Source: Candidatus Aenigmatarchaeota archaeon (GTDB lineage Archaea; Aenigmatarchaeota; Aenigmatarchaeia; PWEA01; JACQIF01). Taken from it: a DNA stretch of 64,000 bases. The stretch spans positions 352,001-416,000 of the forward strand of contig CP066684.1 in the NCBI GenBank assembly GCA_016432325.1, written 5' to 3'. The position numbers were made by a program, and so were the translations under genes. Under the pieces are notes generated by a model that worked only from the letters and a program-made list of their open reading frames with translations, did not search any database and was not told the origin of the DNA. This document shows positions 1 to 64,000 of this stretch, piece by piece (position 1 is the stretch's first letter; each line of letters opens with the position of its first letter).

Positions 1-842
1 ACACCGCGCATCTTTATCTTCAGTTTTGTTATCTTTTCTATAGAGAGCTTGACGCGCTGGCGCTTCGCGGGCAGTCCGAAAGCCGAGCTGTCGACGGCCT
101 CTATCAACTTCGCATCGAGACCGAACACGCCCGCTACGGCAACGGCCCAATCATAGCGGTTGACGAAGTCGGAACCAACGACGTTGTATGTTCCCATCCT
201 TCCTTTATCGATAAGATCCAGAACCGCGTTTACGAAGTCAGGAATGTATGTCGGCGAGTTGTACCAGTCGCGCGGCTCGCGCACGCTCTCGCCTGCGCGC
301 ATCTTCTCGACCGCGCGCAAAACGGTGTTCGTCTTGTGCCACGGTTCCACGAGCCCGTAGGGCTGGGACGTACGAACGATGAGATGTTTGAGGCCCGACG
401 CACGCACGAGCTCCTCGCCTTTGAGTTTCGTGGCGCCGTAATAGTTTATCGCGTTAGGGATGTCATCCTCTGCGTACGCGTCCTTGGAACCATCGAAGAC
501 CGCTTCGGTAGAGACGTAGACGATTTTCGCGTTTGCCGTTTTGCAGGCGTTTATCACGTTTTCTGTTCCTTGCACGTTCACAGCATCGGCCAGCGCGCGA
601 TCCGTCTCGCACAGGTCGACGTTCGTCAATGCGCTGCAGTGCACCACGACACGCGGCTTGACCATCGATATCAGTTCAGAAACGGCCTTCGCGTCACGAA
701 TGTCCAAGGGGTGCGCGACAACTGTGCTCTGCCGCGGGTTGCGGCTCGCGTACGTGACGATGGCCTCGTCCCCCCGCGCGGCGAACGCCTTGGCCAACGC
801 GTAACCGAGCGTGCCGCTGCCTCCTGTGATGAGTACGCGCAT
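1..842 (-). CDS. dTDP-4-dehydrorhamnose reductase family (RmlD-like SDR), runs off the window
   Basis: Manual translation (not in ORF track): MRVLITGGSGTLG...ALTNVDLCE...YVSTEAVFDG...NYYGATKLKGE; Rossmann and YxxxK motifs. Confidence 0.85.
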   Translation of the reverse strand, partial: MRVLITGGSGTLGYALAKAFAARGDEAIVTYASRNPRQSTVVAHPLDIRDAKAVSELISMVKPRVVVHCSALTNVDLCETDRALADAVNVQGTENVINACKTANAKIVYVSTEAVFDGSKDAYAEDDIPNAINYYGATKLKGEELVRASGLKHLIVRTSQPYGLVEPWHKTNTVLRAVEKMRAGESVREPRDWYNSPTYIPDFVNAVLDLIDKGRMGTYNVVGSDFVNRYDWAVAVAGVFGLDAKLIEAVDSSAFGLPAKRQRVKLSIEKITKLKIKMRG

Positions 843-893
843 ACAAGAGGAACGGCTGTAGGCTTTATATTGCTTGCGCACGAAGCTTCTGCC

Positions 894-2147
894 ATGAAAA
901 TCGGCCGCTACAAAAAGAACGACCGCTGCCGCGCCTGCGACAGCACGAGCCTCAAGATGTTCCTCGATTTGGGGCTGATGCCTCTGATAAACAACATGCT
1001 GAACGAAGAGCAGCTCAAGGACGCCGAGAACGAACCACATTATCCTCTCGAAGTGTATCTTTGCACCAACTGCGGGCTCGTCCAGCTCATACACGTCGTG
1101 CCGCCGGAAGACATGTTCTCTCATTACGTGTACCTCACGTCGACGTCTTCAACGATGGTCGCGCATCTGAAGGGGATGACAGACGACATCTACGAACGCT
1201 TCCTGAAGAGCAAGACCGAAGCGATGGCCGTGGACATAGGCAGCAACGACGGCACGCTCCTGAAGGGCTACCTTCCGCACGGCGTGGACGTGCTGGGCAT
1301 CGACCCGGCCGTTAACGTGGCTGAACTCGCAAACAAGTCCGGCGTGCGCACGATGGTGGCATTCTTCGGCGAGCAGACGGCAAAAGACGCGGCCAAGGCT
1401 TTCGGCAAGGCAGACGCGATAACGGCCACGAACGCCTTCGCGCACATAGACGACTGGGCGTCCGTGATACGCGGCGTCGACGCTCTCCTGAAGGACGACG
1501 GAGTGTTCGTGATAGAAGCGCCGTACCTCGTCGACCTGATAGACCACACCGAATTCGACACGATATACCACGAGCATCTTTCGTATGTCTCTCTCACGCC
1601 GCTCACCAAGCTCTTCCCCAAGTTCGGCATGGAGGTCTTCGATGTAAAGCGCCTCCCCATCCACGGCGGCTCTCTCAGAATCTTCGTCTGCAGGAAGGAC
1701 GCGCACAAGATTACGAAGAACGTCACAGCGATGCTCGAGGACGAGGAGCAGCGCAAGCTGACGGAACTCGAAACCTACAAGCAGTTCGCCAAGCGCGTCG
1801 AGGACCTGAAGACGGACTTCGTCAAGATTCTCCAAGGCTTCAAGAAACAGGGTAAGCGCGTGGCAGGCTACGGCGCGGCCGCCAAGGGGAACGTCCTCCT
1901 GAACTACTTCAAGGTCGGCCCGGAGACAATAGACTTCATCGCCGACAAGAATCCGCTGAAACAGAATCTATATACGCCGGGAATGCACATACCCGTTTAC
2001 GCGCCGTCAAAGATAGCAGAGGAAGAGCCCGACTATCTGGTCGTGCTGGTCTGGAACATCGCCAAGGAGATTATGGAAGAGCAGCGGGCGTACAAAGAAA
2101 ACGGCGGCAAGTTCGTCGTCCCGATACCGAAGCCGACGGTCGTTTGA
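894..2147 (+). CDS. NDP-hexose C-methyltransferase (Zn-binding N-domain, SAM domain, C-methyltransferase C-domain)
   Basis: CRAC...CTNC Zn motif, DIGSNDG, YHEHLSY, HGGSLR, GYGAAAKGN; start moved to ATG 894, downstream of a TATA at 864-869. Confidence 0.9.
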   Translation: MKIGRYKKNDRCRACDSTSLKMFLDLGLMPLINNMLNEEQLKDAENEPHYPLEVYLCTNCGLVQLIHVVPPEDMFSHYVYLTSTSSTMVAHLKGMTDDIYERFLKSKTEAMAVDIGSNDGTLLKGYLPHGVDVLGIDPAVNVAELANKSGVRTMVAFFGEQTAKDAAKAFGKADAITATNAFAHIDDWASVIRGVDALLKDDGVFVIEAPYLVDLIDHTEFDTIYHEHLSYVSLTPLTKLFPKFGMEVFDVKRLPIHGGSLRIFVCRKDAHKITKNVTAMLEDEEQRKLTELETYKQFAKRVEDLKTDFVKILQGFKKQGKRVAGYGAAAKGNVLLNYFKVGPETIDFIADKNPLKQNLYTPGMHIPVYAPSKIAEEEPDYLVVLVWNIAKEIMEEQRAYKENGGKFVVPIPKPTVV

Positions 2148-2204
2148 TTCCTCTTCGAACTGCGTTCCGGTGTCCTATTTAAAACTTTCTCCCGTTATAC
2201 CTTA

Positions 2205-2873
2205 TTGGTAATCATGCCTTTCGTAAAGCGCGTAATTTTCGACATGGACGGCACGCTGGTGAACAGCATGCCAACGTACACAGGCGCCTTCGCGGATGTT
2301 ATGGGGAAACGCGGTGTTCCCCGCGACGAGGCTGGCTCTTTTCTCATAAACTCGGCTGGAACGCCACTGCAGCAGCAGTTCTACGCATTGATCGGAAAGC
2401 ACGACATCAAGGCAGATATCGATGAGTGCACAGCCGAGTTCTGGGAGATAGTTAAAAGGTCGACTCCTGTCGCTTTTGCAGATACGGAAAGCGTCGTACG
2501 CACGCTGCGCAACCAAGACCGCAGGCTGTACATAACCACAGGCACCAAGACAGAAGAGGCGAAATTGCGCCTCGGGGCCGTGGGTATAGCACATTATTTC
2601 GATTTGATTCTGGGAGACGGCGGAGGCCTGACGAAAGGGCCGGAACACATGGAAGCCATAAGGAAGCATCTTGGAGAAGACAACTTCGAGAGGTCCGCTG
2701 TCTACGTCGGAGACGGCCCCGCCGACATGCGGTTCGCGACAGAAGCGCGCATAATCCCCATAGGGATCACGCACACAGTGCAACGGCAGAGACTGGAAGA
2801 CGCAGGAGCCCTCCGCGTCATAGACTCTCTGGACGAACTGCCGCCGCTGCTCGCAGAACTTGACGTGGCCTAA
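2205..2873 (+). CDS. HAD-family hydrolase/phosphatase
   Basis: FDMDGTL motif I, TT motif II, K motif III, GDGPAD motif IV. Confidence 0.85.
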   Translation: MVIMPFVKRVIFDMDGTLVNSMPTYTGAFADVMGKRGVPRDEAGSFLINSAGTPLQQQFYALIGKHDIKADIDECTAEFWEIVKRSTPVAFADTESVVRTLRNQDRRLYITTGTKTEEAKLRLGAVGIAHYFDLILGDGGGLTKGPEHMEAIRKHLGEDNFERSAVYVGDGPADMRFATEARIIPIGITHTVQRQRLEDAGALRVIDSLDELPPLLAELDVA

Positions 2874-2921
2874 ACGCGCTTTTATAGGCTTCTTCTGTAT
2901 TTTGGTTGTTTGGGTGTGCAT

Positions 2922-3596
2922 TTGAGAATCTACGCTATAATACCTGGGCTCAACGTGGCCGGAACAGTGGGCCCTGTCGTCAGGGAAACCAGAAGACATG
3001 TCAACCGCGTCATTTTCGTCGACGACGGCTCTACTGACAAGAGCGGCGCCGTCGCCAAGAAGGCGGGCGCGCATGCCATCGTACTGGATAGAAACTACGG
3101 AAAGGGCTTCGCTCTTCGCGCAGGAATGAAGCAGGCGCTCAGGGAAGGCGCGGACGTAATCATTACTCTGGATTCCGACGGCCAGCACTATCCGAAATAC
3201 ATTCCGGCGTTTCTCCGGGCGTTGCGCGACGCGGACGTCGTGATAGGCTCGCGATACGCGGGACGCTTCTACACCCTCACGAGAAACGTCATAGGCAATT
3301 ACGGGTTGAGTTTCATCACAAACATCCTCGCGTCAGGCCCGCAGGGATTCTTGCGCCACAGGTGGATAGCCGACACGGAGTCAGGCTTCCGCGCCTTCCG
3401 CGCTGGCGCCCTCCGCAGGATGGACCTTCGGGGGATGAGATACGAAATAGAGGCCGAATGTGTCTACGAAGCCATGAGAAAGGGCTTAAAGGTCGTGGAA
3501 GTGCCGATCGTCACGCGTGCGCGCATAAAGGGAGTGCGCATCCGCGACGGTGTCAGCAACGGCCTATATTTATTCAAGAAGGCGTTTAGGCTGTGA
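2922..3596 (+). CDS. GT2 glycosyltransferase, polyprenol-phosphate mannosyltransferase (DPM1)-like
   Basis: VDDGSTD, NYGKG, TLDSDGQH, DTESGFR; TTG start after GGGTG. Confidence 0.85.
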   Translation: MRIYAIIPGLNVAGTVGPVVRETRRHVNRVIFVDDGSTDKSGAVAKKAGAHAIVLDRNYGKGFALRAGMKQALREGADVIITLDSDGQHYPKYIPAFLRALRDADVVIGSRYAGRFYTLTRNVIGNYGLSFITNILASGPQGFLRHRWIADTESGFRAFRAGALRRMDLRGMRYEIEAECVYEAMRKGLKVVEVPIVTRARIKGVRIRDGVSNGLYLFKKAFRL

Positions 3597-3604
3597 GTGG
3601 TTGA

Positions 3605-5167
3605 ATGGAAATAAGGAAAGAGACCCTCAAGAACGTGGCGTGGCTGTCCTTGCTGTTCATATGCCTCGGTTCGATATTCTACTCAGAGGCGCTGGTAAGT
3701 GAGCGCACGACGATACTGTTCGGCGACGAGGGGTATTGGGGCGTTCTGGGCAAATGGACGGCCCAAACGATGAAATTGCCGACAGACCCCATCTATTCGG
3801 GCGGCACGAACGTCTACACTGAAAAGTTCACCAACACGTACCTGCACGCGCTGTTCACGGCCGGCCTGTTCAGGCTTGGAGGGGAGCCGCTCGTCAAAGC
3901 GTCCAGTCCGTTGCTGGTGTTGATGACGTCTCTTCTTGTGTTCGTATTCGTCAGGCGCATGTACGGCATAGAGGCGGCCTCTTTCTCTACCATCCTGTTC
4001 GCGTCCTTGCCATCCGTCGTAACGCACGGCGTCTTGCTGTACTCAGACATGCTCCTGACGCTGTTCGTTCTCGCCTCCTTCGTGCTTCTTCACAGAGGTC
4101 TTTCTGGCAACAGCTCCAAACACCTGCTCCTTGCAGGAATATTCGGAGGCCTTGCCATGCTGACCAAGGAGAGCGGCTTCCTCCTGATGCCGCTGTATGC
4201 GCTGGCGATCCTGACGTTCGACAAGAAACTCGACGCGCCGTTCCTGAAGAAGTGCGCCGTTGTCGCCGGCGCAGCGCTTCTGGTAGCGCTGCCTTGGTAC
4301 GGCATCCACAACTACCTGCAGTTCGGTACTCTGGGATCCATCCCGATAGTAGGCAGCGCTGTGGTGGAGTACACAGGCACAGGCCTCCAGTCCGCGGCAG
4401 AGTTCGCCGGCCGAACCGCGGGAGGCGGCACAGAAGCGTCGGTGACAGGATACGGCCTTCTGAACTACGCGTCGTTTGCGTACACGATAGGCGTATTCTT
4501 CCTCGCGATAGGCGGCTTCTCTTACATGGCATACAGCAAGCGCAAGCAGGATTACTTGTGGCTCCTTTTCACACTTCTGCTCTTCGCAATCCCGCTCTAT
4601 CTCGGCAACTGGAGGGCGGAGGACGCCGCGCGTTTCACGCTTCCGGCCGCACTCGGCTTCGGCGCGGCGGCAGGGCTCTTCTGCAGTGAGATATACAAGA
4701 ACCTCAGGACCTTCGGCGGAACCGCGGGCAAAATCGCCGCCGTATCGTTCGTGCTGGTACTGACGCTCACTACCGCGCTGACCGGCGTGGCCAAGGCGGA
4801 CGGTCTCGCCGGAATAAAGGTCTTTCCCCAGGGATTCTACGACGGATGCGATTGGATAAGAGAGAACACGCCGCAGGACGCCGGGTTCATGACCCTCTGG
4901 TCGAGCCGCGCCGCCTACCACTGTGAACGCGATTTCTACTGGTCTCACCTGCCGGACTTCAACGACATAATCCTCGGCGACGCAGACCTGACATACACGA
5001 AGCTCAACGAGCATGGAATAGACTACATATACATACAGAAGTTCTCGATAAGCTTCCAGCCCCTCGTGGAGTCTTACCCACTGGAGTTCGTAAGGAAACT
5101 GGAAGATACAGACAAATACGAGAATGTATACGAGAACGCAGACGTCATAGTGTTCAAGGTGAAATGA
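3605..5167 (+). CDS. GT-C membrane glycosyltransferase (ArnT/PMT-like) with soluble C-terminal domain
   Basis: Multiple TM helices, GDE loop, YSD, GLAMLTK motif. Confidence 0.75.
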   Translation: MEIRKETLKNVAWLSLLFICLGSIFYSEALVSERTTILFGDEGYWGVLGKWTAQTMKLPTDPIYSGGTNVYTEKFTNTYLHALFTAGLFRLGGEPLVKASSPLLVLMTSLLVFVFVRRMYGIEAASFSTILFASLPSVVTHGVLLYSDMLLTLFVLASFVLLHRGLSGNSSKHLLLAGIFGGLAMLTKESGFLLMPLYALAILTFDKKLDAPFLKKCAVVAGAALLVALPWYGIHNYLQFGTLGSIPIVGSAVVEYTGTGLQSAAEFAGRTAGGGTEASVTGYGLLNYASFAYTIGVFFLAIGGFSYMAYSKRKQDYLWLLFTLLLFAIPLYLGNWRAEDAARFTLPAALGFGAAAGLFCSEIYKNLRTFGGTAGKIAAVSFVLVLTLTTALTGVAKADGLAGIKVFPQGFYDGCDWIRENTPQDAGFMTLWSSRAAYHCERDFYWSHLPDFNDIILGDADLTYTKLNEHGIDYIYIQKFSISFQPLVESYPLEFVRKLEDTDKYENVYENADVIVFKVK

Positions 5168-6177
5168 CGATGGCCCTCGAAATTCTGTCCGTGGCGCTGC
5201 TGGCGTTTCTCACGACGCTCTTTTTGCTGCCGCGCTTCAAGGCGTACTTGGAGAATTCGGGCGTCGTAGGCACGGACGTTCAGAAGGCCGACAAGCCGTG
5301 GATGGCCTCTTCTGGCGGGCTGCCCGTCGTATTCGGCTTCCTCGCAGGCGTCCTGGCGTTCGTCTTTTTCGACGGGTTCCTGCTGTTCTTCAAGACAGAC
5401 CTTGCCAAGATATTCGCCGGCACGCTGTCTGTTGTTCTGGCGATGCTTGTTGGACTTCTCGACGACATACACTCGCGACGCAGGGGCTCGAGGCGTCTCG
5501 GCGTCCATGTCGGTCTCAGGCAGTGGCAGAAGCCTCTCCTGACGCTCGCCGCGGCCGTGCCTCTCATGGTCTCGAAAGCCGGAGTGACGCTGATATCCGT
5601 CCCGTTCTTCGGCAACGTGGACTTTGGCGTCTTGTATCCCCTGTTCCTCGTGCCTGTGGCCGTCGTCTGCGTCACGAACGCGGCAAACATGCTGGCAGGC
5701 ATGAACGGCCTTGAGGCAGGCATGGGTTCTGTGGCGCTGCTGGGCGCAGGGACTTACGCCCTCATCTCAGGCAATCTCGAAGGCGCGGCCATAGGACTCT
5801 CCGCTGGCGCCGCGCTGCTGGCCTTCCTCGTCTTCAACTTCTATCCGGCGCGCATACTCCCCGGAGACAGTTTGACGTACCTGATAGGCGCCGCCTTCAT
5901 TGCAACCATAATCGTCGGCAACATCGAAAAGTTCGGAGCCATCGTCTTCATGCCTTGGATCGCGGAAGCGTTCCTCAAACTGCGCTCGGGCTTCCGGGCT
6001 GAATCCGTGGGAGTGCTGCAGCCGAACGGCACGCTCAGGTCAAAGCACGACAAGATATATTCGCTGACGCACGTCGGAATGAGACTCGGTCTCACCGAGA
6101 AACAGATAACGACATCCCTGATACTTCTGGAACTCGCGCTCGTGCTGCTGGCGTTCAGATTCGTAACAACCGTTTAA
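5164..6177 (+). CDS. UDP-GlcNAc:dolichol-phosphate GlcNAc-1-phosphotransferase (AglH/Alg7-like)
   Basis: GLLDD, NAANMLAGMNGLEAG, FNFYPARILPGD. Confidence 0.85.
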   Translation: MTMALEILSVALLAFLTTLFLLPRFKAYLENSGVVGTDVQKADKPWMASSGGLPVVFGFLAGVLAFVFFDGFLLFFKTDLAKIFAGTLSVVLAMLVGLLDDIHSRRRGSRRLGVHVGLRQWQKPLLTLAAAVPLMVSKAGVTLISVPFFGNVDFGVLYPLFLVPVAVVCVTNAANMLAGMNGLEAGMGSVALLGAGTYALISGNLEGAAIGLSAGAALLAFLVFNFYPARILPGDSLTYLIGAAFIATIIVGNIEKFGAIVFMPWIAEAFLKLRSGFRAESVGVLQPNGTLRSKHDKIYSLTHVGMRLGLTEKQITTSLILLELALVLLAFRFVTTV

Positions 6178-7117
6178 CGATGCCCATGGAGACTCCAAGC
6201 AATATCGCATATGTCCTGAGAACCGATATCATAGGCGACGCCAGTCCCACCAGAGGGTCTTTCTGCAGGGAGTAGAGCGCGAGGGGGAGCGTCCCCAAAA
6301 GAAGGGCCAGAACGGCTGTCGCAAATGGAAAAGGACTCATTACGCGCAACGTCCATCCGATGAACAGAAGGGGGATGACGCCTGCCAAGGCTATCTCAAA
6401 CAACAGGGAGGGCGGCTTGTAGGTGTCCTTCCCGAGGTTGCCCGGGTGTTTGGAATAGAGCGACGCTCCCCAGTATCCGCGACGGAACTTCTGGGAAAGA
6501 TATTTGTGCAACGTCTGCGGATGCCTGTGCGCTACGCGCGCTCTCGGATTAAACGCGATCACGTATCCCTTCTTCGTCAGCCTGTACGAGAGTTCCGCGT
6601 CTTCGGCCTCCTTCTGCGCGGGGTCGAATCCGCCCATGTCCCGCAGCGCGGCGCGCCTTATCGCCGCGGAGTATGTGGCCAACGAATTGATGCCCTTCCT
6701 TTCGAAACGCCTGTAGCGAAGTTCTATCTCGTACTGGGCGTACCGCGACACCACCGTTCCCTTCGAGCCTGCGTATACTCCCTGAACGGCGTCCGCCCCC
6801 TTCTCCACTGGCCTCAGCATCTCCCTGAGCCAGCCGCGTTCAGGCACGCAGTCAGCATCCAGAAATACCACCGTGTCCCCGCGGGCGCGCGACCAACCTT
6901 CGTTTCTTGCGACGGCAACGCCTTCCCGCTTCGTACGTTTGATGTGAACGACGCCGCGGCGCGCACGCACAATGCGTTCTGTATCGTCGTCAGAGGGATC
7001 CGTCACTACAATGACTTCGTAGCCTCTCCGCGGGTAGTCCTGCCTCAGGACCGCGTCAAGGCACTGGCCCAGCGTGCGGGCCGCATTGTATGCCGGAATT
7101 ATGACAGAAGCTTCCAT
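6155..7117 (-). CDS. GT2 glycosyltransferase with C-terminal TM segments
   Basis: SVIIPAYN, FLDADC, GGFD...ED. Confidence 0.85.
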   Translation of the reverse strand: MEASVIIPAYNAARTLGQCLDAVLRQDYPRRGYEVIVVTDPSDDDTERIVRARRGVVHIKRTKREGVAVARNEGWSRARGDTVVFLDADCVPERGWLREMLRPVEKGADAVQGVYAGSKGTVVSRYAQYEIELRYRRFERKGINSLATYSAAIRRAALRDMGGFDPAQKEAEDAELSYRLTKKGYVIAFNPRARVAHRHPQTLHKYLSQKFRRGYWGASLYSKHPGNLGKDTYKPPSLLFEIALAGVIPLLFIGWTLRVMSPFPFATAVLALLLGTLPLALYSLQKDPLVGLASPMISVLRTYAILLGVSMGIVKRLLRI

Positions 7118-7133
7118 ACACTAAGAGCGGAGG

Positions 7134-7187
7134 CAACGCTTTTAAGGCTTTGCATGGAGCGAAGCCTAAAACAACGCTTTTAAGGCT
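7134..7187. promoter_or_regulatory. Duplicated BRE-TATA (CAACGCTTTTAAGGCT x2) with intervening inverted repeat, between divergent genes
   Basis: 16-bp direct repeat at 7134-7149 and 7172-7187. Confidence 0.55.
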
Positions 7188-7207
7188 CTCGATGCCCAAT
7201 CGCTGGT

Positions 7208-8293
7208 ATGATAGTGATAACCTACGGCACCATAGGCGAGCTCGTCAAGCTGTCTTCCCTGATACGTCACTTGAAGGCGCACGGAACAGAATTCGTGACA
7301 GCCAACCTCAACCAGCACGGCTTCTCAGGGACGCATGAGGCTCTCGGCCTGCCAAAGCCCGACTATCAGGTTGGGGTTTCCCTTCGCGAGCTCACGTCGT
7401 CGCGACTGAGACTCCTGCCCGGCCTTTTGAAATGGCGTTCGGAAGCGATGCGCCTGCTGGCGGCAGCAATGGGCATGCACGAACGGTCTGTGGTGGTCGT
7501 GCACGGCAATACCCTTTCGGCCACGACGGCGATGGACGCGTATAGAAAGAGAAGGCGCCTCAACGACCGTCTCGTTCACGTCGAGGCAGGCGTCCGCGCC
7601 ATATATCCGCGAAAACCCGACATCAACAACTGGAGGCGCGCGGCTCTGGCAGACCGCATGTACCGCAAAGGCGACCGTCTGGCAGATCTTAATCTCGCCG
7701 TGATGAAGAGCAGCGTGAAGAACCTCCGCAAAGAGGGAATAGGAAACGTCGTTTACGCGCAGGACCCGATGGTTGAAATCGTCCGCGACGCCCTTGCCAG
7801 AAAGTCCACCATGCGCATTCCGAAGGAAAGGTACGTTCTGGTCAACGTCACAAGAAGCGTGGACAGCAGGAAAAAGGCGCGTGAGATGCTGAGAGTCATG
7901 GAACGTTCGCGCTTCCGCTTCGTCTTCACATCGCGACCCAAGCTCATGGACAAGCTCAAGTCTTACGGTTTGTACGAGGCGTGGCACGCCCTGCCAAACC
8001 TTCATATGGCAGGTTCGGTGAGTTTTGCAGACATGATACACTTGCGCGCGCGGGCCGCGGCGTCGATGACGGACAGCAACTCGATGCAGGAGGAGTGCGC
8101 CGTTCTGCGCAACCCTTGTATCGTCACGAACGACTTCATCCAGTTCCCCGAACTGCTGAATAGCATGCACGTGACAGGCGTTGATACGGAAGCGATGCTG
8201 AACGCGTTGGAAAGCCCGCGCAAGAAATGGCCGAAGATAGGGGACGGCCGCGCGACAGCGCGCATGGCGCAGGCTATAGAGGGACTCGAATGA
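7208..8293 (+). CDS. UDP-N-acetylglucosamine 2-epimerase family protein (divergent)
   Basis: YGT..ELVKL, VHGNT, HVEAGVR, TDSNSMQEE, IGDGRAT. Confidence 0.75.
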   Translation: MIVITYGTIGELVKLSSLIRHLKAHGTEFVTANLNQHGFSGTHEALGLPKPDYQVGVSLRELTSSRLRLLPGLLKWRSEAMRLLAAAMGMHERSVVVVHGNTLSATTAMDAYRKRRRLNDRLVHVEAGVRAIYPRKPDINNWRRAALADRMYRKGDRLADLNLAVMKSSVKNLRKEGIGNVVYAQDPMVEIVRDALARKSTMRIPKERYVLVNVTRSVDSRKKAREMLRVMERSRFRFVFTSRPKLMDKLKSYGLYEAWHALPNLHMAGSVSFADMIHLRARAAASMTDSNSMQEECAVLRNPCIVTNDFIQFPELLNSMHVTGVDTEAMLNALESPRKKWPKIGDGRATARMAQAIEGLE

Positions 8294-9381
8294 GAATAGT
8301 GATGACAGGCTACACGACCCCGAACAGCGGCGTGACTGGAATGGGCCTCGGCATCAGCAAGTACACGTACAACGTGGCCCGCGAACTCGTCGGCATGGGC
8401 CACGACGTCACGCTCTACGTTCGCGCCGATTACGAACCCAAGGAGGACTGGATTAAAACGGTCAAGACGCCGACCAAGGTGTGGCTCGCCTACCCAACGT
8501 TCCTCCAAAAAGCGGTCGCGCACGAACGCGCAGACGTCTTCCACGGAGACTACATCCACACAGGCATGGCACTCCTCAAGGCAAACAAGCACCCGCTTGT
8601 CGTGACGGTTCACGATGTGATACCTTTCATAGAACCGCATCCGCTGAAGGACGCTTTCTACGTCTGGTTGCACAAGAGACGCCACATGATTCTCCAGCGC
8701 GAGGCAGAGGCGCTTATCGTGCAGACGGGTTACATGAAGAAAAAGACGGTCGAAACGACGCGCGCCGACCCATCGAAGGTATTCTACGCGTTCTCCGGCG
8801 TCGATCTGGACTACTACTATCCTAAAACGATCGCAAAAAAGAAGGGCATAATAAAGATAGGATACCTGGGCGGAATAGACGGACGGAAGAATGCCGTTCT
8901 TCTGGTCCGCGCGTTCGCCCTGCTCTCGAAGAAGTATAAAAACATCGAGCTGCACATAGGAGGGTCAGGACGCACGCTCGATGCGCTGAAGGCGTTGGGC
9001 GTCGAGCGCGCCTATTTCCACGGCCGCATTCCGCAGGGCAAGGAGAACGATTTTTTGAACGCTCTCGATATTTTCGTCTTCCCGTCGCTGCAGGAAGGCT
9101 TCGGCCTGATGCAGATAGAAGCGATGGCCGCCGGCCTGCCTGTCGTGGGCACGACGGCCTGCACGTCCCCGGAACTAGTGGACGGCGCGGGCCTCATGGC
9201 CGAGCCGACGCCCGAGGACGTCGCCGCAAAAGTCGAGACGCTCGTCAATGATGAGACACTGCGCAAGAGTCTGGGCCGAAAGGGCCGCGAGCGTGCGCGC
9301 CTGTTTTCGTGGAGGAAAATAGCGGAGGGGACGCTTGAAATCTACAAAACCGTCATTGAGCGCTACGCGTCTACCACTTGA
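8290..9381 (+). CDS. GT4 glycosyltransferase
   Basis: FPSLQEGFGL..IEAMAAGLP (EX7E); ATGA overlap with upstream stop. Confidence 0.9.
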   Translation: MRIVMTGYTTPNSGVTGMGLGISKYTYNVARELVGMGHDVTLYVRADYEPKEDWIKTVKTPTKVWLAYPTFLQKAVAHERADVFHGDYIHTGMALLKANKHPLVVTVHDVIPFIEPHPLKDAFYVWLHKRRHMILQREAEALIVQTGYMKKKTVETTRADPSKVFYAFSGVDLDYYYPKTIAKKKGIIKIGYLGGIDGRKNAVLLVRAFALLSKKYKNIELHIGGSGRTLDALKALGVERAYFHGRIPQGKENDFLNALDIFVFPSLQEGFGLMQIEAMAAGLPVVGTTACTSPELVDGAGLMAEPTPEDVAAKVETLVNDETLRKSLGRKGRERARLFSWRKIAEGTLEIYKTVIERYASTT

Positions 9382-10240
9382 GCTCGTTCCTTTGTATCTT
9401 GCCCGTCAGGAATTCCCACGTCGCTGTGAAATAGTTCTTGTCAAAGCGCACGATATAGTATCCTGTTATCACTATCATCATCGGGAACGAGCGGAGCCAC
9501 ATCAGTGGCGTCCAGTGCTTGAGCAGGAAGCGGTAACGGTTGCGGTGCGCACTCAACGAAAGACCGGCGCCCCACCGTTTCATCGAGCCGCCGTGCTTGT
9601 GGTACACGCGCGCTTCAGGGCAGTAGTACATCTTGTAACCGGCCTCTTTCAATCTCCACGTCAAATCCGCGTCCTCGTAGTAACCGGGGAAGAAACTCTC
9701 GTCGAAATATCCGAGCTTTTTCAGAACTTCCATGCGGAATATGACTCCTCCTCCTCCGACGTGCTCTATGTACTCGTGCTCGCCGTAAGCGTCCGCAGGC
9801 GCGCCTGCGCCGCGGCGGGCAATCATCGAGCCGTAGGTGAGCTGCGTCCCTATCATGTCAATCTTCGTGCCATCCCAGCTGAGAATTTTGCTCTGCACGA
9901 CCGCCACGTCCTGGTGTTCGTCCAGTTCGCGCACAAGAATCTCCACGTAGTTCGGCATGAGTTTCATGTCGTCGTTCAGGGCGAGAACGTATGGCGTCTT
10001 GGCCGCGCGAAGGGCGGCGTTGATTCCACCCGCAAAGCCGAGGTTCTTGCCGTTCTCGATGAGTACGATCTTCTTTTGCCCGGCGAGCTTGCGCAGTTCT
10101 TCTGTGCTGCCGTCCGTTGAACCGTTGTCTGCGATAATGACATCGAAGTCCCTGTACGTCTGCGTTTCCAACGACTCCATGAGCACCTTGACGTTCTCGA
10201 AGCCGTTCCAGCAGACCAAAGCAACTGAAACCTTGTTCAT
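9371..10240 (-). CDS. GT2 glycosyltransferase (rhamnosyltransferase-like)
   Basis: DNGSTDG, NLGFAGG, LNDD, YYEDADL. Confidence 0.9.
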   Translation of the reverse strand: MNKVSVALVCWNGFENVKVLMESLETQTYRDFDVIIADNGSTDGSTEELRKLAGQKKIVLIENGKNLGFAGGINAALRAAKTPYVLALNDDMKLMPNYVEILVRELDEHQDVAVVQSKILSWDGTKIDMIGTQLTYGSMIARRGAGAPADAYGEHEYIEHVGGGGVIFRMEVLKKLGYFDESFFPGYYEDADLTWRLKEAGYKMYYCPEARVYHKHGGSMKRWGAGLSLSAHRNRYRFLLKHWTPLMWLRSFPMMIVITGYYIVRFDKNYFTATWEFLTGKIQRNELKW

Positions 10241-10247
10241 GGAATTG

Positions 10248-10898
10248 TCACTGCCGCACTTCTTCCTTTCTCTCGAGTAAATAATAGATCTCGTAAGCCA
10301 ACATATTGGACCACAGACGGGCAAAGCGCGCGGCGAAGGGCAGATGCCTCAACGGACCCCTCACGACGTAGTGAGTGCGCACGACGGAAAACTCGGGAGC
10401 GAAATTCTCCCTGACAAATTTCTCTGCCAGAGGCACGTTGAACATGTAGTGGTGACCGAACTGGCTCACTCCTATCGTGGACCTGCCTGCGAGAATGAGG
10501 AGCCTTTGGAAGTAGACGACCTCGTTGGGCAGGCCGACGACGATGTGGCGACGCGCGATTCTCTTGGACTCTTTTATGATGCGCTGCTGCGCGTCGAAGT
10601 TCAGGTGCTCGAGTATCTGGGACAGCACAACAACGTCGTAACTCCTGCCATCCGCAGGAAGCCTCTTCACTTCGTTGAGGTCGCAGTCGATGTCAGGCGT
10701 CGCGTTTCCGTCTCCGGCCCCCTCGGGTTCCCCGCGTTCGCCGGAGTAGACGCGCTTGTTGACGTTCACGTACGTCCGCGGTTTCAGTATGCGCTCCACT
10801 TCAGACTGGCCCCCTCCTATGTCAATGACGCTTTCCGGCTTCTCCTCCGGAAAGAAAGACGAAAATACGTCGCGGAAGACTTCCTCTCTCCATTTCAT
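10248..10898 (-). CDS. Class I SAM-dependent methyltransferase
   Basis: IDIGGG, YDVVVLSQILEHL. Confidence 0.75.
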   Translation of the reverse strand: MKWREEVFRDVFSSFFPEEKPESVIDIGGGQSEVERILKPRTYVNVNKRVYSGERGEPEGAGDGNATPDIDCDLNEVKRLPADGRSYDVVVLSQILEHLNFDAQQRIIKESKRIARRHIVVGLPNEVVYFQRLLILAGRSTIGVSQFGHHYMFNVPLAEKFVRENFAPEFSVVRTHYVVRGPLRHLPFAARFARLWSNMLAYEIYYLLERKEEVRQ

Positions 10899-10910
10899 AC
10901 AGACCTTTGG

Positions 10911-11618
10911 TCAGCCGAGATTATTTAAATGCAGACGGGGGCGAGCCTGCTCAGACACGTCCTTCACGCACACCATCTCAAAGGCGCGTTCCGGGCGGTT
11001 GCGCACGAACAGTTGCGTGACGTCAGATACGACAAGCCAGAAGAGCGACGGCCAGAAACGCAGGCGAGCGCACTCGCCACGCAAAGGTTTCCAACCGTTG
11101 AGGCCTATCACGCGATAGCCGCGCCTGCGCATCTCTGCAACGGTCCACCCGGATTTGTGCTCCTGCCAGGGGTTGCCCTCCTCAGGGCCCTGGGGCAGGA
11201 AGCCTACAGGCGTCTGTATTATCACGCGCTTTTTTGCGAGCTTCTCCATCATCTCTATCAGGCGCACGCCGTCCCTCTTCTTCAGGTGCTCGACGACGGC
11301 CGAAGCGAGCACGCAGTCAAAGGACTTGGGCCCGAACTTCCTGCCTGCCGCGAGGATGTCCATCCTGTAATATTTCTTGTGGATGCGCTTGCGCCTGCTC
11401 TCTTCAATGCTCGGGCCGAAGGCGTCTATGCCGACGGTCTCCATTCTCCCCGAGAACCGTTTTATCGGCGAGTCGTCGCCGCATCCCACGTCAAGAAGGC
11501 TCTTGCAGTCCCCGACAGCCTTTTCAAGCTCGACCGGGTAATTTGGCAGTATCTTCACGTAAACCGCGTCGTACAGGCTCTTGAGCAAACCCATAGCGTT
11601 CCGTTCGTGAAGTTCCAT
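10911..11618 (-). CDS. Class I SAM-dependent methyltransferase (glycan-associated)
   Basis: LLDVGCG, FDCV..VVEHL, NPWQEHKSGW. Confidence 0.8.
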   Translation of the reverse strand: MELHERNAMGLLKSLYDAVYVKILPNYPVELEKAVGDCKSLLDVGCGDDSPIKRFSGRMETVGIDAFGPSIEESRRKRIHKKYYRMDILAAGRKFGPKSFDCVLASAVVEHLKKRDGVRLIEMMEKLAKKRVIIQTPVGFLPQGPEEGNPWQEHKSGWTVAEMRRRGYRVIGLNGWKPLRGECARLRFWPSLFWLVVSDVTQLFVRNRPERAFEMVCVKDVSEQARPRLHLNNLG

Positions 11619-11647
11619 TTAAATGCGTTGCGGGGCAACGTGGAATT

Positions 11648-12382
11648 ATGATGCTGATAACAGGCGCAAGCGGCAAGCTGGGGAAAGAACTGGTCAGGCT
11701 GTTTCCAGAAAGCCTGACGCCGTCCCATTCGGAGTTGCCTATTGAAGACAAGGCCGCGGTGTCGAAATACATTGCTTCCCACAAACCCGACACAACAATA
11801 CACCTGGTCGCCATGACCAGCGTACCGGGCTGCGAGACCGACAAGGAGAAGGCGTGGAAGATAAACGTCGAAGGCACGCGAAACATGGTGGAAGCCCTGA
11901 GATTGCACTCTCCGGGATGCCGTTTTGTACTGATGAGCACGCCGTGCGTATTCGACGGCGACGACGAATCTCCGAAAGACGAGTCGTGCGTACCCTCACC
12001 AGACAACTTCTACGGGTTGACCAAAACCGTTCAGGAGGCCGTCGTCTCCTCAAGCGGCCTGAAGCACCTGATTGTCCGCGCCAATTTCATCCCGTATGAG
12101 AAATATCCGCACGCAAGGGCGTTCATTGACAGAAAGTCGACGTATCTATTCGCCCACAATGTCGCGCGCGGCATACGCGACGTGATGGACGCGGGTCTCA
12201 CAGGCATCGTGCACATAACAGGCGACCGCGTGCTTTCGATGTACGAACTGGCGAAGATGTGCCCGGACTCCGCGGACGTAGAACCGACAACAATGGAAGA
12301 ATATTACAAGACCAACAGCCACAGGCTCACGAAGTCGATGATAATAACAAGTGATAGATGGAATGCCTACAGGATAGGCTAG
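11648..12382 (+). CDS. Second RmlD-like NDP-sugar reductase
   Basis: ITGASGKLG, VPGCE, VFDG, NFYGLTK. Confidence 0.8.
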   Translation: MMLITGASGKLGKELVRLFPESLTPSHSELPIEDKAAVSKYIASHKPDTTIHLVAMTSVPGCETDKEKAWKINVEGTRNMVEALRLHSPGCRFVLMSTPCVFDGDDESPKDESCVPSPDNFYGLTKTVQEAVVSSSGLKHLIVRANFIPYEKYPHARAFIDRKSTYLFAHNVARGIRDVMDAGLTGIVHITGDRVLSMYELAKMCPDSADVEPTTMEEYYKTNSHRLTKSMIITSDRWNAYRIG

Positions 12383-12383
12383 C

Positions 12384-13304
12384 TCATATCTCGCTGGGCA
12401 CGGTTTGCGAGCCGGGCAACCATTCTCCTATCAGTTCCTTTATCCGGGCCTGCGTCAGGCGGTCCGTGTTGTGGCTGCCGTATTCCCAGCGCTTGCCGCC
12501 CTGGTGCTTGGGCGTGACTATGAAGTGCCCGTCCTCTTCCACGGTCTTCGGCATCTCGTCCTCGCTGACCAGGAGTTCGTGGAGCTTTTCTCCGGGACGC
12601 TCTCCTACGACGCGTACGTCTGCAGAGAAGCAGGCCGCAAGGTCCCCGACAGTACAGGCCGGCGATTTCTTGACGAAGACGTGGCCGTTCGGTTCGCTCT
12701 TCATCGCCTTGTCTATGAGGCCAACCGCCTCTTCCAGCTTCATCAGGAAGCGTGTCATGTCCGGATTCGTGATTGTCAGAGGCTTGCCCTGCGCGACGAG
12801 CTTGTGGAACATCGGTATGACGCTGCCGCGCGAGCCGATGACGTTTCCGTAGCGAACGCAATTGAAACCGGCGTTGATGAAGAGCTTTTCCTGCAGGGCC
12901 TTGGAAATGCCGTAAGTGTTCACGGGCTTGACGGCCTTGTCAGTGCTTACGCCAACGACCGGCACGCCGAACTCGTGGCACACGTCCAGCACGTTCTTCG
13001 CGCCGAGGACTTCGGTCTGTATGGCCTGCCACGGATTGGCTTCGCACACCTCTATGCGCTTCATCGCGGCCGCGTGTATGACGAATTCTGGTTTGTGGAC
13101 ACGGAACGCGGAGCGCAGGCTGTACTTGTCGCGGACGTCGCCTATCACGTACGAGAACTCCGGGTACTTGCTGTGCATCTGGGACTGCTTGAACTCGTCG
13201 CGGCTGAAGACTATCATGTCCCACTTGCCCATGTACTGCTCGGCCAGCTGGTGACCGAGACTGCCGCTGCCCCCGGTGATGAGTACGCGCATGTTACCAA
13301 ACAT
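12384..13304 (-). CDS. UDP-GlcNAc 4,6-dehydratase (PseB/CapD-like)
   Basis: ITGGSGSLG, SRDEFKQ, HAAAMK, STDKA..PVNTYG..K, RYGNVIGSRGSV, RPGEKLHE. Confidence 0.9.
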   Translation of the reverse strand: MFGNMRVLITGGSGSLGHQLAEQYMGKWDMIVFSRDEFKQSQMHSKYPEFSYVIGDVRDKYSLRSAFRVHKPEFVIHAAAMKRIEVCEANPWQAIQTEVLGAKNVLDVCHEFGVPVVGVSTDKAVKPVNTYGISKALQEKLFINAGFNCVRYGNVIGSRGSVIPMFHKLVAQGKPLTITNPDMTRFLMKLEEAVGLIDKAMKSEPNGHVFVKKSPACTVGDLAACFSADVRVVGERPGEKLHELLVSEDEMPKTVEEDGHFIVTPKHQGGKRWEYGSHNTDRLTQARIKELIGEWLPGSQTVPSEI

Positions 13305-13409
13305 GTCTCGAATGCAAGATTTAAATAGGGATATTGGTGCCTTGTGGCCCTTTCCCGGAGTGAAGACGCGGACGTCTTCTTTTATAAGCCTTTTCTACAA
13401 ACCCTCTTC

Positions 13410-14516
13410 ATGAAGATAACGTACGTCCTCGAATACTTCCCGCCGCACATAGGAGGCGTCGAAACGCTCTTCGACAACCTGACGCGCGGCGTGGCGCGCT
13501 ACCACGACGTCGACGTCTTCACGATGGCCGTTCCTGGAGCGCCCGCTATCGAACGCACGGGTCGCCGCACAGTGCGTCGCGTGCACGCGCGCTCGCGCCA
13601 TGCGTTCATAACAAAGTTCCCTGCGGCCGCGAAGCTCGTGCGCAACGCGGATATCATACATACCACGACGTTCGTCGCCGCTGGAACTGCGTGGTGGGCG
13701 AACCTCCTCGTCAAAAAGCCTCTCGTGCTTACCTTCCACGAATCGTGGGGCCGGCGCTTCTTCGAAGTGCAGCCTCCGCACAAGGCCGTTGTAAACTACG
13801 TGTTAGAATCGTTGATTAGGAAGCTATACAGGAACTCTGCAATCGTGACGCCGAGCGAATACTCGCGCAACACTCTCATCGGCCACGGTATCCCAGGGCG
13901 CAACATCCGTGTGATATCACACGGAATAGACCACGGGATTTTCAACACGTCCGTACAACCTCTTGCGCGCTTCGATTTCCCCACGTATCTCTTCTTCGGT
14001 CGGGCCGGCATCTCGAAAGGACTGGAGTATCTTCTGGACGCCGTTCCGTTCGTTGTCAAGGCGGTGCCGAACGCGAAGCTGCTTCTCATGGTGAGCCGCG
14101 ACAGGGACTACAGGCGCGTCGCCGGGAAGATACGCGCTCTGGTGTCTGCAGGAATGGCCATAGAGCTCGAGCCGCGCACGTCCGCGCAAGAGGTCGCGTC
14201 CGCGATACGCTCCGCGGACGTGGTCTGCGTTCCCTCGATATCGGAAGGGTTTGGCTTCAGCGCCGTCGAAGCACAGGCGTGCGGCGTTCCTGTCGTTGCA
14301 AGCGATGCAGGAAGTTTGCCCGAGGTCGTGGAAGGCGGCGTGCTCGTAGAACCGCGCAATCCAAAGAAATTGGCACAGGGCATCGTGAGGCTTCTCAAAG
14401 ACGAGTCTCTGCGCAAGCGGCTCGGCGAACGAGGCGCGCGTCACGTGAAGCGTTACACGTGGGAAGCCTGCGTGCGCGAGCATCTGAAACTCTATAAGGA
14501 GGTCGTGAAGGGATGA
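13410..14516 (+). CDS. GT4 glycosyltransferase
   Basis: PPHIGGVE, PSISEGFG...EAQACG; TATA at 13380-13387. Confidence 0.9.
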   Translation: MKITYVLEYFPPHIGGVETLFDNLTRGVARYHDVDVFTMAVPGAPAIERTGRRTVRRVHARSRHAFITKFPAAAKLVRNADIIHTTTFVAAGTAWWANLLVKKPLVLTFHESWGRRFFEVQPPHKAVVNYVLESLIRKLYRNSAIVTPSEYSRNTLIGHGIPGRNIRVISHGIDHGIFNTSVQPLARFDFPTYLFFGRAGISKGLEYLLDAVPFVVKAVPNAKLLLMVSRDRDYRRVAGKIRALVSAGMAIELEPRTSAQEVASAIRSADVVCVPSISEGFGFSAVEAQACGVPVVASDAGSLPEVVEGGVLVEPRNPKKLAQGIVRLLKDESLRKRLGERGARHVKRYTWEACVREHLKLYKEVVKG

Positions 14517-15493
14517 ACGAACGCAAAGTGTCCGTACTTATCGTAGGCAGAAACGAAGAGGCGAATCTTCCAAGGCTTTTCGATTCTCTAAAGAAGCTGA
14601 CCTATCCGAAGAAGAACTACGAAATCGTGTACATAGACGACGCATCTTCGGATAAGAGCGCCGCAATCGCAAAACGCTACGGCGCGCGCATCTTCCGCAC
14701 GCGCGCGCGTCTGGGCCGCGGGGGCATCAGGAACTTCGCTCTGACAAAGGCTCGCTATCCTGTAATCGCATGGATAGACGCGGACTGCGAGGTCGTGGAT
14801 GCAGACTGGATACAGGATATGCTCGTGCACCTCCGCGGCCGCACTGTGGGCGTGTCAGGCCACCAGTTGCGACCGAAAGGCGGGCTGCCGCGCCTGATAT
14901 CGTATCTTCCAGGCATGCTCATCGAGACCGAACGCGTCGGCACCGCGCAATGGGCCCCTACCACGAGCAGCGCGTTTCTCAGGAAGCCCCTGCAAGACAT
15001 AGGAGGCTACAGGAACGACCTCATCACCGCAGAAGACCTCGAAATATGCGCGCGGCTGCGCAAGCGCGGATACACCTTCGTCCACACGCCCCGCGCGCGC
15101 ATTGTGCACCACTTCCGCGCCACGCTTCCCGGCTTCATCAAACAGCAGTACGAACGCGGGGTTTTCGGAGCCGCGCTGAAGAGGAACTCTGAACGCAAGA
15201 CCCTGTTTGACGTCGCCTTTAACGCGAGTTATCTCATCGCGGCTCTGACAACTGTTCTTGGTTTCGCCTATCCGGTCCTTTTCATACCGTCGCTAGTCGC
15301 GCCCGCGCTGTTCTACACCGGACTTGACGGAGTCGGCTTCTTCCCCAGAATCGTGTGGAGATACATGAAAGAGGAGAAGAGTCCTCTGGGAGCCGGCGCG
15401 CTTGTCGCGCTGAACTACATAAAAAACGCCGCGCTCTTCGCCGGCGTGCTCGCATACCAGTTAACCCACGCCGGCCGTGGCGTTGGCAAGTGA
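14513..15493 (+). CDS. GT2 glycosyltransferase
   Basis: IDDASSD, WIDADC, AEDLE, C-terminal TMs. Confidence 0.85.
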   Translation: MNERKVSVLIVGRNEEANLPRLFDSLKKLTYPKKNYEIVYIDDASSDKSAAIAKRYGARIFRTRARLGRGGIRNFALTKARYPVIAWIDADCEVVDADWIQDMLVHLRGRTVGVSGHQLRPKGGLPRLISYLPGMLIETERVGTAQWAPTTSSAFLRKPLQDIGGYRNDLITAEDLEICARLRKRGYTFVHTPRARIVHHFRATLPGFIKQQYERGVFGAALKRNSERKTLFDVAFNASYLIAALTTVLGFAYPVLFIPSLVAPALFYTGLDGVGFFPRIVWRYMKEEKSPLGAGALVALNYIKNAALFAGVLAYQLTHAGRGVGK

Positions 15494-17962
15494 ATCCATC
15501 CGGAGCTCGTATATCTTTATGACGCCGTTGTCGTACACCTGCGTGAAGCGGTCGAACGTGTCTTCGTAGAAGTACATGCGCGTGAGCATCGTATTCTCCA
15601 GCTGCGGCGGTATCCAGACAAGATACGAGTAACCCGGGTGGACCCAGACCGTGCCGGACAGGGTGGCATTGGACTGGGAGCTGAGAGATATGGCAACGGG
15701 CTTCCCGTCCATGTCGACTATCTCTTTCGAAAAGACCGTGGGTTTGCCTCCGATGCCTGCGATGACAACCGGAATCTCCCTGCCGCCCACCTCCTGGAAC
15801 GTTACGTTGATGTTCTGCTCATAGCGATAAACGTTCGGCTGCAACGTCGCGGCGTCGTACTGCACGGACTGGAGATTAAACTGCCCGTAGAGGGTGCAGT
15901 CGCCTCTGCTTGCAGAGGATATGGCGCCGGATGCGTCGCAGCCCGTGCCGAAGAACTGCAGCCACTGGAACTTGCCTATCAGGTCGTCTGACGTAATCCA
16001 GTACATCTCACTCGCGTCTCCGCGGTATTTGAGCAGCGTCTGCGCGGCCGCGTTCTCGTCGGTGGTGGAGAATATGGATCCCAGGTCCACTATCCTTGTA
16101 TTAAGGCCCGGCCTGCAATCGCCTTCCGCACAGTGAGCCCCGTCGGCTATGACGCGCCTGTGGGCAAAACCCGTTATCTGGTGGCCCGGGTCCCACCACG
16201 TTCCCACGACCGCGTCTGCGCTCGTGCTGTCGCGCAGCCATGTGAGAGCGGCTTCCCAGTTGCCGTCGAGCTCTCCGCCTCCTGACATAGATGCAAACTG
16301 GACGCCCCCCGAAACGGCTATCACCGTCGCCACGGCCATCGTAGCAAACATAAGCGCCTTTGGGAACACGTCTGCCGTCTCTCCTTCCTTGAAGCCGCGC
16401 ATCGCATACGCGATGAGGAAAACGATCGCATGCACGGCCACGTTCCATGTGGGGTCCAGGCCGAAACCGAGACGCGCCCACGCGACGAAGTTCAACAGCA
16501 TCGACAAGACAATCGCCGCCAGGATTAGCCAGCGCTTGCGGAAAGACAGAGAGAGCACGGCCATCGACGTGAGCGTCACCAGCATCAGGGCGGCCATGGG
16601 ATTGTAGAACACCATCCACATCGCGGAAAAGAAGACGGCTGCCACAGGAAATGCGTAGCGGCCCAGCTTGATGACGTCCCTGTGCATCTCGGACAGTGCG
16701 ACGCCGGCGGCCACGGCAGCCGCAGGGGCGAACACGAGCATGAAACGAACGCCCTGCGTGATGGACACCAAGCTCAGCGCAGACCACGTCAGTAAAAGGG
16801 AGCCGAGCATCCGTTCCCTCTTCAGCATCAATATCGCGCCTGCCAGCGTCAGCACAACGGAGATCGACAGGTTGGCAAACAGCGGGGCGATGTTGTTGGA
16901 GAATATCGCAGTGTGCTGCAGTTCCGCGACTGAGATGTTGACTATCAGAACGCTCGTTGGGTCCTGGGAAAACTTGAACAGGAATTCGAACTGCTGCCAC
17001 GCGGAGTAGCCGAGCAGCTGGGCCGCCGTAAGGCCGATAGCCATCGCCACAGCGAGCGGAGAGGCTTTCTCCACCAGCGCCTGGAAGTTCTTGGGGTTTA
17101 CGTGCCTGACCACGACCAAGAAGGCACCTGCTCCGAGCGCGATGGCGACGAAAAGACCGACAACGCCCAGCGCCGCCGTTGCGGGAACGAGCCAGAAGAG
17201 CGTTGCGGCCCCGATGAATGCCCCGCCAGCCGCAAGGGCTCCCAGAGAGGCCCACCGCCCGTGCGCGGCCTCTTCGAGCAAAGCGTACAAAAAGACAGAC
17301 GCGATGGCTATGAACGGGACGTATACGCCGGGTCCCCACGCGAGCGCGAAGAGCATCATTCCGATTGCCGCTATCAGGACTTCAGACCATGCGACGCGGC
17401 CGCGTTCGAGCAGGCCTTTCAACGTCGCCCGCTTGAGCACCCGGACAAACAGGTACATCGTGAATATTGAAAAGAAGATGACGACCGTGTCGGTATCGTA
17501 GAAGCCGGCCATCGTACGTGACAGAATCGCAGGACTTATCCCCACGAAAAGCGCCGACAGCACGCCTGCGTTCTTGCCTGAAAGTTCCCGGCCGAGGAAA
17601 TACGCCGGGACGACAGCAATCGCCCCGTAGAACGCCGTGAGATATTTGACGAACGCGAAGAGGTCGACAGAAGGCGCGAAGACCGCAAACAGCTTGTAGA
17701 GGTACGCGGACACGTAGTACATGAGAGGCGGCGCGTTCGTCGGACGCCCGGGCGGATAGTACGAGAGTCCGTCCCAGTCGGGCAGCACGCCGTGCTCGAC
17801 TATGTCTTCCGTGTACCTGTAGTGGAAAAACGGGTCGAAGGCCTGTATATATTTCATGTCCGCTGTCGCGAGACGAACCTGGAACGAGAGCAGGAGTATC
17901 AGAACCAGCAGCCCGGCCTTCCAGTGGTTGCGAACGAACGCCTCGGCTTTCTTCAATTCCAC
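15461..17962 (-). CDS. aglB: Oligosaccharyltransferase AglB (STT3 family)
   Basis: FDPFFH, GFYDTD, SVAEL, RF, WWDPGH, DLIGK; many TM helices. Confidence 0.92.
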   Translation of the reverse strand: MELKKAEAFVRNHWKAGLLVLILLLSFQVRLATADMKYIQAFDPFFHYRYTEDIVEHGVLPDWDGLSYYPPGRPTNAPPLMYYVSAYLYKLFAVFAPSVDLFAFVKYLTAFYGAIAVVPAYFLGRELSGKNAGVLSALFVGISPAILSRTMAGFYDTDTVVIFFSIFTMYLFVRVLKRATLKGLLERGRVAWSEVLIAAIGMMLFALAWGPGVYVPFIAIASVFLYALLEEAAHGRWASLGALAAGGAFIGAATLFWLVPATAALGVVGLFVAIALGAGAFLVVVRHVNPKNFQALVEKASPLAVAMAIGLTAAQLLGYSAWQQFEFLFKFSQDPTSVLIVNISVAELQHTAIFSNNIAPLFANLSISVVLTLAGAILMLKRERMLGSLLLTWSALSLVSITQGVRFMLVFAPAAAVAAGVALSEMHRDVIKLGRYAFPVAAVFFSAMWMVFYNPMAALMLVTLTSMAVLSLSFRKRWLILAAIVLSMLLNFVAWARLGFGLDPTWNVAVHAIVFLIAYAMRGFKEGETADVFPKALMFATMAVATVIAVSGGVQFASMSGGGELDGNWEAALTWLRDSTSADAVVGTWWDPGHQITGFAHRRVIADGAHCAEGDCRPGLNTRIVDLGSIFSTTDENAAAQTLLKYRGDASEMYWITSDDLIGKFQWLQFFGTGCDASGAISSASRGDCTLYGQFNLQSVQYDAATLQPNVYRYEQNINVTFQEVGGREIPVVIAGIGGKPTVFSKEIVDMDGKPVAISLSSQSNATLSGTVWVHPGYSYLVWIPPQLENTMLTRMYFYEDTFDRFTQVYDNGVIKIYELRMDSLANATAGVG

Positions 17963-18025
17963 CCGTTCACCACCGCTTTGTGCACATCCGCAGGATTTAA
18001 ATGGTTACTGCCCCCAAGGGCGGTA

Positions 18026-18071
18026 TTTGCGAACCCTCGGTTCGCAAACTTACGAACCGCTGTTCGTAAGA
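18026..18071. repeat. Double-hairpin palindromic element (copy 1)
   Basis: TTTGCGAACC-CTC-GGTTCGCAAA followed by CTTACGAAC-CGCT-GTTCGTAAG. Confidence 0.7.
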
Positions 18072-18239
18072 ACTTTAAAACGGCGCACGGTTTTAAATAT
18101 CCGATATGCGATAATACAGCAGGGCACTGGCATGAGACCCATTCTCCATCTCGACGAGGACACTGGTCCAGAGGACTATCCTGACGGAGTAGACCCAGAA
18201 CCGCAGCCCGACGAAAACGTATGATACGGTGGACACCAG

Positions 18240-18401
18240 ATGCTTGACAAAGACTACGTCGAAGTGGTTCTCAAATATCCCATGAAGATGGAACGGAAAC
18301 TCCTCACACAGATAATGGAATATTCGGACTTCGTCGTGGTGCAGGAGCGCTACTCATGGTATTCGGGGAGGAAGGATATCCAATCCGAATGGCTTACCTG
18401 A
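18240..18401 (+). CDS. Small hypothetical protein (53 aa)
   Basis: Manual ORF MLDKDYVEVVLKYPMKMERK...EWLT, GGTG upstream. Confidence 0.4.
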   Translation: MLDKDYVEVVLKYPMKMERKLLTQIMEYSDFVVVQERYSWYSGRKDIQSEWLT

Positions 18402-18518
18402 ATGCCGCACAAATAACGCTTATAAATAGCTTACTTCTACACCTACAATTCCGGCGAGACGCATGATAATCCTGTAACCGTCGGTTCCGGATTATCACGA
18501 GTATATTGGTGAAGTTCG

Positions 18519-18812
18519 ATGATAATACCCAAAACGATGCACCGCTACTGCGAGAAGTGCAAGAAGCACACCGAGCAGAAGGTCAGGCGCGAGAAGGTGG
18601 GCGCCACGAAGAGGCGCACGATGGCCGGCGGCCAGCGACGCTATCTGAGACTCATGAAAGGCTATGGAGGCTTCCCGCGCCCGGATCCGAAAGGCCGCGA
18701 AAAGCCGACTCGCAAAGTGGACATCCGCTACGCATGCCTGGTCTGCAAGAAAGAGCACATCATAGGACAGGGCTTCCGCGCCAAGAAATACGAGATAGGA
18801 AAGGGTGAATAA
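18519..18812 (+). CDS. rpl44e: 50S ribosomal protein L44e (eL42)
   Basis: YCEKCKKHT...KGYGG..RP...KPTRK..CLVCKK. Confidence 0.95.
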   Translation: MIIPKTMHRYCEKCKKHTEQKVRREKVGATKRRTMAGGQRRYLRLMKGYGGFPRPDPKGREKPTRKVDIRYACLVCKKEHIIGQGFRAKKYEIGKGE

Positions 18813-19002
18813 TATTCCAATACAACAGCGCGTCACGAGTTCAAAGTTCGTGGAAGTCGAGTGCCAGAAATGCAAGAACGAGCAGGTCGTCTTTTCGAAG
18901 CCGTCCGCTGACATAAAGTGCCTTGTTTGCGGAGAAGTCCTTGCCAAAGCGACGGGCGGCATCGCCGACTTCCAAGCCAAGATAAAGAGTCTTCTGGATT
19001 AG
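18805..19002 (+). CDS. rps27e: 30S ribosomal protein S27e
   Basis: SKFVEVECQKCKNEQVVF...CLVCG..LAKATGG. Confidence 0.95.
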   Translation: MNNIPIQQRVTSSKFVEVECQKCKNEQVVFSKPSADIKCLVCGEVLAKATGGIADFQAKIKSLLD

Positions 19003-20003
19003 ACGTACGCGGTCTCCCACGTCTTCAGCCCTTCGTAGTCGAACGACACAGTCATCGTCTCGAATCCTTTCCTTTTCAGGTCCCGCGCAAGCAGAGGCCT
19101 TTTTCCGGGGCCGCATAGGAACAACATAAAACCGCCGCCTCCGGCTCCCGTAACTTTACCTCCGAGGACGCCGTTGTCGCGAGCGTGCCTGTAGAGGTCG
19201 TCCAGATGTCTGTTCGATATCTTGGCGCTGAATCTCTTCTTCGTTTCCCATCCTTCGTGGAGCAGTTCCCCCAACCTAATCAGGTTTCCTGACTCCAGAG
19301 CGTCGCGCGCAGAGAATGCGATCCTCTTGGTCTTGTGAAACTCGTCTGTCGCACCTCTCTGGTCCTTGATTATGTCGCTGCCGCTTCCTATTGAGCGGCC
19401 TCCGGTATAGACGAGAAGCAGGTGCTGCTCCAAATCTAGGCGCGTCTGCTCATCCACGCGCAACGGAGTGACGCGCACGTTGTCCTTTCCGAACGTAATT
19501 CCGTTGAGTCCTCCATACGCTGCGGCGTACTGGTCCTGCTTGCCTCCTGCAACCTTCAGCTCTTCCCTCTCAAGACGCAGCGCGGTCTCTGCCATGCCGT
19601 GGCGCGACATCCCCCTGCCGTCGAGTCCGTCAAATGCTCCGACAAGAGAGACGAAGGCTGACGCGGAGCCTCCCAAACCCGACGCAGGAGGCACCTCTGT
19701 GAAGAAGGAAACGTCGACGCCGCGGCCTTTTGTGTTCATCCCCCGCACAGCAGCCTTGAGGAGGTCCATGTCTTTGTTGCTAGTCATGCTTTCCTGGGAA
19801 GCGAATCGACGAGTCTGCAAGAGGTCTCCAGATGTGATAACGATCTCTCTGTTACCCGTAGGCGCAAGAGTGGTGTGCGCGTAAAGTCTTATCGCGCCCG
19901 AAACGACGTAGCCGCCGTGCTCGTCGCAGTACGGAGGGACGTCAGTGCCGCCGCCTGCGAAAGAGATTCTCATGGGCGCGCGGCTGCGAATGGGCATGCG
20001 CAT
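18999..20003 (-). CDS. GHMP sugar kinase (HddA-like heptose-7-phosphate kinase)
   Basis: APMRISFAGGGTD, PPASGLGGS, GKQDQY, GAGGGG. Confidence 0.85.
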   Translation of the reverse strand: MRMPIRSRAPMRISFAGGGTDVPPYCDEHGGYVVSGAIRLYAHTTLAPTGNREIVITSGDLLQTRRFASQESMTSNKDMDLLKAAVRGMNTKGRGVDVSFFTEVPPASGLGGSASAFVSLVGAFDGLDGRGMSRHGMAETALRLEREELKVAGGKQDQYAAAYGGLNGITFGKDNVRVTPLRVDEQTRLDLEQHLLLVYTGGRSIGSGSDIIKDQRGATDEFHKTKRIAFSARDALESGNLIRLGELLHEGWETKKRFSAKISNRHLDDLYRHARDNGVLGGKVTGAGGGGFMLFLCGPGKRPLLARDLKRKGFETMTVSFDYEGLKTWETAYV

Positions 20004-20050
20004 TGGACTGCTTGTCCAAGTTATTTATACGTTGCGCGCCAGTTCATTCC

Positions 20051-20821
20051 ATGGTATTCAGACGCAACAGGTTCCCCCAGACAAGCGAAATCGTCATAGG
20101 CACTGTGAAGGCCGTCAACCCGTATTCGGTTTTCGTAAGACTTGACGAGTACCCTGCAGAAGGCATGGTCCATGTCTCAGAGGTCGCCAGAAAGTGGGTG
20201 CGCGACATCCGCACCTTCGCCAAGGAGGGCGGCAAGGTCGTCTGCGTTGTCATGGGCGTCGACGAACAGAAGGGGCACCTCGCCCTTTCGATGAAACGCG
20301 TTTCCGACGGCGAGAAGAACCGCCGCCTGCAGGAGTGGAAACGCGACCAGAAGGGAGAGAAGCTGCTTGAGAAAGTCGGGGAGAAAAAAGGGCTGAAACT
20401 CAATGAAGTATACGAGAGCGTCGGCTTCGACATACAGGACGCATTTCGCGACATGCTCGAGGCGTTCGAGACCGCGCAGAAGGACGTAACGCTCTTGGAA
20501 CGCAAGGGCTTTACAAAGGAATGGGTTTCTGTTCTCAGGGAAATCGCCGATGAAAATCTCGAGATAAAGGAGAAGGAGATAAGGGGCGTCCTGGAAGCGA
20601 AGCTCTACACTCCTGACGCCATCGACACGCTGAAGCGCGCGTTCGGGGACGCGGCCAAGAAGCACGGCGTCTCGATACGCTACGTCTCTGCGCCCCGTTA
20701 CTCAATAACGTTCACGACTGCCGACCCGAAGAAGGGGGACAAGCTGGTGAACGGGGCCGCCGAAGAAATAATGAAGGCCGTGCGTTCGCAAGGCGGCGAG
20801 GCTTCGTTTGAGATGGAGTGA
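20051..20821 (+). CDS. eif2a: Translation initiation factor 2 alpha subunit
   Basis: S1 domain GMVHVSEVARKWVRDI, YVSAPRY; operon context. Confidence 0.92.
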   Translation: MVFRRNRFPQTSEIVIGTVKAVNPYSVFVRLDEYPAEGMVHVSEVARKWVRDIRTFAKEGGKVVCVVMGVDEQKGHLALSMKRVSDGEKNRRLQEWKRDQKGEKLLEKVGEKKGLKLNEVYESVGFDIQDAFRDMLEAFETAQKDVTLLERKGFTKEWVSVLREIADENLEIKEKEIRGVLEAKLYTPDAIDTLKRAFGDAAKKHGVSIRYVSAPRYSITFTTADPKKGDKLVNGAAEEIMKAVRSQGGEASFEME

Positions 20822-20827
20822 GCACGC

Positions 20828-20980
20828 ATGAAGAAATGCTTCTCTTGCGGGCGTTACACGTTCAAACCCGCCTGCCCGGCCTGCGGCACGAAGACGCGCG
20901 ACCCCAAACCGGTGCGCTTTTCTCCCGAAGACCGCTACGGAAAGTACAGGAGAATGGCGAAGGCGGCACGGAAGGACTGA
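20828..20980 (+). CDS. nop10: H/ACA RNP protein Nop10
   Basis: Manual [23 protein letters not shown]...[15 protein letters not shown]. Confidence 0.92.
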
Positions 20981-21024
20981 TGTAACATATTTATAACCTA
21001 CTGGGCAACTCTCATCGGATTTCC

Positions 21025-21810
21025 ATGCAAACCTATATCCGCGTTCTGGAGAAACCAAAACTAAAGAACCCCATACTAATCGAGGGTCTGCCCGGAATAG
21101 GCAACGTCGGCCGCATCGCCGCCGGATACCTCATCGAAGAGCTGAAGGCCAAGAAGTTCGCCGAGCTCTATTCTCCTCACTTCCTGCCTTACGTGCTGCT
21201 GCACGACAACGTGGCCGAAGTCCTCAAGAACGAATTCTACTTCTGGAAAAACCCGAAAGGCGACGACATCATAATACTCGTCGGCGACTCGCAGGCAGGG
21301 GACCCCAGCGGCGTCGGCCACTACGAGGTTGTCGAGAAGATACTGGATTTCTGCCAGGAGCTCGGCGTCAAGAAGATATTCACCCTTGGAGGATTCGCCA
21401 CCGGCGAGATAGAGGAGATGAAGGGCATCGAAGTGCTGGGAGCCGTCAATGAGGCCAAGCTCGCCAAGACGTACGCGTCCGCAGGCGTGAACTTTTCAGA
21501 CACCGCCTCGCGCATCGGCATGATAGTGGGCGCGACAGGCCTGCTGATAGGTCTCGCGAAGCAAAGGAACATGGAAGGGGTCTGCCTGATGGGCGAGACC
21601 GCGGGCTTCCCGATTCTGACGGACCCGAGAGCCGCGGAGAAGGTCCTGCAATCCCTCGCCAAGATGCTCGGCGTCGCGGTCGATTTGGGAACCCTCGACA
21701 AGCGCGTCAAGGAGATGGAGGAGTTCCTCAAGAAGATAGAGAAGATGCAGCAGAAGGCCATGAAACAGCTCACGACCAAGGAGGGCGAGAAGCTGTCGTA
21801 CATCGGCTAG
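21025..21810 (+). CDS. Proteasome assembly chaperone (PAC2 family)
   Basis: IEGLPGIGNVG, TLGG, CLMGET, DPRAA; conserved position after nop10. Confidence 0.9.
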   Translation: MQTYIRVLEKPKLKNPILIEGLPGIGNVGRIAAGYLIEELKAKKFAELYSPHFLPYVLLHDNVAEVLKNEFYFWKNPKGDDIIILVGDSQAGDPSGVGHYEVVEKILDFCQELGVKKIFTLGGFATGEIEEMKGIEVLGAVNEAKLAKTYASAGVNFSDTASRIGMIVGATGLLIGLAKQRNMEGVCLMGETAGFPILTDPRAAEKVLQSLAKMLGVAVDLGTLDKRVKEMEEFLKKIEKMQQKAMKQLTTKEGEKLSYIG

Positions 21811-21854
21811 GCCTGAAAACTGCGTTTAAATACTTGTCTGCGGGTCAGGGTGTT

Positions 21855-22091
21855 ATGACTGCAACAGAGGGGCTCATCGGCCGCGTTTTCAATCCGGAAC
21901 GCGTCACCAAGTTCGAGAAGACCAGAATCATAGGAGCGCGTGCGCTGCAGATAGCCGTGGGAGCGCCGCTGCTCATGGAGATAAAGGGAAAGCTCACCGA
22001 GCCCATAGACCTTGCAAAGATGGAGTTCGCCGAAGGCGTGATACCAATATCAGTCCGCAGGGCCATGCCCAAGAAGCTGGAGAAGAAGTGA
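21855..22091 (+). CDS. rpoK: RNA polymerase subunit K (Rpo6)
   Basis: TKFEKTRIIGARALQIAVGAP. Confidence 0.93.
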   Translation: MTATEGLIGRVFNPERVTKFEKTRIIGARALQIAVGAPLLMEIKGKLTEPIDLAKMEFAEGVIPISVRRAMPKKLEKK

Positions 22092-22095
22092 ATTC

Positions 22096-22299
22096 ATGGA
22101 ACCTCAGGAAATTAGCGAACACGACCGCAATATTATCAGAGCTCTTCGAATCCCCCACGTGCACGGGTGCACCCTTGTCGCAGAGTTTGGTGAGCCCGAA
22201 GATAGGTCGTGCTGCGACGCGCGCAGAGAGCTCAGGGATTATCTTAGAAAGAAGGGCCTTGTCAGAGACGGCTTCGAACAGGACATACCATACAAGTGA
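22096..22299 (+). CDS. Small hypothetical protein, paralog of next ORF
   Basis: 67 aa, aligns by eye with 22296-22499. Confidence 0.6.
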   Translation: MEPQEISEHDRNIIRALRIPHVHGCTLVAEFGEPEDRSCCDARRELRDYLRKKGLVRDGFEQDIPYK

Positions 22300-22499
22300 T
22301 GCAAATGGTTGTACTAAGCGAGAGCGTCCGTAACATCAGAGTCGCAATGATTCCTCTAGGAGATGACGGCTGCACAGTCTTCAGCGAATACAACAACGGA
22401 GAATATTCCGCCGGAGACGACTTCCTGCAGGACTTGATCTACGATGGCCTGTTGGTAGACGGACTGCGAAAGCGCTCTGATATTCCAGGAAAATGCTAG
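22296..22499 (+). CDS. Small hypothetical protein, paralog of previous ORF
   Basis: 67 aa, GTGA overlap with previous stop. Confidence 0.6.
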   Translation: MMQMVVLSESVRNIRVAMIPLGDDGCTVFSEYNNGEYSAGDDFLQDLIYDGLLVDGLRKRSDIPGKC

Positions 22500-22606
22500 C
22501 CGTGTTCTTTCTTCTGCCGCGCTTCAAGCCAGTTCCATGCTATCAGGGCAATCATCAGGAACGTGCCGCCGAATATCGCTATCGCGGTGCCCAACTGGTT
22601 TGGCAT
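22496..22606 (-). CDS. Small single-TM protein (36 aa)
   Basis: MPNQLGTAIAIFGGTFLMIALIAWNWLEARQKKEHG; TATA about 25 nt upstream. Confidence 0.5.
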   Translation of the reverse strand: MPNQLGTAIAIFGGTFLMIALIAWNWLEARQKKEHG

Positions 22607-22664
22607 GCGATAGGTGCGGAAAAAGCGTTTAAATACGTGACTAATACACCAACAGTGTGATTGC

Positions 22665-23261
22665 GTGAGTGAAATGACAGAACTTGCAGACAGAAACTTG
22701 TATCTCGCGGCAGGCGTGCACATCGGCATGCGCGAGAAGAACAAGGAGATGCTCGAATACGTGTTCAAGAGGCGCGCGGACGGCTTGAGCGTACTGGACA
22801 TCGAGAAGACCGACGTGAAGATAAAGGCCGCGGGCTCCTTCCTCGGGCGCTTCACTCCTTCAAAAGTTCTGGTCGTGAGCAGGAAAGCCGCGGGACACAA
22901 GGCCGCGATGCGCTTCTCAGACGCAACGGGCGCGCGAAACATCGTAGGCCGCTTCATGCCCGGCGCGTTGACCAATCCTTCTTTCAAGGACTATTTCGAA
23001 GCGGACGCCGTAATACTCATAGATCCTGCGTCAGACAAGCAGGCTCTCAAGGAAGCGATTCAGCGCGGCATCCCCGTGGTGGCGCTCTGCGATACGTACA
23101 ACGGCGTGGAGTTCATAGACCTCGTGATTCCGACCAACAACAAGGGCAAGAAGGCGGTCGGACTCGTTCTCTACCTCTTGGCAAAGGAGATGATCAAGGC
23201 GCGCGGAGCGGACGACGCCACTGTCGCTTCTCTTAATCTAGAAAGGTTCCAGGAAGAGTAG
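22665..23261 (+). CDS. rps2: 30S ribosomal protein S2 (uS2)
   Basis: YLAAGVHIG, GRFMPGALTNP, IPTNNKG. Confidence 0.95.
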   Translation: MSEMTELADRNLYLAAGVHIGMREKNKEMLEYVFKRRADGLSVLDIEKTDVKIKAAGSFLGRFTPSKVLVVSRKAAGHKAAMRFSDATGARNIVGRFMPGALTNPSFKDYFEADAVILIDPASDKQALKEAIQRGIPVVALCDTYNGVEFIDLVIPTNNKGKKAVGLVLYLLAKEMIKARGADDATVASLNLERFQEE

Positions 23262-23304
23262 GCCCGATATACGCCAATTTAAACTCGTTTATCAAACCAA
23301 TCCC

Positions 23305-23889
23305 ATGCAAAAAGACAATCCAGCAGACATGTACCCCAGGCTGAAGCGCGGCCCGCAGACTCTCTTGCAGAAAGACATCGGTCTCATCCTCGCCTACACA
23401 GGCGTCTCTGACGGCTGGCGCGTCATCGAGGGCGGCACAGGCTCAGGCGCTCTGACAATCTATCTGGCCAACGCCGTGCGTCCGTCAGGCAAGGTCTACT
23501 CCTACGACTGGCGGCCAGAACACCAGAGCGTGGCCAAGCACAACATCAATCCCACGTCGTTGAAGAGTTTCGTGGTTTTCAAAGAGGCCGACATCTACGA
23601 GACGGATTTCACAGAGAAGGACGTGGATATGGTGACGCTGGACGTCGCAGAACCGTGGCACGTCTACAAGGCCGCCAAGAACTCCCTGAGAAGCGGCGGT
23701 TTTCTCGTCACGTTCATACCCACGTACGAGCAGCTGAAGAAGTGCACGCGTTCTTTGGCGCGTTCCAAGTTCCGCGACATCAAAGTCGTCGACTGCCTGT
23801 TGAGGGAATACAAAGCCGAAGAAAACTCCACGCGCCCGGAGAGCACAGGAATAATGCACACGGGATTCCTGATATTTGCGAGGAAGTGA
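23305..23889 (+). CDS. trmI: tRNA (adenine-N1)-methyltransferase TrmI, copy 1 (short)
   Basis: KRGPQ...KDIG, EGGTGSG, LDVAEPW, TRP...HTGFL. Confidence 0.88.
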   Translation: MQKDNPADMYPRLKRGPQTLLQKDIGLILAYTGVSDGWRVIEGGTGSGALTIYLANAVRPSGKVYSYDWRPEHQSVAKHNINPTSLKSFVVFKEADIYETDFTEKDVDMVTLDVAEPWHVYKAAKNSLRSGGFLVTFIPTYEQLKKCTRSLARSKFRDIKVVDCLLREYKAEENSTRPESTGIMHTGFLIFARK

Positions 23890-23923
23890 TGCAGAGGACT
23901 GTTGTGGCGCACGCGCCCTCGTA

Positions 23924-24388
23924 TTACCCGCCACCGCCGCCTCCGTCGCCAATCGGTTCTGTTGAAGACAGAGCGCCCATAAGCGCGTCGTACGCCTGCG
24001 GGAAACTCTCTCCGACAAAGGGTAGGACTGATTTGTCCGTTGCGTCGTATTTTATTCCCAAGTAGACCTTGTTGTCTCCACCTTCGGCGAAGATATGCCT
24101 GCCTTTCATAATCCAGTCGTCCACAGGATCCGACGCATACTCTTGGCCGCGTTCGTATCGAGGGTGCCTGAGACCCTCCCATGATAGGTAGTCGAAGGAT
24201 ACGGCCGCCAGCGCGCTCTCGACAGTCGGCATTCTCGCGCCGGCCTTTACACGAGTCCTGGCCCGCGGATTGGGGCTAACGAGCACGGCTTCTCTCAAGT
24301 CGTTGCCGACCTTGCGTACCTTGAGGGCGAGGCCCTTTTGCAGGGCCGCATCGATGCCGCCGAAAAGGTATCTTGCATGATGGGTCAT
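23924..24388 (-). CDS. Hypothetical protein
   Basis: 154-aa ORF with poly-Gly tail, no motif recognised. Confidence 0.55.
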   Translation of the reverse strand: MTHHARYLFGGIDAALQKGLALKVRKVGNDLREAVLVSPNPRARTRVKAGARMPTVESALAAVSFDYLSWEGLRHPRYERGQEYASDPVDDWIMKGRHIFAEGGDNKVYLGIKYDATDKSVLPFVGESFPQAYDALMGALSSTEPIGDGGGGGG

Positions 24389-24435
24389 TCTACATCACCA
24401 GTGACGCGCATATTACACTATCGATGAAAATCTAT

Positions 24436-24915
24436 TTATAGAACGTAATCGTGAAGCACGTCCGTTCGCCCTGTGAACGCCTCTCCAGTCGCGGGCTGCG
24501 GCTTGTACGAAGGAATCATGTGCAGAATCTTCCTGACGAACGGCTCCTTTGGTTCCTTCGGTTCCCGCGGCTTCATCTTCGTGAGCAGCCACGACGCGTG
24601 CGCCGAGCCGAGAGCTATGCCGGGCGCAGCGTCGCGGAACAGGTCATTGAAGAAGTACAAAGGAAGGTCATATGCAGGGTTAACGACTTCAATTGCCTTT
24701 TGCACCGCATAATCGAACACGTACACCGTCCCCTCTGCGGCGGCTGTGGCGACGGCACTCGTACCAACCGCGCGCAGCGACTTTTCTACTCGGCTCGTCA
24801 CGGCGTCACCCGCCCTGCGGTTGATCAATTCGGCCCATCCGCCGCCGTACATGAGACCGAACACGTAACCGAAGACGTTCTGAGCTCCGTAATGCACGAG
24901 CTTCCCTTCCTCCAT
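24436..24915 (-). CDS. Hypothetical protein (possibly membrane-associated)
   Basis: ORF with upstream TTTAAAT; no motif recognised. Confidence 0.55.
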   Translation of the reverse strand: MEEGKLVHYGAQNVFGYVFGLMYGGGWAELINRRAGDAVTSRVEKSLRAVGTSAVATAAAEGTVYVFDYAVQKAIEVVNPAYDLPLYFFNDLFRDAAPGIALGSAHASWLLTKMKPREPKEPKEPFVRKILHMIPSYKPQPATGEAFTGRTDVLHDYVL

Positions 24916-25075
24916 GAAATCAACAGAGCAATTGGACGAAAACAATTTAAATGCTTAACCATTCCAAACGTTTTGGGTGCAATTCATTACAACTACGAAA
25001 GCCGACTTCACTCCTTTCCGCGAGTACGCGGAGACGCACGAGAGTCAGAACAGACGAACTTGTCTGGAAAGATGA

Positions 25076-26260
25076 TTACATTCGCAAACCAGTCTGTTCC
25101 AAGTGAACCCGTCCTCCAACCATGACAAACAGCACAACTGCCGCGACAAGCGCGCACATCATGAACACCGCGCTTTCCCCGGAAATCACCATGGCGGCGC
25201 CTAGGGCTGTCGGTCCCACCACGCTTCCCGCGGTTTCTATGACCTGCATCGCGCCCTCAACCCTGCCGTAGTGCGAACTTTGCGCCAAGCGTGTCACGAT
25301 GCCCTGCGACGAGAGCGTGACCAACTGAGTGACCACGCCTATCAGGAAGGCCAGAGCGAGTTGGGCCTCGTACGCCACGAACCCGAGCGCGGCAATCAGC
25401 GGCACCAGCAGGGCCGTGCCGATGAATATGGAGTTCGTTCCCAGCCTGTCCGCAATCCCTCCCAGCCAGCGGGAGAAAAGCGCGGGAATCGTGAAGACAG
25501 CGGTGATGAGTATGACCTGCTGGAGAGTGCCTCCTTCGGTGTAGACGTATATGGGAATGAAGAACGAGACTATCGTTCCGAGAAATCCCAAAAAGAGGAC
25601 GAAAAATCCGGCGTACTTCAATCCCTTATTCCATTTCATCACCGCGGGCACGAAGGACCCGTATGTTTCCAACAAGTTCGTGCCTGAGGTTTTCTTCATG
25701 TCAGGCGGCAGGCCGAAATAGATTATGAGCAACGCGGCGACGGCCATTATGGATACGGCCGCAAACATCATGTGAAGCGGCACGTAGGCGACGGCGAAAA
25801 GGCTCAGCAGGAGAGCCGCCACCCACCAAAAGTTCGACACTGTGTCAAAATACCCGAAGGTCGTGGCTATGATTTTCCGCCGGGCGTGCCTTCGTATGTA
25901 GGTATTTCTTCCCACGACGTCAAGCGCATAAGCAGGTCCGTTCAGGAATCTTGCGGCTATGACCAATGAGACCGAACCGAACACCCCGGCCAGAACGTAT
26001 CCCAGTCCGATGATGGGATAGAGAAGCAGTCCGATGAGAACCAGCGTTCTGGCGCTCGTCCTGTCGCCCAGCGCTCCGGCAAAGGGCAGGAACAGAAGAA
26101 ACGAGACGTAGTAGGCCGCGGTCAGGAGGCCCGCCGAAAGATAATCCTGGGTGAACTGGTAGAGGAATATGGGTATCAGTGCCTCCACGAATCCCCATCC
26201 GAACCATCGCACGCCAGTCGCCCACGAGAGGACTTTGATGCCGTTGGGAATTTGTTTCAT
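25076..26260 (-). CDS. MFS transporter
   Basis: About 12 TM helices, GALGDR..R and GGIADRLG motifs. Confidence 0.85.
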   Translation of the reverse strand: MKQIPNGIKVLSWATGVRWFGWGFVEALIPIFLYQFTQDYLSAGLLTAAYYVSFLLFLPFAGALGDRTSARTLVLIGLLLYPIIGLGYVLAGVFGSVSLVIAARFLNGPAYALDVVGRNTYIRRHARRKIIATTFGYFDTVSNFWWVAALLLSLFAVAYVPLHMMFAAVSIMAVAALLIIYFGLPPDMKKTSGTNLLETYGSFVPAVMKWNKGLKYAGFFVLFLGFLGTIVSFFIPIYVYTEGGTLQQVILITAVFTIPALFSRWLGGIADRLGTNSIFIGTALLVPLIAALGFVAYEAQLALAFLIGVVTQLVTLSSQGIVTRLAQSSHYGRVEGAMQVIETAGSVVGPTALGAAMVISGESAVFMMCALVAAVVLFVMVGGRVHLEQTGLRM

Positions 26261-26313
26261 GAGATGGCCTCGATGGTTATGGCGCCCCTTATTCAAATAG
26301 CGTGCGCCGGATT

Positions 26314-26883
26314 CTATTTAGGCCCGGGAAGCGGCACGCGCCTGAACTTTGCCCTTTCGACGCACGAATTGTTGGTCATATTCTGGTGCCGCAGGAGGGC
26401 CAGCGCCTCCTTATGCAGTGTGCGGGTGGAGCTGGACTCGACGCACTCCTCTATCACGTAGGTGAACATCCCCAAATCGAAGGCCTCGTATGCGGTGGCG
26501 ATTATGCAGTCGTTCGTGTCATAACCCGCGACGTGGACCTCATCTATCTTATGCTTCCTGAACAGGGCGGCAAGGTCCGGCTTTCCCTTGAACGCGGATT
26601 TGGTCTCCTTTTCTATGCGCACCGACCCCAGCGTGCGCAATGCCTCGGCCAAGACAGGGACCGTGAAAAAGCCTGCGTTCCTAGGGCATGTCCATTTCTG
26701 CTGCCTGTCCCAGATGCCGCCGCGTTCCGCGTGGAACAGCGCCTCCGCATAAAGATTGTAATCGACGCCGTCAAGAAGGCGCCTGATGTTTTGTATTACG
26801 TGCCTGTTTCCGCGGTTGACGAAGGCCGGCTGGACGTCGACAACAATCAACGCGCGCCTTCTGCCCGTGTCTGGTATCCGCAT
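26314..26883 (-). CDS. Isochorismatase-like cysteine hydrolase
   Basis: ALIVVDVQ, K..SAF, GYDTNDCI (D-K-C triad). Confidence 0.85.
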   Translation of the reverse strand: MRIPDTGRRRALIVVDVQPAFVNRGNRHVIQNIRRLLDGVDYNLYAEALFHAERGGIWDRQQKWTCPRNAGFFTVPVLAEALRTLGSVRIEKETKSAFKGKPDLAALFRKHKIDEVHVAGYDTNDCIIATAYEAFDLGMFTYVIEECVESSSTRTLHKEALALLRHQNMTNNSCVERAKFRRVPLPGPK

Positions 26884-27058
26884 GCAAGTAGCATCACTCG
26901 CGGTCTTAATAAGACTGCGGAAACGAGATGCACAAGTCCGCTTCGGTCATCGGTGGCTGGAGCAATCGAATGGGCTACAAGAAGATATTGTGGGCGGTGG
27001 CGAGAAAGTAATGTTTAGACGCAGTTGCAGCGATCAATCAAGTATTTAAGTTTGCACG

Positions 27059-27751
27059 TTGAACCTGACAGAGGCGAAAGATGTGGGTTCCAAAGCCGCG
27101 GTTATTGAACGAACGAATGTTCTGAAAGATGATTATAAAACGATTGCAAACCGGGGAGGCATACGAATCGTTCTGAACTACTTCGGTTTTCCAACTGTGT
27201 CCAGAGAAGCGGAATCTCTTGGACCGACGAAGCTTGTTGCATACCCATACGTCACGCTTGGCGGGCCTCTCGGAATCAGCGGCGAATCTCTAGCCTTCTG
27301 GACGAACGAAAGTAATGGAGAAGCGAGTTTGGAGGCGGCAATGCAATCCTCCATCGAGCAGTCAGCAGGATTACAATCCTTAAGACTCAGAACGCCAACA
27401 TCCCTGTCTTACCACAAGAACGACTGGTCTTCTGTCCAAGCGCCGTGGATGCTTCACCCCTTCTTCGAAGAAGAGTGGGTAAAAAACGACGGCACGACCG
27501 TTGAAGATGTATTGGTGCCGTTCCTAGCACATAGAATGAATACCAAATTGGACCATGATGGAAAAGGCCCTGTTACTCTTTATGTCCTCGATCCGTCATG
27601 GGCGGACGTCTTGGAGAAAATGGAGGCTGGGTTGGGTTCCAAAATGCGCTATGAGAAAACTGTTAATCTTCTCCATTCGCCTGTCACAGAAGAAATAACG
27701 TTGGAAAGGTTTAAGCAAAATTTAGAAGCACACAGAAAAGGTTCGCGCTAA
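27059..27751 (+). CDS. Hypothetical protein
   Basis: 230-aa ORF, more AT-rich than neighbours. Confidence 0.55.
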   Translation: MNLTEAKDVGSKAAVIERTNVLKDDYKTIANRGGIRIVLNYFGFPTVSREAESLGPTKLVAYPYVTLGGPLGISGESLAFWTNESNGEASLEAAMQSSIEQSAGLQSLRLRTPTSLSYHKNDWSSVQAPWMLHPFFEEEWVKNDGTTVEDVLVPFLAHRMNTKLDHDGKGPVTLYVLDPSWADVLEKMEAGLGSKMRYEKTVNLLHSPVTEEITLERFKQNLEAHRKGSR

Positions 27752-27863
27752 CCATTTAGTCTAATTTACAGCATTCTGCTCATCCAGACGAACTCGTGCC
27801 CTCAGGATATCTCAGGCCGGATGTCTTTAGCGCCATTTTATTCTCCTTCGCCAATTCTATCCC

Positions 27864-28700
27864 ATGATACTCCGCCACCCTTCAGCCGCAGGCCAGTACT
27901 ATCCGCGCGACCGCGTCTCTCTGGAACAGACGCTGACGGCGCTCACGCGCCGCGTGCGAACTCCTAAAAGAACGGTCCTCGGGGCTCTGGTGCCGCACAG
28001 CGGTGTTACGTACTGCGGAGAAACGCAGGCTTACGCGTACAAGTCCTTCGCCGGCTCGCCAATCTTCGTCATAATCGGCGCGAACCACGCGCGTCTGGGC
28101 GCACCCTACGCGATAATGACTCAGGGAACATGGGCCACGCCTCTGGGGAACGTCGGCATCGACAGCGAGCTTGCGAAAGCGATTGCGTCCAAAGCGCCCA
28201 TCCTCGCCAACGACATTCAAGCCTTCACGCAGGAACATTCCATAGAGACGCAGCTCCCGTGGCTGCAGCACCTCTTCCGCGACGTCGCATTCGTGCCGAT
28301 AAGCATCTACGGCGATGACGCCACCGCTTACAGGACGATCGGCGTTGCGATTCGTGCGGCCGCGAAGGAGACGGGCCGTTCCATCGCCGTGATTGCATCT
28401 TCGGATCTGACGCGCTACGGCGCGTCTTTTGCGTTCGCGCCGGTAGAAGGCGATGCCGCTCTCGACTGGATAAAGGAAACCGATCAGGCTGTGCTGGAAG
28501 CAATCGCGAAGATGGACGTCGAAACGCTTCTTAACGCCGCGGAAAGGACGAACTTATGCGGTCTCGGAGCGATAGCAACGATGCTCTACGCCTGCATGGA
28601 GGTCTCTACAGGAGGCACGCTGCTCCAGTACGCGACGTCTTTTCCCATAACACGCACGACGAGCGCCGTTACGTCGTACGCGGCTGTCGTGATGGAATAA
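27864..28700 (+). CDS. MEMO1 family protein (AmmeMemoRadiSam protein B)
   Basis: AGQYYP, PHSG, WATPLG, EHSIE, SSDL, CGLG. Confidence 0.9.
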   Translation: MILRHPSAAGQYYPRDRVSLEQTLTALTRRVRTPKRTVLGALVPHSGVTYCGETQAYAYKSFAGSPIFVIIGANHARLGAPYAIMTQGTWATPLGNVGIDSELAKAIASKAPILANDIQAFTQEHSIETQLPWLQHLFRDVAFVPISIYGDDATAYRTIGVAIRAAAKETGRSIAVIASSDLTRYGASFAFAPVEGDAALDWIKETDQAVLEAIAKMDVETLLNAAERTNLCGLGAIATMLYACMEVSTGGTLLQYATSFPITRTTSAVTSYAAVVME

Positions 28701-29579
28701 TCAAGCCGTCAGCACCGCGAGCGTTATCGCGGCGGCGAGCGTGACGACGAGACCTATCTTCTGGTGATTGAGCAGACGCTCCTTGTTGACCAGCAAACCG
28801 AGCAGCGCAGCAAGCGCGATATAACTCTCGGACAGCGCGACAGATATTGCGATGGGTATGAGGCTTGTCGCGTAAGCGAACAGCACCCACGCGCCGTTGT
28901 CCAGAAGCGTGGAAGAGAGAACGAGCCTCGGATTGTGGCCGACGTCGCTTATCAGCTTCGCTATGCGACGTTTATCCGAGAATATGTAAGCTCCGCAGAG
29001 CATTGCGATAATGCCGTGCGCGAACCATATCGTCACGAGGGGGTCCGTGACGCGCGACGCAAGGCCGACGAGGAATGTTCCGATGCTCATGAAGAATGCG
29101 CCTGCAACGGCCAGCCACACGCCGCGTTCGAGCCACGCCTGCTTGGACAGGTGGTGCGCCTTGACAGCTACCATCACTATGCCTGCCAATATCAGGCCGC
29201 TCAAGCCGAGTTGCACAGGCGTAAGCGACTCTCTCAGTATGCTGAAAGCCAAGAGTATCGTAATCGGCACCTCAAGCGCCAGAACGGGCTCGACAACGGC
29301 TATCTTGCTCTTTTTCAAAGCCTCGAAATAGAAGATGCCTGCGAGGAACAGAGTCAAGCCGGCCCCGGACAGAACGGGCAGATCCGCGCTCTGGAAAGAG
29401 AAGAGCGAAGGTATTTCTTTGTAGATGAAGGGAAGCAGCGCGACCGTGCTGAATGCCGTGATGGCGAACAGCTCTTCCCAGTCGCCTATCCTGCGCGTCG
29501 TTCTCTGTATCAGGAAGTCTCCGAAACCCCAGAACAGCATCGCTCCGAAAGCCGCCAGCACTCCCAGTTCCAAAACCAT
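28701..29579 (-). CDS. EamA/DMT family transporter
   Basis: About 10 TM helices in two repeats. Confidence 0.85.
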   Translation of the reverse strand: MVLELGVLAAFGAMLFWGFGDFLIQRTTRRIGDWEELFAITAFSTVALLPFIYKEIPSLFSFQSADLPVLSGAGLTLFLAGIFYFEALKKSKIAVVEPVLALEVPITILLAFSILRESLTPVQLGLSGLILAGIVMVAVKAHHLSKQAWLERGVWLAVAGAFFMSIGTFLVGLASRVTDPLVTIWFAHGIIAMLCGAYIFSDKRRIAKLISDVGHNPRLVLSSTLLDNGAWVLFAYATSLIPIAISVALSESYIALAALLGLLVNKERLLNHQKIGLVVTLAAAITLAVLTA

Positions 29580-29629
29580 GCGCTGCGTACGTGTTAAGCC
29601 TTTTTATTCGTATCGTCCGCACGTGTTCC

Positions 29630-31303
29630 ATGGACCTCGATACCGAAATACTCATGCACGCGCTGCGCAACGCGCTCATGCACAAGGGCCGCGCGAACGA
29701 GGGCGCCGTGATATCAAAGATAATCGGCGCGCATCCGGAACTGCGCAAGGACGCCAAGCGTACGGGCGAACTCGTGAAGCGCGTGGTCGGGGAGGTAAAC
29801 TCATTGAGCGAACCGGCGCAGATGGAAGAGGCGTTGCGTCTTGGCGTCTCGCTTGAACATGAGGCGAAGCCCGAACGGGAAGGCTTGCCCGACCTTCCGA
29901 ACGCGCAGGAGGGCGCGGTCGTCACGCGCTTCGCCCCGAATCCCAGCGCACCCCTGCACCTCGGACACTCGCGCGCTCTCCTGCTGTCGGGACTCTACGC
30001 AAAGAAGTATAACGGACGCTTCATCCTGCGCTTCGACGACACGGATCCCCGCACGAAAACGCCAATGAAAGAAGCGTACGACTGGATTCTAGAGGACGTG
30101 CGCTGGTTCGGATTTGAGCCTGACGCAATCGTGCACGCCTCAGACCGGATGGATACTTACTACAAATACGCCGTGGAACTCCTGCGCAAGAGCCACGCCT
30201 ACGTCTGCGACTGCGACACGGAGAAATGGAAGGAGCTCACGCTCGCGAAGACGGCGTGCCCGTGCCGCGCGCGAGACGCAGGCGCCCAGCATGAACGCTG
30301 GCTGAAGATGATTAACGGCGGTTACAAAGAAGGAGAGGCTGTCGTGCGCATCAAAACCGACTTGAACCACGCTGACCCTGCGATGCGCGACTGGCCGGCC
30401 CTGAGAATAATCGACGTTCCGCACACGCGAACCGGAACTGAGTATAGGGTCTGGCCCCTCTACAACCTCGCGTCTGCGATAGACGACCATGAGTTCGGCG
30501 TCACGCACGTATTCCGCGGACAGGAGCACCAGGCCAACGCGGAAAAACAGGCCTATCTCTTCAAACACATGGGATGGAAAGAACCTGACGTAGCAACGTA
30601 CGGACGACTCTTCGTCAAGGGCATCGCGTTGTCAAAGAGCGAAATCGTCAAAGGCATGAAGGCCGGAACGTACAACGACTGGGAAGACCCGCGATTGGGG
30701 ACGCTGCGCGCGTTGCGGCGCCGCGGCTTCCAGCCGGAAACGCTCGTGCATTTGATAGAGCATGTCGGCATAAAACCGAACAACGCGACAATATCCATGG
30801 AGAATCTTGCGGCGGAGAACAAGAAGTTCGTCGATTTCCGCGCGAATAGATACTATTTCGTCGCGAGTCCTGTCGAGTTCACACTCTCCGGAAAGTTCAC
30901 GAAGAAAACCGCTGAAGTGGCTCTGCATCCGGAAGACGAGGCGCGTGGAGCGCGCACGCTGAACGTGAAGAGTAAGATTCTTCTCGACGAAAAAGACGTC
31001 GACGCGTATGGAGGCAAAGAGGTCCGTCTCAAGGGACTTTTCAACGTGAAGGTCGACGTGAAAAACAAGACATTGACTTATACGGGCGAAGCGCTGGAGC
31101 GCGAGACTCCGAAGATACACTGGCTGCCGGCCGAGGAAACGGTCGCGTGCACCATCGTTATGGACGATGCAAGCGTCCTCCAAGGCAAGGCCGAAAAAGG
31201 CGTAACGAACGAACTGATAGGCAACACCGTCCAGTTCGAGCGTTTCGGTTTTGTGCGCATCGACAACAAGGAGCCGTTCGCAGCGTACTTCAGCCACAAA
31301 TAG
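29630..31303 (+). CDS. gltX: Glutamate--tRNA ligase (archaeal type)
   Basis: TRFAPNP, HLGH, RFDDTD, LSKS, QFERFGF. Confidence 0.95.
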   Translation: MDLDTEILMHALRNALMHKGRANEGAVISKIIGAHPELRKDAKRTGELVKRVVGEVNSLSEPAQMEEALRLGVSLEHEAKPEREGLPDLPNAQEGAVVTRFAPNPSAPLHLGHSRALLLSGLYAKKYNGRFILRFDDTDPRTKTPMKEAYDWILEDVRWFGFEPDAIVHASDRMDTYYKYAVELLRKSHAYVCDCDTEKWKELTLAKTACPCRARDAGAQHERWLKMINGGYKEGEAVVRIKTDLNHADPAMRDWPALRIIDVPHTRTGTEYRVWPLYNLASAIDDHEFGVTHVFRGQEHQANAEKQAYLFKHMGWKEPDVATYGRLFVKGIALSKSEIVKGMKAGTYNDWEDPRLGTLRALRRRGFQPETLVHLIEHVGIKPNNATISMENLAAENKKFVDFRANRYYFVASPVEFTLSGKFTKKTAEVALHPEDEARGARTLNVKSKILLDEKDVDAYGGKEVRLKGLFNVKVDVKNKTLTYTGEALERETPKIHWLPAEETVACTIVMDDASVLQGKAEKGVTNELIGNTVQFERFGFVRIDNKEPFAAYFSHK

Positions 31304-31336
31304 CCGTTTATAAAGCAGCTCTCACAGGAGATTTTC

Positions 31337-31900
31337 ATGGTAGGACGCATGTGGTGGAAGGTAAAGGCCTCTCTGATGGAACCTTCAAAGATGTTCAATA
31401 CGGTCTCCAAGGAAAGGGGCCTCGGCGAGCCCGTGAAATATCTGGCTGTCGTGTCTCTGGTCTCTTCGTTTCTCGCATCCGTGCTCGCCTTTCCCGGCGA
31501 CGTCGCGATGATATCATTGGTCTTCGCGGCGTTCTACGCGATGACCGTCGCGGGTTCGTTTTTTGTCGCGCTACTGACGCACGCGTGCTCGATGCTCCTC
31601 GGAGGCAAGGGAACGTACGAAGCCACGTACAAAGCCACGGCCTACGCATATACGCCGAGCGCGCTGTTCGGGTGGATACCCGTCGCCGGTTTCCTTGCCC
31701 ACGCGTACGGTTTGTACGTGTATGCCAAAGGGATATCGCGCCTTCACAAGGTCACGATGGGAAAGGCTGTTGCGATAGTCGTAGTTCCCCTGGTTCTGGT
31801 ATACATAGTATTCGTCGTGTTCCTCGCCGTTCTCCTCCTGGCTTACGCGCCTTACCTCAATGCCGGCGGGCTCCAGCCCGGATTCACCGGCTTGGTGTAG
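31337..31900 (+). CDS. YIP1 family membrane protein
   Basis: EPSKMF, LGGKGTY..T...AY..TP, GI. Confidence 0.8.
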   Translation: MVGRMWWKVKASLMEPSKMFNTVSKERGLGEPVKYLAVVSLVSSFLASVLAFPGDVAMISLVFAAFYAMTVAGSFFVALLTHACSMLLGGKGTYEATYKATAYAYTPSALFGWIPVAGFLAHAYGLYVYAKGISRLHKVTMGKAVAIVVVPLVLVYIVFVVFLAVLLLAYAPYLNAGGLQPGFTGLV

Positions 31901-32231
31901 GCGACTGCTGTTCTGTCATGTAAGACCACACAGGCGGCTGTTCGCTTTTCCTCTTCTCCAGAATTGACATGATCCCCGAGACGAGCGTTATGAGACCAAC
32001 CAAAGCTATGACGATTCCTGCGGCGCGTATCGTTCCTGCCGACCCCTGTATGCCTTGCAGTATCGGAACAACTTCTGGCGCGAACTCGGTCGCTCGCGGT
32101 ATTGCGACAGGAGCCTGCGTCTCGACGGCGCCTGCGACGCTGAAAAGTCCGACTCCGATGACAATCAGGAGAATCCCTATCAGAACAAGCGCCACATATC
32201 GAAGCAGTTCCGCGTCGAACTTGAGGGGCAT
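31884..32231 (-). CDS. Hypothetical two-TM protein
   Basis: Two hydrophobic segments. Confidence 0.65.
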   Translation of the reverse strand: MPLKFDAELLRYVALVLIGILLIVIGVGLFSVAGAVETQAPVAIPRATEFAPEVVPILQGIQGSAGTIRAAGIVIALVGLITLVSGIMSILEKRKSEQPPVWSYMTEQQSPTPSR

Positions 32232-32337
32232 GGATATACGTGCCCGTTGTTGCCTTTAAAGCTTCTGCTTTAGGCTTCCCTCCGCGGTCGCAAAGCCTTT
32301 AAATACCTTACCTTCGTTCCTAGACTACCAATGAACA

Positions 32338-32425
32338 ATGATGTGCGTCTTAACGCGCTGAAGGAGGCGTTTGAAACTGCGGTTTCGCGCCTCCCGGTTC
32401 GTATTAACGCACTGAAGGAGGTGTT
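32338..32425 (+). promoter_or_regulatory. rpl7ae leader: kink-turn-like motif, duplicated RBS and anti-RBS hairpin
   Basis: ATGATGT-GCGT-ctta-ACGC-G-CTGA; 26-nt direct repeat 32346-32371 / 32400-32425. Confidence 0.6.
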
Positions 32426-32428
32426 CGT

Positions 32429-32842
32429 ATGGCTGAAGATTTGAGTAAGATTTCCGAACAGAATGTTCGGAATACTTCGAAAGAGGACCTTTCGAAGAAA
32501 GCGCTTGAAGCGGTCGAACTTGCAAGGAGCACCGGTTCCCTCAGAAGGGGAACGAATGAAGTTACAAAGGCGGTAGAACGCGGACAAGCAGAACTGGTCG
32601 TTATAGCAAAAGACACGGATCCGCCTGAAGTGGTCATGCACTTGCCGCCGCTCTGCGAGGAGAAGAACATTCCGTACGTTCACGTGCCTAACAAGGAAGA
32701 GCTCGGACGCGCTTCTGGGATAGAAGTCAAGTGCGCCGCTATCGCAATAGCCAAGGCAGGCGAAGCGAAGAAACTGATAGACGAAATAAGAAAGGCGAAT
32801 GGCATGGAGAGCAAATCGCCTAAGGAAAAAAAGAAAGAGTAA
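32429..32842 (+). CDS. rpl7ae: Ribosomal protein L7Ae (eL8), with 16-aa N-terminal insertion
   Basis: [36 protein letters not shown]. Confidence 0.95.
32451..32498. repeat. Double-hairpin palindromic element inserted in frame in rpl7ae (copy 2)
   Basis: 48 nt, bounded by AAGA repeats; homologous to 41928-41978. Confidence 0.75.
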
Positions 32843-32852
32843 GGTGATTTGA

Positions 32853-33056
32853 ATCCCAGTCGATGCCGTTCCGGCCGAAGTCGTTCAGTTGCTCGGACGC
32901 AGCGGCGTCAAGGGAGTCTTCAAGGTTCGGGCGAAGGTATTGGAAGGACCGGACAAGGGAAAGATTCTCCTGCGCAACGTCATGGGCCCCATACGCAAGG
33001 GCGACATACTGATGCTTCGCGAGACTGAGATGGAGAGCGCCGGCGGGTTCGGTTAA
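32853..33056 (+). CDS. rps28e: 30S ribosomal protein S28e (probable ATC start)
   Basis: Manual translation [17 protein letters not shown]...[32 protein letters not shown]; rpl7ae-rps28e-rpl24e order. Confidence 0.92.
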
Positions 33057-33065
33057 GGCGATTTT

Positions 33066-33248
33066 ATGGACTGCACATTCTGCGGCGAAACAATGCAACG
33101 GGGAAAGGGAAAGATTGTCGTCAAGAAGACCGGCGAAACGTCCGCATACTGCTCTTCAAAATGCGAGCACAACGCGCTTCTGGGCCGCAGCGCAAGAAAG
33201 ATTCAGTGGACGCGCGTGTCGCGCGTCGCCAGAGGCAAGGAGAAGTAA
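33066..33248 (+). CDS. rpl24e: 50S ribosomal protein L24e
   Basis: CTFCG...GKG...YCSSKC...R..RKIQWT. Confidence 0.95.
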   Translation: MDCTFCGETMQRGKGKIVVKKTGETSAYCSSKCEHNALLGRSARKIQWTRVSRVARGKEK

Positions 33249-34751
33249 TCAAGACACTCTTCTGACCAACGGCGTTGGAATGCGCTGCGGGACTTCGAGC
33301 GTTAGCGCACCAGACGCATCCGTCTTCTCGATGAATTTGTGTGTTCGCCTGCCCATGTCATCGATTCCTGTCAGCATCCATTCATTTTCCGGTTCAACTA
33401 TGGGATCCATCGGTTGGTCCGAGTGTCTGTGGAGCAGCGAGTACTCGTCCATCGTCAGCATGCGAACGCGGTCGTCTTCGATGCTCATTCTCCACGCCAC
33501 GTTTCTCCATCCCGGCGCGACCTTGCCGATGGTCACTATCGCCTCGGCCCCGCTGCCGTAGAATCCCAGTCCCACGTATTTGCCTTCTAGGCGCTCTCCG
33601 TGAATCGCGGCTTGCTTGAACATGGAAGCGAGGGCGATGGGCTGAGACGCCGTATAAGCGTTTCCTGTGGACCGCGACCATACGACCGAGTCCTCAAAAA
33701 CGCTGTCCATGTAGTTCCTGAACGGCTTGACCTGCCTGAGCTTCTTCATATGATCGCTCATCGCCTTGTCAAAAGCCTTCACAGAAGAGAACGACTCCAA
33801 AAGCGGTTCCTTCCCTATTTCCGCTTCTATCTCTTCGCCTTCGGCCGTGCCGCGGATGTCGTGGAGGAACCATCTCGCCATTCCCTTGCGTCCCATGTCA
33901 GGGAACGGTATGTGCAGAGCCGCCTTTCTCATTACGTCTTTCATCGGTTGGTTTTTGCCGACAATTCCCTTCCTTCTCGCAATTGTGCGCGCGGCGTCAG
34001 CGGCGTCGCGCATTGTATCCTGATAAACGTCTATTGACAACTGGCTGTCGACGAGAGGCATCTCCGCGTGGGATTCGAAACTCGTCGCGCCTCCCGGACT
34101 CCTGACGGCCATCTTGGTGGGCTTCCAGAAATCGTATGCGTCCCTCGAACTGTAGCCGCGCACTTCCGGGTCGAGCACGAGCAGTCTCGGATCTTGCTTT
34201 ATCCGTATGGCGACTCCGCCGAACCCGCCTGTTATCTCTCCTGCGCTGCCGAGAGGATATTTGCCATGGTCGACGGCCACTACGATGGCCTCTCTCCCGC
34301 TGACTCCCGGAGACGGATCCGCGAGTATCCAGTCCGCGCAGTCCAGAATGGCCGCGCCTGCGGCGTTGCACGCGAACTTGTACTCCATGGTATGCCAATG
34401 GTTCGTCCTGCTGGAACCAAGGTTCTGTCCAAGCATTCCCTTTACGTCTGTGGTGAACGGTTTGGCGTTATCGTAAGAACTCTCGGTGGCGCCGTACAGC
34501 CTGCCGATTTGCTCGGGCTGTATGTCGTTCTGAGCCATCAGCCGATAGACCGCTGTCGCGCCCACCGTCGCGATCGTTTGGCCTCCATCGGGAACTGCCG
34601 CATGCTGCACTCCGAGATGACGCAATTTCCCTTCGAACTCTTCGGCAGAAAGCTTTCCGCGTCTCGCCTCGATAAACTCCTCGCCCAAAAGGTCCAAACG
34701 CGTGGCTGGTACGTAGACGTAGATATCGTCGATACCGACAGACCTTGACAA
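33249..34751 (-). CDS. mvaS: HMG-CoA synthase (bacterial/haloarchaeal MvaS type)
   Basis: VGIDD, ATES..DNAKP, KFAC (catalytic Cys), HIPF, GNAYTAS, YGSG; TTG start after a purine-rich RBS. Confidence 0.85.
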   Translation of the reverse strand: MSRSVGIDDIYVYVPATRLDLLGEEFIEARRGKLSAEEFEGKLRHLGVQHAAVPDGGQTIATVGATAVYRLMAQNDIQPEQIGRLYGATESSYDNAKPFTTDVKGMLGQNLGSSRTNHWHTMEYKFACNAAGAAILDCADWILADPSPGVSGREAIVVAVDHGKYPLGSAGEITGGFGGVAIRIKQDPRLLVLDPEVRGYSSRDAYDFWKPTKMAVRSPGGATSFESHAEMPLVDSQLSIDVYQDTMRDAADAARTIARRKGIVGKNQPMKDVMRKAALHIPFPDMGRKGMARWFLHDIRGTAEGEEIEAEIGKEPLLESFSSVKAFDKAMSDHMKKLRQVKPFRNYMDSVFEDSVVWSRSTGNAYTASQPIALASMFKQAAIHGERLEGKYVGLGFYGSGAEAIVTIGKVAPGWRNVAWRMSIEDDRVRMLTMDEYSLLHRHSDQPMDPIVEPENEWMLTGIDDMGRRTHKFIEKTDASGALTLEVPQRIPTPLVRRVS

Positions 34752-34946
34752 GCAGCTCCCTCGAAAGGACTCCCGATTAGGCGTGAACGCGATATATACG
34801 CGGCTTCGGCCATTGACGAACGCGACGTCGCTTGGTGCTAGAGGGCCGTATAGCCGTCCGTTGGGCACGAAAACGGGCCCATAGGACCTTTCTTGAACAC
34901 GATGCGTTTTTAAGCATGCGCTCCCACCAAGAAATCGGGTATCCTT

Positions 34947-36671
34947 ATGCCAATCCGCCAACCCATCGTATCAGTACTTGGCCACGTCGACCATGGAAAG
35001 ACAAGCCTGCTGGACCGCATTCGCACATCGTCCGTTGCAGCGAAGGAAGCCGGCGGCATCACGCAGCACATCGGCGCCACTGAGGTGCCGCTCTCCACGA
35101 TAAAAGAGATTTGCGCGTCGCTGCTCAGGGAACAGCAGATTAAGATTCCGGGCCTCTTGTTCATCGACACGCCGGGACACGAAGCGTTCACGACGCTGCG
35201 TCGCCGGGGCGGTTCCATCGCCGATCTGGCCGTTCTGGTCGTCGACGTAACAGAAGGCTTCCAGCCGCAGACCATCGAATCGCTGACGTTCCTGCGCGAG
35301 TTCCGCGTGCCGTTCATCGTAGCCGCAAACAAGATAGACAAAGTCCGGGGTTGGGTTCGCCACGCAGGCACGTTCGCGGATTCATACAAGAAACAGAACA
35401 AGGAGACGCGCGAACTGCTCGACAACAAGATATACGAGCTGATGGGGCAGCTGAGCGAGCACGGCTTCGTGGCCGACCGCTACGACCGCATCTCGGACTT
35501 CAGGTCAACCGTCATTATCGTGCCTGTATGCGCGGCGAATGGCGAAGGCGTCCCGGAATTGATGGCGATGCTTATCGGTCTCGCGCAGCAATTTTTGACG
35601 CAAAAGCTCGAAATAAAGGGCGACATAGGCGCCGGTTCTGTCTTGGAGATAAAGGAGGTCAAAGGCCTCGGAACGACGATAGATGTGATACTTTATGACG
35701 GCGTCGCGCGCAAGGGCGACTTCCTGGTCATTGGAGGAGAGACGCCGATAGTGACGACGGTCAAAGGCATATTCAAACCGCGGCCGCTCGCCGAGATGCG
35801 CGTTGAGAGGCAGTTTGCTCCAGTCGATGAAATCATCGCGGCGGCCGGCAGCAAAATGGTCGCGCCGAATCTTGAGGGAGTCATACCGGGCTCGCCCATA
35901 CGCGTCGTTCCGCACAAGAGCGACGTGGATGCGGCTGTGCGCGAACTCAAGCGTGAGGTCGAAACGGTGACGTTCGAGAGCAGCAACGACGGCGTGCTCG
36001 TCAAGGCGGACACTCTCGGCGCTCTTGAAGCGATGATAAAGATTATCACATCCAAGGGAATTGCGATAAGGAAGGCCCGTATAGGCCCCGTATCGCGCAC
36101 GGATGTGATGGAGCAGCGCGGCGTGGCCGAACCGTACAACGTGGTAATCTTCGCGTTCAACGTTCCTGTCGCGCCGGAAGCCGAGGCGCTCAGGGAGAGC
36201 GTCCATATCTTCGCCGGCAACGTGATTTACAGGCTCATCGAGGACTACGTCGCGTGGACGCACACCAGAAAGGAGGAGCTCAAGCTTGCGCGCCTTGAAG
36301 GAGTGGTGCGCCCAGGGAAGATAAGGCTCCTGCCCGGGATGGTCTTCCACGCGGCCAAACCCGCCATAGTCGGCGTTGAAGTTCTCGGGGGTCTGATAAA
36401 ACCGGGATACTCATTAGTGAAGGAAGGACGCATCGTGGGCCGTTTGTTGCAGGTGCAACACGAAGGCGCGAACGTTCAGGAGGCAAAGACCGGCGACCGT
36501 GTCGCCGTATCGATAGAGGGAGCCACCGTAGGCCGCGGTTTGGAAGAACGCGACGTTCTATACACTCTGCAGAGCAAGGAGAACGTCAAGAAGCTCGAAG
36601 AGCTTAAAGACCTGCTCACGCGCGACGAGATTGACGTGCTGGAAGAGATAAAGGGGCTCATGGGCGGCTAG
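34947..36671 (+). CDS. infB: Translation initiation factor aIF5B (IF-2)
   Basis: GHVDHGKT, GGITQHIGA, DTPGHE, NKID. Confidence 0.96.
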   Translation: MPIRQPIVSVLGHVDHGKTSLLDRIRTSSVAAKEAGGITQHIGATEVPLSTIKEICASLLREQQIKIPGLLFIDTPGHEAFTTLRRRGGSIADLAVLVVDVTEGFQPQTIESLTFLREFRVPFIVAANKIDKVRGWVRHAGTFADSYKKQNKETRELLDNKIYELMGQLSEHGFVADRYDRISDFRSTVIIVPVCAANGEGVPELMAMLIGLAQQFLTQKLEIKGDIGAGSVLEIKEVKGLGTTIDVILYDGVARKGDFLVIGGETPIVTTVKGIFKPRPLAEMRVERQFAPVDEIIAAAGSKMVAPNLEGVIPGSPIRVVPHKSDVDAAVRELKREVETVTFESSNDGVLVKADTLGALEAMIKIITSKGIAIRKARIGPVSRTDVMEQRGVAEPYNVVIFAFNVPVAPEAEALRESVHIFAGNVIYRLIEDYVAWTHTRKEELKLARLEGVVRPGKIRLLPGMVFHAAKPAIVGVEVLGGLIKPGYSLVKEGRIVGRLLQVQHEGANVQEAKTGDRVAVSIEGATVGRGLEERDVLYTLQSKENVKKLEELKDLLTRDEIDVLEEIKGLMGG

Positions 36672-36782
36672 GCTGTCCGGGACTCGGCCGCGAAGCCTAT
36701 AAATCATTTCGTTCTCCATTCAGTGCATGGACGCCGGGAAACCATTGGTTTCAATCGTCCATTGAGTAGACGGTGAAGTTCA

Positions 36783-37391
36783 ATGGACGTACTTGACGCT
36801 ATCCAGAAAAGGCGCTCTGTCACGGAGTTCCAGGAAAAGAAGGTGGAAATGGAGAAGGTAGGAGTCCTTCTGGAAGCGATACGATGGGCTCCTTCTGCCG
36901 GCAACAGGCAGCCATGGGAAGTCGTCGTTATCGATGACCGGAAAACCATAGAGGATCTCGCGGATATCGCCCACAACCAACATTGGTTAAAGAAGGCGCC
37001 TCTGGTCATGGTGGTCTGCATCAACCACAAGCTGGCCGAAGGGACCTTCGGTGTCCGCGGAAAGAACCTTTACGCCATCCAGGCCACGGCCACGGCCGCC
37101 GAGAATGCGATGCTCACGGCGACCGAACTGGGACTGGGAACGTGCTGGATTGACGTCTACGATGAAGAGAAGGCGTCACGGCTTCTGGCCTGTCCCAAGC
37201 ACACTGTGCCTGTGATTGCGTTGGCCGTCGGATATCCGCTGGCTGTCCCAAAGCCTCCTCCCCGCTATGAGATAGCGTCCTTCTCCTACTACAACGGCCA
37301 CGGCAAGCTGCTCGAGTTCGAGTGGAAGGGCATTGCAGAGCACCTGAAAGAGTTCAAGGAGAGATTGCTGAAGAGCCTTGAGAAGTACTGA
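36783..37391 (+). CDS. Nitroreductase family protein
   Basis: KRRSV, APSAGNRQPW, GLGTCW, VGYP. Confidence 0.9.
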   Translation: MDVLDAIQKRRSVTEFQEKKVEMEKVGVLLEAIRWAPSAGNRQPWEVVVIDDRKTIEDLADIAHNQHWLKKAPLVMVVCINHKLAEGTFGVRGKNLYAIQATATAAENAMLTATELGLGTCWIDVYDEEKASRLLACPKHTVPVIALAVGYPLAVPKPPPRYEIASFSYYNGHGKLLEFEWKGIAEHLKEFKERLLKSLEKY

Positions 37392-37415
37392 AGACGGAAC
37401 CGACGTCTGCTAAAA

Positions 37416-37505
37416 TCAGATGAAGACTGCTATAAGCATAACCATTATCCCGGCCAAGACCAAGAGCCTCTGGTTCTGCCTGGCGTACCAACCCATACTG
37501 TTCAT
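37416..37505 (-). CDS. Small single-TM protein (29 aa)
   Basis: Manual ORF MNSMGWYARQNQRLLVLAGIMVMLIAVFI; TTAAATA about 30 nt upstream. Confidence 0.4.
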   Translation of the reverse strand: MNSMGWYARQNQRLLVLAGIMVMLIAVFI

Positions 37506-37603
37506 AGGTCTCGCACTAGTTTAGTAAATGATAGTTATTTAAGCGCGTTGTGTCTGCTCCACAACGAATTGATAAGCCATTCTCTCGTGAACGCAGAATA
37601 GTA

Positions 37604-37751
37604 GGAAGGGCGTTCCATACTTACCTGCCTTGGGGTAGGTTGGGTAAATGATGGAAGGGGTTCTTCCATACTTACCTGCCTCGAATTAGGTTGGGTAAGT
37701 GATGGAAGGGCGGGGTGTGGGGTGGTAGAATAGGATCGATCCGCCCTTCCA
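37604..37751 (+). ncRNA. Candidate structured RNA: two tandem 51-nt hairpin repeats plus a third stem
   Basis: TTCCATACTTACCTGCCT...AGGTTGGGTAARTGATGGAA x2; G-U pairs only on + strand. Confidence 0.4.
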
Positions 37752-37828
37752 GTGTGGGGGTGTGTCATTGAATGACAATGATGATGCGGTTTGTTCATTT
37801 TTCCGCATACACTGGACACACTTGATTC

Positions 37829-37878
37829 ATCCCGTGCAAAATAACGGGATAGGAGCGTACAACATTCTGTACGCCCCT
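37829..37878 (-). terminator. Two hairpins downstream of ftsZ
   Basis: ATCCCGT/ACGGGAT and AGGAGCGTACA/TGTACGCCCCT. Confidence 0.35.
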
Positions 37879-37894
37879 CGTTGAAACAATGGGT

Positions 37895-39028
37895 TTACCT
37901 TATCATGGGTATTCCGAGGCTGTCGGAGTACGACACCGAGGAGCTCTCCCTGGTTTCCGCGCGGCCCAGCACGTACGGGCTCTTCACGCCGGTCACAATC
38001 GTTATGACCTGCACGCGGCCGTTGAACTCAGGCAGTACGCGCGCTCCCCAGATGACCTGCGCTTCAGGGTTGAGGTGCTTTATCACGTACTCTCCAATGG
38101 TGTTGATCTCTTCCAGCTTCAGGTCTTCTCCGCCGATGACCTGCACAATCGCCCCGTTGCCTCCTGCAATGTCCGCTTCGAGCAAGGGGTGCTTCAGGGC
38201 TTTTGCCACGGCCTGCGAGGCGCGTGCGCCAGAGTCGTCGTCTCCTATGCCTATCAGAGCTACGCCACCCGAGTGCATTATCGCCTTCACGTCAGCGTAG
38301 TCCAGGTTCACGAGCGACGGCTGCGTTATGGTCTCTGTAAGACCCTTTATCATCGTCGATACGAGCTCGTCTGCGACAGCGAACGCCTGCTTTACGGGCA
38401 GGTCGCCTGCGTACTGCAGCAGCTTCTGGTTCTCTATCACGATTACCGTGTCTGCAGCCGCGCGGAGCCTTGAAAGGCCGTCTTCTGCCTTGTTTATGCG
38501 GGTTCCTTCCATCTTGAACGGCATCGTCACCGTCGCTATTACGATGGCGCCCATCTGTTTCGCGATTTCGGCCACAACAGGCGCGCAACCCGTTCCTGTT
38601 CCGCCACCGAGCCCTGTCGTTATGAAGAGCATGTCGCAGCCGTCGAGGGCTTCCTTTATCTCGCGCCTGCTCTCCTCCGCGGCCTTGCGGCCTACCTCAG
38701 GATATCCTCCTGCTCCGAGACCCTTGGTAAGTTCCTTTCCTATCAGAATCTTCTTGTGGGCCTTTATCGAAGACAAGTGTCTGGCGTCTGTGTTCAGCGC
38801 TATCGTGGACGCTCCTGATATTCCCATTTCGGTAAGCGTGTTTATCGTGTTTGAACCGCCGCCTCCGCAACCCGCAACAAGTATGCGTGCCTGGTGCATC
38901 TCGAGTCCGAACTCCTCGCTTATCTTCTGGGCGTCAGAGCCTGTCGGTCCGCCTGCCAGAGAAGCCTGCTTCTGTGTTCCAGCGGCGCCGAATGTTTTTT
39001 CGAATGCGTTCTGTATTATTGAATCCAT
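37895..39028 (-). CDS. ftsZ: Cell division protein FtsZ (FtsZ2 clade)
   Basis: GGGTGTG tubulin signature; ETITQPSLVNLDYAD. Confidence 0.95.
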   Translation of the reverse strand: MDSIIQNAFEKTFGAAGTQKQASLAGGPTGSDAQKISEEFGLEMHQARILVAGCGGGGSNTINTLTEMGISGASTIALNTDARHLSSIKAHKKILIGKELTKGLGAGGYPEVGRKAAEESRREIKEALDGCDMLFITTGLGGGTGTGCAPVVAEIAKQMGAIVIATVTMPFKMEGTRINKAEDGLSRLRAAADTVIVIENQKLLQYAGDLPVKQAFAVADELVSTMIKGLTETITQPSLVNLDYADVKAIMHSGGVALIGIGDDDSGARASQAVAKALKHPLLEADIAGGNGAIVQVIGGEDLKLEEINTIGEYVIKHLNPEAQVIWGARVLPEFNGRVQVITIVTGVKSPYVLGRAETRESSSVSYSDSLGIPMIR

Positions 39029-39163
39029 TTCAAATCCTCCCTCCTTTGTTTTTGATGACTTTTGGTGATCGTGAAGTTCTCACGGTCCCCCGATTTGTAG
39101 ACTGTAAAATATACTTTCGAGCGTAGATACGCTTTTTAAGTACCTTTTACAGACTATCCTCTA

Positions 39164-39323
39164 GAAGTTGTTTGCCCAAACTCTTCCGGACACTTGCCCA
39201 AGTGTTCTTCGTTACCAAATTCGGTGCGTGAAGGTTTCACGTGAACCCGTTGCCCAACGGGTGCAGTCCAATCGTTTGCCCGAACGAAGCGGATTGCGAG
39301 TGTGAAACACGGTTTCTGCACGG
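39164..39323 (+). ncRNA. Candidate structured ncRNA with four GCCC-tetraloop hairpins
   Basis: Four different stems closed by TT-GCCC-RA; TTTTAAG TATA about 25 nt upstream; T-rich 3' end. Confidence 0.55.
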
Positions 39324-39493
39324 TTTTAGTGTTTTTACTACCCGTGAGGACGCCTTATAAACATTTGTATAATGGAGAATATACATCCGACTAGACGAAT
39401 TGCAAATCGACAACTTACGAAGTTCTTGGAAAGCGAGGAAGTTCGAAACGCGTGCACATTCCGACAAAACGTGAAGGTTGCCGTCGCGCGGTC

Positions 39494-40069
39494 TTACTGT
39501 TTCTTCGGCCTTTCGAGCGCGTTGATTCTCTTGAGTTCACGCTCTATCTTGTCTATCGCGCGCTCGACGTCCGCGACGTTGCGCCCGCCTGTGCAAACTA
39601 TCTTCCCAGAGCCGAAAAGAAGGAACGCAACGTTGGGTTCGTCCATCCTGTAGACGAGGCCCGGGAACTGTTCGGGTTCGTATTCTGCATTCGGCAGGGA
39701 AAACGCTATCTCGTTAAGCTTGAGCGTGCCTTCGATGCGGGCCGAAGCCACTATATTCTCTATCCGTATCTTGGGCTTGTCGTTGATTTCGACCCCGATG
39801 CTCTTTATCGCTTCGATAACCTTGCCCATCGCTTTCCGCGCGAGCGCAGGCGAGCGGGCGCCTGTGCAGACGACCTTGCCGGAAGTGAATATCAGGGAAG
39901 CGGCCTTGGGCTCCTTCATGCGATAGACGAGGCCGGGGAACTGTTCGGGTTCGTATTCTGTGCCGGGAACCCTGGCGACAAGCTTGTTGAGCGGGACCTT
40001 GACGTTCAGAGTAGCTGACGCAACCACGTTTTCTATCCGAATATCCTTTGCCGTACGGATGCACCCCAA
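39494..40069 (-). CDS. tbp: TATA-box binding protein
   Basis: Two repeats IENVVAS...EYEPEQFPGLVYRM...SGK.VCTG. Confidence 0.97.
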   Translation of the reverse strand: MGCIRTAKDIRIENVVASATLNVKVPLNKLVARVPGTEYEPEQFPGLVYRMKEPKAASLIFTSGKVVCTGARSPALARKAMGKVIEAIKSIGVEINDKPKIRIENIVASARIEGTLKLNEIAFSLPNAEYEPEQFPGLVYRMDEPNVAFLLFGSGKIVCTGGRNVADVERAIDKIERELKRINALERPKKQ

Positions 40070-40171
40070 AGAACTGAGGGTATATAAAGGGTAGGGTATT
40101 TAAAGGCCGCGGACGGGCATGATTTGACCACTTACAAATGACTATTTAAGCGTTTGGTTGTTCTTTAAGCT

Positions 40172-40558
40172 GTGGCAAAACCGCGATCGAACAGACACCT
40201 GAAAATGAACGAACTCTTGCGTCAAGAAGGACCTATGTTCCACGACGACCTGTCAAAAGCACTCGGTATTAACACGGTCTCCCGCCTGTCTCAGGTGTTC
40301 ATGGATGGCAGGCTGGAAGGCCTGCATGTGGACCGCTTCCTCTACACAATAGGCAAGCAGTTTGGGATTTACTGGTCTACCGGCAACGGCTCTTACAATG
40401 AACGGATGGATAACGTTAACCGTGCCGATGCCGCGGATATGGTGGAACGCAGGATAGGCGCGCCGATAAAGGGCTACCGCGAAAGCCACTTTGCATATCT
40501 AATCCGCGGTCTCAAACGCACCGAAAGCGGCGTGTGGGTCGTGGATGAAGAAGCCTAA
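40172..40558 (+). CDS. Hypothetical protein, possible N-terminal HTH
   Basis: ELLRQEGPMFHDDLSKALG pattern. Confidence 0.55.
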   Translation: MAKPRSNRHLKMNELLRQEGPMFHDDLSKALGINTVSRLSQVFMDGRLEGLHVDRFLYTIGKQFGIYWSTGNGSYNERMDNVNRADAADMVERRIGAPIKGYRESHFAYLIRGLKRTESGVWVVDEEA

Positions 40559-40941
40559 GTCTCGTCAGCAAAGTCCTTGAGCGTCCGCTCACCAAGAAAC
40601 TTCTTCCTCGCGCCTTCCATCGTTCCGGATACGCCCAGAGAGTGGGGTATCACGCGGACGCCGCCTATGCTCGTTATCAGGGCCAGCGCGACGCGCACGT
40701 TCTCTACCTGCACATGGCCACAACGCACGAGGCCGCGCTGCCGCTTCTCGTCCCAGGCGTCCTTGACGAACCATACGTTCGTGCGCGCTGTCCCGAGCTC
40801 GCCCAGAAGAGTCAAAAGCGCATTCCAGAAGGCGTCCACTATCGCATCAAACCTGAGAGGCTTCTCGCTTATGATTTCAAAAGCCAGGTAGCGCTTCTTC
40901 TCGCGCAGGGTAGGAGGAAGCGTTTTCGGTTTGTCCGCCAT
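40555..40941 (-). CDS. rnp2: RNase P protein component 2 (Pop5)
   Basis: PTLREKKRYLAFE, LGELG, GVSGT. Confidence 0.93.
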   Translation of the reverse strand: MADKPKTLPPTLREKKRYLAFEIISEKPLRFDAIVDAFWNALLTLLGELGTARTNVWFVKDAWDEKRQRGLVRCGHVQVENVRVALALITSIGGVRVIPHSLGVSGTMEGARKKFLGERTLKDFADET

Positions 40942-40996
40942 TTACTGGTCACCTCTAATTCTTCCGAGCTGTAAAATTGAAACCGAAGGTTTCATA

Positions 40997-41704
40997 TTAC
41001 TCCTCGACCTCCACGCCCTTGTACAGTATCTTGCCTGCCAGCTTCTTCTTGTTCGCCTGCACGCGCGCCTCGCAGGTGTCGCTCACGGCGCGCATGGACT
41101 CCTCCAGGGTCAGCCCGAGAATCTGCGCCAGGGCCGCGAGTTCACGGGGATCGCGCAACCCCCACGCGTCCTTTGCGCCTGAAGTGACCACGATGGGCGT
41201 GCCGAACTCCTTGCAGAGCATCACGTTGCGTTCCATGTGGTTCAGGACGTGCGTGCGGACGCGCTTGTATGTCGTCAGAAGCTCCCCCATATTCAATTCG
41301 AGCGCAACGCCGTTCTGGGCCGCGCTCTGCGTGACCACGTGGTCTATGCCAGAGTCTACGCGCTTGAACTCGGGATGCGCTATGACGTCGACGCGGCCGT
41401 CTTCGGCCGCGGCCCTGTTTATCGCGTAGTCCCCGCCTGAAACAAGCACGAGCTCTGCGATTTCCCTGTACTTCGCAAGGGCGCGCTTCAGGGTCTTTAT
41501 CGAATCGGCCTGTATTTCCACGGCACCGACAAGCTCGAGGCCGCTTTTCTGCGAGGCGTCGCGCAGACGTTTCCTGAGCTCCCTGAAAGCGTCGAATTTC
41601 TGGTGGTATTCGACGACAGCGAGTCCTGAGAATCCGAGTGTCGCGGCTACCTCGACCGTCTTTTCCAGATCCTGCGCGTGAACGTGCAAGTCATAGAATT
41701 TCAT
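40997..41704 (-). CDS. rnp3: RNase P protein component 3 (Rpp30)
   Basis: FYDLHVH, GGD..INRAA, DHV, TSGA...LRDPRE. Confidence 0.93.
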   Translation of the reverse strand: MKFYDLHVHAQDLEKTVEVAATLGFSGLAVVEYHQKFDAFRELRKRLRDASQKSGLELVGAVEIQADSIKTLKRALAKYREIAELVLVSGGDYAINRAAAEDGRVDVIAHPEFKRVDSGIDHVVTQSAAQNGVALELNMGELLTTYKRVRTHVLNHMERNVMLCKEFGTPIVVTSGAKDAWGLRDPRELAALAQILGLTLEESMRAVSDTCEARVQANKKKLAGKILYKGVEVEE

Positions 41705-41927
41705 TCTATGTTTCCCTCACAGAGTTCGTGAACTCATAAATTTGCATACGTGCGGCTACCCCACAGATTGTTAATGTGAAGAGCCTCTTAAATAACCAAA
41801 AATCTGCCGGGAAACCTGTCCGATATCTTTTTATACTCGGATTGCAACGCATATAATTCTCAAACGCTTCGCGCAAGCGAGGAGAAAAAAAGGAAATGTC
41901 AGAAGAAGGCAATTCCACAGCGGAAGA

Positions 41928-41978
41928 TTTTCGAACATCCTCGAGTGTTCGAAATACTTCGAACCGCCGGTTCGAAGA
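41928..41978. repeat. Double-hairpin palindromic element (copy 3)
   Basis: 51 nt bounded by AAGA repeats; TTTCGAACA/TGTTCGAAA and CTTCGAACC/GGTTCGAAG. Confidence 0.75.
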
Positions 41979-42027
41979 GCACTGTAGTTTCATTCTAGAG
42001 CTCGGCATTTATTAAAGGTGAATTCTC

Positions 42028-42621
42028 ATGGTCAAACATCTCAAACTTGCTTCTCGACTCCAAGGTGCGTGGGAAACCGGACTGACCGGAGAAAAAATAT
42101 CCATAGGCTGCCGCGTTCCCAAGGAATTCTTCGTCACGAGCGGCGCGGGAGAGAGCGACATAACGATACACGCGGGCTCTTTCGACGAGGCGATGCGCGA
42201 CGCGGGAATAGAGAACTACAACCTGATGCACTACTCCTCCATAATGCCCGCGGGCGCGGTCGAAGTCGAGCGCCCGGAAGGCGCTGTGCACGGCTCCGTT
42301 CTGGAGACGATAATGGCCGTCTCCAACAGCGAGACAGGCGTGCGCGCCACGGCCGGCGTCGTGATGGGTTGGGTCTACGACAAGCGCACAGGCAAGAAGA
42401 TCGGAGGGCTCGTCGCGGAACACAACAGCCACGAAGACGAGGAGCACGCCGTGCGGATGCTGCGCGCGAGCGTAGAGAACATGTTCAAGAACAGATACGG
42501 CAACGAAGCGGAATTGCGAGACGTGCGCATCGTGACAAAGAGCATTGTGCCTGAAAAGCGCTATGGCACGGCCATGGTAGTCGTCGGTTTCACCAGTTAT
42601 GAAGTGCCTGTCCTGAATTAG
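42028..42621 (+). CDS. pdaD: Pyruvoyl-dependent arginine decarboxylase
   Basis: SFD.A..DAGIENYNL..YSSIMP (Ser-Ser autocleavage site). Confidence 0.9.
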   Translation: MVKHLKLASRLQGAWETGLTGEKISIGCRVPKEFFVTSGAGESDITIHAGSFDEAMRDAGIENYNLMHYSSIMPAGAVEVERPEGAVHGSVLETIMAVSNSETGVRATAGVVMGWVYDKRTGKKIGGLVAEHNSHEDEEHAVRMLRASVENMFKNRYGNEAELRDVRIVTKSIVPEKRYGTAMVVVGFTSYEVPVLN

Positions 42622-42899
42622 TACCAGTCGACTTCGGGGCCTTTAACGTGTCTCTCCTGTTCGTGGGGCTGACAAGCCTTCTGGAGCTGGACCAGACTGA
42701 CGTGATGCATGGCCATAGCATAGGAGAACGCATCTATCTGTTTTAGCATCTCGGCAACCCGATATCCCAGATCTTCCATTTCCCCACTGGACACCGATGC
42801 GCGAGGACCATAGATAAACATGACTACGTCGCTAGCCGTAGTGCCTGTTTTGAGATTTTCGAAACCACAGTTTCGAATACTCAGAATCGGCGCATTCAT
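42618..42899 (-). CDS. Hypothetical protein, 5' part runs through the repeat element
   Basis: ATG overlaps rpl15e stop; no motif. Confidence 0.35.
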
Positions 42900-42919
42900 C
42901 CATAGTGCCGATTCTGAGA
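42856..42919. repeat. Double-hairpin element at rpl15e 3' end (copy 4), carrying a recoded copy of the gene end
   Basis: Bounded by TGAGA repeats; TTCGAAAC/GTTTCGAA and a 14-bp second stem. Confidence 0.75.
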
Positions 42920-43465
42920 CGGGCGCACTTTCTCCGCGCCTTTGCCGACGCTTCTCATGCCGCGCGACTTCCTTCCCGCAGACGTCAAGCCACGGAATAC
43001 GCGCCCCCTATTGGCTCCGTCAACGACCCACGAGACGTCACGGTCGCTGCGCACCGCCGGATGCGAATAGTCGACGAGAACAATCTCATACCACTCGCTC
43101 TTGCCGTCGCGGCCGACCCAGTATGAATTCAGGACTTCCAGATTGACAAACTTCTTCGCGGCGCGCTCTTCGGCAATCCACTGGTGCGACTTCTTCGGAG
43201 TTGCCCAGCGGCCCATGCTCCTCGGTTTGCGACCGCCCGACCAAGAGGGCTTCTTGCGGCCGCCGACATCGACGCGCACGCGCGCCATGACAAAGCCGGA
43301 CTTCGCCTTGTAGCCCAGCGCACGCGCGCGGTCTATCCGGGTGGGACGTTCGATGCGCGTAACTGTGTTTTCGGAACGCCATTTGATAAGTCTCTGTTTC
43401 CAAAGCTCTCCGAGCGCTTCTTGCGGCTTGTTCCATTTCTCTGCCACATACTTGTAGAATCCCAT
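42896..43465 (-). CDS. rpl15e: 50S ribosomal protein L15e
   Basis: [37 protein letters not shown]. Confidence 0.96.
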
Positions 43466-43633
43466 CGTATACACCTCTTTTGGTTTGCGACCAATCCTTC
43501 AGGCGTGCACGCCCACATCGGAGGTTTAGTGTAGTGAAAACCCAAGCTTTATATAGACGGCGGGACGTAGCAAAAACCATGGGAGCCGCATGAAACTGAA
43601 GTTTCAAAGCTCCCATGAAGAATTGGTGATGTC

Positions 43634-43849
43634 ATGGGAGCCGCGCTGAAGTTCGTGTTCGGGCTTGTCTTGCTTCTTGTGGGACTCTACCTGATCGCGC
43701 CGATCGAGATACTCTCCAAACCTGCGCTGTTCGACTGGTACGGACCGTTCGTGGCTTTGGCCAAGGGCGCGATACCTCCTTTCCTCATACTGCTCGGCAC
43801 GCTCATCGTGTGGATTGAAGGCGAAGAGCTGAAGAGCGGGAAGAAGTAA
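43634..43849 (+). CDS. Small two-TM hypothetical protein
   Basis: GGTGA RBS; two TMs and WIEGEELK tail. Confidence 0.7.
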   Translation: MGAALKFVFGLVLLLVGLYLIAPIEILSKPALFDWYGPFVALAKGAIPPFLILLGTLIVWIEGEELKSGKK

Positions 43850-43888
43850 GAGGTATAAATCCTTTATTGTCGTATTCTCCGTGTAACC

Positions 43889-45007
43889 ATGATATATGCA
43901 GATTCTGGAGTTGACATCGAACTCGGGGACGACGTGTCGAAGGTTCTTTACGAGGCGGCAAAGCATACATGGAACAACCGCAAGGGCCGTCTTGGAGAAG
44001 TCGTGGAACTTTTCGAAGATTTCTCGGGCCTAAGAGCCGTCAACGTAGGCGGTCTTCCAGCAGACGCGTACATGAGCCTGGGATTCGATGGTGTCGGAAC
44101 CAAGATGGAAATCGGCGAGAGGATATCAAAGCACGATACGGTCGCCTATGACCTGTTCGCGATGGTGTGCGACGACGCCGTCGTGCGCGGTGCCGAGCCA
44201 GTTCTTATCGGCTCCATTCTCGATGTCCGCAGCCTCGGGGAAGAAGACAATTCTTACATGAAGTTTGTCAAGCAGCTCGCCACTGGATACATAGGCGCCG
44301 CCAAGGAGGCCAACGTCGCCGTAGTCAATGGAGAAGTCGCCGAGCTCGGCGCGCGCGTCAGCGGTTACGGGTCTTTCAACTACAACTGGGGAGCCGGCGT
44401 CGCCTGGTTCGCCAGAAGGAACCGAATGTTCACGGGCCGTGAAATAGTGGAAGGCGACTATCTCGTCGGCCTCCGTGAAGAAGGATTCAGGTCCAACGGA
44501 CTGTCGCTCGTAAGGAGGATTATGAAAAAGGCGCACGGCGATGACTGGCACGAGGAGAAGCACAACGGCAAGAATTTGGCCGAACTCGCCCTTCATCCCT
44601 CCCGCATTTACACTGGCGCGGCCGTCGAAATGTTTGGAGGATTTGACTGGAAACCTCGAGCGTCCGTCCACGGAATCGCGCATATAACAGGTGGCGGTGT
44701 CCCTGGCAAACTCGGAAGGGTTCTAAAGCCCAGAGGCTTGGGCGCGAACATAACAGACCCGTTTGAGCCGGCGGACCTAATGCTCCACTGCCAGGAGATT
44801 GGAGATGTAACGGACGCAGAAGCCTACAGAACCTGGAATATGGGACAGGGCATGATAGTCATAACAGACGAACCAGAAGACGTCGAACGTGTTGCCAAGA
44901 AGCGCCGGATAAACGCTAGGCGCATAGGCAGAGTATCCGCACGACCGGGCATACAGATAGCGAGCAAGGGACTAAACGCGAAAAAAGACGGCGTACTCTC
45001 GTTCTGA
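43889..45007 (+). CDS. purM: AIR synthase (phosphoribosylformylglycinamidine cyclo-ligase)
   Basis: YADSGVDI, DGVGTK, GEVAE, SNGLSL, HITGGG, TWNMGQGM. Confidence 0.9.
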   Translation: MIYADSGVDIELGDDVSKVLYEAAKHTWNNRKGRLGEVVELFEDFSGLRAVNVGGLPADAYMSLGFDGVGTKMEIGERISKHDTVAYDLFAMVCDDAVVRGAEPVLIGSILDVRSLGEEDNSYMKFVKQLATGYIGAAKEANVAVVNGEVAELGARVSGYGSFNYNWGAGVAWFARRNRMFTGREIVEGDYLVGLREEGFRSNGLSLVRRIMKKAHGDDWHEEKHNGKNLAELALHPSRIYTGAAVEMFGGFDWKPRASVHGIAHITGGGVPGKLGRVLKPRGLGANITDPFEPADLMLHCQEIGDVTDAEAYRTWNMGQGMIVITDEPEDVERVAKKRRINARRIGRVSARPGIQIASKGLNAKKDGVLSF

Positions 45008-45063
45008 CGGAATAGCGGCACGCCACACGTTCGGCTTATTATCTTTCTCTGCATAATGTTTCT

Positions 45064-46353
45064 ATGAAAGTCATTCCCGCGTCCCTGTGCGTCCGCTGCA
45101 AAGGCGGCAAGAATCTATGCGGTCTCGGTTACTGCCCCCTTCTCTCGCGCGTCCGGCTGAAGCCCACGTTCGACGCAACGCTCAAGGAGGAGTTCTTCGG
45201 TCCCAGCACGAACGTCTTTGTCGGGAGGTACGGCTACCCGCGCGTCAACGTCGGGCCTCTCAGCGTCATACAGATGGGCGATACCGACATGGACGTGATA
45301 GATGACCCTTCCAAATGGTTCGGGATGCCTTATCAGAAAATAATAGAGATGCGCTCCCTGATGATGCGTTCTGAGAAAAGAAACGAAGTCCGCGCGCGTA
45401 CGCGCTACGTGGAGGAAAACCAGTTGCTCGCTCTCGCGCAGAAGCCCGTGGACGTCGAACTCCATTTCAAGAAGAAACCCGTCTACAAGATGGACTTCTC
45501 CGACGTACACCAGCCGATGGGCCCGAGCGCGCGGCTGCAGGAGATGAAGATTGCCGGAAACGTAAGCGTGTCTCGCGCCGTCGAAGGCGTAACGAACGAC
45601 GAGTTGAAGGCGCGCGAAGCGATGGTAACGCTTTACCAGAAGGACGAGAGCGTCTACAAGATAATGGCCGTGCTTTCCTCAGGCGCGCTGGGCGTGCGCG
45701 ACAAGAAGCTCGTGCCGACGAGGTGGTCCATAACGGCGGTCGACGACACGCTGTCGAAGCACCTGCTCCAAAGCGTGCGGACGTACGCGCCGATAAACGA
45801 GTATCGCGTTTACGAGTCAGAATTCCTTTACAACCGTTTGTGCGTGCTCCTCGCGCCGGGCTCGTGGGAGTACGAAGCGTTCGAATCGTGGGCGCCTGGC
45901 TCGATGTGGGCGCGTTTCGCCAAGGAGTACTACATCATAGAGGAGTACGAATCGCATGAGGGTCGCAGCGACTACGCGGACGAGATGGGAGGATGCTACT
46001 ATTCGACTCGGCTGGCCGTGGCCGAAGCGCTCGCCGCGGAACGCCGACAGGCCCGTTGCATAGCCTTCCGCGAGGTGGACGACGGTTACATAATTCCGGT
46101 TGGGGTGTGGCAGGTCCGCGAGAACGTAAGAAACGCGATGCGCTCGGCGCCGCGGCGCTTCGCCACTCTCGAAGAAGCGTTAACGTACATACAAACCAGG
46201 ATGAAGATTCCTATGGACGCGTACAAGAAGCGGTCGCGCATTCTTGTGCAAAAGAGGCTGTCGGACTTCACGAGCAAAAGAGTGAAGCCCGAAACGGCAA
46301 CTTGGGAGGATTCCGTATCAATTGCACGAAGCGAACCGAGAAGCCTTAAATAA
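45064..46353 (+). CDS. nreA: Nre family DNA repair protein (DUF650/651)
   Basis: CVRCKG...LCG..CP, FVGRYGYP, LVPTRWSITAVDD, VGVWQVRE, PIP-like QKRLSDF. Confidence 0.88.
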   Translation: MKVIPASLCVRCKGGKNLCGLGYCPLLSRVRLKPTFDATLKEEFFGPSTNVFVGRYGYPRVNVGPLSVIQMGDTDMDVIDDPSKWFGMPYQKIIEMRSLMMRSEKRNEVRARTRYVEENQLLALAQKPVDVELHFKKKPVYKMDFSDVHQPMGPSARLQEMKIAGNVSVSRAVEGVTNDELKAREAMVTLYQKDESVYKIMAVLSSGALGVRDKKLVPTRWSITAVDDTLSKHLLQSVRTYAPINEYRVYESEFLYNRLCVLLAPGSWEYEAFESWAPGSMWARFAKEYYIIEEYESHEGRSDYADEMGGCYYSTRLAVAEALAAERRQARCIAFREVDDGYIIPVGVWQVRENVRNAMRSAPRRFATLEEALTYIQTRMKIPMDAYKKRSRILVQKRLSDFTSKRVKPETATWEDSVSIARSEPRSLK

Positions 46354-46373
46354 GTTCCCTCGCATTCACACTC

Positions 46374-47324
46374 ATGGAGTTCTTCGCCGACAAGTCATAC
46401 GTGAGCCGTCTCCTGACAAACGCCGACAGGCCCGCATACGCCGTTGACGTGAACGGCCTGCTGGCGCCCCAGGGAAAAATGGCCGAACGCACGACTCTGT
46501 TGGCGTATTATAAAAAGATCGGCAGGAGCACGCTGGACGACGCCGTGATGAAGTTCCCGAGGAGTATGCTCATACGGGCTGGTCTTGTCAAGCCTTCGAG
46601 GGAAGAGCTGGAGATACTCGACCTCTACTACAAGAAGAGCGGCGTCTCCAAGAAGCGGGCCGTGTATGGCGACGCGCTCGACCCTACTCTCCAGTTGATG
46701 GGAGACGCGGCGCTGTTTCTCAGAGGCGAGCCCGCCGAACTGCTCGAAAGGGACATCAACGTGGGTTTCGTGATGAGCGCCATGTACGAAGAATCCAAGC
46801 CGTTCATAGAGGAGATAAGAAGCATCCCGCGAACGCGAGCCATGTTCGTCTCAGGAGGCACCCCCGGCCAGATAGTCCGGAGGATGGCAGAGGCGTGGCG
46901 TTACGACGACTATATCGCACCCGCACTGGAGATTAAGAACGGCAGGTTCACAGGACGATTCGAAGGCAGCTACCAGGATGCAATAAACCTGAGACTCTCA
47001 CGCGCCCTCTGGGAAGACGAGCAGCTGAGAGGAAAGGTCGAAGAAGTCCATCCTGACATGCTCGTCCTGTGGGGCCACGACGAGGAGGATGTGGAGAAAA
47101 GAGCCTTCCTTGACAAGCTGAACGAACCGAACAACTACGTTCTTTTCGGCGTCAGGCCCTATGCCAAAGGCGTTCCGAGAAAGATTCTCAAGAAAGAGGA
47201 AGAGGCATTTGACAGGATTGCCGGCGGATTCGACGTGGTTTTCGACGACCTTCCCGAAGCGACGAGCTTTCTGCACGAAATACGCATGGAGATACACAAG
47301 AAGGACGCGGCCGTAAAGCACTGA
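46374..47324 (+). CDS. Divergent HAD-fold (SerB-like) protein
   Basis: VDVNG, VSGG, LEIKNGRFTG, GHDEED. Confidence 0.55.
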   Translation: MEFFADKSYVSRLLTNADRPAYAVDVNGLLAPQGKMAERTTLLAYYKKIGRSTLDDAVMKFPRSMLIRAGLVKPSREELEILDLYYKKSGVSKKRAVYGDALDPTLQLMGDAALFLRGEPAELLERDINVGFVMSAMYEESKPFIEEIRSIPRTRAMFVSGGTPGQIVRRMAEAWRYDDYIAPALEIKNGRFTGRFEGSYQDAINLRLSRALWEDEQLRGKVEEVHPDMLVLWGHDEEDVEKRAFLDKLNEPNNYVLFGVRPYAKGVPRKILKKEEEAFDRIAGGFDVVFDDLPEATSFLHEIRMEIHKKDAAVKH

Positions 47325-48512
47325 TCACTTCGCCGCCGAAATTATCTCCACCACGTCCCCGTGCTTCAGCGCGTGCTCGCGACCGATGCGCTGGCGCGTG
47401 CGCACGTCCATCGCGTACAGGAAGTTCTTGGCGAAGTCCGTGTGTATGCGCGCGGCGAAATCATAAGCCGTCGTGCCGGGCGGCATCAGGAAACAGTCCG
47501 GCATCACTCGTCCTTCCGAATCCTCCAGCTTCCCGATGCCCCCGGGGAATATCGCGATATACTTCAGGAAATCGAAGACCGCGCGGTCGAGAACGTCCTG
47601 AACGCCTGTGGAACCGAAGCGGGCGAGCAGACTTTGTATCTTGTCAAGAGCCTCTTTCTGTTTCGTGTTGAGCTGCTTCTTTGTTTCGAACTTCCCCTCT
47701 CCCGGGTGGTATTCGACCAGCTCTCTCTTCGCCGCCTCGCGCAGCGCGAGTTCGGCGTCCGCGGCGCACGCTATTATCGTGTACGACGGGAACGCGTCGC
47801 GAAGGCGTTCAAGATTCTTCTCCGAGTCCGGCATGTCCATCTTGTTCGCGGCAATGAGAATCGGCTTCGTCTTCTTGCGCAGCTCTGTGGCGACGGTCTT
47901 CAGCTCCTCTTCTGTCCACTTGTCTATAGTCTTCTCGTGCAGGCGTGTTTTGTGCATGACGTCCTTGACGTGCTCGTCTGTGACGCGGAACGCGCCCATC
48001 TGTTTGACGAGCGTAGCCTCTGTCTTCTCTTTCGTCTGCACCGCGGTGCGCGCGAGCTTGTCCCAGCCTTTCTTCAGGATGCCGAGATACCAGAGGTCTA
48101 TTTCCTCTTCGAGGAAGCGCACGTCGTTGACAGGATCGTATCCCGTCGTCGCCTCGCCACGTTCATTCGTCATGCCGGAGGCATCGACGATATGCACCAG
48201 AACGTCGGCCTGGTTCAAATCGTTCAAAAACTGGTTCCCCAGTCCTTTCCCTTCGTGCGCGCCTGGCACGAGCCCTGCGACGTCTAGTAGTTCCACAGGC
48301 ACGTACCGCGTGCCGTCCTTGCAGTAACCGAAACGCGGGTTGCACTGCACTCCGAGGTCGCGGTCCGAGCACTTGACGCGCACGTAGCCGACGCCGCGGT
48401 TGGGTTTTATCGTGGTGAACGAGTAAGATGCGATCGCCACGTCTGCAAGCGTGACGGCCTTGAAGAACGTGCTCTTGCCGCACGAAGGCTTTCCTACGAT
48501 ACCGATGAGCAT
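47325..48512 (-). CDS. OBG-family GTPase (archaeal YchF/Ygr210-like) with TGS domain
   Basis: GKPSCGKST, FTTI.PN, DVAGLV, NKMD, IHTD. Confidence 0.92.
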   Translation of the reverse strand: MLIGIVGKPSCGKSTFFKAVTLADVAIASYSFTTIKPNRGVGYVRVKCSDRDLGVQCNPRFGYCKDGTRYVPVELLDVAGLVPGAHEGKGLGNQFLNDLNQADVLVHIVDASGMTNERGEATTGYDPVNDVRFLEEEIDLWYLGILKKGWDKLARTAVQTKEKTEATLVKQMGAFRVTDEHVKDVMHKTRLHEKTIDKWTEEELKTVATELRKKTKPILIAANKMDMPDSEKNLERLRDAFPSYTIIACAADAELALREAAKRELVEYHPGEGKFETKKQLNTKQKEALDKIQSLLARFGSTGVQDVLDRAVFDFLKYIAIFPGGIGKLEDSEGRVMPDCFLMPPGTTAYDFAARIHTDFAKNFLYAMDVRTRQRIGREHALKHGDVVEIISAAK

Positions 48513-48563
48513 ACACGACGTTCTGACGTCGATTATTTAAGCGATTGTTGAACAAGCATACGC

Positions 48564-49139
48564 ATGTGGCTAGTCGACGTCTTCCACAAGATGCGGCGCG
48601 GACCTCAGATTCTGACGCAGAAGGACATAGGACTCATACTCGGGATGACAGGCGTGTCGAGCCCGTGGCGCGTGGTCGAGGCCGGCTCAGGCTCAGGCGC
48701 GCTCACGATGTTTCTGGCGAATGCAGTGCAGCCCAAAGGTCGCGTCTACTCATACGACTGGCGCAGCGAACACCAGGAGATCGCCAAGGAGAACGTCAAA
48801 CGCGCCGGGCTCACGAAATACGTGGAGTTCATTCACGGCGACATCGCCGCAGGAATCGAACAAAAGGACGTTGACATGGTTGTTCTGGATTTGGCAGAAC
48901 CTTGGCTGGTAGTGCCGCATGCCGAACGCGCACTGAAGGAAGGGAGCTTCTTCGTGTCTTACGTGCCGACGTTCGAGCAGATGAAGGAAACAGTGACGAC
49001 GCTCAGAGGCCACAGGTTCACGCGAGCGAAGGCGTACGACTATTCGATGCGCGAGTATCAAGTGGAAGAGAACGCCACGCGGCCCGAGAACATGGGCCTC
49101 GTGCACACAGGATTCCTTATATTCGCACGAAGAATCTAG
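48564..49139 (+). CDS. trmI: tRNA (adenine-N1)-methyltransferase TrmI, copy 2 (short)
   Basis: RRGPQ...KDIG, EAGSGSG, LDLAEPW, TRP...HTGFL. Confidence 0.88.
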   Translation: MWLVDVFHKMRRGPQILTQKDIGLILGMTGVSSPWRVVEAGSGSGALTMFLANAVQPKGRVYSYDWRSEHQEIAKENVKRAGLTKYVEFIHGDIAAGIEQKDVDMVVLDLAEPWLVVPHAERALKEGSFFVSYVPTFEQMKETVTTLRGHRFTRAKAYDYSMREYQVEENATRPENMGLVHTGFLIFARRI

Positions 49140-49825
49140 CCGGCCGCGTCGCCGCTTTTCATCCGCTTTCCGAGGATTTTCTTTATGTGGGGCAGCGTAT
49201 CGTCGTACACGTGCGCGCTGGTGGAGAACGTTGAAATGGCGCCGAGACGCGCTCCGAGCTTGCCCGCGACGTACTTCTGCAGGACGTACGTCTGATAGAT
49301 ATTCGCGGGCCAGCCGAAGAACATGTCGTTGCTTCTTATGAACGCAGTCGCGTTCAGGGCTCCTTCGCGCAGCTTGAAGTCGAAGGCTACTATGCCCGGC
49401 ATCTCCCGCCCGCTTGCCTGCGAATCATGCCGCGTGTCCCACGTCAGCAGAACGGCTCGTCCCGTCTCCGGACGATTCTTGAGCAACGGTATCAGAAAGT
49501 CGTCCACCTGGTTTTTGCTGTCAACGTTGAAGAGTCTGGGGCCGTATGTGTAAATGTAGTTCCTAGTTTTGCCCGTGGGCATGACGCACTCCTCTATCTC
49601 CTCCAGCGAAGGATACACCCACCTTCCCAGCGAGTTTAGGGCGGTTATCGGTTCCTCTATCCTCTTTGCAACCTGAAGGACTGTCACGAGCAGATTGAGG
49701 CAGTCTATCGAATCCCTTTGCCTGTGGTGCACCGGTTTGCCGTGCTGCATCACGTACGCGAGCACGCTCTTCCACGCCTTCAATGCGTCTTGTGATATGA
49801 TCTCCAATGGAAACGCCTCACGCAA
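49136..49825 (-). CDS. Thymidylate-synthase-like protein lacking the catalytic Cys
   Basis: YTYG.RL, NQ, RA...WD, MPGI (PC to PG), RSND, AN, SAHVY; TTG 49807 is an alternative start. Confidence 0.8.
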   Translation of the reverse strand: MREAFPLEIISQDALKAWKSVLAYVMQHGKPVHHRQRDSIDCLNLLVTVLQVAKRIEEPITALNSLGRWVYPSLEEIEECVMPTGKTRNYIYTYGPRLFNVDSKNQVDDFLIPLLKNRPETGRAVLLTWDTRHDSQASGREMPGIVAFDFKLREGALNATAFIRSNDMFFGWPANIYQTYVLQKYVAGKLGARLGAISTFSTSAHVYDDTLPHIKKILGKRMKSGDAAG

Positions 49826-51419
49826 ACGTCTGCAGATTCTTCAGTTCGCCTTTGGGCGCGTCGGCCTCGTATGCGAAGAAAGGCAGCCTGTAAGTACTCA
49901 GCAGTATGTTCACTTCTCTAAGCGCCTCCTCTGGATTTGACTCGCCTTTCTTATGCAGAGTCATCTGGAAGCCGCCGCCTAACATGTCCGACAGCAGTTC
50001 TTTCGAGCGCACGTTCTCCCGGAAGCCGTCGGAATGGAAGTCTCTGAGAGACGAAATCTCGAGACGGTCGCGGTTCAACGGAGTTGAGAAGAGACCTGCC
50101 GGCGTCGACGGGTTAACCATCGAGAAAACGGCCTGGAAGCGTGTTGGCATGCCGCACGACACGTAAATGTCCTCTTGGCTCGTGCAGAACGCGCGCGTAC
50201 GCTTGCGCATTATCCTGAAGACGCCCTCCATCACGCCCGAGTCGTACGCAGTCCGCAAGAAATCGTAGTTCCAGAAGCGTATGTAGTCCCTTGCTATCAT
50301 AAGAGCGTCCCTGCCGCCTGAGAGGTTGAGCAGGTGCTTGAAGCACGCGTCTGTCCTGCGCGCCTGCATCGAACTGGCGGAGAAGAGCGTTTTGAGAGTT
50401 CTGTGCATCAGGTCTTCAAACGCGTTGAATGAAAACTCCGCAGACTCGCAGAACTTCTTTATGTCCACCATGAGAGTCGTCTGGGCCGCGACCAGCGCCT
50501 TCGGCTGTTTGTCCAATGCCAGCCATTCCGCGTCGTCGAACGTGTAAGGCCCCGCCTTGCCCATCAAATATGGGGATTTCACAATATCCTTGTTCTTGAA
50601 GAAGACCTTCCTGGCCTTGTAGACGTTGAAGACCTCCTCGAAAAATTCGTAGTTGCCCTGAAGTTCTTTCGTGCTGGTTTCAAAGATGAACTTCACCGTG
50701 TGTTCAGCCGGAGCGTTCATCTTGAGCATCTGCAAAAGCCTCTGCCTGCCCTGCGGGCTGAGCTGCGACGGATCGACGATTACACTGAACCGGCGGTCGA
50801 AGTCCTTGCAGTCCACAAGCATCCGCTTGCAGAACTCGACCAGCTTTTCCGCCGAGTTCGCGTTGACGTGATTGGTGAAGTTGTTGACCGCGATGACGTC
50901 GTTTATCTCCGAGTAGAGGGGAGCCGCGGCCCTGTAGAGGGAAGAGAGGTCCTCCATGTCAAGCACGACGGCGTTTGCGCTGTCAAGCCAAGCCTCGCCC
51001 CCGAAACGGACGGCTATCTTCTTTTCCTCAAACGCCCCCGTGGGAAGGTTTGCGACGCGCGGCTTAGACAAAACGAGACGCCTCTTCCTATAGTCTCCGA
51101 AGACTATCTCCTCGTCCCCGTCGATGTCAAGCGCGTAGTATTTCTCGCCGCTCGTGTCCGTCCGCGTAACGCGCACCAGCTCTTTCTCGATAAGCCTGTT
51201 CAGATGGTAGAGGACGCGCCTGTGAAGCTGGGCCTTCATGCCCTTGGCCCTCCTGACTTCCTGAGGTGGCACGTATTGGCTTGTCAGGACCTTGTCTATC
51301 CTGGAGAATTCGTCTGCGTAAACGACGGAAGCAACATCCGACGTGGACATCCCTTCCTGCCTTCCCCTGAAAGCCAGCAGGACGTCTTGAGAACGCTTTT
51401 CCTTCACGATCCCCACCAA
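49818..51419 (-). CDS. Large hypothetical protein with N-terminal winged-HTH-like domain
   Basis: MSTSDVA...LHRRVLYHLNRLIEKELVRV...GEKYY; overlaps the ThyA-like gene. Confidence 0.7.
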   Translation of the reverse strand: MVGIVKEKRSQDVLLAFRGRQEGMSTSDVASVVYADEFSRIDKVLTSQYVPPQEVRRAKGMKAQLHRRVLYHLNRLIEKELVRVTRTDTSGEKYYALDIDGDEEIVFGDYRKRRLVLSKPRVANLPTGAFEEKKIAVRFGGEAWLDSANAVVLDMEDLSSLYRAAAPLYSEINDVIAVNNFTNHVNANSAEKLVEFCKRMLVDCKDFDRRFSVIVDPSQLSPQGRQRLLQMLKMNAPAEHTVKFIFETSTKELQGNYEFFEEVFNVYKARKVFFKNKDIVKSPYLMGKAGPYTFDDAEWLALDKQPKALVAAQTTLMVDIKKFCESAEFSFNAFEDLMHRTLKTLFSASSMQARRTDACFKHLLNLSGGRDALMIARDYIRFWNYDFLRTAYDSGVMEGVFRIMRKRTRAFCTSQEDIYVSCGMPTRFQAVFSMVNPSTPAGLFSTPLNRDRLEISSLRDFHSDGFRENVRSKELLSDMLGGGFQMTLHKKGESNPEEALREVNILLSTYRLPFFAYEADAPKGELKNLQTFA

Positions 51420-51434
51420 CGTTGCTTTCTGTAT

Positions 51435-51550
51435 AACCCTGAAGCTATTTAATCCCCGTTTCAGGATAATCCTGACACAGTTGTACTTTATTCTGACACG
51501 CTGAAAACAGAAGCGCTCCGTTCAGGGTTTCGTAGTATCGTGTCAGGATA
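51435..51550. promoter_or_regulatory. Candidate operator cluster ATYCTGACAC (two direct, one inverted)
   Basis: 51469-51478, 51490-51500, inverted 51539-51550; palindrome TCAGGATAATCCTGA. Confidence 0.45.
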
Positions 51551-51595
51551 GCTCTTGCGGCGGGCATTAAGTGCGTCCCTGATGCAGAAGGAGGC

Positions 51596-52210
51596 GTGCC
51601 AGCCGTATCAGAATCGTTTGATGCAATCGGCCTCTCCGAATACGAAGGGCGGGCATATGCTGCTCTTTTGAGGGTTCCCGAAGCCACGGGCCCGTGGGTG
51701 GCTCGCTCCTCGGGAGTGCCCCTTTCCAAAATCTACGAAGTCATGGCCCGCCTTGCAGAGAAAGGATTTGCCCTCTGCGGGCCTGACGCCAAGCCGAGAA
51801 AATACAAGGCAGTAGATCCTTCGATATCAATTGAGGCATTTGTAGAGGCCAGGAAATCGCGTCTCGAGAATGCGAAGACCCTTCTTCTCGCAAGGCTCTC
51901 CACGAAGATGTCCAGCGAGCAGGACAGGAGCATCTGGATTGTGAAGGGCCAGTACGCTGTTGAAACTCTCATGACATCGCTCATAAGGAAAGCCTCGAAT
52001 AGCGTCGTCTACAGGCATTCCTCGGACAGGAACAAATTCGTTCGCGCCAGACTCGAGGAGGTCGCTGCAAAAGGCATTGCCGTGGATTCCAAGCCGAGCG
52101 AGACGACGGCTAACCTTCTGAACGTGGACGGCCGCGAGTTGCTCGTGTACGCAAGCAAAGGCGAAGTGCTCTGGATACGCGATCCGCGCTACCTCAGGCG
52201 AGGCGAATAG
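51596..52210 (+). CDS. TrmB family transcriptional regulator
   Basis: GLSEYEGRAY.ALL, SGVP.SKIYEV...L..KG, PRKYKAVDP. Confidence 0.88.
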   Translation: MPAVSESFDAIGLSEYEGRAYAALLRVPEATGPWVARSSGVPLSKIYEVMARLAEKGFALCGPDAKPRKYKAVDPSISIEAFVEARKSRLENAKTLLLARLSTKMSSEQDRSIWIVKGQYAVETLMTSLIRKASNSVVYRHSSDRNKFVRARLEEVAAKGIAVDSKPSETTANLLNVDGRELLVYASKGEVLWIRDPRYLRRGE

Positions 52211-52241
52211 GTTTTTATACTGCGGCAACCAAACCGCTCTC

Positions 52242-52913
52242 ATGGTCTTTGGAACGCTCAAGAAACTGGTCGGGGGCAAGAAGGAACCGCAGGGCCCGCC
52301 TGTCAGGCCTATCCTCGAATCCAGACCGAGACATCTTCCCCCCGAAGCCGCGCGCATACCCACGCTCGAAGACATTCCCGGCATGCAAGGCCCTCCTGAA
52401 ATTCCTGAGCCTCCTCTGACGCCTTCCATGCAAGGACGGTTTGGAACAACAGTTCCAGAGCCTCCCATGGCTCCTACAATGCAGGGATTGCGTGGAACGC
52501 TTGGCTCGGAATCCCAAATGGCGCCGCAGTCCTCTCCTTTCGAAACGTCTTCTGCAGAACCTCCTTTGCCACCGCAGATGGAGGAACGCAGGAAGCAGAG
52601 AATCGAAACGTTCAGGCGTTCGCGCGAACCGCTTCAATGGCCGCCTCCCCCGGAAGGGAGGTTCGGAACAGCTGTTCCGATGGTCGCGTCAGCGCCTTCA
52701 TCGGAATGGGCTCCGACTCCTTCTCCTGTCACACCACCACAGCAGTGGCCTGCCCCGCAGCAACAGGCTCCGCCCGAACGTCTGCAAAGACGACCGCAAA
52801 CGGTCGAAGGAGGCCTCGCAACAGTCATAGACCATCTCGATCGCATCGAGCAGAGGATAATCGATCTGGACAGGCGGCTCGCGATGTTGGAGAGCGCGGC
52901 AAGGATACGCTAG
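52242..52913 (+). CDS. Proline-rich protein with C-terminal coiled coil
   Basis: Internal repeats PEPP..P.MQG and GRFGT.VP; heptad C-terminus. Confidence 0.7.
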   Translation: MVFGTLKKLVGGKKEPQGPPVRPILESRPRHLPPEAARIPTLEDIPGMQGPPEIPEPPLTPSMQGRFGTTVPEPPMAPTMQGLRGTLGSESQMAPQSSPFETSSAEPPLPPQMEERRKQRIETFRRSREPLQWPPPPEGRFGTAVPMVASAPSSEWAPTPSPVTPPQQWPAPQQQAPPERLQRRPQTVEGGLATVIDHLDRIEQRIIDLDRRLAMLESAARIR

Positions 52914-53116
52914 CGTCTGGCCGTCCTGCGGACGATGATTGAAAACACCGCGCCCAGAGGAGGCACGAGAATGGCCTGCATCCCGACCCACGCCAGATAT
53001 TGGTCCCACGTTGTCTTTACTACGAACAACATGTAAGGTGGCAGCATGACTGTCCAGTAGACGAAGGACATGAGCGCGTCCTTGGCAAACTGCTTCGCGA
53101 ATTCCTTCCGAATCAT
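52910..53116 (-). CDS. Small two-TM membrane protein
   Basis: ATGA-coupled to upstream gene; hydrophobic. Confidence 0.6.
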   Translation of the reverse strand: MIRKEFAKQFAKDALMSFVYWTVMLPPYMLFVVKTTWDQYLAWVGMQAILVPPLGAVFSIIVRRTARR

Positions 53117-53613
53117 TCGAAGACGACCTCCGCCTTCTTTCCCGTGACCGCGCGGACTATCGCTTCCACTTCTTCCTTGCGCAATTGCGGAGGGGCGCTC
53201 CTGCGCTTCACGCGGAGTTTGTAACGTTCACCGTCTGCGCCAAATACCTTGTTTATTCCAACCAACGTGGTTTTTCCCAGAAGTTCCTTCGCAACGTCCT
53301 CCACGGTTCCTTCTTCCACTATCTTGATGCGCTTGCCGAGCCTTTCCTGCAGCGTCGTTATAATCGTGCCTCCCTTGCCTATCATCTTTCCCGCGACTCC
53401 CTTCGGCACAATGAGCAGGATTATGTTATCCACTTCGCGCGCAGACTTGAACCCTCCGGCTTCTATGGACTTGAACTTGTCTTTTAGCGAGTACAGGATA
53501 CGCGATATCTCAATCTCCGTGTGCGTTATCTCGCCAGTATCAAGCTTGCGCTGGCAACCCGCGCAGAGTATGTCCTCGTTTTTCAAACAGACTTCGCAGA
53601 GGGGTGATTTCAT
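53113..53613 (-). CDS. Archaeal NusA-like KH-domain protein with N-terminal Zn finger
   Basis: PLCEVC...LCAGC, IGKGG KH motif. Confidence 0.8.
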   Translation of the reverse strand: MKSPLCEVCLKNEDILCAGCQRKLDTGEITHTEIEISRILYSLKDKFKSIEAGGFKSAREVDNIILLIVPKGVAGKMIGKGGTIITTLQERLGKRIKIVEEGTVEDVAKELLGKTTLVGINKVFGADGERYKLRVKRRSAPPQLRKEEVEAIVRAVTGKKAEVVFE

Positions 53614-53663
53614 GCCTGATGTGAGCGAACAACGTTTATATGCGTTTGCGCGAGCGTCTTCTC

Positions 53664-53912
53664 ATGCCCTCCACAGAAGAACAACTTAAAACGGAAATCA
53701 AGAAATGGACTGCGCGTCTCGACGACTCCCTGATGAACACGCGCGGGACGACTCAAAAAGGAGTTGAATTTCTCACGAACGTCAAGGCGTACCAAGAAGA
53801 CTCCCTTCATTTCATGGAACGCGGCGACCTCGTCCGCGCGTTCGAGGCGCTGCTGTGGGCATGGGCCTATCTGTCCATAGCGAAGGAACTAGAGATGGTG
53901 ATGGAGAAGTAG
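53664..53912 (+). CDS. DUF357 family protein
   Basis: AY..DS.HF..GDLV.AFEA..WAWA.L. Confidence 0.8.
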   Translation: MPSTEEQLKTEIKKWTARLDDSLMNTRGTTQKGVEFLTNVKAYQEDSLHFMERGDLVRAFEALLWAWAYLSIAKELEMVMEK

Positions 53913-53919
53913 TTGTGAA

Positions 53920-53938
53920 GCAGGGCTTCGCGCCCTGC
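53920..53938. terminator. GC-rich hairpin between convergent genes
   Basis: GCAGGGC-TTCGC-GCCCTGC. Confidence 0.4.
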
Positions 53939-53957
53939 TCCGTTTCTTATGCGGCGT

Positions 53958-54386
53958 TTAAACGTCCAGAACCACGAAAGCCTGCCAGCCTTCGCGCGTT
54001 CGTTCGACACGGAACATGTGGTATGTGATTGCCTTCACGTCCACAGAAAGGTCGTGTCTCTTCGAATCCAGCTTTTCTCCGTAGAGCGTGGCTTTGCATG
54101 CGATTTCGCTTATCTCGTCTATCTTAATCTTGCCGAACAGTAGGCGCTCCGCGTCTTTGAGGAACACGAACTCCTGCAGGAAGTTGAACATCAGGTTCTC
54201 GACGTCAGAACCCTCGACGTCTACGGTCTTCGTGACCTTCGTGTGCACGCTCGCGAGGTTGCGGACCATCGTATTCGTCACGGCCAAACCCGCGGATTCA
54301 AAAAGTTCCTTCAGGTCTTTTCCCGAAGCTTCGAATGCAACGTCGGCGAGCGAGACGTCTTCTACGAAATGATATGACATGGTCAT
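53958..54386 (-). CDS. Archease
   Basis: ADVAFEASG, DVKAITYH, VLDV C-terminus; coupled to rtcB. Confidence 0.92.
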   Translation of the reverse strand: MTMSYHFVEDVSLADVAFEASGKDLKELFESAGLAVTNTMVRNLASVHTKVTKTVDVEGSDVENLMFNFLQEFVFLKDAERLLFGKIKIDEISEIACKATLYGEKLDSKRHDLSVDVKAITYHMFRVERTREGWQAFVVLDV

Positions 54387-55936
54387 CCCTTCACGTTGCC
54401 CACAGGGATGAGACGCACCACAGGCTTCGAAATGTCTGCCTTTGCCGTGGCGTCGATGACCTCATCGATGTCCTTGTAAGCGAATCCGGCCTCCTCGGCG
54501 AGGCCCGAGTATGACACGGACTTCACGTAGATTCCTTTCTTTATCATCGGATTTATGACCAGTTCTTCCACTTTTCTTCTCTCTATTGCTCGGGCCTTGT
54601 CTCTCGGCATGTCTCTGGTGTTTCCCACAATCTCGCGTATGGCGCGCGTGCGGGACATCGTGCGCCCCGCGCCGTGGGCCGTCGAACCAAACGTCTGTTC
54701 TTCGGCGCCCTTGGTTCCGACAAGCAGGTACGAACCGGTTTCCATGGACCCGCCGATTATAACGGGCTGGCCTATGTCGCGGTACGCTTTCGGAATATTA
54801 GGGTTTCCCGGGCCGAGAGAACGCGTCGCGCCCTTTCGGTGTATCAGAAGCTTCTTTTTCTTGCCGTCGACCTCGTACTCCTCCAGCTTCGCCGTGTTGT
54901 GAGCCACGTCGTATATCTGTCTCATGCCAAGCGCCTCGGCGTCCTTTCCGAAGATTTGAGCGAAGGCCTCGCGAATCCTGTGCGCTATCATCTGGCGGTT
55001 CGCAAAGCTGAAGTTGATGCCGCACTTCATGGCGGCGAAGTAGTCCTGTCCCTCTTTCGACGTGAAAGGCGCGCAAGCCAGTTCGCGGTCAAGAATCTTG
55101 ATGCCGTACTTGCTCTCCATCACGCTCAGGAAGAGCTGCAGGTAGTCCGTAGCCACCTGATGGCCGAAACCGCGCGAACCGCAGTGGAACATCACGACCA
55201 CTTGTCCGGGGAATATTCCGAGTTTCTTCGCGTACTCCTCGTCGAAGATGTTCTCCTTCTTCACGACCTGTATCTCAAGATAGTGGTTGCCGGAGCCGAG
55301 CGTTCCGACCTGACCGAGCCCGCGCTTAACGGCTTTGTCGCTGACACGCGACTCGTCGGCTCCCTCGGCATTGCCTTCCTCCTCTGTGACGGCTAGGTCT
55401 TCCTTCCAGCCGTATCCCTTCTCGACGCACCATTCCGCGCCGCTGCTTATCATCTCCCTGAACTGACCGTGGCTCAGCTTGGCAAACCCCGCCGCGTCGT
55501 CAAAGGCCGCGGAGCCGACTCCCGCAGGCACGCGGTCATAGAGGAGATTCACGAGCTGCTTCAGCTTGGGCTCGACGTCTTTCCATGTCAAGTCCGTCCT
55601 GAGAAGACGCATGCCGCAGTTGATGTCGAATCCTATTCCTCCGGGAGAGATGACGCCGCCGTTTTCAATATCCATCGCGGCGACGCCTCCTATAGGGAAG
55701 CCGTACCCGGAGTGGCCGTCGGGCATGCACATAGCGGCGCGCACAATTCCGGGAAGAGTGGCGACGTTCGTTATCTGATCAAAGACATGGGCGTCCATCT
55801 CACCGAGAAGTTTTTTTGTGGTAAACACCTGCGCAGGCACGCGCATGCCCTGCTTGAAGGACGTGGGCACCTCCCAAATCACATCGCTTATGCGATTGAA
55901 ATCCGGCTTCTTGAACTCCCTGTCGTGGAAAGACAT
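54383..55936 (-). CDS. rtcB: tRNA-splicing ligase RtcB
   Basis: MPDGHSGYGFPIGG, GFDINCG, GSGNHYLE, HCGSRG, HRKGAT, HGAGR, AYKDI. Confidence 0.96.
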   Translation of the reverse strand: MSFHDREFKKPDFNRISDVIWEVPTSFKQGMRVPAQVFTTKKLLGEMDAHVFDQITNVATLPGIVRAAMCMPDGHSGYGFPIGGVAAMDIENGGVISPGGIGFDINCGMRLLRTDLTWKDVEPKLKQLVNLLYDRVPAGVGSAAFDDAAGFAKLSHGQFREMISSGAEWCVEKGYGWKEDLAVTEEEGNAEGADESRVSDKAVKRGLGQVGTLGSGNHYLEIQVVKKENIFDEEYAKKLGIFPGQVVVMFHCGSRGFGHQVATDYLQLFLSVMESKYGIKILDRELACAPFTSKEGQDYFAAMKCGINFSFANRQMIAHRIREAFAQIFGKDAEALGMRQIYDVAHNTAKLEEYEVDGKKKKLLIHRKGATRSLGPGNPNIPKAYRDIGQPVIIGGSMETGSYLLVGTKGAEEQTFGSTAHGAGRTMSRTRAIREIVGNTRDMPRDKARAIERRKVEELVINPMIKKGIYVKSVSYSGLAEEAGFAYKDIDEVIDATAKADISKPVVRLIPVGNVKG

Positions 55937-55995
55937 TTTATCCCTTTCGATATTCGATGACATGCTTAAATACGCGGGTGGAGTCTCCGTTTCAC

Positions 55996-56643
55996 ATGGG
56001 CTCCAAAGCAGACGCCATTGTAGTTCTTGGCGGCGGTTTGACATCCGACGGCGGCCTCCCCAAGTGGACAGTTGCCCGTCTGGAAGAGGCGCTGAAGCTC
56101 TACACCGGACAATACGTCGTCGTTCTGGGAGGCATGAGCGTACATGTCCCGGCCGTATTGGACGCCGACAAATTTCCCGTATTCGAAGCATTCGTCGAGG
56201 CCGATTATCTCACGCGTCGAGGTGTGGATCCGCTGCGCGTGTTAAAACAGTGGGCTTCCTTCGATACCATAGGAGAGGCATTCTTCACCCGCGTAATGCA
56301 CACAGACCCTCTTAACATCAGGAGGCTTATTGTGATAACATCCGAATTCCACATGCCGCGCACGCGAGAGCTTTTCACATGGATTTTCGGACTCGACGGC
56401 CCCAGGCCTCCTTACGAACTGGAGTTCGTCGCAACACCCAACGAGGGAATGGACGCCGATATCTTGGCTATCCGGCTCGCGAAAGAAGACAAGGCGCTGG
56501 AAGAGATGCGGCCTATCATGAAAAGCGTCCGGAGCATGGAAGAGTTTCACCGCTATCTGTTCTCGCGGCATGGTGCTTATGCCGTGGCGAAGAAAGTCAG
56601 CCGCGAGAGCGGGGATATTCTTAAAACATATAGGAGCGGCTGA
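55996..56643 (+). CDS. YdcF/DUF218 family protein
   Basis: DAIVVLGGG, S.DTIGEA, ITSEFHMPR. Confidence 0.85.
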   Translation: MGSKADAIVVLGGGLTSDGGLPKWTVARLEEALKLYTGQYVVVLGGMSVHVPAVLDADKFPVFEAFVEADYLTRRGVDPLRVLKQWASFDTIGEAFFTRVMHTDPLNIRRLIVITSEFHMPRTRELFTWIFGLDGPRPPYELEFVATPNEGMDADILAIRLAKEDKALEEMRPIMKSVRSMEEFHRYLFSRHGAYAVAKKVSRESGDILKTYRSG

Positions 56644-56679
56644 AGGGGTTTAATAGCAACGACGCCCATACAACCTAAT

Positions 56680-57618
56680 ATGAAGTTCCGCGCTCTGGGC
56701 TCTACGGGTTTGAGCGTCAGCGAGATAGGAATGGGCTGCTGGGCCATAGGAGGCGACCAGTTCGGCAACTCGTACGGGCCCACGGACGACGACGTTTCGC
56801 TGGCCGCGATAAGGAAGGCCGTGGACATGGGAGTCGCGTTTTTCGACACAGCGGACGTGTACGGCCACGGACACAGCGAGGAGCTTCTCGGAAAGGCTCT
56901 CGCGAACGTGCGCGACCGCGTGTTCATAGCGACGAAGGTCGGCTACGATTTCTACCAGAAACGCGGCAAGGTTTTCGATGAAGAATACGTCCGCTTTGCT
57001 CTCGAACAGTCCCTCAAAAGGCTCGGCACGAACTACATCGACCTCTACCAGATGCACAACCCTTCGCTCGCAGAGGCGCAAAGCGAAAACGTCTGTGCGG
57101 TCTTCAGGGAGCTCAAGAAAGAAGGGCTGATACGCCACTGGGGCATTTCGATACACGACCCGAAAGAGGGCGTGATTGCAATCAAGACGACCAAGCCCGA
57201 AACGATTCAGGTCGCCTATAATATATTCAACCAGTCCGCGGCACAAGAGCTTTTCGCGGTTGCGAAAGAGAACGGGGTGGGAATCATAGCACGCGAGCCG
57301 CTGGCCAACGGCTTCCTGTCAGGCAAGTACGACGAGACGTCGACGTTCCAGCCCGGGGACGTGAGGAACGACGCGATTGCCAAAGACACGATCGTCACGT
57401 ACGTGCGCATGGCCCGCCGCGTCCATGAACTGCTCAACGAACGCAAAGAAACTCTTGCGCAGCTCGCGCTGAAGTTCGTACTGCAACACGACGCAGTTTC
57501 CGTGGCGATTCCTGGAGCGAAGACGCCAGAACAGGCCGAGGAAAATGCGATGGCCAGCGACGTAATGCCGCTGCAAACCGGCGAGCTGGCGCGGTTGCGT
57601 GGTCTCTATGCGGCGTAG
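56680..57618 (+). CDS. Aldo/keto reductase
   Basis: FDTADVYG, ATK, IDLYQMH, PLA.G.L, IPGA. Confidence 0.93.
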   Translation: MKFRALGSTGLSVSEIGMGCWAIGGDQFGNSYGPTDDDVSLAAIRKAVDMGVAFFDTADVYGHGHSEELLGKALANVRDRVFIATKVGYDFYQKRGKVFDEEYVRFALEQSLKRLGTNYIDLYQMHNPSLAEAQSENVCAVFRELKKEGLIRHWGISIHDPKEGVIAIKTTKPETIQVAYNIFNQSAAQELFAVAKENGVGIIAREPLANGFLSGKYDETSTFQPGDVRNDAIAKDTIVTYVRMARRVHELLNERKETLAQLALKFVLQHDAVSVAIPGAKTPEQAEENAMASDVMPLQTGELARLRGLYAA

Positions 57619-58114
57619 TTACGCGGGTTCATACAGGGACAAAATTGCCGTGTTAGAGAAACTGCTGGACGGCTTTGAAGGCAAGCGCGTGTTGGAGATA
57701 GGTTGCGGAGGAGGCGAAGTCGTGCGCGCTCTGGAAGATACGGGCGCGATAGCAAGCTGCGCGGACGTTGAAAACAGACACGCAAGCGCTTCTCATGTCA
57801 ACTGTTCCGCGACAGAGATATCGCAGATGTTCGAAGGCGAGAGTTTCGACTGCGTTCTCGCGCTTGCCCTGTTCGGTTCGCCGCTCGCGCAGTGGTGCAT
57901 GGAGAACGGCACGAACCTGCGGGAAACTGAAATGACGATACTCGGGCAGGCTCGCGCTGTTCTGAAACCCGGAGGCCTCTTCATCGTCTACAACGCCGAC
58001 TCCTGGCTTCCGCACCTCACAGAGCTGAAAACGAGAGACTTCGAGGCTACGGGCTTCTCGTTGGAAGCCGCGACAGGGAACGACACGCTGATTCTCAGGG
58101 CGGAAAAGCCATAA
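57608..58114 (+). CDS. Class I SAM-dependent methyltransferase
   Basis: VLEIGCGGG, FDCV, VLKPGG. Confidence 0.8.
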   Translation: MRRSYAGSYRDKIAVLEKLLDGFEGKRVLEIGCGGGEVVRALEDTGAIASCADVENRHASASHVNCSATEISQMFEGESFDCVLALALFGSPLAQWCMENGTNLRETEMTILGQARAVLKPGGLFIVYNADSWLPHLTELKTRDFEATGFSLEAATGNDTLILRAEKP

Positions 58115-58221
58115 GCGTTGCCCGTGGTCGCGCGTCGGGCATCCCTATATAAACCCCGCGCGCCATCTTTTCGCAGGCATTTTTATGCCTTTCCGAGCGA
58201 GATTGCAGAGGTGTTCGTAAG

Positions 58222-58500
58222 ATGCCCGAATTCAAGTCCCCATACACGCGCGGTTACCACCACACGAAGAGCCGCGGGGCCGAGTCCAACGTGATATGCA
58301 GCTTCTGCGGCCGCACAGTGCCGCGCTACAAGACGATAACGCAGTCGCGGGGCTTCCGCCTCAACGACCCCGCCATAATGCAGGCGATGGACGACCGCCG
58401 CTTCATCCACACATTCGCGCGCAAGGAGTACGCCTGCCCGTCCTGCGCGCGCGGCATGAAAATCGTGAAGAAGAGGGACTACGGGAATCAGAGACGATAA
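58222..58500 (+). CDS. rps26e: 30S ribosomal protein S26e (eS26)
   Basis: SRG...V.CSFCGRTVPRYK...YACPSCA...KIV; GAGGTG RBS. Confidence 0.82.
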   Translation: MPEFKSPYTRGYHHTKSRGAESNVICSFCGRTVPRYKTITQSRGFRLNDPAIMQAMDDRRFIHTFARKEYACPSCARGMKIVKKRDYGNQRR

Positions 58501-58532
58501 CCCTTTTTATAGATATGCCGTGTTTATGGTAC

Positions 58533-59132
58533 ATGGTATTTACCGTAAGCGTCCGGGATACGAGAATTCTTGACGAATCTCTCAGGGCGCGTCGGCCAGT
58601 CACTCTGCCCGACGAATGCACGCACAACAGCCATGTTGTAAGACACCTGCTTTCTTTCGCACCGCGAGTACTGCCTGCGTTCGGAAACCTTGACGAAGAG
58701 GACGTGAAGCGCGTCGCGGACTCTGTCGCCTACCTAATGAGACCCGACTTGATAATTCACGGCATGATTGGTATGGGCCCGCGGCCTGTGGTAACCAAGA
58801 CGCTTCCTGTCATTCATGGGGAAGACGGGGTGCACGTCCACCTGAGAAACGACCCGAAGGTTCTGTCTCCTGACTGGAAGCTGGGGAAGAAAAACGAGTA
58901 TCTGTGGAATACGGGCGCCGAACTTTTCAGATGTTATTCGGGGACTCTGAGCGAGATGCCGTACGCCCTTAAGGAACTGGGAGTCGGCACAGACTACATG
59001 AAACCGGCGTTCGGGCTGGCAGACCTGACCGCGTTCCTTCTGGACCCTAGGGACTTGACGGATTACGACTATACGCCTGAGGAGATAGGCCGCTTCACCC
59101 GCACGCTGGTCAAAGAGATGCGTGAGGTATAA
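58533..59132 (+). CDS. Hypothetical protein
   Basis: ORF after TATA at 58504-58510. Confidence 0.55.
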   Translation: MVFTVSVRDTRILDESLRARRPVTLPDECTHNSHVVRHLLSFAPRVLPAFGNLDEEDVKRVADSVAYLMRPDLIIHGMIGMGPRPVVTKTLPVIHGEDGVHVHLRNDPKVLSPDWKLGKKNEYLWNTGAELFRCYSGTLSEMPYALKELGVGTDYMKPAFGLADLTAFLLDPRDLTDYDYTPEEIGRFTRTLVKEMREV

Positions 59133-59164
59133 CCCTTTTTATTCCATCGGAACGTAACTTATAC

Positions 59165-61036
59165 ATGGCTCTGGACATTCTCGGAAAGATACGCAACCTC
59201 AGAGGCGCGCTCAGGCCAATCGCGCCGAAGAAGGCGCCCACATACCAGTTCGTCCTCAGCGAGGCAGGCGGCCTTGTCATCCTTCCTGAAGAAAAAGACA
59301 CCAAGAAAATCAGCTTCACGTACGATCTCATACCTCCTTATTCGCGCGCCCAAATCCGGTGGAGCGACAGCGACCGTTCGCTCGTATATCGCCTCAGCGA
59401 GCCTACGCTGGACGACGCCGAACAGAAGGCCTATAACCTGATAACAACCTCTCTCGTAGAGCTTGTGGACGTCCAGCTGTCGACGATAAAGAACCAGAAG
59501 GAAGCGATGAACTATCTCGAGCAGAAGGTCCGCCAAATCGTTGAAGAACTTGAAATCGTGCTTGACAAGGCTTCCTACAACAAAGTGATGTATTACATCT
59601 ACAGGAACTTCGTCGGTCTCAACAAGATAGAGGCTCTGATGCACGACCCTTACATAGAGGACGTCGGCTGCGTCGGCTACCACACGCCGATATACGTCGT
59701 CCACAAGCGTTACGGCTCCATGCCTACGAACGTAATATACGACAACGAGGACGAGCTCAAGGAGTTCGTCATCAAGCTCGCGGAGAGGTGCGGCCGCTAC
59801 GTCTCGTACGCGGAGCCCCTTCTGGACGGGTCGCTGCCGGACGGCTCGCGCGTCCAGGCGTCCTTGGCAGAGGACGTCACGACCAAAGGTCCCACGTTCT
59901 CTCTGAGAAAGTTCACGAAAGAGCCTATATCGCCCATCGAAATAATAGACCTCAAGACTGCTTCGCCGGAAGTGATGGGCTATCTATGGCTGATAATCGA
60001 GCAGGGCGTTTCGATGCTGATATGCGGCGGAACGGCCACAGGAAAGACGACTCTGCTCAACGCCATAAGCATGTTCATCCCGTCCGAGGAAAAGGTCGTG
60101 TCCATAGAGGATACGCGCGAGTTGCAACTGCCGCACAAGAACTGGATACCGGCAGTCGCGCGCACGGGCTTCGGCGTTCCGGAAGCCGGGGGCGAGCGTT
60201 ACGGGGAGATAGACATGTTCGACCTTCTGAAGGAGTCGTTCAGGCAGAACCCGGACTACGTCATAGTCGGCGAGATACGAGGCAAGGAAGCGTACGTCAT
60301 GTTCCAGGGCATGGCGTCCGGCCACCCGTCAATAGGAACGATGCACGCGGCAGGCGTGGAGACCGTGGTAAAGAGGCTCATGTCTCCGCCCATCGAACTG
60401 TCGCCGAGCCTCGTCGAGATTCTTGACGTCGTCATCACGCTCGTGTTCGCGCAAGAGAAAGGCAAGTCCTCTAGGCGCGTAAAGAACGTCACGGAGATAC
60501 AATCCGTGGAACAGACAGGCAACGCGCGCACAGGAACGGCCTACAGGTGGATACCGGCGAACGACACGTTCGAACCCGGAGAAGGAACGTACGTGCTGAG
60601 CAAGCTCGCGACGATAAAGGGGATACAGCTCGCCGATATGAAGCGCGAAGTCGCGGCGCGCGCAGCCGTGCTCGAGTGGATGTACGAGAACCGTGTGTTG
60701 GGCTGGAGAGATGTCGTCGCGATAATAGACCGCTACCACCAAGACCCGAACGGCGTTCTGGCCGAGCTCGGCTTGGCCCAGAAGGGCCTGCGTTCGACCA
60801 TAGGCAGGCGCGCCGCTGCGAAGTCCATGGCCATACCAGAAGAGCCGCAGAAACCAGCGGAGGTCGAAGAAGAGCCTGCGCCGCCCAAGCCCGAAGCCTT
60901 TGAGATACCGGCTGTGATAAGACCGACGTTCGAGGAGACGCCGGTCGCCGAAACAATCGCAAAACCTTTGAAGAAGGAGGGCGCCAAGAAGCCGCCGGCG
61001 TCCAGAGCCAAGAAGAGGCCCAAGAAGAACTCCTGA
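59165..61036 (+). CDS. Type IV pilus/secretion ATPase (VirB11/FlaI family)
   Basis: LPDGSRV, GGTATGKT, EDTREL, RQNPDYVIVGEIRG, GH..GTMHA. Confidence 0.93.
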   Translation: MALDILGKIRNLRGALRPIAPKKAPTYQFVLSEAGGLVILPEEKDTKKISFTYDLIPPYSRAQIRWSDSDRSLVYRLSEPTLDDAEQKAYNLITTSLVELVDVQLSTIKNQKEAMNYLEQKVRQIVEELEIVLDKASYNKVMYYIYRNFVGLNKIEALMHDPYIEDVGCVGYHTPIYVVHKRYGSMPTNVIYDNEDELKEFVIKLAERCGRYVSYAEPLLDGSLPDGSRVQASLAEDVTTKGPTFSLRKFTKEPISPIEIIDLKTASPEVMGYLWLIIEQGVSMLICGGTATGKTTLLNAISMFIPSEEKVVSIEDTRELQLPHKNWIPAVARTGFGVPEAGGERYGEIDMFDLLKESFRQNPDYVIVGEIRGKEAYVMFQGMASGHPSIGTMHAAGVETVVKRLMSPPIELSPSLVEILDVVITLVFAQEKGKSSRRVKNVTEIQSVEQTGNARTGTAYRWIPANDTFEPGEGTYVLSKLATIKGIQLADMKREVAARAAVLEWMYENRVLGWRDVVAIIDRYHQDPNGVLAELGLAQKGLRSTIGRRAAAKSMAIPEEPQKPAEVEEEPAPPKPEAFEIPAVIRPTFEETPVAETIAKPLKKEGAKKPPASRAKKRPKKNS

Positions 61037-61148
61037 CCTCCTTTCGTCTATTTTATAAACGGACTTGACATAATAGATTTGGTGTTTGGTTGGCAGACAG
61101 AGTAAAAACAGCGGTTTTTAAAGTCCGCCATGCAGAGGTTGGTGAATC

Positions 61149-61853
61149 ATGGCAGACCGAGTAAAAAGCGGCATCCCGGGCCTCGACGACGTCATAGGCG
61201 GCGGCTTCGTCCGCGGCTCGCTGATTCTCCTCACGGGCACGACAGGAACGGGCAAGACCGTGATGGCGTCGCAGTACATATACAACGCGCTGGCCCGCTA
61301 CAAGGAGAACTGCGTCTACATCTCGTTCGAGGAGCGCGCCGAGGACATTAAGAGGAACATGGCCAACTTCGGCTGGAACTTCGAAGAGTACGAGCGCAAC
61401 GGGAACCTGATATTCGTCAAGTACGACCCGTTCCACATGGAGGACATCTACGGGCTCATCGAAAACCACATAAGGGACGTCGGCGCCACGCGAGTCGTCC
61501 TGGACTCGATAACGGGTCTTGGCCTGAACGTGCGCGACCCGTCCGACCTGAGAACGGCCATATTCAACATCGGCCGCATATTGAAGAAACTCGGCTGCAC
61601 GTCCCTGCTGACGTCAGAAACGCCGTCGGACAATCATCTGGTGCTGAGCCGCTACGGCGTCGAGGAGTATGTGGCCGACGATGTCATCGTGCTCTATTAC
61701 ATTCCCGTAGATACGGAGTTCAGGCGCGCCATGACCGTATGGAAGATGCGCGGTTCCGAGCATTCGAAAAAGATACATCCTTTCCGCATCACGGAGAAGG
61801 GAATCACGATATACCCGCACGAGGAGACCGCCCTCAAACTCGAGAGGGGCTGA
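61149..61853 (+). CDS. KaiC/RAD55-family single-domain ATPase
   Basis: SGIPGLD, GTTGTGKT, SFEE, VLDSI, KMRGS.H. Confidence 0.9.
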   Translation: MADRVKSGIPGLDDVIGGGFVRGSLILLTGTTGTGKTVMASQYIYNALARYKENCVYISFEERAEDIKRNMANFGWNFEEYERNGNLIFVKYDPFHMEDIYGLIENHIRDVGATRVVLDSITGLGLNVRDPSDLRTAIFNIGRILKKLGCTSLLTSETPSDNHLVLSRYGVEEYVADDVIVLYYIPVDTEFRRAMTVWKMRGSEHSKKIHPFRITEKGITIYPHEETALKLERG

Positions 61854-61857
61854 GACA

Positions 61858-62736
61858 GTGCTGGAAGAGTTCAAAATATTGGCGGTGCGGCTGTTCGGCA
61901 GGTGGGCCGACCGCTACGCCGCGAGCTTCGAGGGCATCAGAAAGCCCCTGTCAGAGAGCGGCCTCAAAATACTCTTCCGCACCTACGTGTGCATGGTATT
62001 TTTGTCCGCGTTTCTGGCGTTCGCCGTTTCGCTGCCCGTCTCCCTTGCACTGTCGGCGTTCGCCGTAAAGGACGGGGTGCTGACGCCTGTCGTTGCCGTC
62101 GTGTTCTCAGTCTTTGCCGGCTCGCTTGGGTTCATCATAGCATACTACTATCCATCGTCGCGCGCAAGCGACCGCAAGAGGAACATCGCCGCGAACCTGC
62201 CCTTCGCCGTGAACCACATGGCCGCAATAGCCGCGTCAGGCGTACCGCCTAACGTCATATTCAAGCTTTTGGCCGAGTTCGGGGAGTACGAGGAGATAAG
62301 CAGGGAGTGCGCGAAGGTCGTGCGCGGCGTGGAGTCTTTCGGCCAAGACATCACCACGTCCATATCGCAGGTCGCGGCTGACGTGCCGTCGAACGAATTC
62401 CGAGAACTGCTCTACGGAATGCTGTCGATAATCAAGACCGGCGGCAACCTCAAGCTCTACCTGCAGAACCAAGCCAAGGAGGCGCTCTTCTACTACCGCA
62501 TCCGCAGGCAGGAGTATCTCGAGGCCCTATCGACATATGCGGACTTCTACACCGCCGTTCTCATCGCGGCTCCGCTGTTCCTCGTCTCGATACTCGCGGT
62601 GATAAACATAATCGGCGGCAAGCTCGGCGGCCAGAGCATAGACACGATAATGACGCTGGGCATCTTCATCGGCATCCCGGCGATAAACACCATATTCCTC
62701 GGCTTCATCCACGCGACACAACCGGAGCAGGCGTAA
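61858..62736 (+). CDS. Type IV pilus membrane platform protein (TadC/FlaJ-like, T2SS-F)
   Basis: NLPFA..HMAAIAASG, GQD, TGGNL. Confidence 0.88.
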   Translation: MLEEFKILAVRLFGRWADRYAASFEGIRKPLSESGLKILFRTYVCMVFLSAFLAFAVSLPVSLALSAFAVKDGVLTPVVAVVFSVFAGSLGFIIAYYYPSSRASDRKRNIAANLPFAVNHMAAIAASGVPPNVIFKLLAEFGEYEEISRECAKVVRGVESFGQDITTSISQVAADVPSNEFRELLYGMLSIIKTGGNLKLYLQNQAKEALFYYRIRRQEYLEALSTYADFYTAVLIAAPLFLVSILAVINIIGGKLGGQSIDTIMTLGIFIGIPAINTIFLGFIHATQPEQA

Positions 62737-62738
62737 GC

Positions 62739-63665
62739 ATGTTGATAGAACTGGTTCAGAAACTGAAGGACGTGCTCGGCATCAGGCAAACGAAGGGCAA
62801 GAACCGCGGCTACAGCACGCGCTTCGAGAAATGGGCGGGCAAGAGTTCCCAGAGGCAGATACTGGTTTACGGCTCTCTGTTCGCAGGCGCGGCTCTCGTC
62901 ACGATAAGCTTCTTTTTCTTCCAAGGCTCGAGGCAGGCCTTTGCGATACTCAACCTTCTCGGCGCGTCGATAGCGATTGGCCCTTCGATGATCATAAGGT
63001 ACAACGAGTACCGCACGCTCAAGAGGATAGAGTCCACGTTCCCGCAGTTCCTCAACGACATCGTCGAGTCCACGAACGCCGGCCAGACGCTTCCGCAGGC
63101 TATAAAGTCGGCGTCACGCAACGAGTACGGACCGCTGTCCCCGTATGTCAAAAAGATAGCGGCGCAGATAGACTGGGGCATACCCTTCGACAAGATACTC
63201 GAAAACATGGCGTCGAGCCTGAACAGCAAACTGCTGCGCCGAACGGTTTCAACGATAATAGAGACCCACCGTTCCGGCGGCAACATCTCGGACGTTCTTC
63301 GTGCGGTGAGCGAGTCCGTAACGGAGATAGACCGCATACGCGAAGAGCGCAAGGCGCACGTCTACTCGCAGATGATTACGGGATACACGATATTCTTCGT
63401 CTTTTTGGGCGTCATCGTGGGCATGCAGAAGTTTTTGATACCGACTCTCCTGATAACAGGCGAGGGCGCCGCAGGCATCGGCCTTTCAGGCACCGCAGGC
63501 CTCGTGACGCGCTACCAGTTCCTCTTCCAGGCGCTGATTGTGATACAGGCCATATTCTCCGGGTTTGCGATAGGCAAAATGTCAGAGGGATCGATGGTCG
63601 CCGGCGTCAAGCACGTTATCGTGCTCTTCTCGGTCGGAATGATGGCGATAGTGCTGATATTATAA
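62739..63665 (+). CDS. Type IV pilus membrane platform protein (TadC/FlaJ-like, T2SS-F)
   Basis: FP.FL.D, YGPL, WGIPF, SGG, GKMSEG. Confidence 0.88.
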   Translation: MLIELVQKLKDVLGIRQTKGKNRGYSTRFEKWAGKSSQRQILVYGSLFAGAALVTISFFFFQGSRQAFAILNLLGASIAIGPSMIIRYNEYRTLKRIESTFPQFLNDIVESTNAGQTLPQAIKSASRNEYGPLSPYVKKIAAQIDWGIPFDKILENMASSLNSKLLRRTVSTIIETHRSGGNISDVLRAVSESVTEIDRIREERKAHVYSQMITGYTIFFVFLGVIVGMQKFLIPTLLITGEGAAGIGLSGTAGLVTRYQFLFQALIVIQAIFSGFAIGKMSEGSMVAGVKHVIVLFSVGMMAIVLIL

Positions 63666-63667
63666 CG

Positions 63668-63898
63668 TCAACCGCTGCCGGTTTCTATAGAGTCAAGTAT
63701 TCTCTCGGCCTCCACAAACTCGATTGCCGCAGCCCCTCCAGAGGCTATACCAACCGCGTACGTTGGCACGTAGATGAGTGCCGAAGCCGGGCCCGTTGTG
63801 CTCAGTGTCAGTCCTATGCCAACCAACCCGAGGCATATACTAACGAAGACGGAGAAGAATGTCAGTTTTCTTGTATGGAGGGCATCGAGGTATGGCAT
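63668..63898 (-). CDS. Small two-TM hypothetical protein
   Basis: GGAGGTGA RBS before ATG 63898. Confidence 0.6.
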   Translation of the reverse strand: MPYLDALHTRKLTFFSVFVSICLGLVGIGLTLSTTGPASALIYVPTYAVGIASGGAAAIEFVEAERILDSIETGSG

Positions 63899-63903
63899 GT
63901 CGT

Positions 63904-64000
63904 TCACCTCCAAGCTCTCCGCATTCCAGAGAGACCCAACGCTATAAGAGCCACGCCAGCTATCAGTCCGACAGCGGACGTGACGGTGTTCACGGGTGCC
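63904..64000 (-). CDS. 3' end of a membrane protein (partial)
   Basis: ...VTSAVGLIAGVALIALGLSGMRRAWR*. Confidence 0.5.
   Translation of the reverse strand, partial: APVNTVTSAVGLIAGVALIALGLSGMRRAWR

Follow-up and report, generated by a model that had tools for sequence, protein, structure and literature searches.

Short insertions that duplicate the site in which they lie were found throughout the window (the whole 64,000-nt stretch of DNA that was analysed) and across the 875-kb genome holding it, that of a groundwater archaeon of the Aenigmatarchaeota (90% complete; G000). Each triplet unit was comprised of a first target copy (T1), a core hairpin, an inverted target copy (antiT), and a second target copy (T2). 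Dozens of insertions of 50–59 bases occurred in G000 and its DPANN relatives, and the triplet architecture was confirmed as real and genome-wide in G000. The best model, and probably the right one, is that of non-autonomous DNA-level micro-insertions made by short-range hairpin-donor template switching, with homogenisation of their arms. The relatives compared included the sister genome G001, G019, L198, L199, L200, L286, and L287.

Units and cassettes in the window

The initial annotation claimed that a single logic of target copy, core, and anti-target runs through the window, and its coordinates were correct. Units with T1, core, antiT, and T2 all present were found at five of the leaders it named. 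The rpl44e unit (18463–18528, + strand; T1 18463–18472, core 18475–18487, antiT 18489–18497, T2 18519–18528; period 56) had a degenerate core, an RBS at 18508–18512, and a T2 that is the real start. The rpl7ae leader unit (32346–32425, + strand; T1 32346–32371, core 32373–32386, antiT 32388–32394, T2 32400–32425; period 54) carried an RBS within T1, and four relatives have a single copy there. The nitroreductase unit spanned 36727–36789 (+ strand; T1 36727–36733, core 36738–36752, antiT 36756–36765, T2 36783–36789; period 56). The cleanest unit was that of the 43634 gene (43578–43644, + strand; T1 43578–43589, core 43591–43606, antiT 43609–43618, T2 43633–43644; period 55), in whose predicted fold T1 is paired (0.99) and T2 is free (0.06). 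In the kaiC-like unit (61091–61167, + strand; T1 61091–61108, core 61103–61120, antiT 61123–61132, T2 61150–61167; period 59), T1 sits at the ancestral TTG start.

Other proposed members fared less well. The rnp2 insert (40942–40997, − strand), which separates the stop of rnp3 from the start of rnp2, has the core (40978–40994), but its second hairpin, which holds the RBS, belongs to a fixed family and its T barely exceeds the start codon. The rnp3 leader (41705–41750, − strand; proposed at 41747), a relative of that second hairpin only, and the rps26e leader (58175–58226, + strand), a short insert with an RBS and a 5-nt start duplication, are weak cases: the core was absent from both, T was only 5–7 nt, and singly each was no better than chance.

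Three of the four proposed double hairpins stood. That at 18026–18070 is a fixed cassette with two 9-bp stems, adjoined by a third, AAAAC-type hairpin at 18074–18097; it is an ordinary five-copy repeat whose arms are not target-derived, so the claim that T differs at every site fails there. A second fixed cassette lies at 41929–41977 between rnp3 and pvlArgDC. The third, a 48-nt double hairpin within rpl7ae (32450–32497, + strand), adds 16 codons in frame, and its second hairpin re-encodes EDLSK. The fourth, proposed at 42856, is instead a full unit at the 3′ end of rpl15e (42839–42919, + strand; T1 42839–42855, core 42858–42877, antiT 42880–42893, T2 42903–42919; period 64) that runs antisense to the gene.

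Features missing from the initial annotation were also seen. An in-frame unit (52402–52465, − strand; period 51) duplicates PEPP in a proline-rich ORF (52242–52913), which has a second core near 52663. Downstream of ftsZ, a non-coding tandem pair of 51-nt hairpin units (37613–37700) contains an 18-nt perfect repeat, and the neighbouring segment is conserved in G019. An assembly artefact was rejected on the evidence of two independently assembled Logan contigs (and two shorter ones) identical at 100% to window positions 26783–45531; these probably share a sampling site with the reference.

The architecture across the genome and its relatives

A scan of G000 for target, core, anti-target, and target, called for by the initial annotation, gave 54 matches (a few sites being counted on both strands) against 2, 7, and 2 in block shuffles. 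The core GAAAC-N4-GTTTC occurred 32 times against 3 in a Markov control. Core, anti-copy, and a direct repeat of at least 9 nt coincided 15 times against 0–1 in Markov controls (four were made, one of which degenerated and was left out). Without the core requirement, a scan of all gene starts was marginal (19 against 10–17), so the clear excess is confined to the core-bearing subset. The repeat period fell at 50–59 nt in 28 of 49 matches (overall range 24–130; one match in the control), independently of target length, and a second cluster at 90–105 corresponded to cassettes nested inside units.

The duplicated T measured 7–31 nt, and only the core was common to the triplet units. Unlike MITEs, they lacked terminal repeats, and their duplications varied in length. 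A bulge of 1–4 nt recurrently separated core from antiT. Loop TGCG showed a 7:1 orientation bias, as would be expected of a directional donor. Across the genome, antiT showed no clear preference for T2 (13) over T1 (10), with 9 ties. A GC-rich sub-motif was present in 18 copies against 0–1 in 250 genomes; a burst limited to the genus fits this motif only, as the triplet architecture occurs more widely. A LexA-like operator was ruled out by the variable loop length.

Core-bearing gene 5′ regions numbered 39 in G000 and 19 in G001, with none in common under the strict motif. Many orthologous sites proved empty in the sister-genome comparison that had been proposed. G001 was empty at rpl7ae, rnp2, kaiC-like (which has a TTG start there), rps26e, and the STT3 upstream region, orthologous to the 18026 site; its protein also lacks the extra segments of ORF 52242–52913. 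In G019 the nitroreductase orthologue was empty, and the rnp2 site held a separate unit of its own. The in-frame rpl7ae insert was absent from G001, L199, and L200 and present in L198, with an identical second hairpin and a first hairpin differing by a compensatory arm change and its loop. L286 and L287, two relatives at 98% identity (657 matches, 13 mismatches; same protein), differed by the gain or loss of one whole 56-nt unit. This difference and the empty orthologues show that the units are insertions (or whole-unit losses). In the manner of selfish DNA, they appear and disappear among related genomes. Young copies had perfect duplications of 22–31 nt, with examples of 25 and 30 nt in G019.

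Other sites were longer lived. Relatives carried zero to three units at rpl44e, each with its own antiT, and antiT fitted the local start in G000, G001, G019, and L286. Units with covarying arms occurred at rps4 and rpl44e in another family too, in a survey of these leaders across the class that scored pattern only, so that degenerate copies would escape it. At rps4 the insertion point and junction were identical in two families. Some units (rps4, rpl15e, one tRNA end) persisted across 71% nucleotide identity.

Origin of the units

The initial annotation left a choice between a mobile or template-switching process and an RNA switch. The former was borne out by the empty orthologues, the whole-unit polymorphism, the perfect 22–31-nt duplications, and the lineage-matched antiT. 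Perfect 8-bp stems were far in excess (67 against 2–4 in controls), whereas stems with one mismatch were not (29 against 23–30). The rpl15e unit is also present in G001, where antiT fits that genome's own codons; in G000 three synonymous changes of T2 recur in antiT, and T1 is still in the G001-like state. Judged from these sequences, the inverted copy is shown to have kept up with synonymous changes that arose later in the gene. Template switching is an established cause of the homogenisation of inverted-repeat arms (PMC8604942, PMC3820800).

In the proposed route, DNA synthesis that has passed T would jump, aided by microhomology of a few bases, to a copy already present in the genome, and would gain the core hairpin from it. 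The folded core would then redirect the 3′ end onto the new strand, where 7–13 nt of T are copied backwards as antiT. Rejoining of the template upstream would leave the product observed, a T duplicated over 9–31 nt and a unit of ~55 nt. Later fold-backs, shown at rpl15e and by the stem counts, keep the arms perfect and antiT in step with the working copy, and copies also spread among look-alike sites and nest in one another. Selection would retain the harmless products, a pattern seen as in-frame length, a retained RBS, a mini-ORF ending at the new start, a decoy beside the core, or location in a spliced intron. Against template switching, its ordinary form leaves the fixed length and the 1–4-nt bulge unexplained, neither an enzyme nor an intermediate was found, and antiT has no clear genome-wide preference for T2. 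The constant period points to a molecular ruler. A ruler of histone size is only an idea, and histones were present in five of five genomes checked, so they do not discriminate. Among candidate causes, loss of NucS was rejected, as NucS is missing from G000 but also from most of the class. Loss of RNase HII or FEN1 is not the cause either, both being present, and a Y-family polymerase found in G000 is absent from G001 and G019.

The fixed length would be accounted for by a dedicated host, DPANN, or viral enzyme that integrates a DNA or RNA dumbbell of ~55 nt and measures the unit, with antiT as guide or written at insertion; the same route would seed the bulge-helix-bulge (BHB) tRNA introns. 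This is a considerably less probable explanation. It agrees with the sharp 50–59-nt period, the shared rps4 junction, and the presence of EndA, RtcB, and archease, although RtcB is near-universal in the class. The T boundary was the exact CCA end in 5 of 25 tRNAs examined; every inspected tRNA gene encodes CCA, so this boundary is no proof of an RNA template. At least 25 tRNA introns, in shared families, lie at position 59/60 in G000. The core was present in 8 of 25 T-loop introns, directly followed by the splice helix in two. Leader and coding units were not BHB substrates: the motif occurred at both ends, placed so that excision would restore the target, in 4 of 20, against 21% at random, in a search that recovered the 25 tRNA introns as positive control. 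Splicing of leader units was rejected on this frequency, and lack of the motif with the frame kept indicates that leader, trailer, and coding units are probably not spliced.

The enzymes that had been suggested were not found: profile searches of G000 (90% complete) gave no match to PF00078 (reverse transcriptase), PF01797 (Y1, RAYT/TnpA), or PF01548 (IS110 DEDD recombinase). Cas1 and TnpB were not found in G000 either, no multi-copy IS was seen in its self-comparison, and neither viral contigs nor the genomes of other species contained a match to one sub-family motif. A reverse transcriptase may be supplied by host or virus. Genes common to G000 and G001 minus those of G019 numbered 153, and the 18 scanned contained no mobility enzyme; one duplicated protein among the subtraction candidates is a DPANN hypothetical. 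The genome also encodes two tyrosine integrases, and nothing ties either to the units.

It is improbable that the units are bistable RNA switches under selection, turned ON when antiT pairs with the decoy and OFF when it pairs with the real start. Many hosts are ribosomal protein genes, folding predictions allow both pairings, and the rps4 and rpl44e units with covarying arms occur in more than one family. In 10 of 14 correctly placed cases, above chance, the mini-ORF from T1 had its stop no more than 8 nt away from the real start, against 4 of 28 in other frames (a hand-picked gene-start set from which three mis-positioned rows were left out). Mini-ORFs that mostly end at the new start also read as a tolerance filter. 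Units lie not only at gene starts but at tRNA 5′ and 3′ ends, a stop codon, in-frame coding positions (rpl7ae, rpl5, ORF 52242), and tRNA introns, which makes a general translational switch unlikely. Patchy presence, zero to three copies at rpl44e, and whole-unit polymorphism between 98%-identical relatives argue against it too, as do 3′-end units that are antisense and predicted states that vary between sites. Mismatches on the transcribed strand gave no G-U excess (G-T 3, A-C 8), and there was no Rfam match. Persistence at 71% identity and recurrence in another family also fit selection, and a regulatory role may apply at the single long-lived sites rps4, rpl44e, and rpl15e.

A last reading, that of fixed palindromes such as REP, RPE, or double-hairpin repeats, with target likeness due to chance and selection for mimicry, holds for cassettes 18026 and 41928 and the rnp2-type second hairpin, and the second rpl7ae hairpin may merely mimic displaced codons, but for the triplet class this very improbable reading is refuted by young copies, whose perfect 12–31-nt gene-specific duplications and site-specific anti-copies exceed a small fixed pool.

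Relation to known elements and significance

The triplet class matched no described element in the open-access literature searched, although one may have been described elsewhere. Taken by themselves, the fixed cassettes would be a variant of known palindromic repeats. Fungal mitochondrial double-hairpin elements and yeast mitochondrial GC clusters are, like the present units, gene-less palindromes of 40–60 nt with conserved stems, variable loops, merging and nesting, patchy presence, and an unsettled mechanism. In the yeast GC clusters (GC42) the arms are fixed and the target duplication is 2 nt (PMC4478555), in contrast to the 9–31-nt duplication, inverted target copy, constant period, and archaeal chromosome here.

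Palindromic elements are also carried by M. jannaschii, and these and the Rickettsia elements are likewise tolerated in frame in conserved proteins. The Rickettsia elements are ~150 nt and encode a conserved peptide (PMC10969869), whereas in-frame inserts here were 48–51 nt with target-like sequence, encoded a variable peptide, and belong to a class that lies chiefly at the ends of genes and tRNAs.

REP/REPIN sequences are paired extragenic hairpins in mosaic arrays, associated with RAYT (Y1) transposases. The likeness extends to pairing, location, and arrays; here, Y1 was not found, arms are partly target-derived, and the target duplication is long. A fixed repeat sequence, typical of REP, was found in cassettes such as 18026 and not in triplet units.

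Quasi-palindrome template switching and templated insertion perfect inverted-repeat arms, leave clustered substitutions, and are favoured by high transcription (PMC8604942, PMC3820800), but they import no shared core and do not hold the unit to one length. Transposed BHB tRNA introns are known in Thermoproteales and ARMAN (PMC4033280). The position-59/60 introns of G000 are similar, several having the unit core, whereas the splice motif is missing from leader, trailer, and coding units.

The units form a gene-less insertion class that duplicates starts, RBSs, and tRNA ends and in this way repairs its own damage. Repeat finders miss the class because its copies differ from site to site. In reduced genomes, leaders have been rewritten and 16–17 residues added to conserved proteins. 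It is possible, although doubtful, that a dedicated, length-measuring DPANN insertion pathway writes an inverted target copy into each new element; beside a tRNA loop that copy would form a splice helix, and new archaeal tRNA introns would then arise by this pathway too. The modules common to the units and the very large tRNA intron set provide a testable lead on the origin of archaeal introns.

Composition and frequency of the units

The window spans bases 352001-416000 of the source genome, a single 874,869-nt contig (56% GC, 90% complete) with Aenigmatarchaeota as its nearest named relatives, and window positions 26783-45531 were matched identically by Logan contigs from four runs. Core hairpins were approximately tenfold over control (32 versus 3), direct repeats (9 nt or longer) flanking a core and an inverted copy numbered 15 versus 0-1 in controls, and a tolerant scan for whole units gave 54 matches versus 2-7 in controls. 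The sites listed by the initial annotation, which proposed a shared target copy, core hairpin, anti-target and target at about a dozen loci, were present in the sequence, and its gene names were correct wherever checked. Its membership list was revised: 18026 and 41928 are fixed double-hairpin cassettes (18026 occurs in five copies); 42856, described as a double-hairpin insert, is in fact a full unit, lying on the stop region of rpl15e; the rnp3 and rps26e sites exist but lack the core and are weak cases. Additional units were located at 37613-37700 and 52402-52465.

Each unit was comprised of a spare target copy (T1), the core hairpin, frequently two adenines, an inverted target copy 7-13 nt long (antiT), a short linker, and the copy attached to the working gene or RNA (T2), so that the core sits between antiT and the spare copy. 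Units at the starts of genes and the 5′ ends of tRNAs were in sense orientation, and those at the 3′ ends of tRNAs and the end of rpl15e were antisense. Target length varied from 7 to 31 nt; despite this, the T1-T2 distance was 50-59 nt in 28 of 49 matches (range scanned 24-130 nt), and a second cluster at 90-105 nt contained units with a nested cassette. The linker of older copies is probably in large part the diverged 5′ portion of the target, because in the youngest copies, found in G019 (a genome of another family), the target is a perfect 25-30-nt repeat including the ribosome binding site (RBS) and only about 28-32 nt is new. In the kaiC unit an RBS motif precedes both copies, and T1 lies at the ancestral TTG start. 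A directional donor is suggested by the orientation bias of the commonest loop within the unit (7:1).

Related units at genome positions 757307, 850343, and 852919 duplicate a TATA-box-like promoter motif. Cassettes were nested three deep at genome positions 103673, 441656, 664118, and 758964, and the insertion point was every time the central palindromic junction of the host cassette.

Several other features were recorded in the window. A non-coding segment downstream of ftsZ (37730-37800), probably an undescribed small RNA, had 85% identity to two G019 copies and matched no Rfam family. Paralogous methyltransferase-like genes (23305-23889 and 48564-49139) were still alignable at the DNA level. 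The region 49136-52210, common to the sister genome (G001), contained a thymidylate-synthase-like gene, a 529-aa protein without a Pfam match, and a TrmB-like gene.

Gain, loss and sharing between genomes

The sister genome, of the same genus, aligned to the source genome at about 71% nucleotide identity. With the strict motif, 39 orthologous 5′ regions in the source genome and 19 in the sister genome contained a core, and none contained it in both. The rpl7ae leader duplication was absent in four relatives. One rpl44e leader unit was found in the source genome, one in G019, three in the sister genome, and none in several other genomes; L286 and L287, two sequences 98% identical and encoding the same protein, differed by one 56-nt unit at this leader. 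The antiT of each lineage matched its own start. On these sequence comparisons, the units are insertions and not inherited features.

Some sites were shared. The rps4 unit was found by pattern search in the source genome, the sister genome and G019, and in no other of 201 genomes, G019's congeners included. The rpl15e end unit and one tRNA-end unit were common to the source and sister genomes, and an in-frame rpl7ae insert was common to the source genome and L198, a sequence from a relative. Such sharing marks either hot spots or copies that have persisted for a long time.

The rpl7ae leader (32330-32365) also contained a kink-turn-like hairpin, the 3′ half of which is duplicated by the insertion; its flanking motifs were retained in three relatives. 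Autoregulation by L7Ae is known.

Arm symmetry and mechanism of insertion

Perfect 8-bp stems numbered 67 in the source genome versus 2-4 in controls, but one-mismatch stems were no more frequent than in controls and the transcribed strand showed no preference for G-T pairs. The rpl15e antiT mirrored three synonymous changes of the working copy, and the spare copy retained the sister-genome state; compensatory arm changes occurred between relatives alongside entirely different loops. On these comparisons, the hairpin arms are actively kept symmetrical. Template switching between inverted repeats yields symmetrical arms of this kind (PMC8604942) and is promoted by strong transcription (PMC3820800). 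Across all units antiT had no clear preference for T2 (13 versus 10); therefore, it was likely both written at insertion and corrected later.

A template-switching origin, followed by arm polishing and selection for harmless products, is the most likely mechanism, and we favor it with some reserve. Products, empty sites and polishing are all observed; in the order of steps that we infer, with a polymerase that is likewise presumed, DNA synthesis would depart from its template once the target had been copied, the core would be copied from another existing copy, a fold-back would write antiT, and rejoining upstream would leave the target duplicated. Later fold-backs would polish the arms, and harmless products would be retained by selection.

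The fixed unit length is not accounted for by template switching. A dedicated enzyme using a dumbbell intermediate is a less probable, though still appreciable, alternative. No reverse transcriptase, Y1 transposase, IS110, Cas1, or TnpB was found in the source genome, and subtraction of gene content between genomes gave no candidate enzyme; EndA, RtcB, RNase HII, FEN1, and histones were present but are general. In the window, archease adjoins RtcB (53958-55936), with about 50 RtcB residues preceding the Pfam domain. A stand-alone LAGLIDADG-like protein (L266:725-1258; weak Pfam match) was common to the source and sister genomes and was not found in G019.

Among known systems, mitochondrial GC clusters (PMC4478555) are closest to the units in behavior, and units within genes resemble Rickettsia palindromic elements (PMC10969869). 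The units fail a defining test of each known family considered, and the literature searched held no description of elements that combine target-derived inverted arms, a fixed period and long duplications.

Tolerance in the host and interrupted tRNA genes

Inserts in coding regions were 48 or 51 nt and left the reading frame open. In 10 of 14 cases the mini-ORF read from the spare start stopped no more than 8 nt from the real start (other frames, 4 of 28), a termination-reinitiation geometry (PMC6728339). The mini-ORF of the 43634 gene terminates early, and the predicted fold there conceals the decoy and exposes the real start. A selected switch, one of the two readings offered by the initial annotation, is improbable. 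The arm pattern appears unlike the usual trace of selection on RNA structure. Open coding lengths and mini-ORF geometry would instead act as filters on survivors, not as regulation. That only fixed repeats are present is very improbable.

A duplicated DPANN hypothetical protein was also found (L261:754-1542 and L262:652-1248, from the compared sequences), one copy of which contained two in-frame double-hairpin inserts close to its 3′ end.

Standard tools detected only 8-12 tRNA genes in the source genome because most are interrupted. Twenty-five tRNA genes contained an intron at position 59/60, closed by a 3-4-bp splice helix and falling into shared families; eight of these introns held the core. 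D-loop introns and a 16S insert likewise contained nested cassettes. The splice motif was not above chance in leader and coding units, which are therefore probably not themselves introns. A perfect 9-nt duplication of the tRNA 3′ end occurred in 5 of the 25 intron-bearing tRNAs, far exceeding the per-site rate for gene starts (approximately 20 in 930). In G019 (L201-L242) the tRNA genes were likewise mostly interrupted, with 11 detectable; thus, the heavy tRNA intron load extends wider than the burst of GC-rich hairpins.

Follow-up and report, generated by a model that had tools for sequence, protein, structure and literature searches.

The rpl7ae gene of this archaeon (L7Ae/eL8; coding sequence at 32429-32842 on the plus strand of the window, i.e. 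of the whole 64,000-nt stretch of DNA that was analysed) carries a 48-nt in-frame insert that belongs, over its full length, to this genus's dispersed family of twin-hairpin repeats. It is probably an old insertion that is translated, resembles Rickettsia palindromic elements (RPEs) and in part now serves as the start of helix 1 of the protein, its hairpins being preserved at the level of the nucleotides. On this reading, a copy of a short DNA repeat with two hairpins, which is abundant in this Aenigmatarchaeota-like DPANN genus, would have been inserted at an AAGA between codons 7 and 8 of rpl7ae. With a length of 48 nt, and from a family in which stop codons are almost lacking in every frame, this copy would have left the reading frame intact. 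The insert would then be transcribed and translated. The original residues 1-7 and the first eleven insert residues would form a floppy N-terminal tail, and the last five insert codons, which comprise the loop and the 3' arm of the second hairpin, would now provide the acidic-acidic-Leu start of helix alpha-1 in place of the one severed by the insertion.

New here are the occurrence of such an insert in L7Ae and in uL5, an ortholog that carries it with compensatory changes, and the recoding of a helix start. Selfish DNA within genes that encode proteins, known mainly from Rickettsia, is extended to a DPANN archaeon and to the core translation proteins L7Ae, uL5 and CysRS.

Structure of the insert in the rpl7ae gene

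The rpl7ae product has 137 amino acid residues and matches Pfam PF01248. Its L7Ae body (residues 18-121) is aligned to solved archaeal L7Ae PDB chains with E 5e-41, and its homologues in public records are labelled Aenigmarchaeota or Aenigmatarchaeota. The gene is single-copy in this genome (874,869 bp in a single contig, 56% G+C, with 100 N): searching the genome with its own product gave only one strong match (E 8e-84). The N-terminus consists of M-A, EDLSK, 16 extra residues and then the conserved L7Ae body. A Shine-Dalgarno-like GGAGGTG lies at 32417-32423 on the plus strand, 5 nt upstream of the ATG. This arrangement is also found in relatives, and it shows that the start codon lies upstream of the insert.

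The ancestral EDLSK codons occupy 32435-32449 (plus strand) and are orthologous to the DDLSK codons of the congener. The insert (32450-32497, plus strand, 16 codons) follows directly after codon 7. The motif AAGA is found at its left junction (32447-32450) and again at 32495-32498, so the placement of the junction can slide by 4 nt. Hairpin 1 (32452-32472) has a stem of 9 bp and a loop of 3 nt; hairpin 2 (32475-32497) has a stem of 9 bp and a loop of 5 nt. The two are separated by a TA linker at 32473-32474, and both lie on the plus strand. The initial annotation, made from the DNA alone, had described an in-frame palindromic insertion of 48 nt in rpl7ae, and the two perfect 9-bp hairpins bear this out. 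The RNA fold of the insert reaches -22 kcal/mol (z -3.85), and none of 200 shuffled sequences folds as well. All six frames are open through the insert.

The insert ends with a second set of EDLSK codons (32483-32497, plus strand), aligned with the start of L7Ae helix alpha-1. It had also been claimed that these re-encode the flanking residues with other codons, which is correct: 7 of the 15 bases differ between the two sets, including an AGT/TCG switch at Ser, and 8 are shared. Four groundwater runs, all of one study, yielded contigs in which the insert is unchanged and an empty-site variant is missing. These contigs hide rare variants, and this assembly may derive from the same study, so that they do not count as independent of it. 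Since a diverged relative from another run carries the insert as well, it is not an assembly artefact.

The twin-hairpin repeat family

This genome contains 545 short perfect hairpins with stems of at least 7 bp, versus 61-183 in Markov simulations. One class of hairpins has stems of the form YTT...AAR, mostly with a TTCGAA core, and occurs in pairs or triplets. It gives 136 raw matches at 80 loci, versus 8-22 matches in the simulations. A covariance model (R1) was built from 18 twin copies, the rpl7ae copy being left out. The rpl7ae insert is matched by R1 over its full length (model positions 1-46) with 46.9 bits and E 3.9e-9, or E 4e-8 genome-wide, and the rpl7ae ortholog of the diverged relative scores 39-40 bits. 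There are 57 R1 matches in this genome (both strands, about 36 loci), 45 in the 73% complete genome of the congener (G001, the same as L052) and 0-9 in each of 39 other relatives. The strict triple-TTCGAA pattern was found in the genus only. Weaker R1 matches (3-9 per genome, E 1e-3 to 7e-7) are present in four genomes of a neighbouring family, which suggests that twin hairpins of this kind may predate the genus.

The family unit is 40-50 nt in size and consists of two adjacent perfect hairpins, as does the rpl7ae insert. The sequence of the arms varies among the copies, and perfect pairing is kept in nearly all of them. The outer arms are inverted copies of each other only where both hairpins share the core TTCGAAC. 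The unit is poor in stop codons, each of the six frames being open in 13-19 of 20 copies, so that copies with a length divisible by three survive inside genes. According to a rough home-made gene model, about one third of the loci lie inside predicted genes and the others are intergenic. No clear bias of the copies toward gene starts or stops was seen with these rough calls, 11 of 24 tandem intergenic copies being nearer to a start.

Two further members lie in the window on the plus strand, at 41927-41978 (55.8 bits to R1; intergenic) and at 18025-18071 (44.3 bits). The likeness of the insert to the intergenic segment 41928-41978, as stated by the initial annotation, is confirmed by the same double hairpin in both and by an 18-nt core of the insert found exactly at 41946-41963, for which 0.04 matches are expected by chance.

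Four coding copies share the frame and the strand: G000:C1:10279, 191296 and 522064 and the window copy at 32450. They belong to L7Ae, CysRS and two other genes. Their peptides are alike and hydrophilic, with I-S/F at the start, T-S-K/N in the middle and L/S-K at the end; the other frames are open as well. Same-frame copies other than that of rpl7ae end in RLK, PLK or RSK. A twin-hairpin copy of 48 nt, in frame, also follows codon 12 of the uL5 gene (G000:C1:69948-69995); the congener lacks it, as do four relatives that are more distant.

In the genome as a whole, TTCGAA is over-represented 2.4-fold, and CGCGCG and GCGCGC about 3-fold. A second, distinct family of double hairpins is also found genome-wide. 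It has the frame GTGYA-CG[hairpin]CG-GCATGY-CG[hairpin]CG-TRCAC, in which the arms freely co-vary, with examples at G000:C1:529506-529553, 467541-467585 and 851744-851787.

Empty sites and mobility

The insertion site is empty in the congener and in two other close relatives (contigs L053 and L054), the gap in all three being exactly 48 nt. The comparison of L7Ae N-termini among relatives, which the initial annotation had suggested, shows the 48 nt to be an insertion. In the congener, the ATG and two codons are followed by the DDLSK codons and then by the conserved body without a gap. Removal of the insert therefore gives an N-terminus of the type seen in the congener. Each of the 30 relatives that were read has an empty site, with L7Ae similarity beginning near residue 17-19 of the present protein. 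The congener DDLSK codons share 13 of 15 bases with the first EDLSK copy and 8 of 15 with the copy in the insert; hence, the first is ancestral and the second belongs to the repeat. The Leu codon of EDL drifts among insert-free relatives and gives no signal of copy age beyond this comparison.

The reverse situation was also observed. A copy of the congener at G001:C77:190-241 corresponds to an empty orthologous site at G000:C1:123413-123433. Similarly, the diverged relative has an intergenic twin-hairpin copy at L051:6780-6828, between the genes of aIF5B and SepF, and the corresponding spacer of this genome (window 36671-36783) holds none. The AAGA pair flanks the rpl7ae copy, its ortholog in L051, one other coding copy and the intergenic copy (41924-41927 and 41975-41978) and is not found at the remaining copies. 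No target duplication consistent across the family was seen. Searches of this genome for a Y1 transposase or TnpB (PF01797, PF07282, PF01385) gave no match, and the controls responded. The interpretation of the insert as a coding-tolerant mobile palindrome is therefore supported by the family membership, the empty orthologous sites and the presence or absence of copies in both directions between the congeners, with "mobile" understood as mobile without a known engine.

The diverged carrier and the maintenance of the hairpins

A relative, P0002, represented by Logan contig L051, has the same 16 codons at the same place in rpl7ae. This genome, L051 and the congener are about equally distant from one another, with 76-77% identity in a comparison of five proteins (about 515 residues). 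On the best reading of these sequences, the insertion is older than the separation of at least two lineages. Between L051 and this genome, 5 of the 21 nt before the insert differ, 9 of the first 25 nt of the insert, none of the 23 nt of hairpin 2 and 7 of the 21 nt after the insert. In hairpin 1 of L051 all nine perfect pairs are kept; the outermost T-A and the innermost A-T pairs have both become C-G, and the loop and the linker differ. Among conserved residues, the codon is unchanged at 11 of 12 within the insert and at 40 of 89 in the rest of the gene (Fisher p = 0.002). With two known carriers, the covariation and the codon statistics both refer to one sequence pair. The only relative that shares the 16 residues thus keeps both palindromes, one of them through compensatory changes, which is the opposite of the case named by the initial annotation as speaking against it, i.e. 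relatives with the 16 residues but without the palindromes. Further carriers were sought by the exact sequence of hairpin 2 among metagenome and genome contigs, with 0 matches; the search of metagenome contigs with back-translated residues 1-50 gave 63 L7Ae loci, none of which matched residues 1-10.

The tree of L7Ae alone did not resolve the branching of the closest lineages. The best tree of four proteins joins L051 with the insert-free L053 (support 80/90), and a clade of both carriers is not rejected by the same data (p-AU 0.255). The grouping of L051 with L053, in the best tree and by gene order, would require a precise loss or a second gain. The history could possibly comprise one gain, or one gain and a precise loss between the AAGA repeats. 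As to the gene order, this genome, the congener and L054 have a minus-strand HMG-CoA synthase gene after L24e (window 33249-34961). At this place a plus-strand gene with faint or weak HMG-CoA synthase matches lies in L051 (3410-4945) and L053 (4070-4501), and tblastn with the HMG-CoA synthase protein of this genome gave no match to that gene.

The co-varying arms of hairpin 1 and the frozen codons of hairpin 2 form the pattern expected under maintenance of secondary structure. In hairpin 1 the arms may co-vary because the protein is unconstrained there. In hairpin 2 the codons and the pairing would constrain each other, so that nothing changes. The maintenance could arise from selection on the structure of the mRNA or DNA, or from correction of the palindrome by template switching.

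Under the first of these, the twin hairpin, which lies 21 nt inside the coding sequence, would by now serve rpl7ae as a functional element at the mRNA or DNA level, whatever its origin, and would be conserved for that reason. Such a host-selected cis element might tune initiation, elongation or mRNA stability beside the k-turn-like leader. This is tentatively considered as an addition compatible with the preferred reading of an old, translated and partly co-opted insertion. It would be consistent with compensatory changes and synonymous sites that stayed frozen while the proteins diverged by about 24%, with the box C/D-like and repeated Shine-Dalgarno-containing motifs of the adjoining leader, and with the documented self-regulation of L7Ae through a leader k-turn (PMC5539422, PMC6298567). 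However, three close relatives do without the insert, other copies of the family come and go, the loop of hairpin 1 is not conserved, the family has no positional bias toward starts or stops, and the hairpins themselves lack k-turn or k-loop features. A bolder proposal combines a structured element that the host maintains, by compensatory changes and coupled to the k-turn-like leader, within the coding sequence for an essential ribosomal protein that binds RNA, with a genus in which a hairpin-repeat system that spreads or is regenerated without a transposase can write new residues into essential proteins; in this combined form it is doubtful.

It is unlikely that the hairpins persist by mutation only, one arm of the quasi-palindrome being repeatedly recopied from the other by template switching, with apparently compensatory changes arising in a single step and selection playing no part. 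Template switching during replication is documented as creating and maintaining perfect stems (PMC8794818). It would account for nearly all copies having perfect stems with differing arms, which is unlike the ordinary decay of transposon copies. Nevertheless, the unchanged 5-nt loop and the 0 of 23 divergence of hairpin 2 are left unexplained by it.

Translation of the insert and the start of helix 1

The EDLSK of the insert aligns with residues 13-17 of a Thermococcus L7Ae chain, a QELAE-type start of helix 1. The solved L7Ae chains align from residue 18 of this protein, which is their helix-1 start. In the AF2 model, helix 1 comprises residues 18-35, and residues 1-16 have pLDDT below 50. 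Leu21 is invariant in 13 homologs. In L051 the ancestral EDLSK has decayed to DDSSK, and the invariant Leu is encoded inside the insert only, which argues for translation of the insert. The reading frame is open, the frame and length are kept in both carriers, and an orthologous ATG with its Shine-Dalgarno sequence stands upstream of the insert. The frame common to the four coding copies, and the presence of such inserts in uL5 and CysRS, speak for translation as well. Judging from the sequences and the structural model, the insert is most likely translated and not cut out.

The second EDLSK would then be a set of repeat-derived codons that now supply the start of helix 1, as suggested by one locus in two lineages. 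Its Ser and Lys come from the arm of the repeat, whose end is TCGAAG or TTGAAG in the majority of copies, and E-D-L is particular to the rpl7ae copy. The EDLSK match could therefore be partly a matter of luck.

The other part of the initial interpretation, according to which the insert might be a micro-intron, was not supported. Removal of the 48 nt by the archaeal splicing endonuclease would restore the ancestral N-terminus; the product would be exactly of the congener type, and the insert is strongly structured. This is nonetheless very improbable. Scanning both junctions for a bulge-helix-bulge (4-bp central helix, two 3-nt bulges, flanking helix) revealed none that removes 48 nt. The only 4-bp candidate with a flanking helix in this genome removes 58 nt, L051 has none, and nothing is common to the carriers. 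Furthermore, excision in L051 would place Ser at the position of the invariant Leu, and both carriers have kept the frame and length.

Translational bypass, in which ribosomes would take off at AAG 32447-32449, land at AAG 32495-32497 and skip the hairpins, is hardly credible. Matching Lys codons are indeed located 48 nt apart, with a stable hairpin (from 32452) right after the first, and Lys codons also flank two other same-frame copies. However, the codon after the take-off site is ATT and not a stop, and all six frames can be read through the gap, in contrast to the bypass elements described in PMC8211752. GAG and AAG flank one of the same-frame copies, and in L051 bypass, like splicing, would give Ser at the invariant Leu position. 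Local duplication of the EDLSK codons with palindromes arising de novo, for which the five-residue repeat flanking the extra stretch might speak, was rejected as practically negligible in view of only 8 of 15 bases shared by the EDLSK copies, the full-length R1 match and the exact 18-mer at another locus.

Comparison with known repeat systems

The closest parallel to the translated and partly co-opted insertion is provided by the RPEs. As summarized in PMC10969869 and PMC2229807 (after Ogata et al. 2000, 2002), these are elements of 100-150 bp with one long stem, the RPE in gmk is shown to be translated, and some RPE insertions are common to several species. Like RPEs, the present family consists of palindromic repeats dispersed over a small, reduced genome. 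They are found both between genes and in frame, with open reading, in conserved essential genes. Unlike RPEs, the unit is 40-50 nt (three times shorter) and has two short perfect hairpins, and the family occurs in an archaeon. It is unrelated to RPEs in sequence and gave no match in Rfam; moreover, here the stems are kept by compensatory change, and part of the insert appears to replace the native start of a helix. The family works like RPEs and, differing in size, sequence and host range, is not a member of them.

REP/BIME sequences (RAYT/Y1) and hairpin elements derived from IS200/IS605 are likewise short, often tandem and conserved in structure over sequence, without classical terminal repeats or target duplications. 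They differ from the present family in that REPs are extragenic, whereas here about one third of the loci lie in predicted genes by the rough calls, and no Y1 or TnpB was detected in this genome. An archaeal precedent within open reading frames is reportedly given by the palindromic repeats with coding potential described by Suyama, Lathe and Bork in 2005 in Methanocaldococcus jannaschii, a paper cited by PMC2229807 and PMC2996958. That repeat is said to be a longer unit and comes from a different phylum; the two are set side by side by description only.

The MITEs of bacteria and archaea (PMC10969869) are also small and non-autonomous, vary in presence between close relatives and occasionally form in-frame fusions. 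Unlike them, the present family has no parent IS found, its target duplication is inconsistent across the copies, and its size is far below the typical one. T4 gene 60 and the mitochondrial byps (PMC8211752) share with the rpl7ae insert the features of a structured insert of about 50 nt in a coding sequence with matching flanking codons, some of them being mobile. In the rpl7ae insert, by contrast, the frame is open with no stop after the take-off site, and the evidence favours reading through.

Two features of the rpl7ae copy are unusual. An inserted copy keeps its hairpins by compensatory changes across diverged lineages, and residues encoded by the repeat seem to take over a conserved helix start while the original ones decay. 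The locus can thus serve as a compact natural case of repeat insertions turning into protein sequence, and it draws attention to a repeat family without a recognizable mobilizing enzyme.

The rpl7ae leader

L7Ae is known to regulate its own mRNA via a k-turn in the leader (PMC5539422, PMC6298567). The leader of the present gene looks like that autoregulatory k-turn leader; the Rfam scan of 31800-33300 with E up to 1 gave no match. Within the leader (window 32338-32424), there is a box C-like ATGATGT at 32338-32344, and CTGA motifs occur at 32358 and 32412. An 18-nt direct repeat (32350-32367 and 32404-32421, 17 of 18 positions identical) ends in the Shine-Dalgarno sequence, and a GGAGGCG/CGCCTCC hairpin is located between its two copies. 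In L051, L053 and L054, a G+C-rich hairpin occupies the same place in the leader and is flanked by TGA and GAAGGAGG.

Follow-up and report, generated by a model that had tools for sequence, protein, structure and literature searches.

Upstream of ftsZ in a genome of Candidatus Aenigmatarchaeota, an array of four hairpins displays one and the same GCCC tip on stems that differ from each other, and is best read as an undescribed small RNA family linked to ftsZ. With slightly better than even confidence, we regard the array as a stand-alone ncRNA gene of ~175 nt (39160-39337, + strand), which extends from a BRE/TATA-like box, P1, to an oligo-T tract, belongs to an ftsZ-linked family and has hairpin tips that would bind a partner. 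The direct basis for this reading is formed by the hairpins, their conservation and covariation, the synteny, and the absence of a match to a known family. A sequence-only reading of this DNA had proposed a candidate novel ncRNA; the element indeed looks like a structured, undescribed RNA, probably encoded on the + strand, in view of its conservation, covarying stems, G.U bias and lack of an Rfam match.

The hairpin array between ftsZ and the TBP gene

The window, by which we mean the whole 64,000-nucleotide stretch of DNA that was analysed, belongs to a Candidatus Aenigmatarchaeota MAG (G000) that consists of one contig of 875 kb with 56% G+C and is 90% complete. The array lies in a 465-bp gap (39029-39493) between the start of ftsZ and the end of the gene for the TATA-box-binding protein (TBP), and matches to TIGR00065 and NF001597/NF001593 bear out these two flanks, which the sequence-only reading had named as ftsZ and tbp (Table 1). 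The second FtsZ paralogue is encoded at positions 523906-524868 of G000. In the 3' tail of the window ftsZ (37600-37760, - strand), two tandem hairpin units each carry UUACCCAACCU, an ACCCAA word like the upstream tip motif, yet on the ftsZ sense strand. As the ftsZ tails of relatives are without a lineage-matched motif, this likeness to the array tips may be due to chance.

Table 1. Positions of the genes, promoter-like boxes and predicted RNA features around the array, in window coordinates.
Feature	Position	Strand	Description
ftsZ	37895-39028	-	TIGR00065, 398 bits; one of two FtsZ paralogues in the genome
Proximal ftsZ promoter-like BRE/TATA	39106-39119	-	CGAAAG then TATATTTT; archaeal promoter consensus
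P1, BRE/TATA-like box of the putative RNA gene	39126-39140	+	TATA CTTTTTAAG at 39132-40
Predicted 5' end	39158-39167	+	TAGAA box 29-31 nt after the TATA start; inferred
Hairpin 1	39164-39185, core 39170-81	+	4 bp, tip GCCC; stem extended by GAAG/CTTC to 39164-85
Hairpin 2	39188-39207	+	8 bp, tip GCCC, one G.U
Linker	39210-39226	+	Local version of the single-stranded AYACUUAACAGUG-type box; by-eye comparison
CGUGAA/UUCACG hairpin	39227-39241 (39227-32/39236-41)	+	Predicted in the MFE fold
Hairpin 3	39245-39262	+	7 bp, tip GCCC
Hairpin 4	39263-39297, core 39272-87	+	6 bp, tip GCCC, closing U.G
Outer helix of hairpin 4	39263-69/39291-97	+	7 bp, one G.U
GUGAAAC	39302-39308	+	3' arm of an alternative long-range helix enclosing hairpins 3-4
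Terminal weak hairpin	39320-39345	+	With T4 (39324-27) and T5 (39332-36)
Block 2, second promoter-like block	39353-39384		TTATAAA at 39355-61; AGAATATAC at 39376-84
TBP gene	39494-40069	-	NF001597/NF001593; convergent with the putative RNA

The four hairpins with a GCCC tip that had been claimed from the letters are all present in the sequence, and in each of them the loop is identical while the stem is different. The tip motif of the array can be written here as UU-GCCC-RA, with the GCCC tetraloop placed on U-A and U-A/U.G closing pairs. A flanking stem of at least 6 bp was found at 1.8% of the 4164 other genomic GCCC[AG] sites vs three of the four sites in the array (binomial p ~2e-5); a chance origin of the hairpin stems is excluded. 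Folding compared with shuffled sequences gave z = -2.5 for the + strand and z = -0.07 for the - strand. The word TTGCCCRA, with 57 copies on both strands of the 875-kb genome, is enriched neither in the window nor in the whole genome, and the array is its sole cluster of at least three copies on either strand of the genome. GCCC-tip hairpins were not seen as a genome-wide theme in G000, where the array is single copy. Searching the whole genome with a covariance model of the hairpin unit (R1) returned only hairpin 2, as the best match, and one equally weak match (E ~0.3). This other match, at G000:C1:448759-448782 (L203:1560-1583, - strand; E ~0.35), is a palindromic TATA region with UGCCCAA at its centre; it is located ~15 nt before the ATG of a gene for a T2SSE-family (FlaI/PilB-like) ATPase and is probably due to chance.

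Outer pairings had also been described for the array. The one around hairpin 4 is present, and so is the one enclosing hairpins 3 and 4 (39234-40/39302-08), though the latter competes with the local CGUGAA/UUCACG hairpin, whose 3' arm can pair alternatively with 39302-08. An equivalent helix exists in distant relatives. The GUGAAAC arm itself shows no covariation and is invariant in G001, a same-genus relative of the window genome. In distant lineages, e.g. L057, L064 and L150, the CGUGAA/UUCACG helix forms the base of a C-rich-tip hairpin. The linker box is weak in the window genome, where it contains a 5-nt insertion. Boxes of the type YGUGAAG recur two to three times within the main RNA and might form a G.A-rich (kink-turn-like) motif.

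A TATA box of its own and a T-rich end had been claimed for the array, and the sequence contains a TATA-like box and T-runs. The counterpart of P1 is a near-invariant GCGAAATGCTTTTWWA-type box of 15-16 nt in most ftsZ-orthologue loci of the phylum, and the TAGAA/TTAGAA box stands at a constant distance from P1 across lineages. P1 resembles the TATA located ~26 nt upstream of the SRP RNA gene of G000, and the spacing from P1 to TAGAA resembles the TATA-to-RNA distance of that gene. A search of 201 phylum genomes with the P1 16-mer, allowing 1 mismatch, was not discriminating in these AT-rich genomes (~56 matches vs roughly 40 for the reversed control). At the other end of the array, the terminal weak hairpin with its T-runs is likely an archaeal oligo-T terminator, which would give an RNA of ~175 nt. 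The proximal ftsZ box, ~80 nt before the ftsZ ATG, stands back to back with P1; it is kept in G001, and a AAATATAT-type box is found at the same position in other lineages. The two back-to-back boxes are bracketed by a 12-nt inverted repeat (39098-109 and 39147-158), both arms of which are kept in G001, and this repeat (39098-39158) could be an operator controlling both ftsZ and P1.

Nearly all lineages have block 2 behind the array, directly past the T-rich tract. Its - strand reads as a second copy of the P1 consensus directed at the array, and another TATA-like box looks outward, so that the array stands between two similar promoter-like boxes facing inward, with an outward TATA-like box behind each of them. 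No conserved protein gene or ORF was found downstream of block 2, where the neighbouring genes differ among lineages. Sequence past block 2 is kept within families without an ORF, both in the window (39385-39493) and in the f4 loci (e.g. L043). In f4 it spans from a AGAAUACAAAUGUCAC box to two GUGAA boxes, another clade has a CUGUUAAGUUAUCGAGUGG box, and the window carries CGTGAAGG at 39470-77. This kept sequence may represent a second short transcript or a leader remnant.

Conservation and covariation beside one FtsZ paralogue

G001 retains the frame of the element, namely both back-to-back promoter-like boxes, the TAGAA box, the CGUGAA/UUCACG box, the T-rich end and block 2. Within this frame, hairpin 1 has a shifted stem and a GCCTA tip, and hairpin 2 presents the same tip on a quite different 8-9-bp stem, again with one G.U. 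Hairpin 3 shows two compensatory double changes (C-G and G-C to U-A and U-A) together with a closing U.G, and in hairpin 4 an ACCC tip tops a different 6-bp stem, with a short helix outside it. No metagenome relative of the window's own family was found above 72% FtsZ identity; hence, the four-hairpin layout is comparable only with G001.

The wider comparison, anchored on FtsZ, comprised 80 loci from genomes and 80 from metagenomes. Hairpins were counted when they had a C-rich tip and a stem of at least 6 bp and were located 60-430 nt upstream of ftsZ on the strand opposite to it. In this search for homologues upstream of ftsZ, which had been suggested along with the sequence-only reading, at least one such hairpin was present in 77 of the 97 distinct ftsZ-orthologue loci of Candidatus Aenigmatarchaeota and at least two in 50 of the 97, and the stems covary. 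The same count gave 19/97 orthologue loci on the ftsZ sense strand and 8/27 at loci of the other FtsZ paralogue. The array always accompanies orthologues of the window's ftsZ copy, loci of the other paralogue being mostly without it, and the right-hand neighbour, TBP in the window, is not kept in other families. In relatives, the order of elements is a BRE/TATA-like box pointing away from ftsZ, the hairpins, and then a T-rich tract. Between one and six hairpins are present per locus, with one only in some lineages, and their spacing is variable. Further kept pieces are the single-stranded AYACUUAACAGUG-type box, the CGUGAA/UUCACG helix at the hairpin base and a GUAAUUUAUUUUUUCU-type tail.

All tips of one genome share a motif, which differs from clade to clade of the FtsZ tree. 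In every family of the window's own order, 3-6 GCCCA(A) hairpins or single-stranded sites are found upstream of the ftsZ orthologue; they are invariably on the strand opposite to the gene, and the sense strand has 0 TGGGC. The tip types observed are GCCCAA (own order), GCCCGA, CGCCAA, GCCGAA, GUCCGA, CCCCCA and AGCCC. The L107 type (L107, L184, L186 and L200) has five unstructured GGGCU on the strand defined by P1. As GGGCU is the reverse complement of the sister clade's AGCCC and P1-like features are also found on the far side, this array is probably inverted between the facing promoter-like boxes. On the P1-defined strand, the L202/L101 clade carries three GGGGCUU and the L158/L071 clade has hairpin tips UGGGGGA and AGGGGA; in both clades the 5' and 3' boxes keep their usual orientation despite the G-rich motifs. 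These concerted G-rich switches, as far as they can be judged from the loci compared, argue against the need for a fixed orientation to the ftsZ mRNA and keep an RNA partner in play.

Alignment of whole elements with MAFFT, analysed with RNAalifold, yielded hardly any pairs or none, the elements being too unlike in hairpin number and stems to align, and therefore a gapless alignment anchored on the tip was used. Its rows were 123 distinct GCCC[AG] sites in arrays, unselected for pairing and extended by 10 nt to the left and to the right. Standard pairs make up 61.1% of the cells of the 10-bp register vs 45.4 +/- 1.2% when the partners were shuffled, and the covariation score is 0.42 vs 0.20 in the shuffles; neither value was reached in any of the shuffles (0/500 each), counts that are not probabilities as the rows are partly related. 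The signal peaks at slide 0 and falls on both sides, and these slid controls, which keep the relatedness, agree with the shuffles.

Strand, identity and competing explanations

Inside the stems of 102 distinct hairpins, G.U pairs outnumber A.C by 32 vs 15 (p = 0.009, optimistic since the sequences are related), and a count of helix-embedded pairs in the unselected set gave 29 vs 9 (p = 0.0008, optimistic for the same reason). The bias stems largely from the closing pair, without which 9 vs 3 remain (p = 0.07). Under the GCCC tip, the closing pair is U-A in 66 cases and U.G in 26, and the other strand would turn the U.G pairs into C.A mismatches. The earlier claim that wobbles point to the + strand agrees with this bias. 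T-runs of at least 4 within 45 nt 3' of the last hairpin are found on the array strand in 52/78 loci vs 22/78 on the other strand. A comparison of the strands by MFE was inconsistent across families, with the - strand being as good or better in several AT-rich families, which is probably an effect of base composition. Taken together, the G.U vs A.C counts, the closing pair and the T-tracts speak indirectly for a ~175-nt RNA that would be transcribed by itself from the + strand, and the spacing from P1 to TAGAA is a further indirect pointer to this strand.

The array matches no known RNA family. Rfam 15, searched over the whole window at gathering thresholds, gave no family match, so the check with Infernal that had been proposed came out in favour of novelty, and a permissive search (E up to 10) of 39000-39520 gave only a chance C/D-box match. 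This match, to SNORD48 (39048-39083, + strand; 15 bits, E = 0.82), is antisense to the ftsZ leader and probably due to chance, as its C box is not kept in G001. The sequence-only reading had seen no likeness to tRNA, SRP RNA or RNase P RNA, and these three identities were rejected: the SRP RNA is found at 175744-176015 of G000, an RNase P RNA-like sequence at 649010-649275, and the window contains no tRNA. A coding element was rejected as well, because short ORFs are not conserved in G001 and the lengths of the indels between G000 and G001 are not divisible by three; peptide similarity is confined to a stretch of 17 residues, which coincides with hairpin 3. Likewise rejected was an archaeal replication origin with ORB repeats, since the stems differ among copies and the cumulative GC skew shows no turn at 391 kb. 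A literature search for such an element in archaea found no paper.

The RNase P RNA candidate (G000:C1:649010-649275) scores 56 bits, below the Rfam gathering score of 84, and the genes for the RNase P proteins, rnp2 and rnp3, are located in the window (40555-41704). By these sequence matches, the RNase P RNA of G000 is divergent or reduced. Few tRNA genes were found in G000, an unmasked single contig: the Rfam tRNA model detected 8, mostly 85-111 nt long, and ARAGORN with introns allowed detected 12, several with implausible introns. This suggests that the tRNA genes of G000 are heavily intron-bearing, split or otherwise atypical.

The strand signals bear most directly on the possibility that the array is part of a long 5' leader of the ftsZ mRNA on the - strand, starting from block 2, in which UYGGGCAA tips would bind a regulator of translation or stability in the manner of IREs. 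Such a leader would agree with the tie of the element to ftsZ, with block 2, whose - strand fits the P1 consensus and, in nearly all lineages, is directed towards the array and ftsZ, with the lack of a T-run between array and ftsZ on the - strand of most loci, and with the good folding of this strand in several AT-rich families. IREs are eukaryotic, located in the regulated mRNA and read by a protein; like them, the array hairpins combine a constant tip with freely varying stems and lie near a gene, and both can occur in several copies, but the strand signals seem to put the array opposite ftsZ, and the loop sequence and the IRE bulge are unrelated. We regard the leader as unlikely: G.U bias, U-A/U.G closing pair and T-tracts all speak for the other strand; a proximal BRE/TATA and a Shine-Dalgarno sequence already belong to ftsZ; and the L107-type array is probably inverted relative to ftsZ, so that the orientation to the mRNA would not be kept. 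The C-rich tips may alternatively be the seeds of a base-pairing sRNA for G-rich mRNA sites, as in the Firmicutes sRNAs with C-rich motifs. The pairing targets of RsaE/RoxS and of the UCCC-loop sRNAs of Staphylococcus are G-rich Shine-Dalgarno regions, and the array is like these sRNAs in its repeated unpaired C-rich motifs in hairpin loops. Base pairing shares the evidence for an RNA gene with our preferred reading, and the concerted G-rich switch in three clades would be easier with a complementary RNA partner. Unlike for RsaE/RoxS, however, the search for complementary target sites found none and Rfam has no matching family, and many of the tips are loops of just 4 nt closed by conserved pairs. 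Neither the window nor the genome is enriched in a word complementary to the tips or has clusters of it, and such sites show no preferred placement around start codons, although short seeds could escape such counts, and no lineage-matched complementary motif is found in the ftsZ leaders or tails of relatives. As the local Shine-Dalgarno sequence is in addition of the GGAGG type and not complementary to the tips, base pairing seems quite unlikely to us.

With both strands transcribed from the facing boxes, convergent transcription could set ftsZ expression through interference or a sense/antisense pair, with the hairpins as pause or processing signals or as binding sites on one of the two RNAs. 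Inward-facing promoter-like copies flank the array, with outward TATA-like boxes behind them, this mirror layout is found phylum-wide, and even the probably inverted array of the L107 type still has P1-like features on both sides. Convergent transcription would leave unexplained the constancy of one motif across all tips and its concerted change; moreover, the direction of block 2 comes from consensus matching only, and for an RNA with strong expression, convergent promoters at a distance of 170-220 bp would carry a cost, so that we consider this explanation very unlikely. We find it highly improbable that the array consists of DNA operators or iterons for a DNA-binding regulator of ftsZ, possibly exposed by cruciform extrusion. 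Duplex sites do not require complementary flanks, whereas covariation in the stems is strong, G.T is tolerated ~3x more than A.C, which is unexpected for DNA hairpins, the stems are short for cruciforms, and there is no GC-skew switch at the array, hence no origin signal. These points outweigh for us the position of the element between the promoters of ftsZ and neighbouring units, the flipped motif orientation in some clades, which would be tolerable for double-stranded sites, and the tandem, unstructured motifs of a few lineages (L083, L107, L082).

A possible partner and a role in cell division

For the stand-alone RNA gene, which we prefer, multivalent binding of one partner is the natural reading of the array architecture. 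Repeated identical loops on variable stems typify protein-sponge RNAs such as CsrB/RsmZ, and the array is like CsrB/CsrC and RsmX/Y/Z in having several hairpins, variable stems, one loop motif and a copy number that varies among relatives. Unlike CsrB/RsmZ, whose motif is GGA (ANGGA), the array has GCCC-type tips with UU and RA flanks; it has no Rfam match, is fixed beside ftsZ and stands in an archaeal promoter/terminator context, and some relatives have a single hairpin. No match to CsrA (PF02599) was found in the 875-kb genome (90% complete), in which the controls were detected; with no CsrA gene found in G000, any partner would be of another kind. The single-hairpin lineages do not fit a pure sponge, and a simple sponge model does not predict the G-rich tips of three clades.

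From these comparisons we infer the transcription, strand and ends of the RNA, the nature of its partner and any effect on FtsZ. Transcription would run divergently from ftsZ, starting at the BRE/TATA of P1 and ending at the oligo-T tract, and would yield a member of an RNA family that stays beside one FtsZ paralogue throughout Candidatus Aenigmatarchaeota. The working parts of this RNA would be its 1-6 hairpins (four here), with stems that are free to change and tips that display one single-stranded motif. Because this motif is uniform within a genome and different between clades, the tip copies may co-evolve with one trans-acting partner. A protein is favoured, given that the 4-nt loop is conserved together with the pairs that close it, that the hairpins are variable in number and spacing, and that the search for complementary sites found none. 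We take an RNA-binding protein to be the most likely partner; it would be bound in several copies by the RNA, which would titrate or scaffold it. As the linkage to ftsZ is kept across the phylum, the module may feed into the control of cell division.

We are aware of no multi-hairpin RNA from archaea that has been described as titrating a protein, and we know of almost nothing on the regulation of cell division in DPANN archaea, with their minimal genomes and dependence on a host. Being short and synthesisable, the array hairpin could serve as bait for the partner, and its sequence as a signature with which to mine metatranscriptomes. Should this partner be a protein, the motif switches from clade to clade would amount to a natural experiment in RNA-protein co-evolution. 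More tentatively, and still on the doubtful side, the element may be a DPANN-wide riboregulator of cell division, whose tips would bind copies of an RNA-binding protein and set FtsZ synthesis or division timing, with tips and protein co-evolving up to and including the motif switches. If true, such a riboregulator would be the first archaeal counterpart of bacterial Csr/Rsm control, assembled from unrelated parts.

Follow-up and report, generated by a model that had tools for sequence, protein, structure and literature searches.

A silently recoded second end of the ribosomal protein L15e gene in an aenigmarchaeote belongs to a hairpin cassette array whose spare gene ends behave as coding sequence

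The genome studied here (G000) is that of Candidatus Aenigmatarchaeota archaeon, a DPANN aenigmarchaeote, and consists of one 874,869-bp contig of 56% G+C that is 90% complete. The window analysed is a stretch of 64,000 nt of CP066684.1 (assembly GCA_016432325.1, positions 352,001 to 416,000), and the coordinates below are those of the window unless stated otherwise. On the minus strand lies rpl15e (42896..43465), the ORF for the 189-aa ribosomal protein L15e, with PF00827 homologues at identities of up to 81%. The end of this gene is present twice. Copy 1, the translated gene end (42896..42919, minus strand), encodes SQNRHYG followed by TGA, and copy 2, an untranslated spare gene end (42832..42855, minus strand), encodes SQNRHYG followed by TAG. 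This duplication had been pointed out in an earlier note on this DNA and was confirmed: the two copies lie 64 nt apart from start to start and differ at seven nucleotides, all of them silent, including the TGA versus TAG difference in the stop codon.

Copy 1 with its stop, a 4-nt spacer, a mirror arm, TA, a second hairpin and AA together make up a 64-nt cassette unit (42856..42919, minus strand). The 5' arm of hairpin 1 (42907..42918, minus strand) lies within the coding sequence and is formed by codons 1-5 of copy 1, its 3' arm (42880..42891, minus strand) is the mirror image of the gene end, and its 15-nt loop holds the last three codons, the stop and four further bases. A 14-bp hairpin had been described at this position; a hairpin with a coding arm is indeed present, but only 12 bp are perfect and a length of 14 bp requires one mismatch. 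Hairpin 2 (42858..42877, minus strand) has an 8-bp stem, TTCGAAAC/GTTTCGAA, with arms at 42870-42877 and 42858-42865 and a 4-nt loop, TGTG, and its pattern occurs a single time in the window and in the genome. The claim that it carries a signature of other copies held in a loose form: the arrangement 'hairpin - TA(Y) - TTCGAA hairpin - (G/A)A' is real and occurs at seven sites in the genome, but with stems that differ. Three clustered TTCGAA-type hairpins at 41925-41985 (plus strand), between the RNase P p30 gene and the pyruvoyl arginine decarboxylase gene, belong to this loose module. TTCGAA itself is not over-represented in the genome (394 observed, 412 expected).

The stop of copy 2 is located in the loop of a small terminal hairpin of 6 bp, ACTACG/CGTAGT (42823..42842, minus strand), which is common to G000 and its most distant relative in this study, L044. 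The ATG of the next small ORF (MFIYGP..., 42819..42821, minus strand) follows 10 nt past that stop. Gene callers place here a 93-aa ORF (42618-42899, minus strand), the ATG of which overlaps the rpl15e stop and which crosses the cassette in a third frame; this call is probably spurious, the real small gene beginning at 42821.

The same array was found in four relatives, with two or three copies each and with L15e proteins 70-81% identical to that of G000. G001 (79% identical) possesses two copies with a 62-nt unit, L043 (76%) two copies with a 63-nt unit, L042 (81%) three copies with units of 65 and 62 nt, and L044 (70%) three copies with units of 65 and 64 nt. The comparison set hence covers five lineages, twelve copies, seven of which are downstream copies, and seven units. 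An SQNRHYG end was found in four sequences besides G000, and all four carry the array; in order-level relatives L15e ends in an ordinary C-terminus of different sequence and the gene end is not duplicated, and a metagenome scan for further relatives returned only L15e genes of 60% identity or less that lack the SQNRHYG C-terminus. As the earlier note had maintained, an assembly artefact is excluded, since the array is present in independent assemblies of five lineages. Throughout the five arrays, every non-terminal copy is accompanied by its own arm and its own second hairpin, the latter being present in 7/7 units with a stem of 8 bp (7 bp in two units).

These arrays are deeply diverged. Where the L15e proteins of two lineages have the same amino acid, the codon differs in 47-59% of cases, showing that silent sites are saturated. 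Spacers and loops show no relation from unit to unit, or have been randomised, even inside one genome. No two units are near-identical overall, and units within a genome are as diverged as units from different genomes. The state of the array agrees between two near-identical strains and in other contigs of the same population. Two further observations concern single parts of the array. The near-identical G001-type strains L063 and L064 are distinguished by 2 of 960 nt, both of them inside the rpl15e array: one, A>G in the arm, gives a G-T pair and the other, CAT>CAC in the spare end, is silent (L063 positions 2078 and 2117), which hints that the array may change faster than its surroundings. 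In addition, the 22 nt comprising the second hairpin and linker (ACTCGAAACCGAAGTTTCGAGA) are identical in G001 and in unit 1 of L042 (L042 3547-3697 compared with L063 2041-2126), and the gene-end copies beside these 22 nt differ at half of their codons.

Six of the seven downstream copies encode SQNRHYG, the copy of L043 encodes SQNRHYE through a Gly-to-Glu change, and a stop codon is retained in 7/7. The proposal that both gene ends were under coding selection found support, in that both ends, and as many as three in the relatives, behave like coding sequence: among the seven downstream copies from five lineages, 10 of the 11 variable columns are silent-capable (P = 5.6e-6), and when the same number of changes was placed at random, none of 20000 trials did as well. 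All of CGG, CGA, AGG and AGA are used for the Arg codon among the twelve copies, and all of TGA, TAG and TAA as stops. This variety, combined with silent-capable changes, is the mark of conservation at the level of codons and not of a sequence motif. The Gly-to-Glu change in L043 demonstrates that the coding constraint is not absolute. Hairpin 1 is maintained as well, with 77 of 77 cells paired; its four variable positions, which are silent, are all compensated in the arm, and 10 cells have changed on both sides, a number matched by 0/500 shuffles. Neighbouring copies differ at 4-6 of the 8 codons. Homogenisation of the copies by concerted evolution or gene conversion was rejected, as the differences between neighbours equal or exceed those seen against copies from other genomes. 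A slippage-type tandem repeat of the minisatellite kind was likewise rejected, the units not being homogenised, as evidenced by the same codon differences and the unrelated spacers and loops.

Ordinary decoding cannot reach the downstream copies. The unit lengths of 62-65 nt cover all three frame classes, so that no frame is fixed between copies, and in five of the seven cases the frame of the downstream copy is closed eight codons upstream by a TGA within the CTGAG of the arm. No plausible start codon was found upstream of the downstream copies. Frameshifting, readthrough or a mini-ORF leading into copy 2 was considered on account of an open +1 path and an ATG in G000 and was discarded, both being absent from the relatives.

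A scan of all ORF ends of G000 for a peptide-level repeat of the gene end within 400 nt, a search that the earlier note had suggested, yielded three clean cases: rpl15e, tfb and a histone gene. The end of tfb, the gene for transcription factor B (plus strand, 452778-452869 in G000 coordinates, about 2279-2370 in L045), reads (V/I)EKKIKEDED-stop twice, 62 nt apart, with seven silent differences, and the gene end contributes to a 12-bp hairpin of an A-run and a T-run that is followed by a second hairpin. The archaeal histone gene (minus strand, 653243-653317 in G000 coordinates, about 1744-1818 in L046) ends in IKLVAKR-stop twice, 51 nt apart, with two adjacent silent differences (AAA CGA versus AAG AGA) in the same layout as at rpl15e; the aIF5A gene is the next gene after this cassette. 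Both cassettes are lineage-specific. The tfb gene of the L042 organism (L065), encoding a 96% identical protein, has no duplication, and the G001 histone gene, likewise unduplicated, ends in a different C-terminus (KPWSG). With only three clean cases among all ORF ends, and with the same arrangement at rpl15e in four related genomes, a chance origin of the rpl15e duplication is excluded. In the 483 kb of G001 scanned, rpl15e was joined by one further case, on contig 8 (L073, 1-330), where the end of a small ORF, FFKRYGV-stop, is repeated 119 nt downstream. The absence of any nucleotide difference between these copies marks a young event, and the FFKRYGV-stop end itself forms a 10-bp hairpin with the stop in its 3' arm. 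The situation that the earlier note had named as one that would undo its reading, a very recent duplication with no parallel elsewhere, does not apply.

Gene starts are also affected. The L7Ae gene (32429-32842, plus strand) bears a cassette at its start (32429-32497) in the mirror arrangement: after MAEDLSK comes a double hairpin of 48 nt, in frame, which closes with a second EDLSK. The two EDLSK copies read GAA GAT TTG AGT AAG and GAG GAC CTT TCG AAG, with the codon families for Leu and Ser switched. The L7Ae gene of G001 has no insert, and its codons (TTG AGY) match the distal copy, the gene-body copy being the recoded one (CTT TCG). A small membrane gene (43634-43849, plus strand) has a 5' cassette at 43579-43644, within a region at 43548-43644 that contains, in order, a TATA box, a mini-ORF made of ATGGGAGCCGC with A and TGA, a GAAAC/GTTTC hairpin, an arm complementary to the real start, GGTGA and the real start, ATGGGAGCCGC. 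Counted from the gene body, the order is the same in every case, namely working copy, mirror arm, second hairpin and distal copy. The cassettes constitute a class that duplicates whichever gene terminus holds them, be it the ends of tfb and the histone gene or the starts of L7Ae and of other genes. Each of the three 3' cassettes has an insert that occurs only once in the genome, even with 2-4 mismatches allowed. Hairpins with the stop in the loop were considered as a general feature of the genome and rejected, stop-spanning hairpins being found at 8 of 843 gene ends compared with 3-4 in controls.

The suggestion that an element supplied a recoded replacement terminus receives partial support. 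At tfb and L7Ae, recoding has affected the copy adjoining the gene body, and it is the distal copy that looks like the unduplicated terminus of relatives; the distal tfb copy matches the insert-free L065 at 17 of 18 nt and the proximal copy at 14 of 18. At rpl15e every relative carries the array, so that no insert-free relative is available for comparing the working with the native end.

Several known classes of sequence were compared with the cassettes. A bulge-helix-bulge (BHB) motif was defined as hBHBh', with two 3-nt bulges, a 4-bp helix between them and cleavage sites that restore the frame; an exhaustive search through the five rpl15e arrays and the cassettes at tfb, the histone gene and L7Ae revealed no hBHBh' at unit spacing that recurs between lineages. 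Rfam returned only sub-threshold, microRNA-like noise, and likenesses to C/D-box and hammerhead RNAs failed in the relatives. A diversity-generating retroelement (DGR) or other retroelement was rejected, there being no reverse transcriptase (no match to PF00078) and no adenine-specificity in the repeat differences. An origin from a MITE or from an IS200-IS605-derived palindromic element was rejected on the basis of single-copy inserts and the lack of Y1 or TnpB transposases: PF01797 (Y1 TnpA/RAYT) and PF07282 (TnpB) had no match in this 875-kb, 90%-complete genome and were matched in control genomes. The unit contains no ORF, its frames being closed, and hence encodes no homing endonuclease. 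The direct repeat of the target that flanks the insert measures 24-33 nt at rpl15e, tfb and the histone gene and is recoded at silent sites. We found no published description of hairpin cassettes that duplicate gene ends.

Integrative elements that enter the 3' ends of genes bring a replacement end with them, as in islands in tRNA genes and prophage e14 in icd, and the resemblance to the cassettes lies in a duplicated gene end that brackets an insert while the gene stays functional. Such islands and e14 are kilobases long and need an integrase and an identical att core, none of which applies to the rpl15e cassette. The comparison with classical integrative elements, which the earlier note had drawn, could not be upheld: there is no integrase at the site, the would-be att core differs at 7 of 24 nt, and each insert is unique. 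The genome does contain two tyrosine recombinase genes, both more than 100 kb from the rpl15e cassette, the insert of which measures 40 nt.

A further parallel is provided by the mobile endonuclease ORFs (mORFs) of fungal mitochondria, which carry a replacement C-terminus in atp6 of Allomyces and in atp6, atp9, cox2 and nad3 of Glomus (PMC3630166). In both systems the C-terminal coding part is present twice and the differences are largely synonymous. In the mORFs the gene-body copy has diverged and the native copy lies just downstream (PMC3630166), a pattern that the cassettes seem to repeat at tfb and, mirror-wise, at L7Ae. The mORFs are about 1 kb long, encode the endonuclease that moves them and leave behind a native copy that is unexpressed and regarded as decaying (PMC3630166), whereas the rpl15e cassette consists of a 40-nt hairpin insert, encodes no protein, forms tandem arrays with mirror arms and has downstream copies that are intact across deep lineages. 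With MITEs, Rickettsia palindromic elements and REP/BIME sequences, the cassettes share a small size, the lack of a protein, the formation of hairpins, tolerance within genes or at their borders and flanks formed by a directly repeated target (PMC2229807, PMC10969869). In a MITE family, near-identical copies are numerous, are bounded by terminal inverted repeats and lie between short target duplications that are themselves identical (PMC2229807, PMC10969869); unlike such families, the cassettes have unique inserts, a recoded duplication of 24-33 nt and one hairpin arm taken from the target's own sequence. Finally, the gap of T4 gene 60 and the byps of Magnusiomyces mitochondria are, like the cassettes, short hairpin inserts of probably mobile origin that leave the protein unchanged, with a stop codon at the insert start and a repeated codon context at the far end (bioRxiv 10.1101/2022.08.31.505936). 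Bypass elements repeat one codon and lie inside genes, in contrast to the 8-10 codons repeated at gene termini here.

We favour, at a probability of about 0.4, the reading that an array of double-hairpin cassettes, old, passed on vertically and encoding no protein of its own, has lodged in the last seven codons of rpl15e and that its spare ends are under coding selection, which would imply that units are sometimes skipped. A cassette would be born in place, in a direct-inverted-direct copying event around a small palindrome, as suggested by the identical or near-identical copies in young cases and by the arm always being the reverse complement of the neighbouring terminus. Each unit brings a working gene end with its stop, an exact mirror arm and a second short hairpin, and the array closes with a bare gene-end copy that is probably the original; copy 2 of rpl15e is in these terms probably the older, native end. 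Since all five lineages have the array at the same codon and with a homologous second hairpin, it predates their split, and the spare ends are accordingly old and kept by purifying selection on codons. Their preservation as codons leads us to infer that, in cassette-bearing cells, a later copy acts as the gene end of some of the molecules. One or more units would be left out in these molecules, a later copy becoming the gene end, and the full and shortened forms would yield the same protein. Removal of the unit at the level of nucleic acid appears most likely, most plausibly from the RNA by a hairpin-guided cut and rejoining, or else through a part of the DNA copies lacking units; ribosome hopping is ranked as less likely. 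Rare loss of units from the DNA was rejected as the source of selection, because losing a unit takes a lineage out of the cassette-bearing class regardless of whether its relic is intact. Several points count against the favoured reading. The arrays contain no BHB motif at unit spacing, and no other splicing route is known for archaeal mRNA. The downstream copy of L043 has departed from the peptide, and matching individual copies as orthologues from lineage to lineage depends on a small number of sites. Moreover, the tfb and histone cassettes are lineage-specific and cassettes do arise in place, with two differences at the histone gene and none in L073, and some spare ends may simply be young.

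A more specific proposal is a new kind of archaeal intervening sequence, in which the unit would be removed from the mRNA or skipped independently of a BHB, and the recoded spare terminus would ensure that the protein is the same whether or not the message has been processed. We consider this unlikely. If true, it would represent an adaptation to coupled transcription and translation, with silent recoding keeping the mirror arm specific for one copy.

The main rival to selection on spare ends is the replacement of gene ends with unused relics left behind, by which a cassette with a recoded end, foreign or fast-evolving, was placed before the native end, now dead DNA, and cassettes are gained, replaced or introgressed faster than the relics decay. 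This explanation, which we hold to be doubtful, fits tfb and L7Ae, as judged from the codons that their distal copies share with L065 and G001. Cassette presence varies among relatives, one relic (L043) is damaged, and the fungal mORFs set a precedent for an unexpressed native C-terminus downstream (PMC3630166). Its fit to the rpl15e comparison is poor. A homologous hairpin 2 in all five deep lineages means that the insertion is older than their split or has spread, yet no two units are near-identical, and the deep divergence of units within a genome contradicts a rapid turnover. The middle copies of L042 and L044 have lost neither the peptide nor the perfect arm, neutrally evolving DNA should have been randomised over such a divergence, and an endonuclease, an integrase and a transposase are all absent at the site.

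It is more doubtful still that the copies are conserved as a regulatory or stabilising RNA structure. Tandem-duplicated hairpins at the 3' end of the mRNA would then block exonucleases, aid termination or bind a protein, and the copies would be held by alternative pairing with the preceding arm and not by coding. The perfect covariation of hairpin 1 would be accounted for, as would the pairing of the arm with the next copy at 11 or more of 12 positions in five of seven cases (G-U pairs included, partly counted by hand), and the hosts are highly expressed housekeeping genes. Left unaccounted for is HYG-stop, which lies outside any arm and is still conserved with 3-base periodicity and all three stop codons. 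Wobble-compatible and pair-breaking changes are about equally frequent (9 versus 5), and the count of stop-spanning hairpins given above does not describe a general feature of gene ends.

Translational bypassing is a very unlikely source of the selection. Ribosomes leaving the message in copy 1 would resume at a matching codon in the following copy, by analogy with T4 gene 60 and with the byps of yeast mitochondria, every copy being sometimes decoded. A stop inside a hairpin, a gap of 62-65 nt that is independent of frame, a duplicated peptide context and, at each non-terminal copy, a hairpin starting one base into the first duplicated codon are what such a mechanism would lead one to expect. 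At rpl15e the stop and the hairpin are present, but the match between take-off and landing codons is not conserved: no codon pair stays the same between neighbours in every lineage, and the Gly codons before the stops require different tRNAs (GGA versus GGC/GGT). Furthermore, a 12-bp stem is no obstacle to a ribosome, and a rare hop would exert too little selection. A canonical bulge-helix-bulge intron cut by the tRNA splicing endonuclease, brought to mind by the DPANN archaeal host, is scarcely tenable, since no hBHBh' motif with splice sites one unit apart occurs in the five rpl15e arrays or in the tfb, histone and L7Ae cassettes.

What is new here is the evidence from several lineages that spare gene ends are under coding constraint. 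Codons and a stop have stayed intact where no ribosome should read them, over a divergence that saturates silent sites, and no known mechanism explains such intact, untranslated ends. Either these minimal archaea possess a hidden step, be it the removal of units from RNA or DNA or ribosome hopping, or gene ends are replaced by tiny cassettes that encode no protein, through a mechanism and at a pace not yet described. Both options bear on the annotation of gene termini in DPANN and CPR genomes, on how selfish DNA can colonise essential genes harmlessly and on the origin of archaeal introns.
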